Assembly (NCBI RefSeq): GCF_028641065.1
Contig: NC_073399.1
Location: forward strand, 3,038,001-3,102,000
Origin: Leucoraja erinacea
Taxonomy: Eukaryota
Length of the DNA: 64,000 nucleotides
Direction of reading: 5' to 3'
The position numbers and the translations under genes were made by a program. Shown here one piece after another: positions 1 to 64,000 of this stretch (position 1 is the first letter of the stretch; each line of letters opens with the position of its first letter). The notes under the pieces were generated by a model. The model was not told the DNA's origin, made no database searches, and saw only the letters and a program-made list of their open reading frames with translations.

Positions 1-117
1 AACAGTTTCAAGGTGGAAGGGAAGGGGCCAGGCTATGGAGCTTGTGAGTTGCTTTAACAAAGTGCTGGTATGGGTGTTATGTTCCTAATGACCTTCTTCA
101 ATGCTTAGCAATTTTAA

Positions 118-295
118 TTTACTTTAGAGATACAGCGTGGAAACAGACCCATTTATTTTACCAAACCAATTAACCTACAAACCTGCACGTCTTTGGCAAG
201 TGGAGGAAACTGGAGCACCCGGGGAAGACCCACGCGGTCACGGGGAGAATGTACAAACTCTATGTAGACAGCGCCTGTTGTCAAGATCGAACCTG
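118..295 (-). mobile_element. HE1-like V-SINE fragment
   Basis: Reverse complement of the V-SINE core (gtttgtacattctccccgtgacc...ggtgctccagtttcctcc) and of the CR1-shared tail (tttccacgctgtatctctaaagtaaa). Confidence 0.85.
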
Positions 296-700
296 CGTGA
301 CGGGAGAAGAGGCGTTGAGGTCCCAGTTGCTGTGAGTCCTCAGCGAGGTGGTGCAAAGGATGTTTGGCGTCCGATGGGACCTTGCCGCGGTCTCCGGTAT
401 GAAAGTCGCCAATTCGGGAACTCCAAGCATTCCAATCTGTCCCGAAATCGGAGTTTTGATCATCCCGACAAGAGGGCGTGTACATCAGGCCGTCCGTAGC
501 GGTGAATACGGAGGGTTCATGGCCCCGACCACGGATGAACAAAGGAGGAAGATTGACTGAACGTTATTGCCTTCCATCACAGTGAAGAATGTTGATTCCA
601 CTGTGGTGGATGTTTATGTTAAATTCTTTTTGTGTTCTTTTTGATTGTATGGCTGCATGGTAATTCAACTTGAACTTGAATATTGGACTTGAACTTGAAC
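296..700 (+). mobile_element. GC-rich non-autonomous retroelement 3' part (twin-hairpin tail family)
   Basis: Hairpin tccatcacagtg...cactgtggtgga, then gatgtttatg...tgtatggctgca and an (AACTTG)n tail; same layout as 29428-30261, 42506-42666 and 54555-55129. Confidence 0.6.
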
Positions 701-1072
701 ATGGAGCGCAGGAGGATGAGGGGAGATCTTATAGAGGTGCATAAAATCATGAGAGGAATAGATCGGGTGGATGCACAGAGTCCCTTGCCCAGAGTGGGGG
801 AATCTAGGACCAGAGGAGATATGTTCTAGGTGAAGGAGAAAAGATTTAATAGGAATCTGTGGGTGTATGGAACGAGCTGCCAGAGGAGGTGGTTGAGGCT
901 GGGACTACCCCAACGTTTAAGAAACAGACAAGCACATGGATAGGACAGGTTTGGAGGGATATGGACCAAGCCCAGGCAAGTGGGACTAGTGTAGCTGGGA
1001 CATGTTGGTCGGTGTGGGCAAGTTGGGCCGAATGGCCTGTTTCCACACTGTATCACTCTATGACTATGACTC
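701..1072 (+). mobile_element. CR1 LINE 3' fragment (older subfamily)
   Basis: Encodes ERRRMRGDLIEV and VWNELPEEVVEAGT, typical CR1 ORF2 C-terminus; tail gggccgaatggcctgtttcc...ctctatgactatgact. Confidence 0.9.
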
Positions 1073-1905
1073 TAGTAGTACATATAGATGAGAAAGATAA
1101 ATGATAGAAAATATCAAGTACAATCTGCAGTAATATGGGGAATATTTACTTCTGCCCTTTCCTTCCCTTTTCTGCAGTAATTGCTTCAATTTTTCATTTT
1201 GAGTCATGTGCTGAAACCGATTTGTATCAAATAGTAGAATCAGGTTTCTGCACTCTTAGTGCTGGGGCATGTGTTATTGGCGTGCATAACTGTGTCAGTG
1301 CGCCATTCAGCAGTACTTGTGCCTGCCTTCAGTCGGTAGCTGCAGAACAAACTCTTCCAATCTGTCCAATGGAGGGCTTCCAAAAGAGTGTGCTGTGCCA
1401 TCATTCGAACTATTTCTGCCATATTGACCGCTGAGCCTTTAAACCCGTTGACTTGTTTTACTTTTGGTTTTAACTATTTATTTAATTGATTCCGTGTCAG
1501 GCCTGGAGCAGGGAGTGCAGCAATTATTACAAGAACAAGGAAAGCCTTTTCCAATCAGTGCAATGTTACCAGATACACTGCAGTGAGCTCGCTCAACCTT
1601 GATGTGGCAGCAGCCACAGATGGGTCCAATTTATATGTCTCGGCTTGTGTGGGTCGCAGGCAGCAAAAGGTGAGGGCAGTTCAGGTGCTTTCAATTTTAT
1701 GTTTCTAATAAAAGGAAAGTGTGATTTTCAGAAATAAATACCATATTCCCTAATCTTGTTAATTCAATGCCATGATGCACTTGGAGGAAGTCTGGCAGAC
1801 TGTCAGCTGCTGACCTTTTTGCATTGTAAATTTGCTTCACCCCACAGCCCAGCTCCCATCGCCACCATTCATTCCTTGCCATGGATACTATGAGGCAATT
1901 CCACA

Positions 1906-2187
1906 AGCACGGTGGTGCAGCAGTAGAGCTGCTGCCTGTCAGTGCCAAAGACCCGGGTTTGATCCGAACCTCTGCACGGAGTTTGAACGTTCTCCCCGTT
2001 ATCGCCTGGGTTTTCTCCGGGTGCTCCGGTTTCCTCCCACACTCCAAAGACATCCACGTTTGTAGGTTAATTGGCTTCGGTAAAATTGTAATTCGTTCCT
2101 AGTCTGTAGGATAGTGCTCGTGTACGGGGGATCGCTGTTCCGTGACGAAGGGCCTGTTTCCGCGCTGTATCTCTAAACTAAACTAAA
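1906..2187 (+). mobile_element. HE1-like V-SINE, near full length
   Basis: tRNA-derived head with A-box-like tggtgcagcag and B-box-like ggtttgatcc, V core, CR1-shared tail ending (ctaaa)n. Confidence 0.92.
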
Positions 2188-2420
2188 CACGTTTTCCCTG
2201 TGACCATGTGAGTTTCCTCCGGGCGCTCCGGTTTCTTCCCGCATCCCAGAAACGTGCGCCTTTGTTGGTTAATGGGCCTCTGTAAAAGCACCCCAATGTG
2301 TAGGATGTGGAGTGGGTGCAAAAGTGGGGTAACATAGAACTAGTATGAATGGGTGACCAAAGATCGGCATTGACTTGGTGGGCCGAAGGGCCTGTTTCCA
2401 TGCTGTATCTCTAAACTAAA
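2188..2420 (+). mobile_element. HE1-like V-SINE, 5'-truncated older copy
   Basis: V core and gggccgaagggcctgtttccatgctgtatctctaaactaaa tail, directly after the previous copy. Confidence 0.85.
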
Positions 2421-2763
2421 TAACATAGACTGCTCTCTTCAGTCTTAAGTCAGCGTAGGTACTTCATGGTGACTGCAACTGGTGAATATTTGAGGGTAAT
2501 TCAAGCAGGGCAGGGGAGTTTCATGGCTGTGCTATCTTTCATCACTGTCTGACACCTGCCTTTACTGACGTCTTTGAAAGTATGGGTGCTAGATGCTAAA
2601 CTGAGATTAGATGGAAGTTTAATCTTGTGTCTTTGGGTGAGGATCTAAAGCCCTACATCAGAGACTTGGGCACATAACCAGGTCTGATGGTTCAGTTCTG
2701 TACCACGTGAGTGCTAATAGTAGGTGTACACAACCACAGATGGTTCCAATAAATGGCATAACT

Positions 2764-3008
2764 TGTTGGAGAACTCAGTGCTTCTGGCAGCATCCCAAAT
2801 TCTGGAGAATGTGGATTAATGACGTTTGAGGTCTGGACCCTACTTCAGATTCCAATGTCACAAAATGGTCCAGTCTGAACAAGGATCACAAGCAGAAACG
2901 TCACCTGTCCATGTTTTCCAGAGATGCTGCTTGACCGGCTGAATTACTCCAGCATTTTGTGTCTTTTAAAAAAAAAGTAAACTAGCATCTGCAGTTCCTT
3001 GTTTCTGC
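2764..3008. mobile_element. Penelope-like fold-back terminal-repeat fragment (degenerate)
   Basis: Antisense arm ggagaactcag...gacgtttgaggtctggaccctacttcaga, then sense arm ctgaacaagg...gaaacgtcacc...agcatctgcagttcc. Confidence 0.7.
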
Positions 3009-3148
3009 ACTGAGATGGTTCCATCTGTCTGTTCAAGCATAAGTAATAGACCCCAACCAATGCTTAGTGACGTCTGAAGCATTGTACAGATATCTTGGCC
3101 GACCTTTGTGCTTCAACTACATCACCAAAACAAAATCATTGTTGACCT

Positions 3149-3428
3149 GGGGCAGCACGGTGGTGCAGTGGTAGAGTTGCTGCCTTACAGAGCTCGCAGC
3201 ACCGGAGACCTGGCTTCAATCCCGACTATGGGTGCTGTCTGTACGGAGTTTGTACGTTCTCCCTGCGACCACGTGGGGTTTCTCCGAGATCTTTGGTTTC
3301 CTCCCACACTCCAAAGACGTACAGGTTTGTAGATTAATTGGCTTGGTATACGTGTAAATTGTCCCTAGTGTGTGTGTAGGATAGTGTTTCCACCCTGTAT
3401 CTCTGAACTAAACTAAACTAAACTAAAA
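3149..3428 (+). mobile_element. HE1-like V-SINE
   Basis: Head ggggcagcacggtggtgcagtggtagagttgctgccttacag, V core, (ctaaa)n tail. Confidence 0.92.
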
Positions 3429-3532
3429 CTCACTAAAGCCTATACACTAGAGAACTTAATTTGGGAAAGAGCTCAGTACATGCTAGTCTTTGTAAGAAAA
3501 ATCTAAATGTTTTATTTTACTAGAATTTCACG

Positions 3533-4110
3533 TCGTGGCTCAGCTGGTTGAGTTGTTACTTCACAGCGCCAGAGACCCGGGCGGGATCAATCCTGACCTG
3601 GAGTTTGCACATTCTCCCTGTGACCATGTGGGATTCCTCCGAGTGCTCCAGTTTCCTCCCACATCCCAAAGACATGGAAACATAGAAAATAGGTGCAGGA
3701 GTAGGCTATTCGGCCCTTCGAGCCTGCACCGCCATTCAATATGATCATGGCTGATCATCCGACTCAGTATCCTGAACCTGCCTTCTCTCCATACCCCCTG
3801 ATCCCTTTAGCCACAAGGGCCACATCTAACTCCCTCTTAAATATAGCCAATGAACTGTGGCCACAACTACCTTCTGTGGCAGAGAATTCCAGAGATTCAC
3901 CACTCTCCGTGTGAAAAATGTTTTTCTCATCTCGGTCCTAAAAGATTTCCCCCTTATCCTTAAACTGTGATCCCTTGTCCTGGTTTCTAGGTTAATTGGA
4001 CCCTGTAAAATGCCCCTTGTGTTTACATAGCGGATATGAAACGTAGAACAGGTGATGGTTGGTATGGTGGGCGTGGGCCAAAGGAACAGGTTCCAAGCTA
4101 AATCATTCAA
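3533..4110 (+). mobile_element. HE1-like V-SINE interrupted by a CR1
   Basis: SINE runs to acatcccaaagacatg (~3676) and resumes at gtttctaggttaattgg (~3984). Confidence 0.8.
3677..3983 (-). mobile_element. Young CR1 LINE 3' end nested in a SINE
   Basis: Minus frame gives HSLRIRGKSFRTEMRKTFFTRRVVNLWNSLPQKVV; reverse complement of the (TTTCTATG)n tail. Confidence 0.95.
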
Positions 4111-4881
4111 TCAATGCCAAGAGTACATCACAAAATGACACGGCATGGAGCGCTGGTGACAGAGGGGCGAGCCTGGGGATGGAAAGTCATGACGCACCTT
4201 TGAGGAGGTTGCAGGACCTACTGCATGTTTCCACCAATCTCGGCTTTTATTTTTGAAGCAGGAGTTGAAAGGATTAGAAAGAATGTTCCCAAGTGTGAGA
4301 GCAAGACTGGGTGAACCCCCCCCCCCCCAGCTGAAGGTGAAGCATGCAGGGGGGGTGTGGGGAGGGGTTGTAACCAAGGTCATACTCAGCTTATTACAAC
4401 AGACCTGCTGGAATGCAGGATCAAAGAAGATTGCTGGGCAGAATTTTTATTTTATTTTCTGCAGTAACATAGGGCAGTGGAATATTGAGTGCCTTTGCAG
4501 TATAATCCATAATAAGCCGACTTCATGCTCTCTCCCTCTGTAGCCACTTTTATGTTCATTGTGTGTAGCTACTGGGTTTCAGCTTTCATAGGAAAACAAT
4601 CTAAATTACAAATGCCAACGCACAACAAAACCCCCAAAATCCAGTGTAATAAAAAAGGTTTTAATGTATTAAACTGCCTTGAAGCAGTGGCTTTGCTCAG
4701 ACCTTCATAACTTGTATTTTAAGCTTATGTAAACTTGAACGTTAGTATGTCTGAAGAAGTGCAGGTTTGAGATTGTGGCTGGCAGCTACAGTCCTGTCCA
4801 CTACCACAGGGATGTTTCAATTCTTTGAAATTCCGCATTTGAAGATATAAGTTTGAAGTATCCAACAATATACATTAAAGA

Positions 4882-5002
4882 TGTGTAGGAAAGAACTGCA
4901 GATGCTGCAGTATACTGAAGATAGACACAACATGCTGGAGTAACTGAGCAGGTCAGGCAGCATCACTGGAGAGAAGGAATATGTGACCTTTTGGGTCGGG
5001 AC
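4882..5002 (-). mobile_element. Penelope-like terminal-repeat fragment
   Basis: tgtgtaggaaagaactgcagatgctg...gacacaacatgctggagtaactgagcaggtcaggcagcatc, the antisense arm of the family. Confidence 0.75.
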
Positions 5003-6020
5003 TCAAGTCAAGAGTATTTTATTGTCATATGTTCCTGATGGGACAATGAAATTCTTACTTGTTGCAGCACAACAGAACATGTAATGTGTATACACATTCA
5101 GACATACTCAATAAATAAACAAATATAGTGCAATAGTAATGATAGGCATGCAGGTGCAGCAGGCAGTAAAGAAAGCGAATGGTAGGTTAGCTTTCATTGC
5201 AAAAGGATTTGAGTATAGGAGCAGAGAGGTTCTACTGCAGTTGTACAGGGTCTTGGTGAGACCACACCTGGAGTATTGCGTACAGTTTTGGTCTCCAAAT
5301 CTGAGGAAGGACATTATTGCCATAGAGGGTGTGCAGAGAGGTTCACCAACTGAGGGATGTCGACTGTCTTTGGGCCGAAGACTTGGTTTATACTCTCTAG
5401 AATTTCAGATTGGGATCTTATAGAAACTTACAAAATTCTTAAGGGTTGGACAGGCTAGATGCCGAAATTGTCCCGCCTATTTCCTTCGACAAGGGGTCAC
5501 ATAAGATAAAGGGGAAATCCTTTAAAACCTGCTGCACTTTTTTCCGCAGAGAGTGGTGATCTCTGGAACTCTCTCCAGCCATTTTGTGTATTTAAGAGGG
5601 AGTTACATGTGGCCCTTGTGGCTAAGGGGATCAGGGGGTATGGAGAGAAGGCAGGTACGGGATACTGAGTTGGATGATCAGCCAATCATATTGAATGGCG
5701 GTGCAGGCTCGAAGGGCCGAATGGCCTACTCCTGCACCTAATTTCTATGTTTCTATGTTTCTATAATAGTTTGTTACAGTTCAGAGCTTATTTGCCGCCG
5801 TATTTAATAGCCTGATGGCTGTAGGAAAGAAGCTGTTCCTGAACCTGGACGTGACATTTTTCAGGCTCCTGTAGCTTCTTCCTGATGGCAACGATGAAAT
5901 GAGTGCGAGGCCAGGATGGTGTAAGTCTTTGATGATGTCTGACCATTTTTGAGGCAGCGACTTCGATAGATCCCTTCGATGGTGGGGAGGTCAGAGCCGG
6001 CAATGGACTGGGCAGTGGAC
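5003..6020 (-). mobile_element. Rex1/Babar-like LINE 3' fragment, split by a CR1
   Basis: Colinear with the uninterrupted copy at 27733-28155 (tttattgtcatatg...atcccttcgatggtgg). Confidence 0.75.
5140..5763 (+). mobile_element. Young CR1 LINE 3' fragment (ORF2 C-terminus)
   Basis: [49 protein letters not shown]; (TTTCTATG)n tail; indel-rich middle. Confidence 0.95.
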
Positions 6021-6359
6021 ACCCTTCTTCAGATAAAGAAGATGCCAATGGTGATTCTGAGCTAGCGAATTGTGGAGTAAGGACTTGGTTTTTCTTTTGC
6101 ACTAATATTTTGCACTACAAGGATAGGACAGGTTTGGAAGGATATGGACCAAACGGGGGCAGGTGGGACTAGTGTAGCTGGGACATGGTGGGCAAGTTGG
6201 GCCTGTTTCCACACTGTATCACTCTAGTGGGGTTATTAATTGATACATTTTTGTTTCTTTATTATAGGTTATCCATGCGTATTGTGTTTACCGGCCTGCT
6301 ATGCTGTTGCAAGTAATACTTTAATTTTTCTGTTGTCAGTACATATGACAATTAAAATC

Positions 6360-6667
6360 CAGAACGAGGGGTCACAGTTTAAGGATAAGGGGGAAATCTT
6401 TTAGGACCGAGATGAGGAAAACATTTTTCACACAGTGAGTGGTGAATCTCTGGAATTCTCTGCCACAGAAGGGTAGTTGAGGCCAGTTCATTGTCTATAT
6501 TTAAGAGGGAGTTAGATGTGGCTCTTGTGGCTAAAGGGATCAGGGGGTATGGAGAGAAGGCAGGTACAGGATACTGAGTTGGATGATCAGCCATGATCAT
6601 ATTGAATGGCGGTGCAGGCTCGAAGGGCCGAATGGCCTACTCCTGCACCCTATTTTCTATGTTTCTA
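6360..6667 (+). mobile_element. Young CR1 LINE 3' end
   Basis: ggtcacagtttaaggataagggggaaatc...gaatggcctactcctgcaccctattttctatgtttcta. Confidence 0.95.
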
Positions 6668-7130
6668 AACACTCTTGGCTGATGAAAGTCTCAGGGCATA
6701 AGAAAAGCTGAAGGGTAAAACATTTTTTTAAATGCATTTACCCTCATTATTAAATCTGTGAGTGGTCCTGCAGCGGCACCACAGCTTCAACACCTGGACT
6801 CTGGAAAACAAACGGACATTTTCACGATAGGAACCAGCAGGCCTGAAGGAACCTGTGGGACCGATCAATTGACTTTGTATCAAAGTGATTATTTTGGTGG
6901 GGGAATAATAAACCTTTTAATTGGGAGATAATTCCTTCCTGCTTTCAAATGGAACCAATTATTTGTGTTTTTGAATTATTGTGCTGCTTAAGTTTATGCC
7001 AGCAGGGAACTATTTTGGCATACTTATCACAAATTATCCATATAAACGTGGAACCTGCAGTGAGGCACTGTGCATGTTATATACATGACTGTGGCAATAC
7101 TTCCTGTGTTTTTAATATAAGCCTGGCCAT

Positions 7131-7568
7131 AGAGAAAGGTTGAATAAGTTAGGTCTTTATTCTTTGGAGCGCAGAAGGTTAAGGGGGGACTTGATAGAGG
7201 TCTTTAAAATGATGAGAGGGATAGACAGAGTTGACGTGGATAAGTTTTTCCCATTGAGAGTAGGGAAGATTCAAACAAGAGGACATGACTTCAGAATTGA
7301 GGGACAGAAGTGTAGGGGTAACATGAGGGGGAACTTCTTTACTCAGAGTGGTAGCTGTGTGGAATGAGCTTCCAGTGGAAGTGGTGGAGGCAGGCAGGTC
7401 TGATTTTATCATTTAAAAATAAATTGGATAGTTATATGGATGGGAAAGGAATGGAGGGTTATGGTCTGAGTGCAGGTAGATGGGACTAGGGGAAAATAAG
7501 TGTTCGGCACGGACTTGTAGGGCCGAGATGGCCTGTTCCTGTGTTGTAATTGTTATATGGTTATATGT
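7131..7568 (+). mobile_element. CR1 LINE 3' fragment (second subfamily)
   Basis: LNKLGLYSLERRRLRGDLIEVFKMMRGIDRV; tail ...gtgttgtaattgttatatggttatatg; close copy at 37431-37862. Confidence 0.95.
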
Positions 7569-7735
7569 CTTTTGTTTATACATGTCAAAGGTGTTGGATT
7601 AGATACCCTGCATCAAATGGCTCAATTTGTCAACAGCATCTATTTCTAGTAATGCAGCAATGTAGAATGAACACAGCATTAAAGGTAGATTTTCCATCCA
7701 TCATGATCTTTGAAAGAACTATCCATTCTATACTA

Positions 7736-7888
7736 GGTACACAAAAATGCTGGAGAAACTCAGCGGGTGCAGCAGCATCTGTGGAGCGAAGGAAATAGGC
7801 AACGTTTCGGGACGAAACGTTGCCTATCTCCTTCGCTCCATAGATGCTGCTGCACCCACTGAGTTTCTCCAGCATTATTGTGTACCTT
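7736..7888. mobile_element. Penelope-like palindromic (fold-back) element
   Basis: ~75-bp near-perfect inverted arms ggtacacaaaaatgctggagaaactc...aacgtttcg / cgaaacgttgcc...cagcattattgtgtacc. Confidence 0.85.
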
Positions 7889-8042
7889 CCTGAAAGGCAG
7901 ATGTTTGCTGAAGCGACACAAAGTGCTGGAGTCACGCAACAGGTCAGGCAGCATCCCTGGGGAACATGGATAGGTGATGATTTGGGTCGAGTCCTTTCTT
8001 CAAGACTAGAAATTGTTGCCAGCATAGAACCTCACTCAACAA

Positions 8043-8333
8043 TGGCAGTACGGTGGCACAGCGCCAGAGACCCAGGTTCGATCCTGACTACAGGCGATGT
8101 CTGTACGGAGTTTGTAAATTCTCCCCGTGACCTGGGTGGCTTTTCTCCGGGAGCTCCGGTTTCCCCCCACATTCCAAAGACACACAGGTACGTAGGTTAA
8201 TTGGCTTGGTAGAATTGCCCTTAGAGTGTGTAGGAAAGCGTTACTGTGCGGGGATCGCTGATCGTTGTGGGCTTGGTGGGCCAAAAGGCCTGTTTCCGCG
8301 CTGTATTTCTAAACTTAAGGAAACTAAACTAAA
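8043..8333 (+). mobile_element. HE1-like V-SINE
   Basis: B box ggttcgatcc, V core and CR1-type tail. Confidence 0.9.
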
Positions 8334-8652
8334 CAGAAGTAACAATTGGGGAATTAGAGGTTAGTGAATTCAACTCCCCTTTGATTGGCTGGTCTTTCAC
8401 TTTTCTTTTTTTTTCTTCTTCACTTTTCACTTTCACTTTTGATGAAGGCTTCTCCGTATTGAGTTTCTGCAGCGATGTTGGTGAAGTTATTTTGTGGACC
8501 ATTAACAGGACAGATTATTCCATGGAGTGGCAATCCGTTACAGAGATTTCCTCCTGCAGGTGATATTTGGAGGGAGCTTGAGGAGCACACTGACTAGACG
8601 ATCTGTGCTGGAACGGGAACACACTTAATTCACCAGCAACATTATTCCTTTA

Positions 8653-8839
8653 AGGGCCTGTCCAACTTAGGCGATTTTTTGGGCGACTACAGGCGACTGC
8701 CACAAAATTTTCAACATGTTGAAAATTTTATCGGCGACAATTTTTGCTGTCGTAGATTGCCGTCAGGTGTCGAAGGTGAATTCCATTAAAACTAGTCCCT
8801 GGCAGACGCCTAAAGAGTCCCCAAAGTGGGACAGGCACA
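8653..8839. mobile_element. PIF/Harbinger-like MITE
   Basis: TIRs agggcctgtccaactt / aagtgggacaggcaca, with TTA on both sides (8650-52, 8840-42). Confidence 0.75.
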
Positions 8840-9842
8840 TTAGGCAGTGATGGAGGTTGAGGAAGTTTGCCTCTGTGTTGGAAGGGCTTATGGAGATTTA
8901 GTATTTGGAGTGGACAATATGCCAAAGGGATATAAATTGAGGAGGGTCTTTAAATCCACCTGCATCGTTCCAGGTGCATTTACCTGCAAAGCACCTTCAA
9001 TTGCAGGGGGGTGAATCTGCGGAAGGCAACAGCCTCGGGGCTTGTGCGGACCAGCTGGCAGGCGTTTTTCACAGGATGAAAACGTAATCCACAGCAGCTC
9101 AAATTAAAACAGAGAAAGCAAGGTGAATGCACTGGTTTTTATAAGGGCCTTTTATTGTGTGTCCCTGCTCAGAGTCACCGGCAAGCTGAGCAAGTGGCGA
9201 AGAGTTTGATTCAGTGCAGTAAGTGGGAGGCTTCTTTTAAGAACAGGGTCAGCAGAGAGGGAATCGGAGCCAAAACGAACTCTGAAATGGACATTGTGCC
9301 CATATTGTGTTCGGGAAAGGAGCAGAATTGCCGTATTACTCATGAAAATGCTCGACTGGCACCACCACCTATAAAGTTGCCCAAGAGGAAGAACAGCTTT
9401 TCTTTAAGCAGAACAACCTAGTGACTGCTTGGTGCAAAGTCAGCGTTTGTGACTGGTGCTGGAGTATTTCACGGTCTGATTGGTGCATTTTGCTTCGGTG
9501 GAGAGCAAATTATAATGCCTGCTGAGTAAACGATTAAAAGCTGCTCCACCACGGGTGTGGTGAGTCAATGTGAAGTCATGCCAATGACAGGGTCATGACA
9601 TGAAGCCAAGTCCCCACTGCCTCAACCACCTTCAATGAACACAGCTAGCCCTTTGCACCTGTTGATTACTGTAAGTTGACATCCCATTATTGCTGGCTGG
9701 ATGACGAGGCTGCATTTAAACTGATCTGGCACCATAGCTCCGTAAAGAAATACTACTGAATCAGGCTTTACTATTTCAGTGTTCAAGAAGGAACTGCTTC
9801 TCTCTCATAGGTGTTAGTAACAAACCTTTATTCTTAAGGATT

Positions 9843-10237
9843 AAGGATCTTATAGAAACTTACAAAATTCTTAAGGGGTTGGACAGGCTAGATGCAGGAA
9901 GATTGTTCCCGATGTTGGGGAAGTCCAGGACAAGGGGTCACAGCTTAAGGATAAGGGGGAAATCCTTTAAAACCGAGATGAGGAGAACTTTTTTCACACA
10001 GAGAGTGGTGAATCTCTGGAACTCTCTGCCACAGAGGGTAGTTGAGGCCAGTTCATTGGCTATATTTAAGAGGGAGTTAGATGTGGCCCTTGTGGCCAAG
10101 GGGATCAGAGGGTATGGAGAGAAGGCAGGTACGGGATACTGAGTTGGATGATCAGCCATGATCATATTGAATGGCGGTGCAGGCTCGAAGGGCCGAATGG
10201 CCTACTCCTGCACCTAATTTCTATGTTTCTATGTTTC
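9843..10237 (+). mobile_element. Young CR1 LINE 3' end
   Basis: DRLDAGRLFPMLGKSRTRGHSLRIRGKSFKTEMRRTFFTQRVVNLWNSLP; (TTTCTATG)n tail. Confidence 0.95.
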
Positions 10238-10290
10238 CCAGTGTTTAGTGGAGTGACCTCTCCAGTATTGGACAAACAGAGCAACTAAGC

Positions 10291-10479
10291 TGTTCAAGAA
10301 GGAACTGCAGATGCTGGAAAATCGAAGGTACACAAAAATGCTGGAGAAACTCAGCGGGTGCAGCAGCATCTATGGAGCGAAGGAAATAGGCAACGTTTCG
10401 GCACGAAACGTTGCCTATTTCCTTCGCTCCATAGATGCTGCTGCGCCCGCTGAGTTTCTCCAGCATTTTTGTGTACCTT
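10291..10479. mobile_element. Penelope-like palindromic element
   Basis: Inverted arms centred on caacgtttcg-gca-cgaaacgttg. Confidence 0.85.
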
Positions 10480-10530
10480 TTTATTATTTCAGTGTCAGGA
10501 TCAAATGCCTGACAAAAGTTTTGACCAACT

Positions 10531-10735
10531 GGACGGCAAGATGGTGCAGCGGTAGAGTTGCTGCCTTACTGAGCCCAGGACCCGGGTTCGATCCTGACTA
10601 CGGGTTCTTCCCGTGAGTGTGGGTTTTCCCCAGGTGCCCCGATTTCCTCCCACACTGCAAAGACGTGCAGGTTTGTAGGTTAATTTGTCTTCGGTAAAAA
10701 AAATTGTAAATTATCTCCAGTGCGTAGTCTCTAGT
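10531..10735 (+). mobile_element. HE1-like V-SINE (internally deleted)
   Basis: Head with B box ggttcgatcc and partial V core. Confidence 0.85.
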
Positions 10736-10739
10736 CTCT

Positions 10740-11824
10740 ACCATCAGCAGTTGTATCATCAATGCAGATAAGTGAGCCAGTACCTTCAGCAGCCATACAT
10801 GCCCAGGCCATAACACCCCCACCACTGTGTTTCACAGATGAGGTGGTATGCTTAGGATCTTGGGCAATTCCTTCTCTCCGCCGACTTTGGTCTTGCCATC
10901 ACTCTGATATAAGTTAATCTTCGCCTCATCTGTCCAAAAGACCTTTTTTCCAGAACTGTGGTTGCTCTTTTAAGTACTTCTTGGCAAACTGTAACCTGGC
11001 CATCCTATTTTTGTAGCTAACCAGTGGTTTGCATCCTGCAGTGTGGCCTCTGTGTTTTTGTTCATGAAGTCTTCTGCGGACAGTGATCATTGACAAATCC
11101 ACACCTGATTCCTGAAGAGTGTTTCTGTTCTGTCGGACAGGTGTTTGGAGATTTTTCTTTATTATAGAGAGAATTCTTCTGTTATCAGCTGTGGAGGTCA
11201 TCCTAGGCCTGCCAGTCCCTTTGTGATTAGTAAGCTCACCAGTGCTCCCTTCTTAATGATGTTCCAAACAGTTGATTTTGGTAAGCCTAAGGTTTGGCTG
11301 ATGTTGAGAATTGGGGAGAATAAGTGTTCGTCACGGACTAGAAGGGCCGAGATGGCCTGTTTCCGTGTTGTAATTGTTATATGGTCTCTAACAGTTTTAT
11401 TCTTGTTTCTCAGTTTCATAATGGTTTCTTTGACTTTCATTGGCACAATTTTGGTCCTCATGTTGATAAACACCAATAAAAGTTTCCAAATGTGATGGAA
11501 AGACTGGAGGAAAGACTGGGTGCTGAGAGCTGTCTGTTACCTGCATTAAGGAGGCATTTAAACACACCTGAGCAATTACAAATGCCTGCAAAGTCATGTG
11601 TCCCAAACATTATGGTGTCCTGAAATTGTGGGACTATCAATAAACACAGCTGTAATTTCTACGTGGCTGAAACCAAAATGTATAAAAATAGCCTTGAATA
11701 AAATCTGACAATGTGCACTTTAACCACATGTGATTTTTTTTCTATTACAAATCCACAAATTGTGGAGTAAAGAGGCAAATAAATAAATGATGGGTCTTTG
11801 TCCCAAACATTATGGAGGGCACAG
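10740..11824 (-). mobile_element. Tc1-family DNA transposon, 5' half, with frameshifted transposase and IR/DR end
   Basis: Minus frames give ISQTLGLPKSTVWNIIKK, TVRRRLHEQ...KPLVSYKNRMARLQFAKKY and KINLYQSDG...VKHSGGGVMAWACMAAEGTG. DR gtcccaaacattatgg at 11600-11615 and 11800-11815; TA at 11825-26. Confidence 0.92.
11305..11384 (+). mobile_element. CR1 3'-tail mini-insertion inside the Tc1 transposase
   Basis: ggggagaataagtgttcgtcacggactagaagggccgagatggcctgtttccgtgttgtaattgttatatg matches the tail of 7131-7568. Confidence 0.85.
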
Positions 11825-12024
11825 TAATGTGAAGCATTTATTCACACCCAACTGAATACATCACGCGACCTGCATGAAACCTCGTCAGCGGAGGACCTTA
11901 AAGTGGAAAGATCAGTTTGTCTGAACAATGGAGAAGAGATTCTAACTTATTTTACAAATAGACTTGCATAATCAGCGTTATGAACCAAGGCACAGAAATG
12001 TTTCCATTATTCCTTGACTAACAC

Positions 12025-12300
12025 AGTGTTGCTGCCTTACAGCGCCAGAGTTTCGATCCTGACTACAGGTGCTGTCTGTTCTCATCTGGGACCACGTGGG
12101 TTTTTTCTGGATGCTCCGGTTTCCTCCCACACTCCAAAGGTGTACAGATTTGAGGGTTAATTGGCTTTGGTACAACTGTAAATTGGCCCGAGCATGTAGA
12201 TAGTGCTGGTGTACGGGGGGAGGGGGTTGTTGGTCGGGACGGACCTGGTGGGCCGAAGGGCCTGTTTCCGCACTGTATCTCTAAAGTCTCAAAGTAAAGT
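12025..12300 (+). mobile_element. HE1-like V-SINE
   Basis: gttgctgccttacagcgccagag head, V core and CR1-type tail. Confidence 0.88.
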
Positions 12301-12811
12301 CCCTCTTCGGTGTTCTGGAACACTTATAATGAATGTAGCTCAAGTTTATGTCTGTGCAAAATACCAAGTAGCAAAGATTATGATTCAAAACCGTAACAGA
12401 ACGAGAGCTTACACCCGGCTGCTAACCTTGAGAACAAAATAACAAGTCGTTTAACACATATCTGATCCGCATATGTGTTACTTCCTTGATACTGACGCCT
12501 ACATGGGTGCTCTGTACAAGTAATGCAGGAAGAAATGTGAAGTTATCAGGGACGGACAATGACTCAAAATAGTAATAACACTGAGTTGGACAGAAAACAG
12601 GAAATGTGATGCCTAGAATGTCTTGCGCAATAGGGATGACCATGTTTTATTTTAAGCAACTAGTGTGCAAATTAGTGCACGTGGAGTAGTGAGTGTGTAC
12701 ATGGAGAGGACAGCATCTGCAGTTCCTTGTGTCCACTATGTATGCAAGTTGCTGGACTGGTGATTGTGATGATGATCTAGTCCCACAAACACACCCCCTT
12801 CACCAGTATGT

Positions 12812-13385
12812 AGAAACATAGCAAATAGGTGCAGGAGTAGGCCATTCGGCCCTTCGAGACTGCACCGCCATTCAATATGATCATGGCCGATCATCCAACT
12901 CAGTATCCTGTACCTGCCTTCTCTCCATACCCCCTGATCCCTTTAGCCACAAGGGCCACATCTAACTCCCTCTTAAATGTAGCCAATGAACTGTGGCCTC
13001 AACTACACCTGAGCAATTACAAATGCCTGCAAAGTCATGTGTCCCAAACATTATGGTGTCCTGAAATTGTGGGACTATCAATAAACACAGCTGTAATTTC
13101 TCTCCTGAAACCCCTGATCCCTTTAAAATCTGACAATGTGCACTTTAACCACATGTGATTTTTTTTCTATTACAAATCCACAAATTGTGGAGTAAAGAGG
13201 CAAATAAATAAATGATGGGTCTTTGTCCCAAACATTATGGAGGGCACAGTAATGTGAAGCATTTATTCACACCCAACTGAATACATCACGGGACCTGCAT
13301 GAAACCTCGTGGAAACCAGGTCCCACACCCAACTACTGGCAGAGAATTCCACAGATTCACCACTCTCTGTGTGAAGAATGTTTTG
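12812..13385 (-). mobile_element. Young CR1 3' end interrupted by a copy of 11564-11885
   Basis: CR1 tail reverse complement 12812-13004; CR1 resumes ~13330 (ggcagagaattccacagattcaccactctc). Confidence 0.85.
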
Positions 13386-13859
13386 TACTGGTACAGTATG
13401 TACATACTTCACCAGTCTGTACACTGGTCTCAGAAGATAGACACAAAATGCAGAGTGAAGCATATTTTCTGTAGCGTGTGGGATCGCTTCATGCTTGACC
13501 ATGCAGAATGGTGGCAAAACATACGCCAACGGATCTGAAGATGGTGAGAGACATAAAGGATGAGACGAATTATTAAAATGCATACAGAGCAAATGGAGAG
13601 AGTCAAGAAAGTACTCACATCACATAAAAATACAATGCATTCAGCAAAATCCTTGCCCATAGGTGTCTTATCAAAGGCAACATTTTAACTGTACAGAGGG
13701 TCACTCTCAGAAAAGAAATGTATCTAAATTAATAGATCATAATTATCACGGGATCAGAACACACACAACATCACCAAGTAAAACTTGTCAACGTTTCTTG
13801 AATCAATTTTCGCCTGGAAGGAGAAAGATGGGGATGAATCTCTTAACACAGCATTCAGG

Positions 13860-14185
13860 GGAACTCTGTCCTTATCCCATCCGGGGAGAGAGGAAGAGAG
13901 AGCAGAGCTCTGGGAAATAGAGGAGGTGGGTTGAAGGGAGCGGGGGGGGGGGGGGGGGGTCCACATTGGTGAAGAGAGGGGACATTTCAAATATCCGTGA
14001 ATGGAAAGCCTCATCTTGAGAGCAGATGTAGCAGAGACGGAGCAAGAGATGGCGTCTTCACAAGCAGTTGGGCAGGAGGAGATGAAGTCACGGTAGCTCT
14101 GGGAGTCAATGGGTTTGAAGTCAATGCCAGTCGATAGTCTGTCTCCTGTGTTGGAGGTCAGAGAGATCGAGAAAAGAGAGAGGTC
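13860..14185 (-). pseudogene. Penelope-like element reverse-transcriptase C-terminal remnant
   Basis: Minus strand reads (with frameshifts) LSFLDLS..GDRLSTGIDFKPIDSQSYRDFISSCPTAC..LRLCYICSQDEAFHSR, matching the PLE pattern FLD..KPTD..YL...S.HP...RICS. Confidence 0.75.
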
Positions 14186-14194
14186 AGAGATTTA

Positions 14195-14567
14195 ACCTTC
14201 TACCCTCTCCCCTATCCCCCTCCCACCCATCTCCCTGCCTCCGGCTCCATATTTCACTCCTCTTCTTTCCTGTCTACCTGGAGCCTTTGCCCCAAACTCC
14301 ACCCATCCGTTGGTCACCTGTACCCTTGCCTGTACCCTGCTCTCACTTCTATCACGTGCCAAGGGTTTGACCCACCCCTACCTCCCTTTCCCAGCTTCCC
14401 CCCCCCCCCCCCCCCTCCCATCGCTCCATCAGTCAAGAGGCAAGATCCCGACCCGAAACGTCACCTGTCTATTTACCTCCACAGATGTTGCCTGACCTGC
14501 TAAGTACCGACCAGCTCCTCGTTTTTGTGCTCAGGTTTATTAAGCATCTGCGGCCTCTTGTGTCTCC
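14195..14567 (+). mobile_element. Penelope-like terminal repeat, inverted relative to the adjacent RT remnant
   Basis: C-rich leader, degenerate hammerhead (atcccgacccgaaacgtcacc), then cagatgttgcctgacctgct...agcatctgc. Confidence 0.7.
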
Positions 14568-14715
14568 ATAAAAGAGAGAGACTGAAATGAAACTTAAGAA
14601 TATGAACCGCACGGGGTTTGTTCGGGGCCGTGGTGGAAGACGTGGTCATGCGGAGAGCCAGTGGTAGAGTACAATACCACCCAGAAGCCACATTGTTGTC
14701 AGACCAAGTATATCA

Positions 14716-14958
14716 CCCAGAGAGTGGTGAATCTCTGGAACTCTCTGCCACAGAGGGTAGTCGAGGCCACACAGTTCATTGGCTATATTTAAGAGGGAGT
14801 TAGATGTGGCCCTTGTGGCTAAGGGGATCAGGGGGTATGGAGAGAAGGCAGGTACGGGATACTGAGTTGGATGATCAGCCATGATCATATTGAATGGCGG
14901 TGCAGGCTCGAAGGGCCGAATGGCCTCTACTCCTGCACCTAATTTCTATGTTTCTATC
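14716..14958 (+). mobile_element. Young CR1 LINE 3' end
   Basis: cagagagtggtgaatctctggaactc...tttctatgtttctat. Confidence 0.93.
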
Positions 14959-15689
14959 TCAGAGAAGTGGTATTGGAGAATTTCCATGTTTTCAGGGGAG
15001 TGGCCATTTTGATGTTTGAAAGCAGGAAGATGTTGGGTAATTACAGGGTCTATGTGATGTGGGACTAACGTTGGTGGTAGGGAAGTTGCTGGAAACCATT
15101 GAAGGGAAGGACAGGACTAATCGACGTTTGGAAAGGCAGGGATTAAATAAAGATTAAACAAAGATAATGATCGGGGGACCCTCGGACTATCATTGATCGG
15201 ACTTTCCTGGCTTTGCCATACACTAAACATTATTCCCTTATCATGCATCTGTACACTGTGGACGGCTCGATTGTAATCATGTATTATCTTTCCGCTGCCT
15301 GATTAGCACACCACAAAAGCTTTTCACTGTACCTCGGTACACGTGACAATAAACTAAACTGGGAGTGACAGATAATTTTGTGCGGGGAGAGGTGTGGAAT
15401 TTCCTCTGTTGGGGCATTGACACGTTACTCTAAACTTTGATGACTGGGTTTGAAAAATATCAAATTGTATTGTATTGTATTGTATATCTTTATTGTCATT
15501 TCCTGAGTATTCGCATACCCAGAGGAAACAAAAAAACATTTCTCAACCAGTGTCCATTCAGTGTGCATGAAAAATAAATAGAAATAAAAAATACATGTAT
15601 CATGAACAAATTTAACAAAATCAATGCCATTAAGGATTTGTAAAATATCTTCAACTTCTACCTAGTCCCATGCAAAGAAGGCATTTACT

Positions 15690-16233
15690 TTATTTTAGTT
15701 TACAATGTAGAAACAGGCCCTTCGGCCCACCACATCCATCCCACCCACGATCCCCGTACATTAACACTGTCTACACTATCAACACACTAGGGACAATTTA
15801 CACTTATACCAAGCCAATTAATCTACAAACCTGGATGTCTTTGGAGTGTGGGAGCATACCGAAAATCTCGGCGAAAACCCACGCGGTCACGGGGAGAACG
15901 TGCAAACTCCATACAGACAGCACCCGTAGTGGGGATCAAACACGTGTCTCTAGCGCTGCAAGCGATGTAATGCCCCTGTCCCACTTAGGAAACCTCGACG
16001 GAAACCTCTGGAGACTTTGCGCCCCACCCAAGGTTTCCACGCGGTTCCCGGAGGTTTTTGTCAGTCTCCCTACCTGCTTCCACTACCTGCAACCTCCGGC
16101 AACCACCTGCAACCTCCGGAAACCGCACGGAAACCTTGGGCGGGGCGCAAAGTCTCCAGAGGATTCCGTTCAGGTTTCCTAAGTGGGACTAGGCTTTAAG
16201 GCAGCAATGTTACTGCTGTGCCACCGTACTGCC
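15690..16233 (-). mobile_element. HE1-like V-SINE interrupted by a MITE
   Basis: Reverse-complement SINE; the head continues as taaggcagcaatgttactgctgtgccaccgt after 16196. Confidence 0.88.
15971..16196. mobile_element. PIF/Harbinger-like MITE with long inverted arms
   Basis: ~85-bp inverted arms (cctgtcccacttaggaaacc.../...ggtttcctaagtgggac); TAA duplicated at 15968-70 and 16197-99. Confidence 0.8.
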
Positions 16234-16435
16234 CTGAGACACAGTGGACTTGTGTAGAATCGAGAATGAGCGTGTATGAAATTGTGCTTTCCCCTCCCAC
16301 AGTTTAAGACGATGTCTGGCGGCTGTTTCCCCACACTAGAGTGCGGACGGATTGTCTACACTCTTGGTGGATGCACTGAAAGGTGAGCAGGAGTGAAGTG
16401 ACCGCTGAATTGCCCAGAGGCTAGTCAGCAAAAAC

Positions 16436-16925
16436 TATAGTCATAAGTGATAGGAGCAGAATTAGGCCATTCGGCCCATCAAGTCCACTCCCCCATTCAA
16501 TCATGGTTGATCTATCTTTCCATCCTAACCCCATTCTCCTGCCTTCCTCCCATAGCTCCAGACACCCGTTCTAATCAAGGATCTATTTATTGTTTAAGAG
16601 GGAACTGCAGATGCTGGAGAATCGAAGGTTACACAAAAAAGCTGGAGAAACTCAGCGGGTGCAGCAGCATCTATGGAGCGAAGGAAATAGGCAACGTTTC
16701 GGGCCGAAACCCTTCAAGGGTTTCGGCCCGAAACGTTGCCTATTTCCTTCGCTCCATAGATGCTACTGCACCCGCTGAGTTTCTCCAGCTTTTTTGTGTA
16801 ACCAAGGATCTATTTATGTCTGCCTTAAAAAATATCCATCCACAGACTTCCACTGTGAATTCCACAGATTCAACAATAAAATAACCTCATCTCCTTCCTA
16901 AAGGAATGTCCTTTCATTCTGAGGC
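16436..16925 (-). mobile_element. CR1 3' end (older subfamily) hosting a PLE hairpin
   Basis: ataggagcagaattaggccattcggcccatc...gaattccacagattca...attctgaggct. Confidence 0.8.
16591..16802. mobile_element. Penelope-like palindromic element with 15-bp TSD
   Basis: Inverted arms centred on gaaaccc-ttcaa-gggtttc; caaggatctatttat at 16576-16590 and 16803-16817. Confidence 0.9.
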
Positions 16926-17610
16926 TATTCGAACACTGAATGACAAAATAGATTGAAAAGAAAGCCTAACTATAAATGAGTCTGTCTTGCAAAGCTGAAT
17001 TGTGTTGCTGCCTGCAATGACAAAAGCCCCAGAATGCTTTGACCTGCAGGATAACAGGGCAGTCTACTTCCCCCTTCCTGAAGCTCGGTGTCTGACACAA
17101 TCTTCAAAAGCACCCCCAGTATGCCAGCACATCTGTATAGTATTCATGTTAATAAAGATCATGACCAACTGAGAAATCCTCTATATTATGACAGCTGCAG
17201 CAAAACTGGCCATGAAGGATATCATATTTAGCAATCCGAGCAGAAATGGGTATAAATCCCCTGGGAAAAACATGAGGAGGAAAATACCTGCAGAATTACG
17301 AATATGTTTTGCTCTTTCAAATCTGGTCTCTATCATTCAGCCATCGCTCTGTGTGGACTTTAGTTCATCCACACGCTGCCTCCTGACCTGTTGAAACTCC
17401 TCATCTTCCTGCCTCCTCCAGGGCTATCACACCCATCTCCCTTCCTCTTTTTGGCATCCGCAATGTCTTTCAGTTCTCTGTCCAACCTTCAATGACTTCC
17501 CTTCTGATCTTTTCTGCTGGTGCCCCACCAGCGTGGAGTTGCTGGGCGCGGGCATGTTGGCTGCTTCCCTTCCTGCCACCCCTGGAAATGTCTGACCACG
17601 CCTGTCCTAG

Positions 17611-17950
17611 TCCCATTCAAATTTATTGTCATTGTGCAGTGTACAGTACAGAGACAACGAAATGCAGTTAGCATCTCCCTGGAAGAGCGACATAGAATAT
17701 GAGCAATAAATAAATATTGTAGTCATAGTAGTGCAATTATTATTTTTTTTCCTGGTGGAAGGAGTGTCCGGGGGGGGGGGTGGTGATTGGCAGTCACCGA
17801 GGTACAGTGTTGAGTAGTGTAACAACCGCAGGGAAGAAGCTGTTCCTGGACCTGCTGGTCCGGCAACGGAGAGACCTGTAGCGCCTCCCGGATGGTAGGA
17901 GGGTAAACAGTCTATGGTTGGGGTGAGAGCAGTCCTTGGCGATGCTGAGC
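17611..17950 (-). mobile_element. Rex1/Babar-like LINE 3' fragment
   Basis: Reverse complement of the ...aatgacaataaa tail; gggaagaagctgttcctggacctg corresponds to the SRSRNSFFP C-terminal motif. Confidence 0.75.
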
Positions 17951-18513
17951 GCTGAGCCTGTTCGACCTGCTAAGTATTGCTAGAATCTTTGTGCGTATAT
18001 ATCTCCGCCTACGTACTCATTGTTTTTAGTTGTTTCAGACAATCCTATCACAGTAGGATCTCTACACCAGGAGTTTAGAGAACAGGCCCCGGTGTTCATG
18101 GCACTTATTTGGTGCTCAGAACCTCATCCACACTCAGTGGCATTACAAGTGCACCATACTGCTTTGAAATCATCAGAAATGATTGTCAAAAGTGGAGAGG
18201 AACACACTTTGCTGTGATATAGCGGGGCTGAATTCCTAGTCAAATGTCCCTTGCGCTCTCACGCAAGATATCCATTGTGCCACAAACATGTTCGTTCTTT
18301 GAGAGACGAGCAGCAGTTGTGGGATGTATTGTTCGCAGAGTCTGCAAAACCGGAGGGTTTGGAACAATTTATAATTTGTTATCCAGAGTAATGATCAGAC
18401 AAGATCGCAGTACATCTTCCAGGCAAAGCAAATGATTACATCCAAAGTAATTATTTGGTCAGTGTCAAATTGTAAACCAACTAGGTATTCTACAGAGCAC
18501 ATGGAATACATAA

Positions 18514-18729
18514 AGGTCCAGGCCCACTTGCCGATCTTCTTCAGCGACTGCTGGCATCATTGACTGACGAATCAGGTCACCGAAAGATTTGTGGCATGAT
18601 GACACTGTTTTTTCAAATGTCGAAACATTTTTGTTTGTCTCTACTGGATTTTGAAACTTTCAAAATCGTTTGGCAACACTGATATGATGCCGACAGCCTC
18701 CAAAATAATCTCCAAGTGGGACAGGCCCT
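18514..18729. mobile_element. PIF/Harbinger-like MITE
   Basis: aggtccaggcccactt / aagtgggacaggccct with TAA on both sides (18511-13, 18730-32). Confidence 0.72.
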
Positions 18730-19641
18730 TAATACAGCCCAAATCCCCCTTCATTGGGTACATATGAACAGTAGAGAGAGGGGAAATGTGCATCTTGCCA
18801 TTCCTTTCATACTAATTTCATACCGCAGGATTGCGATGATTCAGTAGACTGGCTCATGTACAGGACCACTTCATTCAGTCTGAGTGAGTGTACCTCAGTC
18901 ATCAGCAGCTGCATCAAGAAATATGCAGATGACTACATTCCGATGAACATAGTTAGGATCCATCCCAACCAGACACCTTATGAATAGGGAGACTCTCGGG
19001 CTAAAGTCCAGACCCAAAGCTTTCCAGGGGGATGGTCCGTACAGTAATAGAATACCAAGTATGGTCTACACAATGCTATCTAGAGATGCCAAAACAAGAT
19101 AGAAGCTCAATTTAATCAAATGGGTGCCAGGTGAGTGTGGCAGAACCTGAATACCACCATGGGCTACAAGTCAAAGTCAGAGACGTTCAACGACACATCT
19201 CCACCAGTGAGCACAATGCCATTTATGCTTGTTTTAAACAGGCAAACAAACTCCACCAAGGCATTTCTCCTTATCCTCCACTGGCCCCGTCCCATACATC
19301 TGCAACATACAGCTGCAAATATCAGATCTGCTTTCCTCAAGGAGGGACCAGGCAGATTCATTGCCTGGGTGAGTTCTGAAGTCATGTGCCAATCACCTGG
19401 CCACAGTCTTTACTGCCATCTTAAACTTCTCACTTCAATTGTCTCCTGTTCTCATCCGCTTCACGGAAACCTCCATCATTCAAGTCCTCTAGAGAAACAA
19501 TGTGACGTATGTCAATAGTTTATGCCCAGTAGCTCTGCCATTGACCTTAATGCAGTACTTTGAATGATTGGTAAAGGCGCACATTTCTGTTAGTCTTCTG
19601 GACAAACTAGACCCCTGCAATTTATGTACAGCAAAAGTAGG

Positions 19642-19965
19642 TTAAAGGAAGAAGGAACTGCAGATGCTGGAAAATCGAAAAGTAGGCCGAATCCCTTGGG
19701 AAACAGGCAACGTTTCGGGGCCTTTTCCCTTGGGAAATAGGTAACGTTTCGGGCCGAAACCCGAGGGCCTATTTCCTTCGCTCCATAGATGCTGCTGCAC
19801 CCGCTGAGTTTCTCCAGCATTTTTGTGTACGAAGGAACTGCAGATGCTGGTGTACATCAAATATGGACACAAAATGCTGGAGTAACTCAGCGGGACAGGC
19901 AGCATCGCCGGAGAGAAGGAATGGGTGAAGTTTTGGGTCGATTCTGGCATTTTGTGTCTATCTTC
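19642..19965. mobile_element. Cluster of Penelope-like terminal-repeat fragments with an internal partial tandem
   Basis: gaaggaactgcagatgctgg heads at ~19651 and 19831; two cccttgggaaa(c/t)agg(c/t)aacgtttcggg units. Confidence 0.75.
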
Positions 19966-20384
19966 AAAGAAAGACACCATCTCTTCTGCACAAAGTTCAG
20001 CCCGGGATCACCTTGATAATGTGCACCAATGTCAGAATGCTAGTTGTTGATTACAGCTCAGCATTCAACACCATCATTCCGAATCAGCTCACCCCTAAAC
20101 CTTGCCCGTACCTTGCCCATGGTGCCACCATCTGCAAGTGGCTCTGGACCTCTTGATCGGCTGAGGTCAGGCAGTCAGAACTGGCCACAACATTTCCCCC
20201 ACCCTGATCCTCAGCACTGGTGGCCCCCAGGGTTGTGTGCACCGTCCCTTGTTCTACCCCCTGTACACTCGGGGTGTGTGGCCAAGTACAGCACCAACTG
20301 GATCCCATAGAAAGGAACTGTAGGTGCTGCTTTTTTACCCAAGATAGACACAAACTGCTGAGTAACTCAACCAGTCAGGAAACA

Positions 20385-20605
20385 TCTCTGCCACAGAAGG
20401 TAGTTGAGGCCACAGTTCATTGGCTATATTTAAGAGGGAGCTAGATGTGGCCCTTGTGGCTAAAGGGGATCAGGGGGTATGGAGAGAAGGCAGGGATGGG
20501 ATACTGAGTTGGATGATCAGCCATGATCATATCGAATGGCGGTGCAGGCTCGAAGGGCCGAATGGCCTCTACTCCTGCACCTATTTTCTATGTTCTATGT
20601 TTCTA
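20385..20605 (+). mobile_element. Young CR1 3' end inserted in a PLE fragment (20308-20656)
   Basis: ctctgccacagaaggtagttgaggcc...tttctatgttctatgtttctat; the PLE antisense arm flanks both sides. Confidence 0.88.
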
Positions 20606-20848
20606 TCTTTGGGGAAAATGGATAGGTGGCGTTTCGGATCGGGACCCTTCTTCAGATCAAGTTGATCTTTAAGTTTGGCGATGATATTATTGTTGTTGGG
20701 CAGACCAACAATAGCGAGAAGACTATCCATACTCTCACTCTCGACTCTACCCCATTCAGCGTTGCTGTGTTCTTTTGCGCGACTCCGATGTTGCACTGCT
20801 ATCGTGCACCACTCTACTCTTCTGCACTCGTTGTTGTACTTATTATAG

Positions 20849-23800
20849 AAACAAGGAACTGCAGAGGCTGGTTTACGAAAGAAGAACAGAGTGTTGGGAG
20901 TAACTCTGCGGGTCAGGCAGCATCTCAGGAGGACATGAATTGGCCTAATCCGTAACATAGCCTATCCATGTTCTCCTGAGATGCTGCGAGACCCGCTGAG
21001 TTACTCCAGCAATCTGTGTCTTCTTTTGCTGTACTTATTGTTGTATTTTTCCTGTATCATTTACTCTCTGAGCTTTATGTGAAGGAGGAATTTCACTGCA
21101 CCCTGGTCTACATGACAACAAACTATTCTATTCTAATCTCGTGTGGCTGTGTTTTGAAAGGTTTCATCTGTTTCGGATGATAAATGGCAATGCTGCTGAG
21201 ACGGGATTGATCCTTTAAGATACTGGTTTGAATCGTGGCCCCGAAGGTGCCCGTGAAGAGTGAAATAGAAAACATTCCGTTGGGTGGGAGATGACCTTTG
21301 GCCTCAAAGATATGAAGAAACTGTGTGGGGACTATATCCTGCTATAAATCACTTCCTGGAACTAAACCATGCCATGTCAGTTAATTTCTGCTCTTTCATG
21401 TAGATTTGTAATTAATGGTGTAATCTTGCATTACCTTGGAATCACCAGCCACCCGCCTCCCCCCTCCCCTCCTACCCTCCTCCCCCTCACTCTAATCACT
21501 CTCCATATGACCAACATGTATTATTTCAGAGATAGACACAGAATGCTGGAGTAAATCAGCGGGACATGCGGAGAGAAGGAATGGGTGACGTTTCGGGTCC
21601 AGACCTTTCTTCACAAATTCTGTCTCCTTAGTTTAGTTTATTGTCACGTGCGCTGAGGTAGAGTGAAAAGCCCTTTATCGCGCCAACTTCTTCAGATGCG
21701 CCGTGGAAAGCATGTCATCGGGAAACATCACAGCTTGGTTTGCGAACAGCTCCATCCAAGACCGCAAGGAATTGCAGCAAATTGTTGATGCAGCCCAGAT
21801 CATCACACAAACCAACCAACCGCCCTTCCATTGACTCCATTTATACCTCACGCCTCACGCTGCCTCGGCAAGACCAGCAGCATAATCAAGGACGAGTCGC
21901 ACCCTGGCCCCCACTCCCTCTTGTCCCTTCTCTAATTGGGCAAATGGTACAGAAGTGTGAAAACACACACCTCCAGATTCAGGGAGAGTTTCTCCCCAGC
22001 TGTTATCAGGCAACTGAACCATACTACTGCAACCAGAGAGCAGTCCTGAACTACTATCTACCTCATTGATGAGGACTATCATTGATCGGACTTTACTGGC
22101 TTTACCTTGCACTGAACGTCATTCCCTTATCTGTACACTGGGGATGGCTTAATTGTAATTATATATTGTCTTTCCGTTGACTGGTTAGCACGCAACAAAA
22201 ACTTTTCACTGACAAATAACTGAACTGAGCTGAACGTGTTGGTCAACATATTTGAGAAGGTAAATTGTGCACAGGAATGCCCGAACCAATTTACCCCTGG
22301 GCTCATTTTGACCAAGAGATGATCGCCAGTGTTGTCTAACCCAGATGAAATCACTGAGATAGCATCTTTTACCACTTGTCCGTGCAGGTGATGTAGATAT
22401 TCTTCTCGTACCTGGGGCATGTAAATCACGCAACCAGAATGATTATCAAAAACAAGGAACTGCAGAGGCTGGTTTACGAAAGAAGAACAGAATGTTGGGA
22501 GTAACTCTGCGGGTCAGGCAGCATCTCAGAAGGACATGAATTGGCCTAATCCGTAACATAGCCTATCCATGTTCTCCTGAGATGCTGCGAGACCCGCTGA
22601 GTTACTCCAGCACTCCGTGTCTTGTTGTACTTATTGTTGTATTTTTCCTGTATCATTTACTCACTGAGCTTTATGTGAAGGAGGAATTTCACTGCACCCT
22701 GGTCTACATGACAACAAACTATTCTATTCTTATCTCGTGTGGCTGTGTTTCGAAAGGTTTCAACTGTTTCGGATGATAAATGGCAATGGTGCTGAGACGG
22801 GATTGATCCTTTAAGATACTGGTTTGAATCGTGGCCCCGGAGGTGCCCGTGAAGAGTGAAATAGAAAACATTCCGTTGGGTGAGAGATGACCTTTGGCCT
22901 CAAAGATATGAAGAAACTGTGTGGGGACTATATCCTGCTATAAATCACTTCCTGGAACTAAACCATGCCATGTCAGTTAATTTCTGCTCTTTCATGTAGA
23001 TTTGTAATTAATGGTGTAATCTTGCATTACCTTGGAATCACCAGCCACCCGCCTCCCCCCTCCCCTCCTACCCCCCTCCCCCTCACTCTAATCACTCTCC
23101 ATATGACCAACATGTATTATTTCAGAGATAGACACAGAATGCTGGAGCAAATCAGCGGGACATGCGGAGAGAAGGAATGGGTGACGTTTCGGGTCGAGAC
23201 CTTTCTTCACAAATTCTGTCTTCTTAGTTTAGTTTATTGTCACGTGCGCTGAGGTAGAGTGAAAAGCCCTTTATCGCGCCAACTTCTTCAGATACGCCGT
23301 GGAAAGCATGTCATCGGGAAACATCACTGCTTGGTTTGCGAACAGCTCCATCCAAGACCGCAAGGAATTACAGCGAATTGTTGATGCAGCCCAGATCATC
23401 ACACAAACGAACCAACCACCCTTCCATTGACTCCATTTATACCTCACGCCTCACACTGCCTCGGCAAGACCAGCAGCATAATCAAGGACGAGTCGCACCC
23501 TGGCCCCCACTCCCTCTTGTCCCTTCTCCCATTGGGCAGATGGTACAGAAGTGTGAAAACACACACCTCCAGATTCAGGGAGAGTTTCTCCCCAGCTGTT
23601 ATCAGGCAACTGAACCATCCTACTGCAACCAGAGAGCAGTCCTGAACTACCATCTACCTCATTGATGAGGACTATCATTGATCGGACTTTACTGGCTTTA
23701 CCTTGCACTGAACGTCATTCCCTTATCTGTACACTGGGGATGGCTTAATTGTAATTATATATTGTCTTTCCGTTGACTGGTTAGCACGCAACAAAAACTT

Positions 23801-24046
23801 TTCACTGACAAATAACTGAACTGAGCTGAACGTGTTGGTCAACATATTTGAGAAGGTAAATTGTGCACAGGAGTGCCCGAACCAATTTACCCCTGGGCTC
23901 ATTTTGACCAAGAGATGATCGCCAGTGTTGTCTAACCCAGATGAAATCACTGAGATAGCATCTTTTACCACTTGTCCGTGCAGGTGATGTAGATATTCTT
24001 CTCGTACCTGGGGCATGTAAATCACGCAACCAGAATGATTATCAAA
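20849..24046 (+). repeat. Tandem direct duplication of ~1.6 kb (20849-22450 and 22451-24046)
   Basis: Both copies begin acaaggaactgcagaggctggtttacgaaag and end cgcaaccagaatgattatcaaa; offset 1601 at the start and 1596 at the end; scattered substitutions. Confidence 0.97.
21683..22230 (+). mobile_element. Rex1/Babar-like LINE 3' fragment (duplicated at 23279-23826)
   Basis: PSIDSIYTSR..CLGKTSSIIKDESHPG..SLL..GRWYRSVKTHTSRFRESFSPAVIRQLN; tail gacaaataactgaactgagctgaac. Confidence 0.85.
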
Positions 24047-24082
24047 TAGAAACCTGGCTGACGTTCTAAACATTTAAATTAA

Positions 24083-24560
24083 TAGAAAACATAGAAACAT
24101 AGAAAATAGGTGCAGGAGGAGGCCATTCAGCCCTTCGAGCCAGCACCGCCATTCATTGTGATCATGGCTGATCATCCCCTATCAATAACCTGTGGCTGCC
24201 TTCTCCACATATCCCTTGACTCCACTAGCCCCTAGAGCTCTATCTGACTCTCTTAAATTCATCCAGTGACTTGGCCTCCTGTGGCAGGGAATTCCATAAA
24301 TTCACAACTCTCTGGGTGAAAAAGTTTTTTCTCACCTCAGTCTTAAATGGCCTCCCCTTTATTCTAAGACTGTGGCCCCCTGATTCTGGACTAACCCAAC
24401 ATTGGGAGCATTTTTCCTGCATCTAGCTTGGCCAGTCCTTTTATAATTGTACATGTTTCTATAAGAACCCCCCTCATCCTAAATTCCAGTGAATACAAGC
24501 CTAGCCTTTTCAATCTTTCCTCATATGACAGTCCCGCCATCCCAGGGATCAATCTCGTGG
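24083..24560 (-). mobile_element. CR1 LINE 3' fragment
   Basis: TRLIPGMAGLSYEERLKRLGLYSLEFRMRG; reverse complement of the (TTTCTATG)n tail. Confidence 0.93.
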
Positions 24561-25354
24561 GTCGAGACTCTTCTTCAGACTCTTCTTCGGAAGTAATTCC
24601 TCTTCCATGATGGGTCCCAACCCAAAATGTCACCTGTCCAGTCTCTCCATAGATGCTGTCCGACGCCCTCCAGCACTTGTGTGTTTGGGTTAAGATTCCA
24701 GCAACAGTACTTTCTTGTGTCTTCATGTTGAAGGAGCATTGCTTTCTGGTAAGGTTTTGTATCGGACACTGTATTGCAGTATTGCAGCAGGGATGCCGTG
24801 CTCCCACCAAATCATCCACGACACCAGTCTTTATCATCATCTCAAAGGAGGCAGCTATCCTTTTCCACGGGACCCAGCTGTGTGAGATTATGTGACCTCG
24901 CCTGTATGGCGAGTGCAGGCATTTATTTGACTATTATGGAGAGGTGGGATGCGGTTCCACCAGGATGAACACAATCCCACTCATACCCCAAGTCCATACT
25001 TGAGCAGTGTTTCAATGTAGCCCTTATCAAGCAATCATCACTCCCAACCTGGGATGTCGAACAAGGGCATGGTCAATGGTAGTGTTGTAGAGTAGAGGGA
25101 TCTAGTACAAGAGCATAATTCCATGAAGGTCGAGTCGCAGGTAGATAAGGTGGTCAAAAAGGCTTTTGGCACGTTGGCCTTCATCAGCCAAAGTAAGTAT
25201 AGAAGTTGGGAGGTCATATTGCAGTTGTATACATTTTTATACAACCCTCTTCTTCCTCTGACACTCTCCATCACTCACTCTCTGACCCTCTATCTCTGAC
25301 CCTCTCTGACCCCCCCCCCCCTCTCTCTATCTCATCTCAGGAGAGGGCATCTTT

Positions 25355-25553
25355 AAATGGGGGATTTAGGGGAGGGCACCTGTAATAGAATAGTTTCTTT
25401 ATTGTCATTGTAACATGAACCATGCACAACAAAATTAAAAAATGGGGGATTTAGGGGAGGGCACCTGTAAAAATGGGGGAATTAGGGGAGGGCACCTGTA
25501 AATGGGGGATTTAGGGGAGGGCACCTGTAAATGGGGGAATTAGGGGAGGGCAC
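25355..25553 (+). repeat. G-rich ~29-bp minisatellite
   Basis: Unit aaatgggggatttaggggagggcacctgt: one copy at ~25355 and four in tandem at ~25440-25553. Confidence 0.9.
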
Positions 25554-25650
25554 AAACGAGGAAGGGTCTCGACCCGTAACGTCACCCACCCGTTCCTTCT
25601 CTCCAGAGATGCTGCCTGTCCCACTGTATACACATATATATATAGACACA

Positions 25651-26060
25651 ATGTGGATTGTCACCTTGTCGTGGTGGAGAAGCTTGTGTGGTCCTGAGAT
25701 CCTGAGAGCGATGCCGTCTGGAGCGATGCTCCTGGTAGGGCCACCCATGGCGGTAAGGTCGAGGGGGAGGTCTCTGACAAAGAGCAATTCAACCAAGACC
25801 TCAACGGTGGAACAGGTGGAGGAGGACGATGGCTGACCTTAGTGGAGCGTCACAATGGCAGGGAAGGCGGATGAAGGCTGCAGCAGAAAAGGGTCTCCGG
25901 TCGTCTTGGACTCCATGCCACTAGATCCTGACCCAGATCTGTCAAGGACCATGTGGGATGGCTGTCTGTGCACCAGTCTCCCCATGTTAAACAAAGTCAC
26001 GCACAGGCGTCCTCCATGAGAGGACAGTCATACTCGTTTCGAGTGACTCCCGATGATGAT
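25651..26060 (+). mobile_element. Short RTE-derived element (RTE/Expander-type 5' region, 3' hairpin, (GAT)n tail)
   Basis: caccttgtcgtggtggag...gtagggccacccatggc...gacaaagagc resembles the conserved 5' region of RTE-clade LINEs; no ORF; ends gatgatgataat. Confidence 0.6.
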
Positions 26061-26881
26061 AATAAGATTGGTGAAGCCACATTCAGAGTATTGTGTTCAG
26101 TTCTGGGCACTGTGTTATAGGAAAGATGTTGCAAGCTGGAAAGTGTAAAGAGAAGATTTACGAGGAAGTTGCCAGGACGAGAAGGTCTGAGCTACAGGCA
26201 GAGGTTGAGTACGCTGGGACATTTTACACATAATGCCAATCAAGATGCCCCATCTAGACTAGTTCCATTTGCCCATGTTTGGCCCATATCTGTCTAAATC
26301 TTTCCTATCCGTGTACCTGTCCAAATGTCGTATAAATGCCTCATTGTAGCTGGCTGAACGACTTTCTCTGGTTGTTCATTTCTCATACCCATCACCTTCA
26401 GCGTGAAAAAGTCAAGCTTCAGTTTCCTATCAATTCTTCCCTCTTAGGAGTTCCATGGTGTCTTAGTAATGCGGCTTTATATGGGGAAGATATTCTCCAT
26501 TTACCATTGTCTAGCCTAACAGAGAAGTTTAAGTGCAGTAAGGTGAGGTCAGAGTTGCAATTATCAGGGAGTAAGGATACCTCCATAGTAATCTGGTTCC
26601 AAGTGTAAATAGAGGGAGGAAGTGGAACTCAAATCAGGCAGTAGAAGATAGAACCTTATGTCCTCTGGTTCTTGATTATCCTATCCTGGGAAAGAGCCTC
26701 TGTACATTCATCCAATCTATTCCACTCATGTTTTTATACACCTCTGTAAGATTACCCCTCAGCCACCTGCTCTCCAAGGAATAAAGACATAACTTGCCCA
26801 ATCTCACCCTATAACTTAAGCCCTCGAGTCCTGGCAAATCCTTGTAAATCTTCTTCAGTCTTTACTTCAGAGATCCTGCAT

Positions 26882-27430
26882 GGAAACATAGAAACATAGA
26901 AATTAGGTGCAGGAGTAGGCCATTCGGCCCTTCGAGCCTGCACCGCCATTCAATATGATCATGGCTGATCATCCAACTCAGTATCCCGTACCTGCCTTCT
27001 CTCCATACCCCCTGATCCCCTTAGCCACAAGGGCCACATCTAACTCCCTCTTAAATATAGCCAATGAACTGGCCTCAACTACCCTGTGTGGCAGAGAGTT
27101 CCAGAGATTCACCACTCTCTGCGTGAAAAAAGTTCTTCTCATCTCGGTTTTAAAGGATTTCCCCCTTATCCTTAAGCTGTGACCCTTGTCCTGGACTTCC
27201 CTAACATCGGGAACAATCTTCCTGCATCTAGCCTGTCCAACCCCTTAAGAATTTTGTAAGTTTCTATAAGATCCCCTCTCAATCTTCTAAATTCTAGAGA
27301 GTATAAACCAAGTCTATCCAGTCTTTCTTCATAAGACAGTCCTGACATCCCAGGAATCAGTCTGGTGAACCGTCTCTGCACTCCCTCTATGGCAATAATG
27401 TCCTTCCTCAGATTTGGAGACCAAAACTGT
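26882..27430 (-). mobile_element. Young CR1 LINE 3' fragment
   Basis: [61 protein letters not shown]; (TTTCTATG)n tail. Confidence 0.96.
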
Positions 27431-27732
27431 AATAGATGGACCTCGGTGGTCATGTGTTATATTGTACCGTAGTTCCTTGTAGTGTATATGTTAACTCCAT
27501 TAGCACTATGCCCTTTGTTAGTTGCACGCACTCTGTTGCAGCTGTGCCGCACCAAAACAGGTCTTTTGGACCCTCATGTTCATCACTCAGCAATAGTAAT
27601 TAATTATAGACGGGTGTTTGGAGCTCTGTATTAACACCACTTTGTGCTAGTGCCGTCCACACAGTTACGGTGGCGCAGCGGTAGAGTTGCTGCCTTACAG
27701 CAGAAAGCAGCGCCGGAGAACCGGGAACCCAA

Positions 27733-28155
27733 CAGTCAAGGGTGTTTTATTGTCATATGGGACAATGAAATTCCTACTTGCTGCAGCACAACAGAACATG
27801 TAGACATAGTACACAACGGGAGTTCAGTGTGCGTGTGTACACATTCAGACATACTCAATAAATAAACAATATAGTGCAATAGTAATAATAATAATAATAA
27901 TAATAGTTTGTTATAGTTGAGCTTATTTGTTGCCGTGTTTAATAGCCTGATGGCTATAGGGTAGAAGCTGTTCCTGAACCTGGACGTTGCAGTTTCAGGT
28001 TCCTGTACATTCATCCCGATGGCAATGAGTGTGCAGCCGGGATGGTGTGGGTCTTTGATGATGATGGCTGCCTTTTTAAGGCAGTGAGTACGATAGATCC
28101 CTTCGATGGTGGAGAGGTCAAAGCCGGTGATGGACTGGACAGTGGTCACAACTTC
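27733..28155 (-). mobile_element. Rex1/Babar-like LINE 3' fragment
   Basis: LSTIEGIYRTHCLKKAAIIIKDPHHPG...TSRFRNSFYPIAIRLLN; internal (AAT)n. Confidence 0.85.
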
Positions 28156-28277
28156 TTCACAGCTTCATAGGTAGGCTTGATGTCAAATTCTCTGTAACTT
28201 GGAGCACATGGTTAGTGCCACAGATGCCTCCCTGTTAGATACTCCAGTACTTGTTGTTATGTTATGTTCGGGGACTT

Positions 28278-28597
28278 AGGGCGGTGCGGTGGCACAGCTG
28301 TAGAGCTATTGCTTTACAGCACCAGAGACCCGGGTTCGATCCTGACCACGGGCGCTTGTCTGTACGGAGTTTGTACCTTCTCCCCTTGACTGCGTGGGTT
28401 TTCTCCAGGTTCCTCGGTTTCCTCCCACACTCCAAAGATGTACAGATATGTAGGTTAATTGGCTTGGTGTAAATGTAAACATTGTATGAGTGTTACGTTG
28501 TCCCTAGTGTGTATAGAGTAGTGTTAATGTGCAGAGATTACTGCTGAGTGTAGACTCAGTGGGCCAATGCCCGTATATCTGTGTTGTATCTCTAGAA
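28278..28597 (+). mobile_element. HE1-like V-SINE
   Basis: Head with B box ggttcgatcc, V core and tail. Confidence 0.9.
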
Positions 28598-29322
28598 CTT
28601 TTTTAAAGCAGTTAAAATTGATCTATAATTTTAGGCAGTTACTTTTAATCAATATGAATATTCAAGATGGGGTGGGGCAGACATTTTATTTAACAACAAT
28701 ATGACATTCAATGTCAATGCACATAAATTAAACCTCACCTACTTTAAATTATTTGGCTTCATTTGGAATGCAATACATTCTTAAGAAAAATACTGAAACA
28801 TCAAATACGACAGTGCCTTCAGGCCGTCTGCTCAAATTATAAATGTTTGTCTGATTCAGATTCAGATTCAGATTCAACTTTAATTGTCATTGTCAGTGTA
28901 CAGTACAGAGACAACGAAATGCTTTGTTGTTGTGTTATGTTCGGGGACATTCCCTTGCATTGTAAATTCCAATTACAAGGAACATTTTTTTAATCAATCA
29001 TTGAATGTGAAATGAAATGGTTGTTAAATGTTCATTGTTAGAAAATTGCATCCTGCCAAGCCTGACAAATTGCATTTAAAATAGAAAGAGTGTATCTTGT
29101 ATTCCATCAAAACAGAACATAGTAATTTGGTTTCATTGAATCTCTTTCCTGCCTACCTCAACCAATCCTTATGTGAAGTCTGATGAGAACCAGCCCCTGA
29201 AATCTGCTTTGAGATATCCACTAATTGGCTTAGATTAACTAATTACAACCTTTACTCTATAATCTTTTGATCACAAAGTAATATTAAATGTATGGCAAGT
29301 TCCAAATGGGATAGTGATACAT

Positions 29323-29427
29323 GTATACAGTGGAGTATGCAGTGGAGTAGGCAGTGGAGTATACAGTGGAGTAGGCAGTGGAGTATACAGTGGAGTATAC
29401 AGTATACAGTGGAGTATGCAGTGGAGT
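29323..29427 (+). repeat. 12-bp satellite (GGAGTATACAGT)n, left part, ~9 units
   Basis: Direct tandem units with variants ggagtatgcagt and ggagtaggcagt. Confidence 0.97.
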
Positions 29428-29700
29428 TTGTTATTTTATGTTGGGGTGTGTGTGTGTGGGGGGGCGGGGGTGGGGTGGGGTGGGGTGGGTGGGTGGGAGG
29501 GAGGGGGAAACTTTTGAATCTCTCCCTGCACTGGAGACCCGACCTTTTCTCGTCGGGTCTCAGTTGTCGTTGGGGCCGCAACGAGGAGCGGCCTCCAACA
29601 GGAAGAAGCCGGGGACTCTGGTGTTACGACTCACTGTCGCCGTCGCGGAGCTGGCCGAGACCGGAGCGGGTGGAGCGGTGGAGGAGCGCTGCCGCTGCCG

Positions 29701-29744
<44 letters not shown>

Positions 29745-30261
29745 GCTGCTGCTGCTGAGTCGGAGGCTGCTACTGCGGGTCTGCGGACGGCGGCGCCGGG
29801 AGCCCGCGGATCCCTGGGGGGAGACTGCTTTTCGGGGCTCCTGCAACGGCGACATCTCCCGCCCGAGTTGCGGGGTCGAAGAGCTCCTGGAGCGGGGCCT
29901 ACATCACTGCCCCGCGCGGCTTGGAATGGCCGCGGGACTCTGCGAGCGCACGCCGGGGTCTCTAACACCAAGACCCGGTGTGGCGACCTCGTACCACCCG
30001 GCGTGGCTTTAATGGCCGCGGGACAATCGCCATCGCCAGCCGGGGCTTTGACTTTGACTCTGACATCGGGGGGGGGGGAGAGTGCAGTGGAGAGATAAGT
30101 TTTTTTGGCCTTCCATCACAGCTATGTGATGGATGTTTATGTAAAATGTAATTATGTTGTGTCTGGGGTCTATTTGTGTGTAATGTATGGCTGCAGAAAC
30201 GGCATTTCATTTGGACCTCCAGGGGTCCAAATGACAATTAAATAGACTATTGACTATTGAT
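29428..30261 (+). mobile_element. GC/CpG-rich non-autonomous retroelement with internal (CTG)n
   Basis: Splits the satellite; CpG-rich body; 3' twin hairpins, aatgacaattaaa and a (GACTATT)n tail; 3' part homologous to 54856-55129. Confidence 0.75.
29689..29757 (+). repeat. (CTG/GCT)n trinucleotide tract
   Basis: About 22 near-perfect GCT units. Confidence 0.97.
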
Positions 30262-30847
30262 TGGAGTATACAGTGGAGTATACGGTGGAGTATACAGTGG
30301 AGTATACAGTGGAGTATACAGTGGTATACAGTGGAGTATACAGTGGAGTACACAGTGGAGTATGCAGTGGAGTATACAGTGGAGTATACAGTGGTATACA
30401 GTGGAGTATACAGTGGAGTATACAGTGGAGTATACAGTGGAGTATACAGTGGAGTATGCAGTGGAGTACACAGTGGAGTATACAGTGGAGTATACAGTGG
30501 GGTATACAGTGGAGTATACAGTGGAGTATACAGTGGAGTATACAGTGGAGTATACAGTGGAGTATGCAGTGGAGTATACAGTGGAGTATACAGTGGAGTA
30601 TACAGTGGAGTAGGCAGTGGAGTATACAGTGGAGTATGCAGTGGAGTATACAGTGGAGTAGGCAGTGGAGTATACAGTGGAGTATGCAGTGGAGTATGCA
30701 GTGGAGTATACAGTGGAGTATACAGTGGAGTATGCAGTGGAGTATGCAGTGGAGTATGCAGTGGAGTATACAGTGGAGTATACAGTGGAGTATACAGTGG
30801 AGTATACAGTGGAGTATACTGTGGAGTAGGCAGTGGAGTATATAGTG
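30262..30847 (+). repeat. 12-bp satellite (GGAGTATACAGT)n, ~49 units
   Basis: Direct tandem repeat; explains the TVEY, YSGV and QWSI pseudo-ORFs. Confidence 0.98.
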
Positions 30848-31073
30848 TTACCACCAGTTTCCCAAATATGAGCTAGATATTCTCATTTCTAAAGTGCATT
30901 AAAATAACACTGCTGTGTCAGTTTTGACAAAGGCTCCTCCACAAGTTACTTTCTGACCTGAATTATTGACCTTGGTTGGAACAGCGATTACAAAGATTTG
31001 CACAGCAGAAACATTTTGAAGAAAATATCAAGGTGTATCTGGGCAGGGTATAATTTTCTCCTACAAAATGACT

Positions 31074-31447
31074 TGATCTTATAGAGGTGTATTAAAACAT
31101 GAGAGGAATAGGCTGGGTAGATGCACACAGTCTCTTGCCCAGAGTAGGGGAATTGAGAACCAGAGGACATAGGTTTAAGGTGAAGGGGGAAAAGTTTAGT
31201 AGGAATCTGAGGGGTAACTTTTCCACACAAAGGGTAGTGGGTGTATGTAGCGAGTTGCCAGAGGAGGTAGTAGAGACGGACTATTGCAATATTTAAGAAA
31301 CAATTCGACAGGTACATAGTAGATAGGTCAGGTTTGGAGGGATATGGGCCAAACATAGGCAGTGGAACTAGTGTAGATGGGACATGTTTTCCGTGGTGAG
31401 CAAGTTGGGCTGAAGGGCCTGTTTCCACACTATATGACTCTATGACT
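31074..31447 (+). mobile_element. CR1 3' fragment (older subfamily)
   Basis: RTRGHRFKVKGEKF..NLRGNF.TQRVVG..ELPEEVVE; ctatatgactctatgact tail. Confidence 0.9.
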
Positions 31448-32022
31448 AAAAGCTTAGAGATTTCATCCAAAGTAAAATCTCTCTGAAGTTTGCCATCCCC
31501 TTTAAGTGCAAGTGACTTTTAATAAAATATTTTTTTCTCTGGAAATGAACAGGAGGAAGCTGGCCGTTAAACGTCTGTGCAAATGAATAGGGCAAACACT
31601 TAAGTGGAGGCAGCTGTACCAGCATGACTCAGTTTGCAGTGTGGACCAAACTGTGCCCCTGTGCAAACTTTCATCACATCCACATTCCCTTGCATTTTTA
31701 GTTTTGAAAGGGGATTGAAAAGGGTGTACAAATTCTTTAGAGGCCTCATATATAAAGTGACTTACATTTTGGTGACAGACTATCCTTGGTAATGAAGAGA
31801 CTCTAATTAACCAATGGCCAGCCTAATTTGTGCCATCTTTCTTGAGAGTAAATACATATTATTGTTGAAGTTAAGCATCCGGTTCAATCTAATCTAATCA
31901 TATTGCATAAAAAATGAGTCTCGATACTAATTATGCAAATTTATGGTAATTTGATGGGAATATGCTTTTATTAAAGCCCCGCAAGGTTCTATGCATTTCC
32001 TGAAATCTAAATCATCCAAATA

Positions 32023-32118
32023 GTCTGAAGAAGGGTTTCGGCCCTAAACGTTGCCTGTTTCCTTCGCTCCATAGATGCTGCCGCACCCGCTGAGTTTCTC
32101 CAGCACTTTTGTCTACCC
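32023..32118 (+). mobile_element. 96-bp single-arm PLE insertion starting at the hammerhead motif, 11-bp TSD
   Basis: Begins gtctgaagaagggtttcggccctaaacgtt; tcatccaaata at 32012-32022 and 32119-32129. Confidence 0.85.
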
Positions 32119-32529
32119 TCATCCAAATATAATACTATTTCTAAGAGTGACTTACTTTACAAAACATCGTGCTTTCTCTGAATGCAACATTCATTTCTCT
32201 CAGCCCTTTCATCATTTTGTTGAATTTAGACCTTTGCTTTCTGCATGACCTCTCTGCTCTCAATTAACAAACAATCTCACAAAGGCTCCGATTTGGATTC
32301 AGGAACTTGAGCTATGTATTAGCATCCTGTTGCAGCTGATTGCCAGCAGGGGAATTTTCTAGTTTATATTCACTTTGAATGTAGTTAATCACCCATTCCA
32401 ATCATACTGCTCAAAAGCAGTCGAGCAGGACCTCCAAGGGCATACACTTTATTACTTAAATGCTACCATTGAGGGAGAAACGGTTTTGGCCGGGGGATGC
32501 CTACAGTGCCTAGAGTTTTCCCTCGTACT

Positions 32530-32735
32530 GAAGTAGGTTCTGCTTCGATGGCCTGACTGACAACACAGTGGCTTTTGTGGGACGGAGAGTGGTGGTGGTG
32601 GTGGTGGCGAGATAAAGCTGGGTTTCATCAGCTAACATATGGAAACTGACCCGATGTGTACAGCCGTCGTGTTCGAGGAGTAATATGTAAACACAGAAAG
32701 GGAGGGAGCCAAGGTCTTTCATCAACGAGGCAGCC
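32530..32735 (-). pseudogene. Ancient L2-like LINE RT remnant
   Basis: LGSLPFCVYILLL...HRVSFHMLADETQLYL resembles the L2 motif LGPLLF..Y..PL...FH.YADDTQLY. Confidence 0.6.
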
Positions 32736-33760
32736 TTCCCTATCAAATGTCAGCCTCCCTCCGCCTTTATAAGAACATGTTAAAGTATGAGAAATATCCA
32801 ACTAAGGGTTTTTTTTTCTCATGGTCCTTATTTTTCTTTTATCATTTCATCTCATCCACCTCAGATCCAACTGCATTCTGAGCACCCCTAATATCTGTAA
32901 CTCAACTGTGTTGCCTGGTTAATTTTAAGGATTTATCCCTCTTTTAGCTATGAATTATTTTGAAATTAGAGTTTAAAAAAGTCCCCTTTCACCAACGTAA
33001 TCTTGTGTTCTCTTGTGGTCTCAATTATTGTGAAATAATCTTCTGAGTTAGCCTCATTCAAGCAATTTAATACTTGCATGTACACAATGCGATGTTTAAA
33101 AGCTGTGGAAATTCATATTTGTTTATTATCGGTGCCTATAATTCATTCATCTATGTTGTTGCATCTTCAGCAATGTAAATATATGAACTTATTGACTTTT
33201 CACACACTTGCAATGTTCTGGCTGGTAGATTTGTAAAGCTTCTTAAGAGTTAGTCTGTCCCCTATCACATATCCTAATATTCTTAACACAGTATATGAAA
33301 CTTACTGGTTTTGGACAATGTTTTACCAAGTGAGATTAAAAGCTTTAAAGAATGCATTGTATATTTATCTGTACTACACACTTTGTACATGGGAGGTACA
33401 CTCACAGTTTTCAAGAACAATCAAAATGGGGCTGTTGCAATTACACTGTTGATGGGTTGAACCAATGTTGAATAAAATTAATTCAAAATACACTACAGCG
33501 GTAATAAATCTAATGTATCAGTGTTTATACTGTTCCAATATGGACATAGCATTGGATAATGGCAGTAGTGAGCTGCTGTACAAGTGGGAAATCTGGCCGC
33601 ACTGTTTGTGCTGAACTCTAACTCTACTGAACCTTTTTCCTTCCATTATTTATTATGTAAAATAATATATGTGTTATGATTGTGTTTATAGTTTGTTTGG
33701 TTGTTTGGTTGTTTTCTTTTGCACAAAAGTCCGCGAGCATTGCCACTTTCACTTGCCACT

Positions 33761-34385
33761 TGAGTATAGGAGCAGGGAGGTTCTACTGCAGTTTTACAGG
33801 GTCTTGGTGAGACCACACCTGGAGTATTGCGTACAGTTTTGGTCTCCAAATCTGAGGAAGGACATTATTGTCATAGAGGGAGTGCAGAGACGGTTCACCA
33901 GACTGATTCCTGGGATGTCAGGACTATGTCTTATGAAGTAAAAGACTGGATAGACACTTGGTTTATACTCTCTAGAATTTAGGAGATTGAGAGGGGATCT
34001 TATAGAAATTTACAAAATTCTTAAGGTGTGGGACAGGCTAGATGCAGGAAGATTGCTCCCGATGTTGGGGAAGTCCAGGACAAGGGGTCACAGCTTAAGG
34101 ATAGGGGGAAATCCTTTAAAACCGAGATGAGAAGAACTTTTTTCACACAGAGAGTGGTGAATCTCTGGAACTCTCTGCCACAGAGGGTAGTTGAGGCCAG
34201 TTCATTGGCTATATTTAAGAGTGAGTTAGATGTGGCCCTTGTGGCTAAGGGGATCAGGGGGTATGGAGAGAAGGCAGGTACGGGATACTGAGTTGGATGA
34301 TCAGCCATGATCATATTGAATGGGGGTGCAGGCTCGAAGGGCCGAATGGCCTACTCCTGCACCTAATTTCTATGTTTGCTATGTT
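33761..34385 (+). mobile_element. Young CR1 3' fragment inserted in a Rex1-type tail (33620-34445)
   Basis: [29 protein letters not shown]...; the host resumes tttcatttcactgcac...gacaaataaa(cttga)n. Confidence 0.95.
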
Positions 34386-35322
34386 TCATTTCACTGCACA
34401 TCTCGTATGTGTATGTGACAAATAAACTTGACTTGACTTGACTTGTGTCACACGGGGTAATCTTCTCACACAAACAACTTCAAGCTGGATGGTCGTGTGT
34501 GTGTGGCAGTTGTAGCTGTCTTGTGGGAAAAGTAAGAACTTTAACCACATTTGCAGTCCACATGAACACACATGATTTACAGCATCCTAACTCCCAGCCA
34601 GTGGTTAAGTCATCCAGTGGAATATGTAACCATGAAAACTAAACAGTTGAACAGCAGGAAACAAAGCACGAGCTTTGGAAATGAGCCAGATATATTGGTG
34701 GCATCAGAAGCGAATGGTATGACTTTGAATATTTTTGGCAAAAACAAGCTTGAGGGATAGATAAATAAATAAAGTTATGAAAATGAAGGGAAACTTTCGT
34801 ATTGGATGGAATGTTAATGCCAATTTGAAAAGCAAATCAATTCTCACATACCGAGAGAAATGCAGACATCCAAGGAGTGTCTCTGAGCAGCCATCAAGGG
34901 AGAAGGCGGCTGATAAAGGATCAATGACAATGAATAAGAGGTGAGATTGAGCTGTGTGCTGTTTGCCTGACCAGTCCCAGTTAACCTGCTCTGTACACAT
35001 TCAAAGACATTCTGATGAAGGGTCTCGACTCCTTCCTTCTCTTCCTTGTGTCTCCAGTTTAAACCAGCATCTGCAGTTTCTTCCAAGACATTATGATTCT
35101 GACCTTTTCTTGAGCATAGCAGGGGAAGGATCCCTCGGGCACTGACAAATCTCACTCCAACATTGGTTGATTTTCAAGATTCAAGATTGGATCACATGTA
35201 CCAATTAAGGTACAGTTAAATTTGAGTTACCATACAGCCATACTAAGTAAAAAGCAAAAATACACACAGCACGTAAAATAAAGTTTAACATAAACATCCA
35301 CACACAGCTCAGAAACTGCCAG

Positions 35323-35475
35323 AAACAACTGATTGCATTTTCATTTCACTTCCATTGCCATTGCAGTTTCAAGCACAGGGCAGGCCAAGCCAAACAGTTC
35401 ATTGCATTTTCATTTCATTTCCATTGTCATTGCAGTTTCAAGCACATGGCAGGCCGAACAGCTCATTGCATTTTA
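35323..35475 (+). repeat. ~65-69-bp tandem repeat, ~2.3 copies
   Basis: attgcattttcatttca(c/t)ttccattg(c/t)cattgcagtttcaagcaca(g/t)ggcaggcc is repeated. Confidence 0.88.
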
Positions 35476-35877
35476 TACTCCTATCACTTATGATCCTATG
35501 ACCTGAGGTCATCTATTGCCAGCCATGATTTGTACCACCATTTTTCACTTCCTGTTTTTTTCCCACTCTCCCCACTACAATCAATCTGTAGAAGGATCCC
35601 GACATGAAATGTCACCTGTGTATTTTCTCCAGAGAAGCTGCCTGTGTTACTCCAGAGTTTCTCCTGAGTTACTTTGGCATTATGTGTCCATCCAAAGAAT
35701 AACCTTGCTCTTGGATGAAAGGACAGGAAGCATCTCTGGAGGATGTGGATAGGCGATGTTTTTAGGTTGGGACCCTTCTACCGACTCGATATGTCCACCA
35801 CAGATACTGCCTGACTCGATGAGTTACTCTGGCACTTTGTGTGTATTCAATGAATCATTGCTCTGGGCATTATTCTT

Positions 35878-36272
35878 TAAACATAGAAACATAGAAACAT
35901 AGAAATTAGGTGCAGGAGTAGGCCATTCGGCCCTTCGAGCCTGCACCGCCATTCAATATGATCATGGCTGATCATCCAACTCAGTATCCCCTACCTGCCT
36001 TCTCTCCATACCCCCTGATCCCCTTAGCCACAAGGGCCACATCTAACTCCCTCTTAAATATAGCCAATTAACTGGCCTCGACTACCCTCTGTGGCAGAGA
36101 GTTCCAGAGATCCACCACTCCCTGTGTGAAAAAAGTTCTTCTCATCTCGTTTTAAAGGATTTCCCCTTTATCCTTAAGCTGTGACCCCTTGTCCTGGACT
36201 TCCCTAACATCGGGAACAATCTTCCTGCATCTAGCCTGTCCAACCCCTTAAGAATTTTGTAAGTTTCTATAA
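35878..36272 (-). mobile_element. Young CR1 3' end
   Basis: (CATAGAAA)n followed by the reverse-complement CR1 tail; near-identical to 26882-27270. Confidence 0.96.
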
Positions 36273-37430
36273 GAAACATCTATCTTAGTTCTGCTCCGCT
36301 ATAACTTGTGTGGCCCCAAAATACCAGGCAGTACATTGTTGAATGGTCAGCGTGGTCTCGGCAGGATGTTGCCTGTTTCCAAGCAGTGTCATCCATTCTG
36401 ATGCACTCCATTCCATCTCAATCCACTCCGTTCTGCTTTTACACCAAATGAATCCAATTGTCAGGCATTTCAAAAATGCTCCTGACTGGAAAATCTGACA
36501 CAAACACAGCCAGAAGGATGAAGAGTGTTGCAAATTCTGAACAAGGAATGAGTTCACAAGCTTCTCAATTTTCACTATTTTCAGACAGCTGAAAAACAGC
36601 ACTGGAAACGACGTTCCTGGGAGAGTTTTTTATAACTTTCTCTTCTCAACCCCAATTTTAAGGAGAGCAATAAAGGGAAACTTAGCAAAGTCAAGTCACT
36701 CCATCTTTTTGTGACTGACTATCTTTTTTTTAAAGTTACAACAAAACAGGTGTGTATATTTCAGCTTTCCATTATTAGTTTCGGAAGAGATGGGTTTTTG
36801 TTTCACAAACCCATTTACTTTAGAAAACAATTGAATGTGTGGAACTGGAAGTAAATTGGAAAAATAAAGTAGAATTGACTCCAGTGTTTCTAGCTGAAAT
36901 TCATAAAGTAGTCAAATTGAGACCAGCACTGGTTCAAACCAACTTGATTGTGATAATATTATGCCTGGTCTTTGTTGGCATGATCATACAACATAGGTTT
37001 AACTGTATTAGTGCTACGTGTCAGCGTGTATGTCGAACAAACGGGATCTAAACTCTGTCACGAACTGAAGCAGAACTTGTTCCCCCCGATCGTACTCTTC
37101 ATCATTTTGTAGCAGTCTTGACCATGAATCCAGATTTTCACTGTATCTTGGTCCATTATTGCCAATCGGAAACCAGTGACCAGTTTGGAAGCTATGTGTT
37201 TTGGTGCGTTATTGACAAACAAAAAATTGCTAATCGCAGATGTTTTGAAAACTCAAGAAACAAGAGTTTCTTGAGTTGTACTGCCATTGTCATGTGTCCA
37301 TGTGTCCCAGAACAGAACATTGAAATTCTTACTTGTAGCAGCACAACAGATATGTAATAATACAACAAAACAAAGATTATACACGGATATATAAAATATA
37401 GTGTATATATAATTACAGAGAAGTTACAGA

Positions 37431-37862
37431 GATAGGTTGAATAAGTTAGGTCTTTATTCTCTGGAGCGCAGAAGGTTAAGGGGGGACCTGATAGAGGTCT
37501 TTAAAATGATGAGAGGGATAGACAGAGTTGATGTGGACAAGCTTTTCCTTTTGAGAATAGGGAAGATTCAAACAAGAGGACATGACTTCAGAATTAAGGG
37601 ACAGAAGTTTAGGGGTAATATGAGGGGGAACTTCTTTACTCAGAGAGTGGTAGCGGTGTGGAATGAGCTTCCAGTGGAAGTGGTGGAGGCAGGTTCATTG
37701 GTATCATTTAAAAATAAATTGGATAGGCATATGGATGAGAAGGGAATGGAGGGTTATGGTATGAGTGCAGGCAGGTGGGACTAAGGGGAAAAAAAGTTGT
37801 TCGGCACGGACTTGTAGGGCTGAGATGGCCTGTTTCCGTGCTGTAATTGTTATATGGTTATA
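37431..37862 (+). mobile_element. CR1 3' fragment (second subfamily)
   Basis: NKLGLYSLERRRLRGDLIEVFKMMRG...WNELPVEVVEAGS...GYGMSAGRWD. Confidence 0.96.
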
Positions 37863-37902
37863 ATATCGGGTATATATAATGTAGTATATATATTTTAAAA
37901 TA

Positions 37903-38039
37903 GTGTCGGAAGGAACTGCATATACTGGTTTATACTGAAGATACTGTAGACACAAAAAGCTGGAGTAACTCAGCGGGACAGACAGCATCTCTGGAGAGAA
38001 GGAATGGGTTAGGATTCGGGTCGAGACCCTTCTTCAGAC
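37903..38039 (-). mobile_element. PLE terminal-repeat fragment ending at the hammerhead motif
   Basis: Ends ttcgggtcgagacccttcttcagac. Confidence 0.8.
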
Positions 38040-38049
38040 AATAATAGTG

Positions 38050-38390
38050 CAAAGATGGGCTTTCGTTATGTGCTGGCTATCAATGTGCTGGGTCTGTGAC
38101 AGATCTTCAGAGATATACGTGCCCAGGAATTGGTAGGTGTTTTACTCTTTCCACCACCGTCTTGTCGACGACGACAAGTTTGCGATTCTTCCTCTTCAAC
38201 AATCAGTTCTTTGGTTTTATTGACGTTGAGAGCAAGGTTGTTGCTCCGGCTCCATTCAGTCGGTGAATCTCCTTACTATCCTCTGACTCAGTATCATCCG
38301 CAGTTCATCCAACAACGGTGGTGTCAGCTCCAAATTTGAAGATGGGGTTGGAAATGTGTCCGACTACATAGTCATGGGCATAGGGTAATT
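38050..38390 (-). pseudogene. Rex1/Babar-like RT remnant
   Basis: Minus strand reads IFKFGADTTVVG and NNLALNVNKTKELIVE. Confidence 0.7.
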
Positions 38391-38705
38391 AAAGGGGATA
38401 ACTGCCCTGGACTAAATCCGCAGAGGGGATAACTCTCCTGGACAAGATTATAGCCGGATCTGGAAGAAAATCAACGGATACTGAAGATCAGGCTGCCTTG
38501 AGAGTGGGTCTCCTATCTACCATTGTAAATGGGTGGGACCAAGACACACTGGAGCAATTCAGATTAGTTTGTGATCATATACAGGAGGGTGCAATGTAAT
38601 GCCTTGTTTACATGAAGCTTATAGATTAAACAGTACATCTACAGCAATGATTAAATACAGCAATAAATACAAGGATAAGTGCACAGAAGCAAAGTGATGC
38701 AGGAT

Positions 38706-39250
38706 TAGAAACATAGGCAACATAGAAATTCAGGTGCAGGTGTAGAGTGCCATTACGCCCTGGAAAGCATCTGCACCGCCATTCAATATGGTTTCATTGC
38801 TCTGCCAAGGACAAGAAGGCTCTGCACTCAGTAGTCCCGTACCTGAACCACTCTCTCCATACCCCCCTGAGGAACTTATACAACAAGGGCCACATCCAAC
38901 TCCCTCTTAAATATAGCCAATGAACTGGCCTCAACTACCCTCTGTGGCAGAGAGTTCCAGAGATTCACCACTCTCTGTGAGAAAAAAGTTCTTCTCATCT
39001 CGGTTTTAAAGGATTTCCCCCTTATCCTTAAGCTGTGACCCCTTGTCCTGGACTTCCCTAACATCGGGAACAATCTTCCTGCATCTATGCCTGTCCAACC
39101 CCTTAAGTTGTTTTTTGTTGTAAGTCTTTTATAAGATCCCGAGCCTCTCAATTTCATTTCTGCACATTCGTAGAGAGTATAAAATAAGTCTGACCAGTCT
39201 TGACTTCATAATTAAAGTCCTGATAAATCCCAGGTAAATCAGTCTGGTGC
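38706..39250 (-). mobile_element. Young CR1 3' fragment with garbled ends
   Basis: Core 38885-39105 is near-identical to other young copies; both ends are indel-rich. Confidence 0.88.
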
Positions 39251-39609
39251 AAGGAGTGATTCAAAGTCAAACACACAAAGTACTATAACAAGATAACGAA
39301 TGAGGTACGTTTTTAGAGTAACACTATGGGACGTGGGTGTGAAAGAGGTGGCTGGTTCAGGAGTCTAATAGCAGTGGGGAAGAGGCTATTCTTCAGTCTG
39401 AATGTCCAAACTCTCAAGCTCATATCTTTGCTCAGAAGATAGACTGACAGGACTGAGAGGCCTGAGATAGGCTGCCTCATCACTACCTTCCATCCAGTCC
39501 ATCTTTAATGGATTACATAAAACAAATCAGAATCAAGGTACAGAGTAACTTGCAGCTCTTTGAGTCTGTGACATACCTTGGAGGACAGTGATCTTGGGCA
39601 GCTCTGAAC

Positions 39610-41420
39610 GCATGGGATCCAAGGAGAGATTGCTGAATGGATAGAACATTAGCTTCATGGAAGGAAGCAGAGGGTGATGGTGGAAGGTTGCTTCTCGGAT
39701 TGGAGACCTGTGACTAGTGGTGTGCCTCAGGGTTCGGTGCTGGGTCCATTACTGTTTGTCAGCTATATCATTGATTTCGATGAGACTGTAAATGGCAAGA
39801 TTAGCAAGTTTGCAGATGATACAAAAGCGGGTGGTATTGTAGATAGGAAAATTGGGTGTCAAAAATTGCAGCAGGATCTTGATCGGTTGGCCAGGTGGGC
39901 TGAGGAATGGTTGATGAAGATTAATACAGAGAAATGTGAAGTGTTGCATTTTGGAAAGTCTATCATGGGCATGACCTACACGTGAATGATAGGGCTCTAG
40001 GAAGTGTCGTACAGCAGAGGGACCTAGGAGTGCAGGTACATAGTTCCTTGAAGGTGGTGTCACAGGTAGATGGGGTGGTCAAAAATGGTTTAAAAGAATT
40101 GGCCTTCATCAGTCAGAATATTGAGTATAGAGTTTTTAAGAAGGAACTGCAGATGCTGGAAAATCGAAGGTACACAAAAAAGCTGAAGAAACTCAGCGGG
40201 TGCAGCAGCATCTATGGAGCATCTATGGAGTGAAGGAAATAGGCAACGTTTCGGGATGAAACCCTTTGAAGAGACGAAAAGAAAAGAAAAGCAAATTAAA
40301 TAGGCATTATAAAAAGTGAAACCCAAAGGGTTAAAAGTGCGAAATGTTGCCTATTTAAGATTTAGCTGAAAGCTGCTGCACCCACTGAGTTTCTTCAGTC
40401 TTGTTTTAAAAGTGGTATAAAGTTGGGAGGCAAGTCTTAAATATTCATGAAGTTTGGTCCAGCTGCATGTTGAATATTGTGTTCAAATCCTGGACAAGAT
40501 GTTGTTCCATGTTTTGTATTTACTCTGGGAATCACTAACAGATGTGACCAGGTTTCATGGCCTGAGCTATAGGGGGGAGGTTGAGCAGGCTGGGCTCTAT
40601 ATGGAGTGCTGGAGGAAGGGATGTCAGGTGGAGATACTTTGGTCTCCTAATCCATGTAGTGACATTATTGCCATAGAGGGAGTGCAGAGACGGTGCACCA
40701 GACCGATTCCTGGGATGTCAGGACTGTCTTATGAAGAAAGACTGGATAGACTTGGTTTATACACTCTAGAATTTAGAAGATTGAGAGGGGATCTTATAGA
40801 AACTTACAAAATTCTTAGGGGTTGGACAGGCTAGATGCAGGAGATTGTTCCCGATGTTTTTGAAGTCCAGGACTAAGGGGTACAGCTTAAGTAAAGGGGA
40901 GGTCACCGAGATGGAGAACTTTTTTCACACAGATATGTTGGTGATCTCTGCATTTTAGAATATTGTGTTCAGTTCTGGACACCATGTTATAGGAAAGATG
41001 TTGTCAAGTTGTAAAGGGTGCGGAGAAGATCTACAATCATGTGACCAGGATTCGATGGCCTGAGCTATAGGGGGGAGGCTGAGCAGGCTGGGACTCTATT
41101 CCCTGGAGTGCTGGAGGATGAGGGATGATCTTGGAGAGGTGTACAAAATCACGAGAGGAATAAAACGGTGGATGCACAGAGTCTCTCGTCCAGAGCACAT
41201 AGGTTTAAAGTGAAGGTAGCTTTTTCACACAGAGGTTGTGGGTGTATGGAACAAGATGCCAGAGGAGGTAGTTGAGGCAGGGGCTATTGCATTAGCAATA
41301 AGCTAATTAGACAGGTACATGGATCGGATAGGTTTAGCGATATATGGGCAGGTGGGAATGGTGTAGATGGGACATGTTGGTCGGTGTGGGCAAGTTGGGC
41401 AGAAGGACTACTCTATGACT
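39610..41420 (+). mobile_element. CR1 LINE RT-to-tail fragment, interrupted and partly duplicated
   Basis: VTSGVPQGSVLGPLLF...ISKFADDTK...KLQQDLDRL..WAEEW (39674-39985); PLE hairpin at ~40132-40400; young CR1 piece at ~40640-40930. Confidence 0.9.
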
Positions 41421-41463
41421 CTGCATTCTGAAACCAGCAGGCTATGGATGGACAGTATCTGAA

Positions 41464-41593
41464 GTCTGAAGAAGGGTCTCAGCCGGAAACATCACCTGTT
41501 CCTTTTTTCCAGAGATGATGTCTGACCCGCTGAGTTACTGCAGCTTTTTGTGTCGATCTTCGGTTGAATCTTATCTGCAGTTCCTTCCTACAC
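41464..41593 (+). mobile_element. PLE terminal-repeat fragment starting at the hammerhead motif
   Basis: gtctgaagaagggtctcagccggaaacatcacc...tctgcagttccttcctacaca. Confidence 0.8.
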
Positions 41594-42505
41594 ATTAGTA
41601 TCTGGAAGAACCAGTTTTCCACTACTGCAATTGTACAATGCACTCACACATGTCAGATTCAGATTCAGATTCAGATTCAGATTCAATTTTAATTGTCATT
41701 GTCAAAGTTCTGGGCTTTGGTGAGGATTGTAAATTGTCCCTGGTGTGTAGTGTGTAATAGTGTGCGGGGGGGGTCACTAGTCGGTGTGGACTCAGTGGGC
41801 CAAATAGCCTCTATCTCTAAACTAAACTAAACATATGGAGAGATAATCTAATCAGAAATTGCTTGATTCTCTCTAATAAGGTATGGAATATTGTGTCACG
41901 GAGGTAGTCCTGGCAACCCATAACATTCTATTGTAAATTGGAATATTAAATGCTGAAACAGCCAGGTGTTGCCCTGTGATAAGCTCTGATGAAAATTGGC
42001 ATTGGGCAGAGTCCTGTCATTCATGAGCCATGTCTAAGAAGTTCTTGTTATTGCCCTTAGCACTGACTTCAGCAGGTTGGACCTTTGGAAAGACACACAC
42101 ACAAGAGCATATCATGTGGGATGACTTTTTTGGGTCTCCTTCAAGTCTTGCCTTTGCCTTGATGTATCAGAGGACTCAGAAAAGGCGCAACACAAAATAT
42201 TGGATTACAATCTTTTCTCTCTTCTGTCAATTGTTCTGCCCATATGTACCGCTTGTAACATCTTGGAAATAGACTTCTGCTTTGAACTGCAAAGATTTCC
42301 TTACGACCAGGATATGTATACAGTGGTCACGTTGGTTTTGCATTATAAAGCCAAATTAAACGTCACTTCACTCACACCAGCAAATTTCTTCTCGTTGATG
42401 GGTGATTTCTGTAGGCCCTATGAACCTGTACCCAAATTTCACTCCTAGATTTATACGTCCATATTTCAGATTTGACCTGTTAAAAGAGAACACAGCTTCT
42501 ATATC

Positions 42506-42666
42506 ACTCCATCACAGCGAGGAGGTGCCTGGTGAACTCACTGTGGTGGATTTATTGTGTGTTTTGTTATTTATTATTATATGTATGACTGCAGCAACGA
42601 AATTTCGTTCAGACCGAAATATCTGAATGACAAATAAAGGAATCTAATCTAATCTAATCTAATCTA
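42506..42666 (+). mobile_element. Twin-hairpin tail family, 3' end only
   Basis: tccatcacagcgag...ctcactgtggtgga; tcgttcaga...tctgaatga; caaataaa followed by (AATCT)n. Confidence 0.65.
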
Positions 42667-43399
42667 TATATTATCAGACTATCAGAATTTATTTAGAGAA
42701 CAAACTAATGTGGCCCTTGCACGAGATACTTGTCAATTGGTTCTGTGTTTTAAAGCTTGTGATGTTTTATGTATGCAAGGCATGGTTTGTGGTACCTTTC
42801 AATAATCACTAGTGCTTGCATTTAGTGTGAGGATGAGACAACTCAGGCAATTACAGTGCTGGTTTTATCAAGACCAGATGGTGGGTTCGGGAATCCTGCT
42901 CTCTGTAATCCAATTGACTGACTTGGTATAAGCTCACTGAATGGGTGAAAAGTACATGTCACAATAAATAAAACTCAAACATTATCTAGGGCTTCATCCT
43001 GAGAGACGGTAACAGATAACAAGAGGATTGGATGTGTGAACCAGCCCGGATTAAGAAGCTCATCAAGCCCGCTGCGCAGAGCTTACATTACTGAAAGATT
43101 GTTCAAACACCGCAGTTTTTCAGCAAACACTGAAGTGTAATAATTCACCCCGTTTCCACGAGGCCGAGGTTGGGGTGGTGCCAAGATGCTTCACATTCCA
43201 AGTGGGAAGAAACAGATCGCAAAAGTTCTTTAGTAAAAATAAGTTGCTGGTGAATCTCAGATGATTTGTTGAAAAATGTAAATGCTCTGGTTGTCCACTT
43301 TATAACATGTTGGCTGCTGAATACCTGGTACAGAGAGATCATGCACCCTTAGTACAGAGCTGGGAGATAGCTTTACATAGAATGATGTTACCTATTTTA

Positions 43400-43716
43400 T
43401 TTACTTTAGTTTAGTTTAGAGACACAGCACAGAAACAGGCCCTTCGGCCCACCAAGTTCATGCCAACCAGCGATCATCCCACACACTAACACTATCCTAC
43501 ACACTAGGGCCAATTTACACAAGCCAATTAACCTGCAAACATGTATGTCTTCGGGTGCTCCAGTGTAGGAGGAAACTGGAGCACCCGGAGAAAATCCATG
43601 CGGTCACGGGGAGACCGTACAAACTCCGTACAGGCAGCGCCCGTAGTCGGGATCGAACGCGGGTCTCTGGCGCCGCAAGCACTGTAAGGCAGCAACTCCA
43701 CTGCTCCACCACCGCC
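43400..43716 (-). mobile_element. HE1-like V-SINE, full length
   Basis: Reverse-complement head, V core and (ctaaa)n tail. Confidence 0.92.
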
Positions 43717-44269
43717 ATCATCACAGTATTTATCTAACTGCTCCATTTTAGTTTCAGGCCAATTGTGACCCTGCAAATATTGATCGTGGGGGATTTATAG
43801 ATAGTCACGCCGCTGAACATCAGGAGTTTAGAGCTGAAAAGCATTCAGGATAAAGCAACCCACTTGATGGGGACTCCCCAAACATTCAACCCTTTCCCCA
43901 CACATTGTTACTGTGCTCATCCCTACAAAATGCTTTGAGTTTTTCACCAAGGCTGTCCCACCTGCTCCGTGCAAATCTGTAGCCTCGACCTCGAAAAAGG
44001 GTGAAGGCAGGAAGTGCAAGGGAACACCATCACCTACAGGTTCCTCATCCAAGTTTCACCCAATCTTCACTTGGAAAAATACTTCACATAGAAATCAGTT
44101 CAGTTTAGTTTATTGTCATGTGTACAGTGAAAAGCTGTTGCCACGTGCTATCCAGTCTGCAGAAAGACAACACATGATTACAATTAAGCTATTTACAGTG
44201 TATACACACATGATAAGGGAATAACATTTTATGCAAGGTAAAGCCAGTAAAGTCCAGTCAAGAAAAGTC

Positions 44270-44965
44270 AGAGTCATACAGCATGCATATAGTCCCTTCC
44301 GCCCATCACATCCATGCCGACCAAGATCTAATTTAAGTTTGTCCCATTTACCTGCATTTGGCCCATATGCCTCTAAACCTGTCCTGTCGATGTACTTGTT
44401 CAAATATCTTTTAAATCTTATTGTACCTGCCTCAACTACCTTCTATGCCAGCCTGTTCCATATGCTTGCCACCCTCAGTGTAAAGAAGTTGTCCCTCAGA
44501 TCTCTTTAATCTTTCTCCTCTCACCTTAAGCCTATGCCCTCTAGTTGTTGTCTCCCTTTCCCTGGGAAAAAGATGAAGTGCATTCACTTTGGCTGTGCCT
44601 CTCGTGATCTTATATTCCAAGGTCATTCCTCAGTTTCCGCCACTCCAAGGAATAAAAGCCTAGCCCGCCTCATCTCTTACTATAACTCAGGTCCTCGAAT
44701 TCTGGCAATATTAAATCTTCATCTCACGCATTCCAGCCCAATGACATCTTTCCCAGAGCAGGTAACCAAAAGCGTACATAATACTCTTGAGTGCAACCTC
44801 AACAATTTCTTGTACAACGGCAACATAACGTCTCATGTCCTTGACTGTTGAAGTCCAACATGCAAATGCCTTCTTTACCGCCCTGTCTAACTGTGGCGCT
44901 ACATTCGGTAAACGATGAGCGTGTACTCCAACATCCCTTTGGTCTACAACACTCCCCAGGGTCTT
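44270..44965 (-). mobile_element. Old CR1 3' fragment
   Basis: LGSVVDQRDVGV..., TRGHRLKVRGERLK and GYGPNAGKWD-like motifs on the minus strand. Confidence 0.85.
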
Positions 44966-44974
44966 GCTGCTCAC

Positions 44975-45401
44975 TATTCTTTCGTCATTACTGGATCTAG
45001 ATCGGGGACTAGATCGGGGACTAGACCCGGGACTTCTTGTCTAACTGCATTATGGGGTTATCCTGAAAAACCCCGGGCATCCCCTCCATGTAATTCTGGA
45101 GAGTCAAATGAACTCGGGACAACAACCGGTTCCTCTCCCTGCCCTGTAGAACGGAGCGGTTCAGGAGATCCTTCACCCCTGCAGCCATTAGATTTTATAA
45201 TTCGGACCGCTAGTCTGTAGGGGGATGCATTCTTGCAATTTTTAATTTTTAATTGTTAATTATTGGTCTTTTTAAGTATTTATTGCTCTCAGGTGGTGTC
45301 CACAGTGTATTCTATGTATTTCCTGTCTGCGTATGTTTTGAATCTGTGGGTTTGTTGGTTGGGGGCTTCTGGACATCTGAATTTCCCTGAGGGGATCAAT
45401 A

Positions 45402-45454
<53 letters not shown>
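44975..45454 (+). mobile_element. Unclassified retroelement 3' end with a Rex1-type tail and (TTA)n
   Basis: aatttccctgaggggatcaataaag followed by a long (TTA)n; 12-bp tandem (ctagatcgggga) near 44997. Confidence 0.55.
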
Positions 45455-45455
<1 letters not shown>

Positions 45456-46416
45456 CTTCACCAGAAGGACTGTCGCAGTGTAAGAATGGTTCAATTATAC
45501 TTTATTTTCACATGTATCGACGTACAGTAGAACTCATTTTTGTATCGTGCAGTGCAGGTGTCACCATAAGCACCTTATCAACATTACAAATTCATAGTGG
45601 TAACACAATGAGAGAGTATACAGATTTGCCAGACCCACCAACTTCTCAAGGGCATTTAGGTATAAGAATTAAATGCCAGTGAAGCTCCCGCCTCATGGAG
45701 TAAATAAATACAAAATGTCGTTCATGTTAAATTAACTTGCATAAAATTAACTATTAATCAGTCACAGTTCCAGTGTATTCTTCCTTTTGACTCTCATTCC
45801 ATTGATAATGCATCAACCATTATCGACATCTATACCCAAATGTCTGCCGATCATCGTTCTCCGTGTTTGACGTTGCGACGAGCCAAGTGGGATACGTTAT
45901 TCTTCATGTTACTAACATTTCCATCAGAAACTAACTTGGAAGTGTTAATATTGATGCTGCAACACTGTGCATCACTTTATGTGTTCTGTGGTTATAAATT
46001 TGACTTGAGACGAATTGTCTGCAAATTTTCAAGCTGAAGGAAATTGTTGTAGAATAAAAATGTAGAGGCCAACATAGTCTATTTTACATCGACCGTAACT
46101 AAAACACTAATTGTCATAGAGCTGGAAGTTTTATAGTTAAAGACTCGGTTCCGTGACAGATTTTCCACCACTATTTGAACAAAGGCATTATCCCACGTAC
46201 ATGAAAGGGCAGACTTGTTAAATAGCAAACTATTGCTACCTGTGTTTCTCTGCTAATATTGGCAGCCCATGCCACATATTGTGGAATGTATGCAGCTTCT
46301 GTTTGGTGTGAAAGGTAGGCTTCCTTTGTGACATTGGAAACCAATTTATTTATTTGGTTATGTTATTTATTTGGTATTATATTATTGTGGGGTTGTAGTG
46401 TTCTGTGTAGTCTATG

Positions 46417-46800
46417 AACTTACAAAATTCTTAAGGGGTTGGACAGGCTAGATGCAGGAACATTGTTCCCGATGTTGGGGAAGTCCAGGACAAGGGATCG
46501 CAGCTTAAGGATAAGGGGGAAATCCTTTAAAACCGAGATGAGAAGAACTTTTTTCACACAGAGAGTGGTGAATCTCTGGAACTCTCTGCCACAGAGGGTA
46601 GTTGAGGCCAGTTCATTGGCTATATTTAAGAGGGTGTTAGATGTGGCCCTTGTGGCTAAGGGGATCAGGGGGTATGGAGAGAAGGCAGGTACAGGATACT
46701 GAGTTGGATGATCAGCCATGATCATATTGAATGGCAGTGCAGGCTCGAAGGGCCGAATGGCCTACTCCTGCACCTAATTTCTATGTTTCTATGTTTCTAT
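46417..46800 (+). mobile_element. Young CR1 3' end
   Basis: DRLDAGTLFPMLGKSRTRDRSLRIRG...; (TTTCTATG)n tail. Confidence 0.96.
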
Positions 46801-47147
46801 GAATCTAGATGAATAATCAGACCAAAAGTGTCCAGGATGTAGTGATTGTAGCTGGTTAGCTGACTGACAACATTCAATTAATTGATATATAATCTCTGAT
46901 TTTAACTTTTTGTTAGAGGTTACTGGCAGCTTAATTGTCCTAAACGTAAACATTCTCCACCTGAAAATTTACTTTAAGACATTTTAATCTCGTAGCAAAC
47001 TGAACCGTTAATTTTTGCCAAGGAGACTTCAACAGTATCTGGCAAACCCTACCACTTATACTTTTGTGCTTTTACCAAATATTTATTTTAATTCTCAGGG
47101 CTTCTCCTGGAGATGGTTTCATTCTGCTGGAGATGGTTGCGGAAATT

Positions 47148-47497
47148 GGGGGCAACACAGTGGCTCAGCGATAGAGTTGCATCTTTACAGCAGCTGAGAC
47201 CCAAATTCAATCCTTAACTACGGGTGCTTGTCTTTCCAGCGTTTGTACGTTCTTCTCGTGACCTGCGTGGGTTTTCTCCGGGTGCTCCTGACGAATAAAT
47301 TTGACTTTGACTTCCCCCCCCTCCACACACACCAAAGACGCACAGGTTTGTAGATTAATTGGCTTGGTATAATTTGTAAATATTCCCCTGTGTGTGTGTA
47401 GGATAGTGTAGAGTGTACGGGATCGCTGGTCGGTGTGGACTCCGTGGCCCAACGAGCCTCTTTCCGCGCTGTATCTCTAAAACGAAAACGTAAAACT
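47148..47497 (+). mobile_element. HE1-like V-SINE
   Basis: Head, V core with a small insertion, and tail. Confidence 0.88.
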
Positions 47498-48217
47498 TAA
47501 ATCAATCAGATGGTACCTATTTCTCCCTCCCCTGCACCCACATTCCTCCCACTGGCTTCAAAATTAGCATCTCTTCAATACTTTTCACCAACTGATTTTT
47601 GGCCTTTGTCCAACCACCCCCCTCACCTGTGTTCACCTATTACCTGTGTAGGAAGAAACTGCAGATGCTGGTTTAAACCAAAGATAGACGCAGAATCCTG
47701 GAGTAACTCAGCGGGACAGGCAACATCTGTGGAGAGAAGGAATGGGTGACATTTCGGGACAAAACCCTTTTGGGTTTCTCCAGAGATGCTCCCTGCGCCC
47801 CTGAGTTACTCCAGCTTTTTGTGTCTATCTTAAGCATAAGGATAATTTAGTGACTGGAAGGCTGTATGCAGTGCGCTTCTGCAGTTCCCAGAGCTATTTC
47901 CCTTGCTTTTTATGAAAGGTATCAAAGATTTACAATTAAATAAGGGGCTCACGATTAGGTAGTTTACAAATGACACCAAAACTAGCAGAAATGAGGAAGA
48001 CATCGGAGGTGCATGAAAATATCTAGATGCAAAACATGGCAAGTGGAATTTAAATCAAGACAATTGTGAGATTGCATTGATGTGGGCTATTAAATCATGG
48101 TAATTTGCAGTAAATGGTGGGATATTTTGCAGTGTAATGGAGCAGAAGGATTTTGGAGTACTCACCCAGATATTTTTGCGATCAGCAGAACATGCAGATA
48201 AGGCATAAGAAATACTT

Positions 48218-48380
48218 ATGTAGGAAGGAATTGCAGGTGCTGGTTTACACCACAGATAGACACAAAATGCTGGAGTAACTCAGCGGGGCAGGTAAGAGTC
48301 TCAACCCGAAAATGTCACCCATTCCTTCTCTCCAGAGATGCTGCCTGTCTCATTGAGTTACTCCAGGATTTTGTGTCTAT
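48218..48380. mobile_element. PLE fold-back element with 14-bp TSD, inside an old CR1
   Basis: cataagaaatactt at 48204-48217 and cataagagatactt at 48381-48394. Confidence 0.82.
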
Positions 48381-49039
48381 CATAAGAGATACTTGGTTTA
48401 TTTCTCACAGATTTTAAAACAAGAGCAATGTAACCATGCTGGAACGATGTATAGAGTTGACTAGTTATACCACAGCCAGTTCAGGTCACAGCAGTACAGT
48501 GAGGATATGAAACCATTAGAGAGGATTCAGCGACTTACAAGGATTTTGCCACGATTGCTCAATGCTAGTCAGAAGGGAAATGACTTGGGTGGGTTGTTGT
48601 TTACCAAATGAAATAGTCGGAGGGACATTTTAATTGAAGTTCCTATCAGAGACACCCCCACACTTTGTCACTATGTCCAGCTTAACAAGTTGTTTTTTAT
48701 CTCCTTTCAATTTCTGACAAACATCTTTGACCTGAAGAGTTAACTCTGGTCCTTGTCCTACAGGTACAACCGACTGCTGAGGATTTACAGCATTTTTTAA
48801 AATGTTAGATTTCAAGCATCTGGTATATTTTATTTTTTATTTTCCGAAGCTCAGGACTTTCTTCCAAAAGTTGTTGCACCACTCTGCTTCATTTACCCCG
48901 TTAATATGTACCTCTTCCACCAACATTTCTAACCAGTCTTCTCTGAGTCATTTGTTGTTATTGTTATACTAATGCTTCTTGCTGCAGTAAAAAGACAATT
49001 AATGATACTTGAGTTTCTGAATAATTCTGTGAGTGCCAT

Positions 49040-49505
49040 GGAGCGCCACCCAAGCCCAGACCATCACGCAAATCACCCTCCCTTCCATTGACTCCATCTA
49101 AACTTCACGCTGCCTCGGCAAGGCCAGGAACATAATCAAGGACGAACCTCACCCCGGACACTCCCTCCTCCCCTCTCTCATCAGCCAAGAGAAACAGATT
49201 ATGAATACACACACCTCCAGATTCGGGGGCAGTTTCTTCCCAGCTGTTATCAGGCAACTGAACCATCCTATCACCAACTAGAGAAGCGGCCCTGACCTGC
49301 CACCCAGCTCATTGGAGACCATCAGACTATCTTTATTTGGTCTTTGCTGGACTTTATCTTGCACTAAACGTTACTCCTTTTATCATGTATCCGAACACTG
49401 TGGACGGTTTGATTGTAATCATGTAGTCTTTCTGCTGACTGGAAAACATGCATAAAAAACCCTACTCATTGTACCTCAGTACAAATGACAATAAACTAAC
49501 AAAAC
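49040..49505 (+). mobile_element. Rex1/Babar-like LINE 3' fragment
   Basis: Homologous to 21790-22230; ends aatgacaataaactaac. Confidence 0.85.
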
Positions 49506-50292
49506 TAAAAGTAAACTGAAAGATGTTGGAACCTTAAGCAAAAAAAAACAAAGAGCTGGAGGAACTCGACGGGTCGGGCAGCATCTGTACAGGGAAATGA
49601 AGAGGCGACGTTTCAGGGAGGCAACCTTCCTCATGCTGACGTGGATGGTCTCCAAATTCTGACTCCGATCAACAAATGGTCAAAACTAGCTGAGATGATC
49701 TGAACTGCGGTCCCTGGGAGGGACTCGACTGTGCAAGCAGGTTAAAGGGAGTTGGGGAGTAGGAGCCTTTATAGACTCCAGTATAAAGTTAAAAAAACGT
49801 AAGGATTACAGGATATAAGTGTGGAGGGGTTGTGGAATAAAATGAAAAACCAGAGCAGCGGCTAATGAATCATAAAACATGTAAAATGATTCATGATCTC
49901 AACGTCCTGGACACAGAGCTAAATCTGCATTGCCAGCTAAATTACTGCCAATGCTGGCTCTCGCTGTAGAAAATGCTTCATAAGCAGATTGTGCAACTTA
50001 CCATCAGCTCATTTCCAGATGTTGATTTATAATTACAGCATTGCATGTTTTATAGCATGAGGTCATAAATCATTGAGCACAGTCTGTGTCGGGTGGCACA
50101 ATGGTGTAGAGAGGTGAGATCCCGCCTCACAGTGGTCTAAGTTCCATCCCGACCCCCTGAAGTGCCTGGGGAGAAGTTGTACAATCTCCTTGTGACCTGG
50201 CGGGCTTCCTCCCTTATTCCAAAAACATGCGGGTTGGCAGGTTAGCTGTCCACCTCAAATTCCCCATAGATTGTGGGTGAGTGGTGGAACTC

Positions 50293-50512
50293 ATAGAATC
50301 ATCGAGTGATACAGTGTGGAAACAGGCCCTTCGGCCCAACTTGCCCACACTGGCCAACATGTACCAGCTACACTAGTCCCACCTGCCCGCGGTTAGTCCA
50401 TATCCCTCCAAACCTGTCCAATCCATGTGCCTGTCTAACTGTTTCTGAAACGTTGGGATAGTCCCTGCCTCAACTACCTCCTCCGGCAGCACGTTCCATA
50501 CACCCACCTCCT
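50293..50512 (-). mobile_element. CR1 3' tail (same subfamily as 701-1072)
   Basis: Approximate reverse complement of 860-1070. Confidence 0.88.
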
Positions 50513-50729
50513 TGAGGGAAATGTTGGGAGAAGAGGTCAGTGGTCTACATGTGTATTACAGGTCCACCACCGATTTTCCGGCAACTGATAGTCCAGCACC
50601 TCCCTTAATCCGGACAAAATTACAAAATGGCATTTGAAATTCCCAGGGTGGCCACATACGGCGCTGCGCGTGATGCCGTTATTTTGGGACTTGCACCTCC
50701 GTCCCGACAGAGATATTTGTTTACAGCAG

Positions 50730-50940
50730 TTTAAGAAAGAACTGCAGATGCTGGAAAAATCGAAGGTAGTCAAAAATGCTGGAGAAACTCAGCGGGCGAG
50801 GCAGCATCTATGGAGCGAAGGAATAGGTGATGTTTCGGGACGAGAAGTCTGAAGAAGGGTCTCGACCCGAAAAGTCACCTATTCCTTCACTGCATAGATG
50901 CTGCCTCACCTGCTGAGTTTCTCCAGCATTTTTGGTTACC
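50730..50940. mobile_element. PLE fold-back element with 14-bp TSD and a near-intact hammerhead motif
   Basis: tttgtttacagcag at 50716-50729 and 50941-50954; ctgaagaagggtctcgacccgaaaagtc at 50849-50876. Confidence 0.9.
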
Positions 50941-51156
50941 TTTGTTTACAGCAGGAGTTGTTGCTGGGGATCCTTTGGTTTTGTCGAATTCTTGGCTTAT
51001 TTTGCTTACATTTAATCCTAGCAGTGGCTTCTAGGTAAGGTCCAGGTGACAGTCGCAGTGTTAAACCTAAGCACATTTAATTTAGATTCAATATTTGTTT
51101 TATTTAAGTTTCTAGCAGTACATGGTGCTTTAGAGACACGGGAGAAGTATAATTAG

Positions 51157-51234
51157 ATGCTGCTGCACCCGCTGAGTTTCTCCAGCAATTTTGTGTACCT
51201 TCGATTTTCCAGCATCTGCAGTTCCTTCTTGAAT
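51157..51234 (+). mobile_element. 78-bp PLE tail insertion with 16-bp TSD
   Basis: ggagaagtataattag at 51141-51156 and ggaggagtataattag at 51235-51250. Confidence 0.82.
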
Positions 51235-51803
51235 GGAGGAGTATAATTAGTGGGTTAGAGGTCTGTTGTTGTTTCATTATTATGTGACCTCTGTTGGTCC
51301 AGCAAAATGGATAATGCAGCGAGACTCTGGAACCAAGTGTGCAGGAAAATAGGTGGTGGACATGTATATTAATAATCTGGTATGTTTCATAAAGGCCACT
51401 GCAAGATATTAAAATTGGGATCCACAGACTGCTTATTAACAATGCCATTAGAATATGGCAAATTTATATCCCATCATAGATGTGGAGATAGGGATTTATA
51501 AAGAAAGATTTGACAAAAGGAAATATTTAAAACTTAGCAGATTGCTTTAGCATTGTCATTATGGTATTAAACATTGAGATTTGAAAATTAATGTCGTTTT
51601 CGGGTTAAGCAGGGCTGGGAGAATTGAACCATCGCAAACAGATCTATTTCAATGCTATAAAATGTGAATATGTTTGTATACAGAAAGTGTAACCATTACA
51701 AGACAGTAAATAGCTGGATCAGTCCAAACATAGGAGTTGTGTATCTTGCATACATTATCAGTTTTGGCAAATTAGTTTGGGCAGCGACGGAGATACTGCC
51801 TTA

Positions 51804-52086
51804 AGGGCCTGTCCCACTTGGGCGACCCAAGCTGCGAGTTTAGAAGAGTTTGCCCTGTACGGAGGTTTTGTGTTCCCCCCCCATGACCTGCGTGAGTTGT
51901 CTCCAGGATACCAGGTTACCCCCCACACTCCAAAGACGTACGGAATTGTAGACTAATTTGCTTGGTTAAATTGTCACTGGTGTGTGTAGGATTGTGTAAA
52001 TGAGCGGGGATCAGTGGCTGGTGCGGACTCGGTGGGCTGAAGGGCCTGTTTCTGCGCTATATCTCTAAACTAAACTAAACTAAAAC
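51804..52086 (+). mobile_element. Left half of a Harbinger-like MITE joined to a 5'-truncated V-SINE (from ~51857)
   Basis: tta|agggcctgtcccacttg, then V core and (ctaaa)n tail. Confidence 0.75.
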
Positions 52087-52227
52087 AAAGCAAGTGAATG
52101 CAAAGAACAAGTTGGACAAACCTCTCCACATTTATCTTTTGCCTGGATATATGCAGCCTTGTGTTTCTGTGTTTAGCTGAAAAGCTCCATGGAAACTTCA
52201 AATTCCTCCTGTTTCTGTAACGGTGGT

Positions 52228-52508
52228 TTAATTTAGAGATGCAGCTCGGAAACAGGCCCTTCGGCCCACAGAGTCCGCGCAGACCAGCGATCCCTGCACA
52301 TTAACACGATCCTACACACACTTGGGACAATTTACATGTACAGAAAGCCAATAAACCTGTATGTCTTTGGAGTGTGGGTGGAAAGGGAAGATATCAGAGA
52401 AAACCATGCAGGTCACGGGGAGAACGTACAAACTCCATACAGACCGCAGCCATAGGTGGGATCGAACCCGGATCTCTGGCGCCTCTACCACTGAGCCACC
52501 GTGACGCC
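52228..52508 (-). mobile_element. HE1-like V-SINE
   Basis: Reverse-complement tail, V core and B box (ggatcgaacc). Confidence 0.9.
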
Positions 52509-53931
52509 AAACCTTGCTGTAATTGACGTTGCCAGAAATATTCATAGAGTGAGGTGAGGAGGAATGCATCCATGTATTTTATCATATTTGAAATGAGTTC
52601 AATCAAGTTTGGCTACTTCCTGCTGACAGCTGCTTTCAATGCCACAGACATATATTTCACATGCATAGTTCACCTTCTCAGCCCTGACGTTCATCAGTTA
52701 CTCCAGCGCTTTATGCCCCGCTGCATGACCACAAATAATGACATAATGCAACTGTGATTAAGCTTTGCATCAAGAGCTCATGTTCGATAGTACGAGCATC
52801 TTTTTCCTCCACGAAAGCTGCTATCTTTACGCTGCTTGTTCCACTATTGAAACCGTATGGTGAAATTTCTTTTTCCAAGCATTGTCTGACAATGCATTCA
52901 ATGTGAAAGCCAGCTTGGAGTCAGAGCTGGGTTAATTCCAAGTTATTTAAGAACTTTGGGAATTGGGTTCTTGACCTCATCATGGGCCAATGGAAATAAT
53001 TAGACTGACTGATTCACCATTTCTATGAAAGTACCCATATGATTCTGTCCTTCCAGTGACTATTATTGCTTGTTGCCTCATCGTCGTGCTCTTGTCATCA
53101 AATGGAGGTTTAGAAGAAGCACAGAGTTTGATTTTCGTTGGTTTCTAATGTCAAACAACTTGGGCTGTAACTGTGCTGTCAGCTCCGTTCAGCAAACTCT
53201 GGCAAGGTGCAGGTAGATGCTGATGACAAGGGAGTTATAGGTTCAGTAACTTATTGCTTTGGAAGTCAAAACGGTGCTGATTTCATCGGCAAGTGTAAGG
53301 CAGATTTAGTGTAAACTGGAATGTTTTAGAAGACGATACCATCTGATCTCACCCCTTGCAACTTTTTATTTTTGCAATTCAGCTCGAGGCTCTTTGAGGG
53401 TTTGTGGGTCGGAGAGACGCAAACAGACTGTAAAACAAAATGTAATAGATGTTGAGAAGGCTGCCAGCCAAAGGAAATGAATAGTGTACCCGAGGCTCAC
53501 AGATTTAAATCCTTTGGCTGTCTGCTATGTGAACTTAGACGTGAATTTATTTTGAATAAGTGTGAATTATTCCAAACCAGACCATGATAAGAAACAGAAA
53601 CAGAATGACATTTTTTGCATTCCATCCTGTAGTGGAATAGTGGAAAGGAAAATGATTACTGACTTTGACGCTCTGATTTGAGGTGCTGATTGTTAGAGTA
53701 CAGCTTCAGGGCTAATATCAGATGCCAATAATAGGCAGAGTCGGAGATTGATGGGATCTGTGCACTTGCAAGAAATATGTAGAGGGACCAGTTAAATGTT
53801 CCATCAAATATATTGAATTAACCCATTCCCTGCCAAATCGCACTATGACAACCAGCCATACACACACCTTGCTGAGCATTCATTTGAAACCTACTATTTA
53901 CTGCAGGAAAGGCTTCCTTTTGTACCCTCGG

Positions 53932-54524
53932 GAGACAAGAATGCTGGAGAAACTCAGCGGGTGCAGCAGCATCTATGGAGCGAAGGAAATAGGCAACGTT
54001 TCGTCACGTTAACTGGATAGACACTGACATATTCGAAACACACACACACACACAAAAAACATTTGGAAAAAGTTCCAATGCTCTTTGCGAATGGGTAGTT
54101 ACATTCTTGTTTACCAAAAAAACAAAATAGTTGAAGGACGTGGAAACACAGTAGATCGATACACGGAACCCAAAGGAAATAGCAAACGTTTCGGGCCGAA
54201 ACCCAAAGGAAATAGGCAACGTTTCGGGTCGAAACCCAAAGGAAATAGGCAACGTTTCGGGCCGAAACCCAAAGGAAATAGGCAACGTTTCGGGCCGAAA
54301 CCCAAAGGAAATAGGCAACGTTTCGGGCCGAAAACCAAAGGAAATAGGCAACGTTTCGGGTCAAAATCCAAAGGAAATAGGCAACGTTTCGGGCCGAAAC
54401 CCTATGGGTTTCGGCCCAAAACGTTGCCTATTTCCTACGCTCCTTAGATGCTACTGCACCCGCTGAGTTTCTCCAGCACTTTTGTCTACCTTCGATTTTC
54501 CAGCATCTGCAGTTCCTTCTTAAA
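53932..54524. mobile_element. PLE fold-back element with an expanded centre
   Basis: Antisense arm 53932-54003, ~160-bp unrelated spacer, 33-bp array, sense arm 54406-54524. Confidence 0.85.
54169..54402 (+). repeat. 7 x 33-bp tandem array
   Basis: Unit cccaaaggaaataggcaacgtttcgggccgaaa, with no spacers. Confidence 0.96.
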
Positions 54525-54554
54525 TCCTTTCCACCCTCTCCCACCACCACCAGT

Positions 54555-55129
54555 GGCTGTTTAAGAGGATCGTGGCACGTGGGATTGAATTATGACTGTA
54601 CTGTGTTGGTGGGGAGATGAACACCCTGGACAATGTTGGACCGCGGGTGGAGAATAAAGGGACTGCATTCCATCACAGTGAGGAGGTGTTGGAGACTCAC
54701 TGTGGTGGATGTTTATGTAAACTGTGCTAAGTGTGGGTCTTGGGTTTTTTTGTAATGTAAAAAAAAACTGTACTAAATGTAATTTAGTTCCAACCTAGGT
54801 TTGAATGACAATAAATAGCATTCCATTCCATTCCATGTTAGAGACTTAATTTATTTTGGGGGCTGTATACCAAGCTTCTGGGGGCTTTGACTCTGACTTT
54901 GACTGTCTTTGACTCTGACATGGGGGGGAGAGTGGAGTGCAGGGGAGAGATATGTTTTTTTTTGCCTTCCTTCACAGCGAGGAGAAGATGCGCTGTGAAG
55001 GATGTTTGTGTAAGTTGTGTTGTGTCTTGGGTCTTTTTCGTATTGTATGTGTGACTGCAGAAACGACATTTCGTTTGGACCTCAACGGGGTCCAAACGAC
55101 AAATAAATTGTATTGTATTGTATTGTATT
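54555..55129 (+). mobile_element. Two adjacent 3' ends of the twin-hairpin tail family
   Basis: 54555-54835 ends (CATTC)n; 54856-55129 ends (TTGTA)n and is homologous to ~30040-30240. Confidence 0.7.
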
Positions 55130-55954
55130 CAGGAAGGACACCCTGGCTTTGATCACTGTGCTACTTGGAGTTGCTGAAGTTAGGGAGAATAAGCAAAGTG
55201 GCTGCCAAACAGCGTAGCTTCAAACAGCAGGTCATGTCCACAGGGGATCCACCTCCTTAATGCTCATGTAATAAGGAGAATTGCCTCGAGTGGCTCTGCT
55301 TGCCTGAGGACGTCACCTGAGAGATCTGCTCTACGACACACTTGTCAACACAGACCAAGGCCCAACATTCCCTGTTCATTTCTTTTTTTTTTTTCTTTTT
55401 TTTTGTATGGATTTATTGACATTTGATCTGTTCAATTAATTTAATCAATCTCTGTAAAGCACTTTGGTTCAAATACTGGTTTTGTTGAAAAGTGCTATAT
55501 AAATAAACATTATTATTATTATTATTATTAAGATAAAGGTACTACAGGCATTGAATTTCTTTGCCCAAGCACTTCACCATCTTGCATTGTCATTGCGTCT
55601 CTGGTAACTGCAGTATCGCTAGCAAGTTCAGAATATCGCACCAGAGTGCAGAATATGGTTTTACTGCTTTACAGCATTGCAGTTACAGTGGAAAAAAGTC
55701 CAGGTCCACAATGAGGTAGGTTGGAAGATCAGGACTACAATCTAGCTTGTGGGAGGACCGTTTAGTGGTCAGTGGAAAATAAGCTGTTCCTGTTTCTAAT
55801 GGTACATGCGTTCAAGCGTTTGTATCCTCTGCCCGTCTGGAGAGGAGAGAGGAAGGTCTGACCATGGTGGAACATGTCCTTGATAGCAGAATTCCCAGCA
55901 CAAATCCCTGCGGAACTCCACAGATCTTCAGCCAGAAGATCTACTTTCCACCAC

Positions 55955-56200
55955 AACCTCTGTCTTCTATGAATAAGCCAGTTCTAAATCCATACGATTC
56001 AAGCCGTCCTGAATCCCGTACATCTTAATCTTCTGGATCAGCCTACCATGAGAGACCTTATCAATAGGCCTCATGAAAATCCATGTATACAACATCCACC
56101 TCCATGCCTTCATCAATCTCCTTTGTCACCACCTCAAAAATCTCAATCAAGTTAGTGAGATATGGCCTGCCGTGTACAAAGCCATGCTGGCTATCCCTAA
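55955..56200 (-). pseudogene. CR1 RT remnant
   Basis: QHGFVHGRPYLTNLIEIFEVVTKEIDEGMEVDVVYMDF on the minus strand. Confidence 0.85.
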
Positions 56201-57596
56201 TTAGAGGAGTGGAAACTGATATTGTTTTGCCCATCATGTTGATGGGCTATGAAATGACTTGTGGCGCCATTTGTGGCCACAGAGAGCCTCTGCATCAACA
56301 GTTGGGTTAGATTATCACCGGCATGGTTCAACTGGTGTTTGACTCTTCATACAATGGGTTGTGAAAATACCAGCACCAAACTCAGCAAACGCACAATTAG
56401 ACATGATGGGCCTTTGAAGCCATGTGATTACATTTTAGCCGTTAGATTTTTCCCATGCAATCTTCAACGCTGAGCCTTGTCTAATTTCTCCCTTCTATGC
56501 TCAGCAACTTGGAAAATACGCAGTAGCTACTGCGTACTGAGGAAGATATCAAGTGACCAAACGTGAAGGAAGGGACTACAGGTGCTGGTTTATACTGAAT
56601 ATAGACACAAACTGCTGGAGCAACTGACTCAGTGGCTCACTCAGTGTTCCCTATCACCAGAGTCGCAGCCTGACCTGCTGAATTGCTCCAGCACTTTGTG
56701 TCTATCTTCAGATATTAACTAATATGCCTAAGGATTGAATAGTGCACAAACTGCAGGAAAAGCCAAACCACTGGTGGCCTTTAACTCACCCTGTTACCAC
56801 TGCTTATCACCTGGATTTCAGAAGCTCCAGAGCCTATGTATATTAAACAAGTATTAAAAAAATGGATTCATTTGGGTGCCCAAAATAATATTGCTATCTG
56901 AAAATCGGTCTCAACCTGAAACGTCACCCATTCCTTCTCTCCAGAGATGCTGCCTGTCCCACTGAGTTACTCCAGCATTTTGTGTCTATCTTCGCTGTTT
57001 TTAAGATCTTTTCTCAAGTTGAGAGGAGAACAAAGGTTCTCTCACCTTTGTTCAAATGTCTTCAAACTAAAAGCCCGTGGATCCTGGTACAGTCGGCTGG
57101 TGTGTGCAGCGCAATAAGCAAGCTGCCTCACTGTACGAGCAGTGCCACCTCTAACCTCAGAAGTATCTCTAGCGTTAGTCTGCTGCTGCTGCCTGGTATT
57201 GAAGCAGGAAACCATATATCTAGCACATGCTAAAATAAGATTCGCAGTCGGATATGTAAAATAAATTGTCACATTGATGGAAAGATATTACTGAAGGTTT
57301 CTTGTAAAGACCAGAATGATTCTTTATTTAGACTTGGCCACACCTCAATATTTCTCTGCTAGTTCCGAGAGCTAGCAGTAACCGTACAAAGTGAATTGAA
57401 AACTGGTTTCAAAACTTTCAGAGGAAATGACTGTGCGAAGTAATAATAGCATGTGGAATTCTGAAAACTTGCCCAAAATCTGTTGCTAATTAGTTCAAAG
57501 TAAACCTATTTTGTCAACATTCAATTTAATAAGGTGGTTGTCAGTATTCTCGTGCTTGATAAAAGTGCATAGTGCTAAGAGAATTAACTGGTATAT

Positions 57597-57818
57597 TGTG
57601 TGGGAAGGAACTGCAGATGCTGGCTTACACTGAAGATAGACACAAAATGCTGGAGTCACTCAGCGGGACAGGCAGCAACATCTCTGGATAGAAGGAATGG
57701 ATAAAGTTGTGGGTCTTTTTCAGAAGAAGGGTCTCGACCCGAAACGTCACCCATTCCTTCTATCCAGAGATGCTGCTGCCTGTCCCGCTGAGTGACTCCA
57801 GCATTTTGTGTCTATCTT
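57597..57818. mobile_element. PLE fold-back element
   Basis: Inverted arms; cagaagaagggtctcgacccgaaacgtc at 57721-57748. Confidence 0.87.
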
Positions 57819-59195
57819 AGCTGATAGCTGTTACTGTTACTGTTTGTCACAAGGCTGGGGTGCTTTAATAGTCATCCTACAGAAAGAAAGCCTCAGATGA
57901 AATAGTTTACCTGTAAAATGAACAGAATTGAAGATTAAATTGTCTATCCTAGTTTACCTACAATATTAATACATACGTGGATACATAACGGTGCCAAGCA
58001 GCGATCATAGGGTCATACAGCATGGAAACAGGCCCTTCAGCCCAACTTGCCCACACCACCAACATGACATCTGCCCAAGTCCCATCTGCCTGCATTTGGC
58101 CCATATCCCTCTAAGCTTGTCATATCCATGTACATGTGTAAAGGATCTCCATAAGAAACATGTCATACTCTCATACTCTCCTATGCTAGGGATTCCTTTG
58201 CTTTTCCCATCACTAGTTGGTCTATAGTAGACTTATAATTGGTCATATAGCAGGGAAACAGGCCCTTTGGCCCAACTGGTCCGTGCCAACCAAGATCTTT
58301 ATCTAGGACAGTCTCTCTTCCCCACATTAGCTCATATCCCTCTAAACCTTTCCGGCCCATGTATCTGTCCAGGAGCCTTTTAGTTTAGTTTGGTTTAGTT
58401 TAGACACACAGCACGGAAACAGGCCCTTCGGCCCACCGGGTCCACACTGACCAGCGATCCTTGCACATGAATCAATAATTAAAGAAAGCAAGTTGATGTG
58501 GGAAAAACAAATACAAATATTATCCCCAAAATCGTATTTAGAAATAGACCCATGAATTATTTTACAGCTATGTTTGGTGAACGTAGGCTGCAAGAGTAAT
58601 CAAAATGTTTAATCAGTCTGAAATGTTAACTCAATTCTTCTTTCCACAGATGTTACTAAGTAGTTCAGTATTCTGTGTGTTTATTGGTCACACATATTGA
58701 AGTCAGGGAAGAAATTAGTTCAGTTCTGTGAAGTTCAGATGATCATTATCTGCTTATCTATTAGCACCAACGTGTCATTTCTGATAACAAATGTCATAAA
58801 CAAATTTTATTTTAAAATTTGAATGACGTGATCTTGCCCTGAAGCTTCCATCAGGTCTCAATATTCTTTTCAGTGTAATTGGTTAAACCTGGTCATAACC
58901 AGCTATGCGTCCAAGATGGCTTCCAACCCAGGTGACTATTTGTGTGCTCGCCACAGAAACGGATCTACGCTCACATATTACAAATTCCACACTCTTAAAT
59001 CTCTAGTCCTACAGCAACACTTCAGGCTGTACCTTGCACTAAACGTTATTCACTTACCATGTCTCTATACATTGTCTCTGTACTGTACACTGACAATGAC
59101 AATAAATTGAATCATTTCATTTTTTTATCATTTGTAAATGGCTCGATTGTAATCATGTTTTGTCCTTCTGCTGGCTAGTTAGTACTGGTTAAAAG

Positions 59196-59591
59196 CAAAG
59201 ATCCTATAGCAAGCAAGATAGTCCACTCGATGAAAAAGACGTAGTGGGCAGATTCATGGGTCATTTTCGGCCCCATTTCCGTAACCGGCTTCCGTCTCCG
59301 CTCCGAAGATCCCGTAGGATAACTAGTGCGGAGACGGAAGCCGGTTACGGAAACATCCTCGTAAAAATAAAAGTTATCTGGGAAAAATCTTCTCCTCGTT
59401 TCAGAATTATAATTTATTAACATTTATTAACATGAACTTATTAACACAAGGCTGATTACACTGCGAGTCGGGTTGGGTCGGGTTACTGAAATGGATGAAC
59501 AAAAGGCCCACGTTCTGCTCCGTTGTGTAGTACATGCCAGCCCATTGCATTTAGAAGGAATGGTCTATCTTGCTCCGCAATAGGATCTTTG
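59196..59591. mobile_element. hAT-like MITE with an internal perfect hairpin
   Basis: TIRs caaagatcctatagc..agcaagatag / ctatcttgct..gcaataggatctttg; 8-bp TSD gttaaaag (59188-95, 59592-99). Confidence 0.85.
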
Positions 59592-59946
59592 GTTAAAAGC
59601 TTTTCACTGTACACGTGACAATAAACTAAATTGAACTGAATATCTTGGAAATTCAAATTCAAATTGCATACAAGTTAAATTTCCACGATTTTTTTTTTTC
59701 AAGGCCAAACCTGGCTGTGTCCACCTGATGAGTTGCCCGTGCATTAATCACTATTTACCACAGCAGATTTATGTCAACTGAGGTTTTTTTTAATTTTTGG
59801 TTTATGGATATTGACATTTTAAGCCAAGCCTCTATTGGCCCTCACCTAATTGCTCTTGAGAGCGCCATGGTGAGCTGCCTTCACTAATGGCCAGCATTTA
59901 AATGGAAGGATCTTTGAAGGTTTTTCTATGGTATGGAAACTTATTA

Positions 59947-60253
59947 TAGAAACATAGAAACATAGAAATTAGGTGCAGGAGTAGGCCATTCGGCCCTTCG
60001 AGCCTGCACCGCCATTCAATATGATCATGGCTGATCATCCAACTCAGTATCCCGTACCTGCCTTCTCTCCATACCCCCTGATCCCTTTAGCCACAAGGGC
60101 CACATCTAACTCCCTCTTAAATTTAGCCAATGAACTGGCCTCAACTACCCTCTGTGGCAGAGAGTTCCAGAGATTCACCACTCTCTGTGTGAAAAAAGTT
60201 CTTCTCATCTCCGTTTTAAAGGATTTCCCCCTTATCCTTAAGCTATGACCCCT
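59947..60253 (-). mobile_element. Young CR1 3' end
   Basis: (CATAGAAA)n plus the reverse-complement CR1 tail. Confidence 0.96.
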
Positions 60254-60679
60254 TATCTATTTTATGTTATATCTATGATATAATATTATCTATTTTATGT
60301 AAAGCACTTTGGTGTCAATGCGAGTTGACTTAAAACGTGCTATATAAATAAAACTTACTTACTACTTACTTACTAGTGGCCGTGTAGGTGGATAATATGG
60401 TTAAGAAGACACGTGGGATACTTGGCTTCATTAGCTGTGACATTTAAAACAAGACCAGGGACATTGTTGAACTAACCTCAGACCCGCTGGACTACTGTGT
60501 ACAGCTTTGGTCATTATGCTATTAGAAAGATGTGATTGCTCTGGAGAGGATGCTGAGGAGTATCGCCAGGATGCTGCCTGGAAAGGAGCATTTTAGATAT
60601 GAAACAGATGTAAAGCCAGGGGCATGAGCCTACGATGCTATGACTATGATTCTATGACTCTGACTTGAAGTATATTGCA

Positions 60680-60775
60680 AGTAGACAAAAAATGCTGGAG
60701 AAACTCAGCGGGTGAGGCAGCATCTACGGAGAAAAGGAGGAGTCGATGTTTCGGGTCGAGACCCTTCTTCTGACT
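60680..60775 (-). mobile_element. Single-arm PLE insertion bounded by the hammerhead motif, 11-bp TSD
   Basis: agtatattgca at 60669-79 and agtgtattgca at 60776-86; same span as 32023-32118, opposite strand. Confidence 0.8.
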
Positions 60776-60852
60776 AGTGTATTGCATGTATTTTCTGATA
60801 TCATTTCAAAATGTGTCTCCTGCTCTAATTATTATTATAATATTGTAACTTG

Positions 60853-60980
60853 AGTCTGAAGAAGGGTTTCGACCCGAAAAGTTGCCTATTTCCTTCGCTC
60901 CATAGATGCTGCCTCATCCGCTGAGTTTCTCCAGCATTTTTGTCTACCTTCGATTTTCCAGCTTCTGCAGTTCCTTCTCA
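60853..60980 (+). mobile_element. Single-arm PLE fragment starting at the hammerhead motif
   Basis: agtctgaagaagggtttcgacccgaaaagttgcc...ctgcagttccttc. Confidence 0.85.
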
Positions 60981-61433
60981 AAAGTAAGAAATTAACTTGC
61001 CTGAATGCAGAAATATAGACATGAATTGGCAGCCTTAATGATAATGTGCTTTTATTTAAGCAGCACTGCTTAGTAGTTTTAAATTGTTGCAATTTGTTTC
61101 GATGTGTACTCAAGAACCTTATAGATTCAGTCTGTCTGAATAACAAAGAGAAGGCAGGGAGATGGTGTATCAAATGATCTGTGGAACACAATGGGCCCTT
61201 TATGGTCAAAGACAATTGCACACTGATCATAGATGTGAACAGTACGGATTGAAAAAAACATTATTATGTAAATTGATATCTAAAATGTTGCTTCTCTATC
61301 AAGATTAAACAGAGACTGCTCAGTTTTATTTAAACATTTGCCTTTAAATGCACCATCTTCGACAGTCTATAACAGTGTAAATTGCATATTAAAGTGATGA
61401 ACTAATGCACACGTATGATAGTCACAGTATGAT

Positions 61434-61978
61434 GGACACATTGCTGGGGGTAACTCAGTGGGACAGGCAGCATCTCTGGTGAGAAGGAATGGGTGATGAC
61501 TTGGGTCGAGACCCTTCTTCAGACCCAGAGGCAAGCAGCACTAAGAAAACAAAATGTGTTGGAAGGAACTGCAGATGCTGGTTTAAACTGGAGATAGACA
61601 GAAAATGCTGGAGTAACTCAGTGGGACAGGCAGCATCTCTGGTGAGAAGGAATGGGTGGCATTTCCCCAACAGTCTGGACTGTCCGAAATGCCACCAATT
61701 CCTTCTCTCCAAAGATGCTGCCTGTCCCGCCAAGTTACTCCACCATTTTGTGTCTATAGAGAAAACAAGCGCGACTGTGGTAGCCAGTCTGGGTTGAAAC
61801 GTGGTGGTGGAGCTGGAGGGCTGGAGGAATCACACAGGGAGCAGCGAGAGAGAGAGAGGGTGTTGCAGAACTCTCGTCAGAGAGAGAGCAGAACGTCTTC
61901 AAAGTTGGCATTACCTTGAGGAGATGTTGCAGTGGAGCAGACAAAATGTGTCGGAAGGAACTGCAGAAGCTGGTCGCA
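61434..61978. mobile_element. PLE cluster, including a probable ORF start downstream of the terminal repeat
   Basis: Several arms; on the minus strand the repeat end (ctgcagttccttccgacac) leads into MPTLKTFCSLS...LQLHHHVSTQTGYHS (~61758-61912). Confidence 0.6.
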
Positions 61979-62719
61979 GTGTGGACAGTCACGGTATATA
62001 TTTTTAAAGAGCGGGGCGATGTATCGCCCTTTATTAAAGTTCTTACTGTGCGATATTCATGTATTGAGGTTCAACTGTAATTGTTACTTGAAACCTTACT
62101 CTCTGACGTAGACAGCCACAGTTTGATTGATTTGAAATTTTTTAAATGTACCCTGACTTATTTGACCTTTTTATTATGTGTGCATAACTAACTGCAGACC
62201 AGAAAAAGCTTGGGACCTCCAGGATCTATACATTTATCATCCTTTTTTGGACGCGGATAGCCATTAGAAAATTACTCCACAATTGATTTGCTCAGGATAC
62301 GGTTAATGTTTCATTCTTTGGATATGATCGCTTCTTGCGGCCCAGCCATGCAGAGTCGCATGTGAAGCATATTATGAGCAGGGAAATAGTGAATTTAATA
62401 ATACCCTTTCCCTTCCAGTTCTGACAGGTGTCACAATGCATCATTTATTCGGCTCTGCAGAACATCACAAACACACACACACCCGTGCATCTTTATACTT
62501 TAAATCATTACTGAGTGGGGCCCATAGTCCATTGTTTATCATGGAAGCTGCACACAACACACCTTCTGCTTTTATCAGTCTCATTATCTCTTGAACTCTT
62601 CACCACTTACTCCGTCAACTGGTAATGAAATGTTGATGATTGATTTGCCAGTCCCATCGTGAGCTCTCTTTATGCAATTAAAGTTCGTCACTTTTGGGTG
62701 AAATGCTTCTTTTAATGAC

Positions 62720-62976
62720 GACACAAGGAATTGCAGATGCTGGAATTTTGAGTAAAACACCAAGTACTGGAATAACTCGAAGATAGACACAAAAAGCTGG
62801 AGTAACTCAGCGGGACAGGCAGCATCTCTGGAGAGAAGAAATGGGTGACGTTTAGGGTCAAGCCCCTTCCTACTGGAATAACTCAGACACAAAATGCTGG
62901 AGTAACTCAGCAGGACAAGCAGCACGTCTGGAGAGAAGGAATAGGCGACATTTCGGGTCGAGACCCTTCTTCAGAC
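62720..62976 (-). mobile_element. Nested PLE terminal-repeat fragments
   Basis: Inner insert flanked by tactggaataactc (62765-78, 62871-84). Confidence 0.82.
62947..62974 (-). ncRNA. Candidate minimal hammerhead ribozyme core (best-preserved copy)
   Basis: Minus strand reads CUGAAGA A GGGUC-UC-GACCC GAAA U GUC, with both conserved boxes and a GUC triplet; helix I is only ~2 bp, so activity is unproven. Confidence 0.55.
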
Positions 62977-62982
62977 TAGTTA

Positions 62983-63163
62983 AAGGCCTGTCCCACCTTC
63001 CTGAGGTCTCTGCCGAGTTGCAAGGAGCTTAAAAAAAATAATAATAAAATAAAAAATCAAGATTACAAGCCGCTACGATATATCGACAGACTCCTACGGA
63101 CATTCTCCCAGTTTGAATCAAGAGAGAAATTCGTGAGTAACTCAGGAAAGTGGGACCGGCCCT
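62983..63163. mobile_element. PIF/Harbinger-like MITE
   Basis: aaggcctgtcccac / gtgggaccggccct with TTA on both sides (62980-82, 63164-66). Confidence 0.72.
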
Positions 63164-63519
63164 TTAATCTGTCCATTCTTCCATCTTCCCAACATTTATA
63201 CGGATTTCCTAAAACAGAGAGAAAAAAAATAGGCTGAAATGTTTTGTTATCAGAAGATCTAATAGGTAGTGACCTATAACTTGAAACATTCCTCTTTGCA
63301 TTCCTTATCGAGCCATCAGCTACAACTTAATGTAAAGTTTGAACTATTTAACCAGTTCATCAGCTGTGCATCAGGAGTTAATGAACAGTCCAGCCTCAGG
63401 CTTCCAAACTTCATTGACTTTGTTACCCTTTTTGGCAACAATAGCAATTTGGAAGTTATTTCAGAATTAATTTGCATGAAATCTATTTAGATTTTAACCC
63501 TGGGCTATGAAGGATTTTT

Positions 63520-63862
63520 CATGACATTATGAGGGGCTTAGATAGGGCAGACAACCAGAACCTTTTTCCCAGGATGGAAATGTCCGACACTAGGGGACAT
63601 TGCTATAAGATGAGAGGGGGAAAGTTTAACAGAGATATGCGGGGCAAGTTTTATACCCAGAGGGTGGTGGGTGCCTGGAACGCATTGCCAGGGGTGGTGG
63701 TGTAGACAGGTATGAAAGTGATGTTGAAGAGGCTTTTGGATAGACACATGGAAGTGCAGGGAATAGAGGGATATGAATCACAGGCAGACAGATTAGATCA
63801 TTCAGTTCGACACAAAGATTGTGGGCCAAAGGGCTAATTCCTGGGCTGTACCATTCTATGTT
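63520..63862 (+). mobile_element. Old CR1 3' fragment
   Basis: MRGLDRAD.QNLFPRM...TRGH and TQRVVGAWNALPGVVV; gggccaaagggct tail. Confidence 0.85.
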
Positions 63863-64000
63863 ACACAAAATATTTCTCCCATATGCAGAATTACGAATCA
63901 CATCTGTATGATCGATGGTTCAATGGTAATTTATTGTCATGTGCACCCAGGTACAGTGAAATTAGACACAAAAAGCTGGAGTATCTCAGCGGGACCGGCA

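Follow-up and report, generated by a model that had tools for sequence, protein, structure and literature searches.

A dispersed repeat with a decayed minimal hammerhead motif in Leucoraja erinacea, probably derived from a Penelope-like element

Do the hammerhead motifs scattered over this locus form a reservoir of ribozymes that could cut host pre-mRNA, as a sequence-only reading had suggested, or are they remains of a mobile element? We analysed 64,000 nucleotides of Leucoraja erinacea DNA (contig NC_073399.1, positions 3,038,001 to 3,102,000; the window), for which that reading had listed 11 copies. All 11 were recovered at their positions and on their strands, and each carries at least one mismatch to the consensus then proposed, as had been warned. 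We consider it very probable that the repeat is the pseudo-LTR (pLTR) end of a Penelope-like element (PLE), putatively of the Neptune type, in a cartilaginous fish, left as many short insertions that are decaying neutrally.

The repeat family and its motif

The hammerhead motif belongs to a longer repeat of 100-135 nt and forms its 5′ end. With a profile made from the copies, 68 fragments are recovered in the window (29 on the plus and 39 on the minus strand; 5,678 aligned bases, with overlaps counted twice) and none in any of five dinucleotide shuffles. Fifty-five fragments are at least 40 nt long, and 22 span the motif from C3 to H17. Only four of the 11 listed copies (41466, 50849, 60856, 62974) have all invariant core bases. 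The bare pattern CTGANGA-(8-20)-GAAA occurs nine times in the window, against 2.6 ± 1.8 in 30 shuffles (maximum 7), and only five of the nine come from this family. The two subfamilies already recognised are evident among the 55 longer copies (35 A, 16 B, 4 in neither), with a mean pairwise identity of 0.77 in A and 0.89 in B. The supposed very large genomic copy number is borne out by related organisms: one copy, 60853-60978, was used as the reference for public contigs and reads, and it matches 78,375 and 57,459 contigs of two of them. Table 1 lists the features.

Table 1. Repeat copies and associated features in the window (TSD, target-site duplication; HH pair, head-to-head pair; tail, the additional ~35 nt of the longer unit)
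Position	Strand	Feature	Earlier listed as	Core, tail and boundaries
2757-3003		HH pair		2757-2849 (-) untailed, 2872-3003 (+) tailed; both cores broken
4881-5002	-	Single copy		Starts inside stem II; tailed
7735-7889		HH pair, subfamily B		Arms overlap by 15 nt on stem II/GAAAC quasi-palindrome; neither tailed
7892-8007	-	Copy		Starts at hammerhead 5′ edge; G12 broken
10291-10492		HH pair, subfamily B		15-nt overlap; only left arm tailed
13860-14191	-	PLE RT C-terminus/thumb piece (tblastn)		Broken, frameshifted; left end (~13860) read by eye from translation; head-to-head with terminal-repeat piece on its right
14191-14551	+	Longer pLTR piece		C-rich upstream part, then decayed hammerhead copy 14437-14551
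16591-16799		HH pair, subfamily B		Only left arm tailed; ~15-nt TSD
19649-19941		Complex fragment cluster		Includes tail-to-tail junction (19746-19830 +, 19824-19941 -)
20312-20407	-	Fragment		No hammerhead; tailed
20605-20656	-	Copy	20628-20655	U16.1 changed; cut off by LINE-like 3′ end
20850-21033		HH pair		Only left arm tailed; 13-nt TSD
21517-21613	-	Copy		C3 changed; duplicate of 23113-23209
22451-22622		HH pair		Duplicate of 20850-21033 through local ~1.6-kb duplication
23113-23209	-	Copy	23183-23210	C3 changed
24609-24716	+	Copy		Diverged; starts just before stem II
25558-25626	+	Short copy		GAAA and first core box broken
32022-32120	+	Copy, subfamily B	32025-32052	G12 changed; untailed; exact 10-nt TSD adjoining 5′ edge
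35561-35688	+	Copy		Continues upstream into C-rich pLTR part; core broken
35721-35845		HH pair		Untailed; core broken
37903-38039	-	Copy	38014-38037	GAAA box broken; tailed; 9-nt TSD, 1 mismatch
40137-40404		HH pair		73-nt spacer; only left arm tailed
41463-41596	+	Copy	41466-41493	Complete invariant core, stem II 3/5 pairs; tailed; 8-nt TSD
47645-47831		HH pair		Only left arm tailed
48219-48379		HH pair		Only left arm tailed; 14-nt TSD, 1 mismatch
49514-49633	-	Copy		Diverged; first core box broken
50729-50953		HH pair	50849-50876 (right arm)	Right arm 50846-50953 (+): complete core, helix III non-palindromic; exact 14-nt TSD; predicted long hairpin
51155-51230	+	Fragment		No hammerhead; tailed
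53930-54522		Cluster		53930-54003 (-); 33-nt tandem array 54167-54402 (7.2 units, stem II to downstream, no first core box); 54406-54522 (+) tailed
56560-56709		HH pair		No hammerhead; only left arm tailed
56897-57000	+	Single copy		First core box broken
57597-57818		HH pair	57721-57748 (right arm)	Arms identical over 57 compared positions; only left arm tailed; right arm with U4 changed
60666-60775	-	Copy	60745-60772	U4 changed; untailed; 11-nt TSD, 1 mismatch
60853-60978	+	Copy	60856-60883	Complete core (C3 = 60856, G12 = 60876), helix III non-palindromic; predicted cut 60883/60884; tailed
61436-61756		Copy in tandem with HH pair	61498-61522 (copy)	Copy 61436-61524 (-): GAAA broken; HH pair 61553-61756
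62756-62977	-	Head-to-tail dimer, period 100	62947-62974	62873-62977 (-), best kept: complete core, stem II 5/5, helix III self-pairing with G-U; partner 62756-62869 (-): no first core box or G12
63958-64000	-	Fragment		Cut by window end

The type I minimal layout attributed to the repeat matches the motif known from PLE terminal repeats (Cervera and de la Pena 2014, PMC4209133). In the family model CUGANGA is followed by stem II, GAAA and NUH, helix I holds both ends, and each of the 11 invariant core bases is present in the consensus at the correct spacing. The published motif, which lies in PLE terminal repeats dispersed through fish genomes, is marked by an extra base before stem II, a G10.1-C11.1 pair and palindromic positions 15.2-16.2. 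Here, an extra A lies between A9 and 10.1 in 21 of 22 copies, 10.1 is G in 19 of 24, and 15.2/16.2 are by majority C/G. Helix I is indeed short (~2 bp), being cut by the copy boundary in most copies. Across 20 aligned copies, stem II is paired in 83% of cells, and in the comparison with slid partners 78.6% of cells are paired against 9-44%; covariation does not exceed that of column shuffles (score 0.176 against 0.180; 262 of 500 shuffles reach it). No hammerhead family is among the 34 Rfam matches at E ≤ 5; these models would not be expected to fit minimal forms that lack helix III. The last two results are what one would see if an ordinary SINE or a MITE-like hairpin repeat resembled a hammerhead by chance. 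We regard this as extremely improbable, since a chance likeness would have to supply 11 of 11 invariant bases at the correct spacing together with three additional PLE traits (PMC4209133), and the inverted forms have variable junctions and asymmetric ends, unlike MITE termini.

Decay of the core

Only four of the 22 motif-spanning copies have a complete invariant core, three of them on the plus strand, and a single copy combines it with a self-pairing palindromic helix III. The sequence-only reading had itself named missing excess conservation of the core as evidence against function, and in the window there is none: non-CpG mismatches affect 22 of 284 core positions (7.7%) and 178 of 2198 downstream neighbours (8.1%, p=0.91), and G12 is mismatched in 11 of 39 cases against 31 of 133 for other CpG G positions (p=0.53). 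In the related organisms, G12 is read as A in 10.7% and 11.9% of contigs and 13.2% of RNA reads, and five other CpG G sites in 4.8-9.3%. The catalytic G12 decays at the CpG rate in the window and in the three public runs. Core-spanning copies to the right of 30100 show no strand bias (7 plus, 7 minus).

Folding calculations, whose energies leave out Mg2+, tertiary contacts and proteins, predict for a hammerhead-like monomer fold an ensemble share of 1e-20 to 3e-5 in the four complete cores, flanks included, and of 4e-15 in the in-cis core of the 62756-62977 dimer. For cores that lie within inverted pairs, the prediction is a long hairpin that locks them in. In polyA RNA of a related species, 8,217 reads contain repeat sequence, and nowhere do their starts or ends pile up, neither at the predicted cut site nor at the RNA start proposed below; this is a weak test (polyA-selected RNA, another species, ~6% of reads examined, strandedness unspecified).

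The idea that the dispersed copies cleave host pre-mRNA, alone or as inter-copy dimers, draws on the high copy number, the four complete cores with their plus-strand majority, the repeat sequence in polyA RNA, the weak cleavage in vitro of minimal hammerhead dimers (PMC4209133) and the strong cleavage of one of nine tested Xenopus dimers (Li, Clavereau and Pollet, bioRxiv 10.64898/2026.07.22.740005). We nevertheless judge it highly unlikely: the core is no better conserved than its neighbours and most cores are broken, strand bias is lacking, helix I is minimal, and the cores are buried in predicted folds. Moreover, monomers showed no cleavage (PMC4209133), the ribozyme of the anole element PAc depends on its protein and its cut site has no RNA-seq read ends (PMC11167929), and the 193 frames scanned in the window yielded no host exon. 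Cleavage is not predicted for the dispersed copies, which are likely inert fossils rather than a reservoir of host-RNA cutters. Their neutral decay is no argument against activity of the source element, and it is likely only there that the hammerhead functions, as a dimer or helped by the element's protein.

Boundaries, inverted pairs and priming

The unit consists of the hammerhead motif and ~65 nt that follow it, with a short end at model position ~90-110 or, in a longer form, a further ~35-nt tail reaching ~126-136. Units stand alone, head-to-head or in tandem, often within target-site duplications of 7-16 nt. Such duplications flank six of the 22 full-start copies (permuted mean 0.49; 0 of 500 permutations reach this) and seven of 15 pairs (permuted mean 2.6; 2 of 300). 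The pairs are asymmetric: the tail is on one arm in 13, on both in 0 and on neither in two (P=0.003 against independent arms; 12 of 14, P=0.005, with the duplicated pair dropped). In two pairs the arms are 100% and 98% identical, none of 52 other copies being as close; in two others they are 72% and 78% identical, so arms are not always nearest relatives.

The 5′ edge is fixed, with 20 of 22 copies beginning within 6 nt of the hammerhead 5′ edge. We found no description of this in the literature searched, outside which lay Repbase and most subscription papers. The edge could mark a stop of reverse transcription, at structure or at the upstream C-rich tract, or be left over from a splice acceptor, rather than mark an RNA start. 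The tract is strongly C-rich (G-rich in cDNA), that of the 14191-14551 copy ends in CAG, and in Drosophila virilis Penelope the 5′ end of helix I coincides with the end of an intron (PMC4209133). However, a stop would be expected to leave ends inside the tract; splicing would be expected to leave a common upstream first exon, but the 20 flanks look unrelated by eye, and in at least four copies the edge and a target-site duplication are only 0-1 nt apart. We therefore think this somewhat unlikely.

We suggest instead that the RT/GIY-YIG protein of the element would nick AT-rich DNA and that reverse transcription would be primed internally on the element RNA, at either of two sites, as shown in vitro for PAc (PMC11167929); two such sites would account for the two 3′ ends of the units. 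If both DNA strands were primed, one at each site, the products would be head-to-head pairs with one tailed arm, meeting at the hammerhead's internal quasi-palindrome. The template would be RNA uncut by the ribozyme, as sequence 5′ of the cut site is retained in 44 of 55 copies; counting against this, one pair arm (20850-20943) and its duplicate start within ~1 nt of that site. Copying would likely run off the RNA 5′ end at the hammerhead 5′ edge. Together, the fixed edge and the retained upstream sequence suggest short cDNAs made from uncleaved RNA up to its start. More specifically, and tentatively, most insertions may be 'strong-stop' products, in which the RNA starts at hammerhead base 1 and, uncut, is primed by the protein at one of two sites 100-135 nt further on; the very short cDNA would then enter the genome either whole or as an inverted pair made from two primers, with its junction inside the ribozyme. 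If so, the element seeds each genome with tens of thousands of fixed-length units, carrying hammerhead and priming sites, and with near-perfect RNA hairpins.

The fixed 5′ edge would also be explained if the short unit were itself a non-autonomous SINE-like or retrozyme-like element, transcribed by itself and mobilised again by the PLE protein. None of the 16 window copies of the younger subfamily B extends upstream. Head-to-tail joins exist in the window and, as a 60950-to-60854 join, in 7, 4 and 1 contigs of relatives, and tandem retrozymes have been derived from pLTRs, with one chondrichthyan included (bioRxiv 10.64898/2026.07.22.740005). Those animal non-LTR retrozymes share with our repeat the non-coding pLTR-derived units, the type I hammerhead and the many monomers. 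Their definition, however, requires a tandem of at least two consecutive complete hammerheads; both window tandems (54167-54402 and 62756-62977) lack a second complete core, inverted pairs dominate, and few of the tens of thousands of contigs contain a tandem join. In addition, two copies (14191-14551 and 35561-35688) run upstream into the C-rich pLTR part, and loose upstream ends tend to be C-rich in each of the four runs (agreement 0.33-0.40). We consider such a unit unlikely.

Relation to Penelope-like elements

The Penelope-like origin advanced in the sequence-only reading agrees with the head-to-head pairs, the one-arm tail and the target-site duplications, and with an RT thumb piece that lies beside one copy; the orientation of this piece, inverted relative to the adjoining pLTR piece, counts against it. 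With PLE-type proteins of sharks and rays as queries, tblastn matches 14191-14039 (~50% identity) and 14027-13971, at E 1e-6 to 2e-9. The matched proteins have RT and GIY-YIG domains, with a cysteine linker-like motif between them in 4 of 4 relatives examined; the window contains no such motif and no full-length element, and its own fragments match none of the PLE-type Pfam families. C-terminal GIY-YIG and a cysteine linker are also found in Neptune (Craig et al. 2021, PMC8557442); the window has the thumb fragment only, and Nematis has the linker as well. Neptune-clade EN+ PLEs further share the hammerhead in the pLTR, the inverted 5′-truncated copy at the 5′ end and the optional 30-40 bp tail on one end; the latter two are described for PLEs also in PMC3846280.

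Minimal hammerheads at PLE termini, thousands of them in fish and amphibian genomes, have been published since 2014, and what is new here is mainly the shark/ray example. They occur in fish Xena, Poseidon and Neptune PLEs, with thousands in coelacanth and Xenopus (PMC4209133); cartilaginous fishes are not named in the sections of it consulted. Our repeat shares with them the core boxes, the unpaired base between A9 and 10.1, G10.1-C11.1, the palindromic 15.2-16.2 without loop 3, and the occurrence mostly as single dispersed copies with some close opposite-strand pairs. It differs in helix I, shortened by the copy boundary, and in stem II, which has 4-5 bp rather than the 7-8 bp of schistosome families.

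The repeat is useful mainly because it preserves, in fossil form, traces of a transposition cycle that is still poorly understood. Its four features (tail on one arm, junctions within the ribozyme, retention of the uncut 5′ part, fixed 5′ edge) are all in keeping with the internal priming at two sites known in vitro from PAc, the Poseidon element of Anolis (Frangieh et al. 2024, PMC11167929), and are countable genome-wide. In PAc, two internal RT start sites set the tail and lie downstream of the hammerhead, as proposed here; both DNA strands are cut and extended at AT-rich targets, and uncleaved RNA is the main substrate. PAc belongs to another clade, its ORF starts inside the hammerhead whereas no ORF start is seen in the window unit, and its start sites lie in an AC-rich stem-loop whereas the two ends of our unit lie in T-rich sequence. 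As to the role of PLE hammerheads, the RNA that gets inserted here is apparently not cut.

BLASTP of P0013, a gene model for one of these shark and ray RT/GIY-YIG proteins, against one translated copy gave nothing meaningful (E 0.59). When its last 16 residues tested are scored over 127,900 six-frame positions, 14 of the 20 best lie on hammerhead copies in the same strand (a script marked 12 of them, and two more were read across the 16591-16799 pair). Through this C-terminus alone, the match would indirectly suggest a same-sense association of an ORF with the repeat.

A repeat that opens with a minimal hammerhead motif

All 11 copies of the 28-nt hammerhead motif listed by the sequence-only reading are present where it placed them, and the motif is the beginning of a longer repeat. 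A profile built from the copies matched 68 fragments in the window and gave no match in any of five shuffles; 55 fragments are at least 40 nt long and 22 reach across the motif, C3 through H17. Subfamily A comprises 35 copies (mean identity 0.77) and subfamily B, which is younger, 16 (mean identity 0.89), with 4 unassigned. The proposed type I layout was borne out. The model of the family can be read as a hammerhead of the minimal type I kind, in which the first core box and a single additional A are followed by a stem II of 4-5 bp with G10.1-C11.1 as its opening pair, then by GAAA, a palindrome of four bases standing in for helix III, and a final GUC or GUU. These traits are the ones given for the hammerheads of Penelope-like elements (PLEs) in the accessible part of PMC4209133, and dimeric PLE hammerheads are the subject of Lunse et al. 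2017, as summarised in the review PMC6765202. Hammerhead families are absent among the matches of an Rfam scan of the window, and covariation in the family alignment is not above that of shuffles, so the structure rests on motif layout and the literature. Sub-threshold Rfam matches to miRNA families sit on inverted pairs of the repeat, which account for them; other CTGANGA...GAAA matches, at 6679, 18564, 29180 and 20214, have no hammerhead fold and were dismissed as chance. A 33-nt tandem array without the first core box is a minisatellite born from the subfamily B stem II region of the PLE terminus (see table).

Inverted pairs and a fixed 5' edge

The units have two 3' ends, at model position ~90-110 or, with a tail of ~35 nt, at ~126-136, and the same two ends appear as piles of loose ends at 60948/9 and 60978/82 in public reads of related organisms. 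Close neighbours (n=20) form 15 head-to-head pairs, 3 tail-to-tail pairs and 2 tandems. Of the 15 head-to-head pairs, 13 carry the tail on one arm only and none carries it on both (P=0.003 if arms are independent and have tails at the frequency seen in the pairs; 12/14 and P=0.005 without a pair that is locally duplicated). Arms are near-identical within some pairs and not within others; in two pairs they overlap by 15 nt, on a quasi-palindrome of the stem II 5' strand and GAAAC. Of the 22 full-start copies, 6 lie between target-site duplications of 7-16 nt (permuted mean 0.49; 6 reached in 0/500), two of these matches being less clean, one inside the expected tail region and one 14 nt off the end; the same holds for 7 of the 15 pairs (permuted mean 2.6; 7 reached in 2/300). 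Each single copy or pair is therefore one insertion event. Inverted 5'-truncated PLE terminal repeats (pLTRs), a tail of 30-40 bp at a single end and palindromes where the inverted copies join are described for PLEs in the accessible sections of PMC8557442 and PMC3846280, and the inverted pairs with a one-arm tail match that arrangement.

The 5' edge is fixed: 20 of the 22 copies that reach the motif start, one of them a local duplicate, end within 6 nt of it, and their flanks seem unrelated by eye. Of the 55 copies, 33 drop out over the preceding 84 positions, and simple arithmetic puts the rate of loss at the edge about 35-fold above that. The edge could reflect a stop of the reverse transcriptase (RT) at the C-rich tract upstream, a sequence into which 2 of the 22 copies continue. 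In at least four copies the target-site duplication lies 0-1 nt from the edge, which indicates that the edge arose during insertion. It is most simply explained by an RNA that begins at the 5' edge of the hammerhead, and the junction in the longest terminal-repeat piece matches the initiator consensus YYANWYY. Internal promoters are present in Penelope pLTRs, according to the part of PMC2377424 available. In the RNA run of a related species (polyA-selected, ~6% read) no reads pile up at the edge, which might also be a splice acceptor, or the boundary of a short unit that is an independently transcribed short element. If the RNA does start there, the short copies would be cDNAs whose synthesis began in the leader and continued off the end of the RNA; such a strong-stop origin, suggested by the arrangement of the copies, we hold as tentative and put at somewhat below even. 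The fixed edge was not found described in the literature searched; supplements, Lunse et al. 2017 and repeat databases lay outside that search and may cover sharks or the edge.

The probable parent element

A frameshifted RT piece shares ~50% identity with the thumb of shark and ray proteins that carry RT and GIY-YIG domains and a cysteine linker, a linker they share with the Neptune and Nematis PLEs as these are described in the accessible text of PMC8557442. These relatives point to a cartilaginous fish as the probable host. A head-to-head junction links the piece to the longest terminal-repeat piece of the window. One relative, the zebra-shark gene model P0013, extends beyond its endonuclease, and the best scores for 16 of its last residues fall on same-sense hammerhead copies (14 of the top 20 among 127,900 positions); BLASTP of P0013 against one translated copy was negative. 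A word-based protein search with the 54-aa RT fragment gave no match, phmmer gave 8, of which 2 are relevant (P0006 and P0008) and 6 were dropped as low-complexity-like, and tblastn against the window used 13 proteins. Exact pattern scans for the full element found no locus in viral contigs and none in metagenome contigs. The link between the open reading frame and the repeat is thus indirect. We conclude that the repeat works like, and very likely is, the pLTR end of a PLE with a GIY-YIG endonuclease and a minimal hammerhead, and its candidate clade is probably Neptune. A retrozyme was rejected on the tandem criterion set out in the accessible part of bioRxiv 10.64898/2026.07.22.740005.

The public gene models P0008 and P0015 fuse RT pieces of this PLE to host-like parts (an eRF1 domain; a skate entry named nicotinamide riboside kinase 1), and these fusions are probably annotation artefacts. 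The eRF1 proteins that make up most of the matches listed in the search with P0008 were drawn by its chimeric N-terminus and were set aside.

The route by which the copies arose may resemble that of PAc, the Poseidon PLE of the anole. As far as the accessible text of PMC11167929 goes, PAc cuts and extends both DNA strands, begins reverse transcription at two internal RNA sites bounding the tail and uses uncut RNA as its main substrate, and its hammerhead cuts only with protein. The window copies are alike: they have two kinds of 3' end, pairs carry a single tail, the duplications are AT-rich and the uncut 5' part is retained, in that 44 of 55 start at model position 24 or lower, upstream of the cut after position 31, and 4 of 55 at 25-35. 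By analogy, reverse transcription of this element would begin at two internal sites on uncut RNA, with both DNA strands extended.

Decay of the cores and their surroundings

All invariant bases are kept in 4 of 22 copies, three of which also keep stem II, and copy 62873-62977 is the only one that in addition keeps a self-pairing helix III (1/22); most copies are probably not ribozymes. Excess conservation of the core over its neighbours, named by the sequence-only reading as a test, is absent in the window: non-CpG core positions mismatch at 22/284 and downstream non-diagnostic positions at 178/2198 (p=0.91). The catalytic G12, which lies in a CpG, is changed in 11/39 copies versus 31/133 at other CpG G positions (p=0.53). 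Relatives agree at G12. One copy, 60853-60978 (+), was matched by 78,375, 57,459 and 6,244 contigs and 8,217 RNA reads of related organisms. The three larger of these sets have A at G12 in 10.7%, 11.9% and 13.2% of cases, no lower than at other CpG sites. We rejected selection against active ribozymes as the cause of a higher G>A rate at G12, since the excess in the window is not significant and C>T reaches 11-15% at another CpG, 60870, in the same public runs.

With folding energies that leave out Mg2+ and proteins, a hammerhead-like monomer is predicted to make up 1e-20 to 3e-5 of the ensemble when the four complete copies are folded with their flanks, and the in-cis active site of the sole tandem with one complete core is predicted at 4e-15. 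Pairing between the purine-rich start and a run of pyrimidines immediately after the cut site is predicted for the family model and for three of the five copies that were folded by themselves; in the remaining two it is looser. The RNA run, a weak test (polyA-selected, other species, ~6% read), has no site of many read starts or ends. That the family forms a reservoir able to cut host pre-mRNA, as had been proposed, is very improbable, most cores being broken and no better conserved than their neighbours. Five inverted pairs would, if transcribed, give near-perfect hairpins of 70-100 bp (predicted -138 to -170 kcal/mol), and on this model might supply double-stranded RNA to editing or silencing.

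Pfam scans of the 193 non-repeat frames of at least 55 aa found no host exon; they returned transposase pieces, RT pieces and two sub-threshold matches. Core-spanning copies have no strand bias (7 versus 7 right of 30100, 3 versus 5 left of 29400).

Features of the window, with positions and strand
Feature	Position	Strand	Remark
Longest terminal-repeat piece	14191-14551	+	C-rich part leading into decayed hammerhead copy
Frameshifted RT piece	14191-13971	-	
Inverted pairs with predicted hairpins	7735-7889, 10291-10492, 16591-16799, 50729-50953, 57597-57818		
Local tandem duplication, ~1.6 kb	about 20850-22450 and 22450-24050		one inverted pair and one single copy each present twice as a result
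33-nt tandem array	54167-54402		7.2 units, 94% matches
12-nt minisatellite	29323-29427		9 copies
12-nt minisatellite	30262-30847		49 copies
GC-rich, CpG-rich stretch	29501-30000		23-unit GCT run
RT fragment	39653-39982		Pfam RVT_1, E 3e-12
Broken Tc1/mariner-type transposase	10929-11536	-	Pfam HTH_Tnp_Tc3_2, E 3.6e-13; weak HTH_SB
Second repeat family	3666-3965, 5580-5764, 6470-6675, 9857-10240, 12802-13101, 26880-27185, 33998-34389, 35858-36274, 46417-46825, 59946-60257		
Third repeat family	1969-2287, 3236-3713, 8099-8221, 10600-10698, 12059-12181, 28357-28479, 51855-51977		

The CpG-rich stretch is flanked by the 12-nt minisatellite and has no clear donor site at the expected place; it may be a promoter or the end of a mobile element. 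A second, young repeat family has copies up to 97-99% identical that end in short AAACATAG-type repeats, and we take it to resemble the 3' ends of CR1/L2-type LINEs. The third dispersed family is older (~100-120 nt, 60-85% identity) and is probably a SINE.
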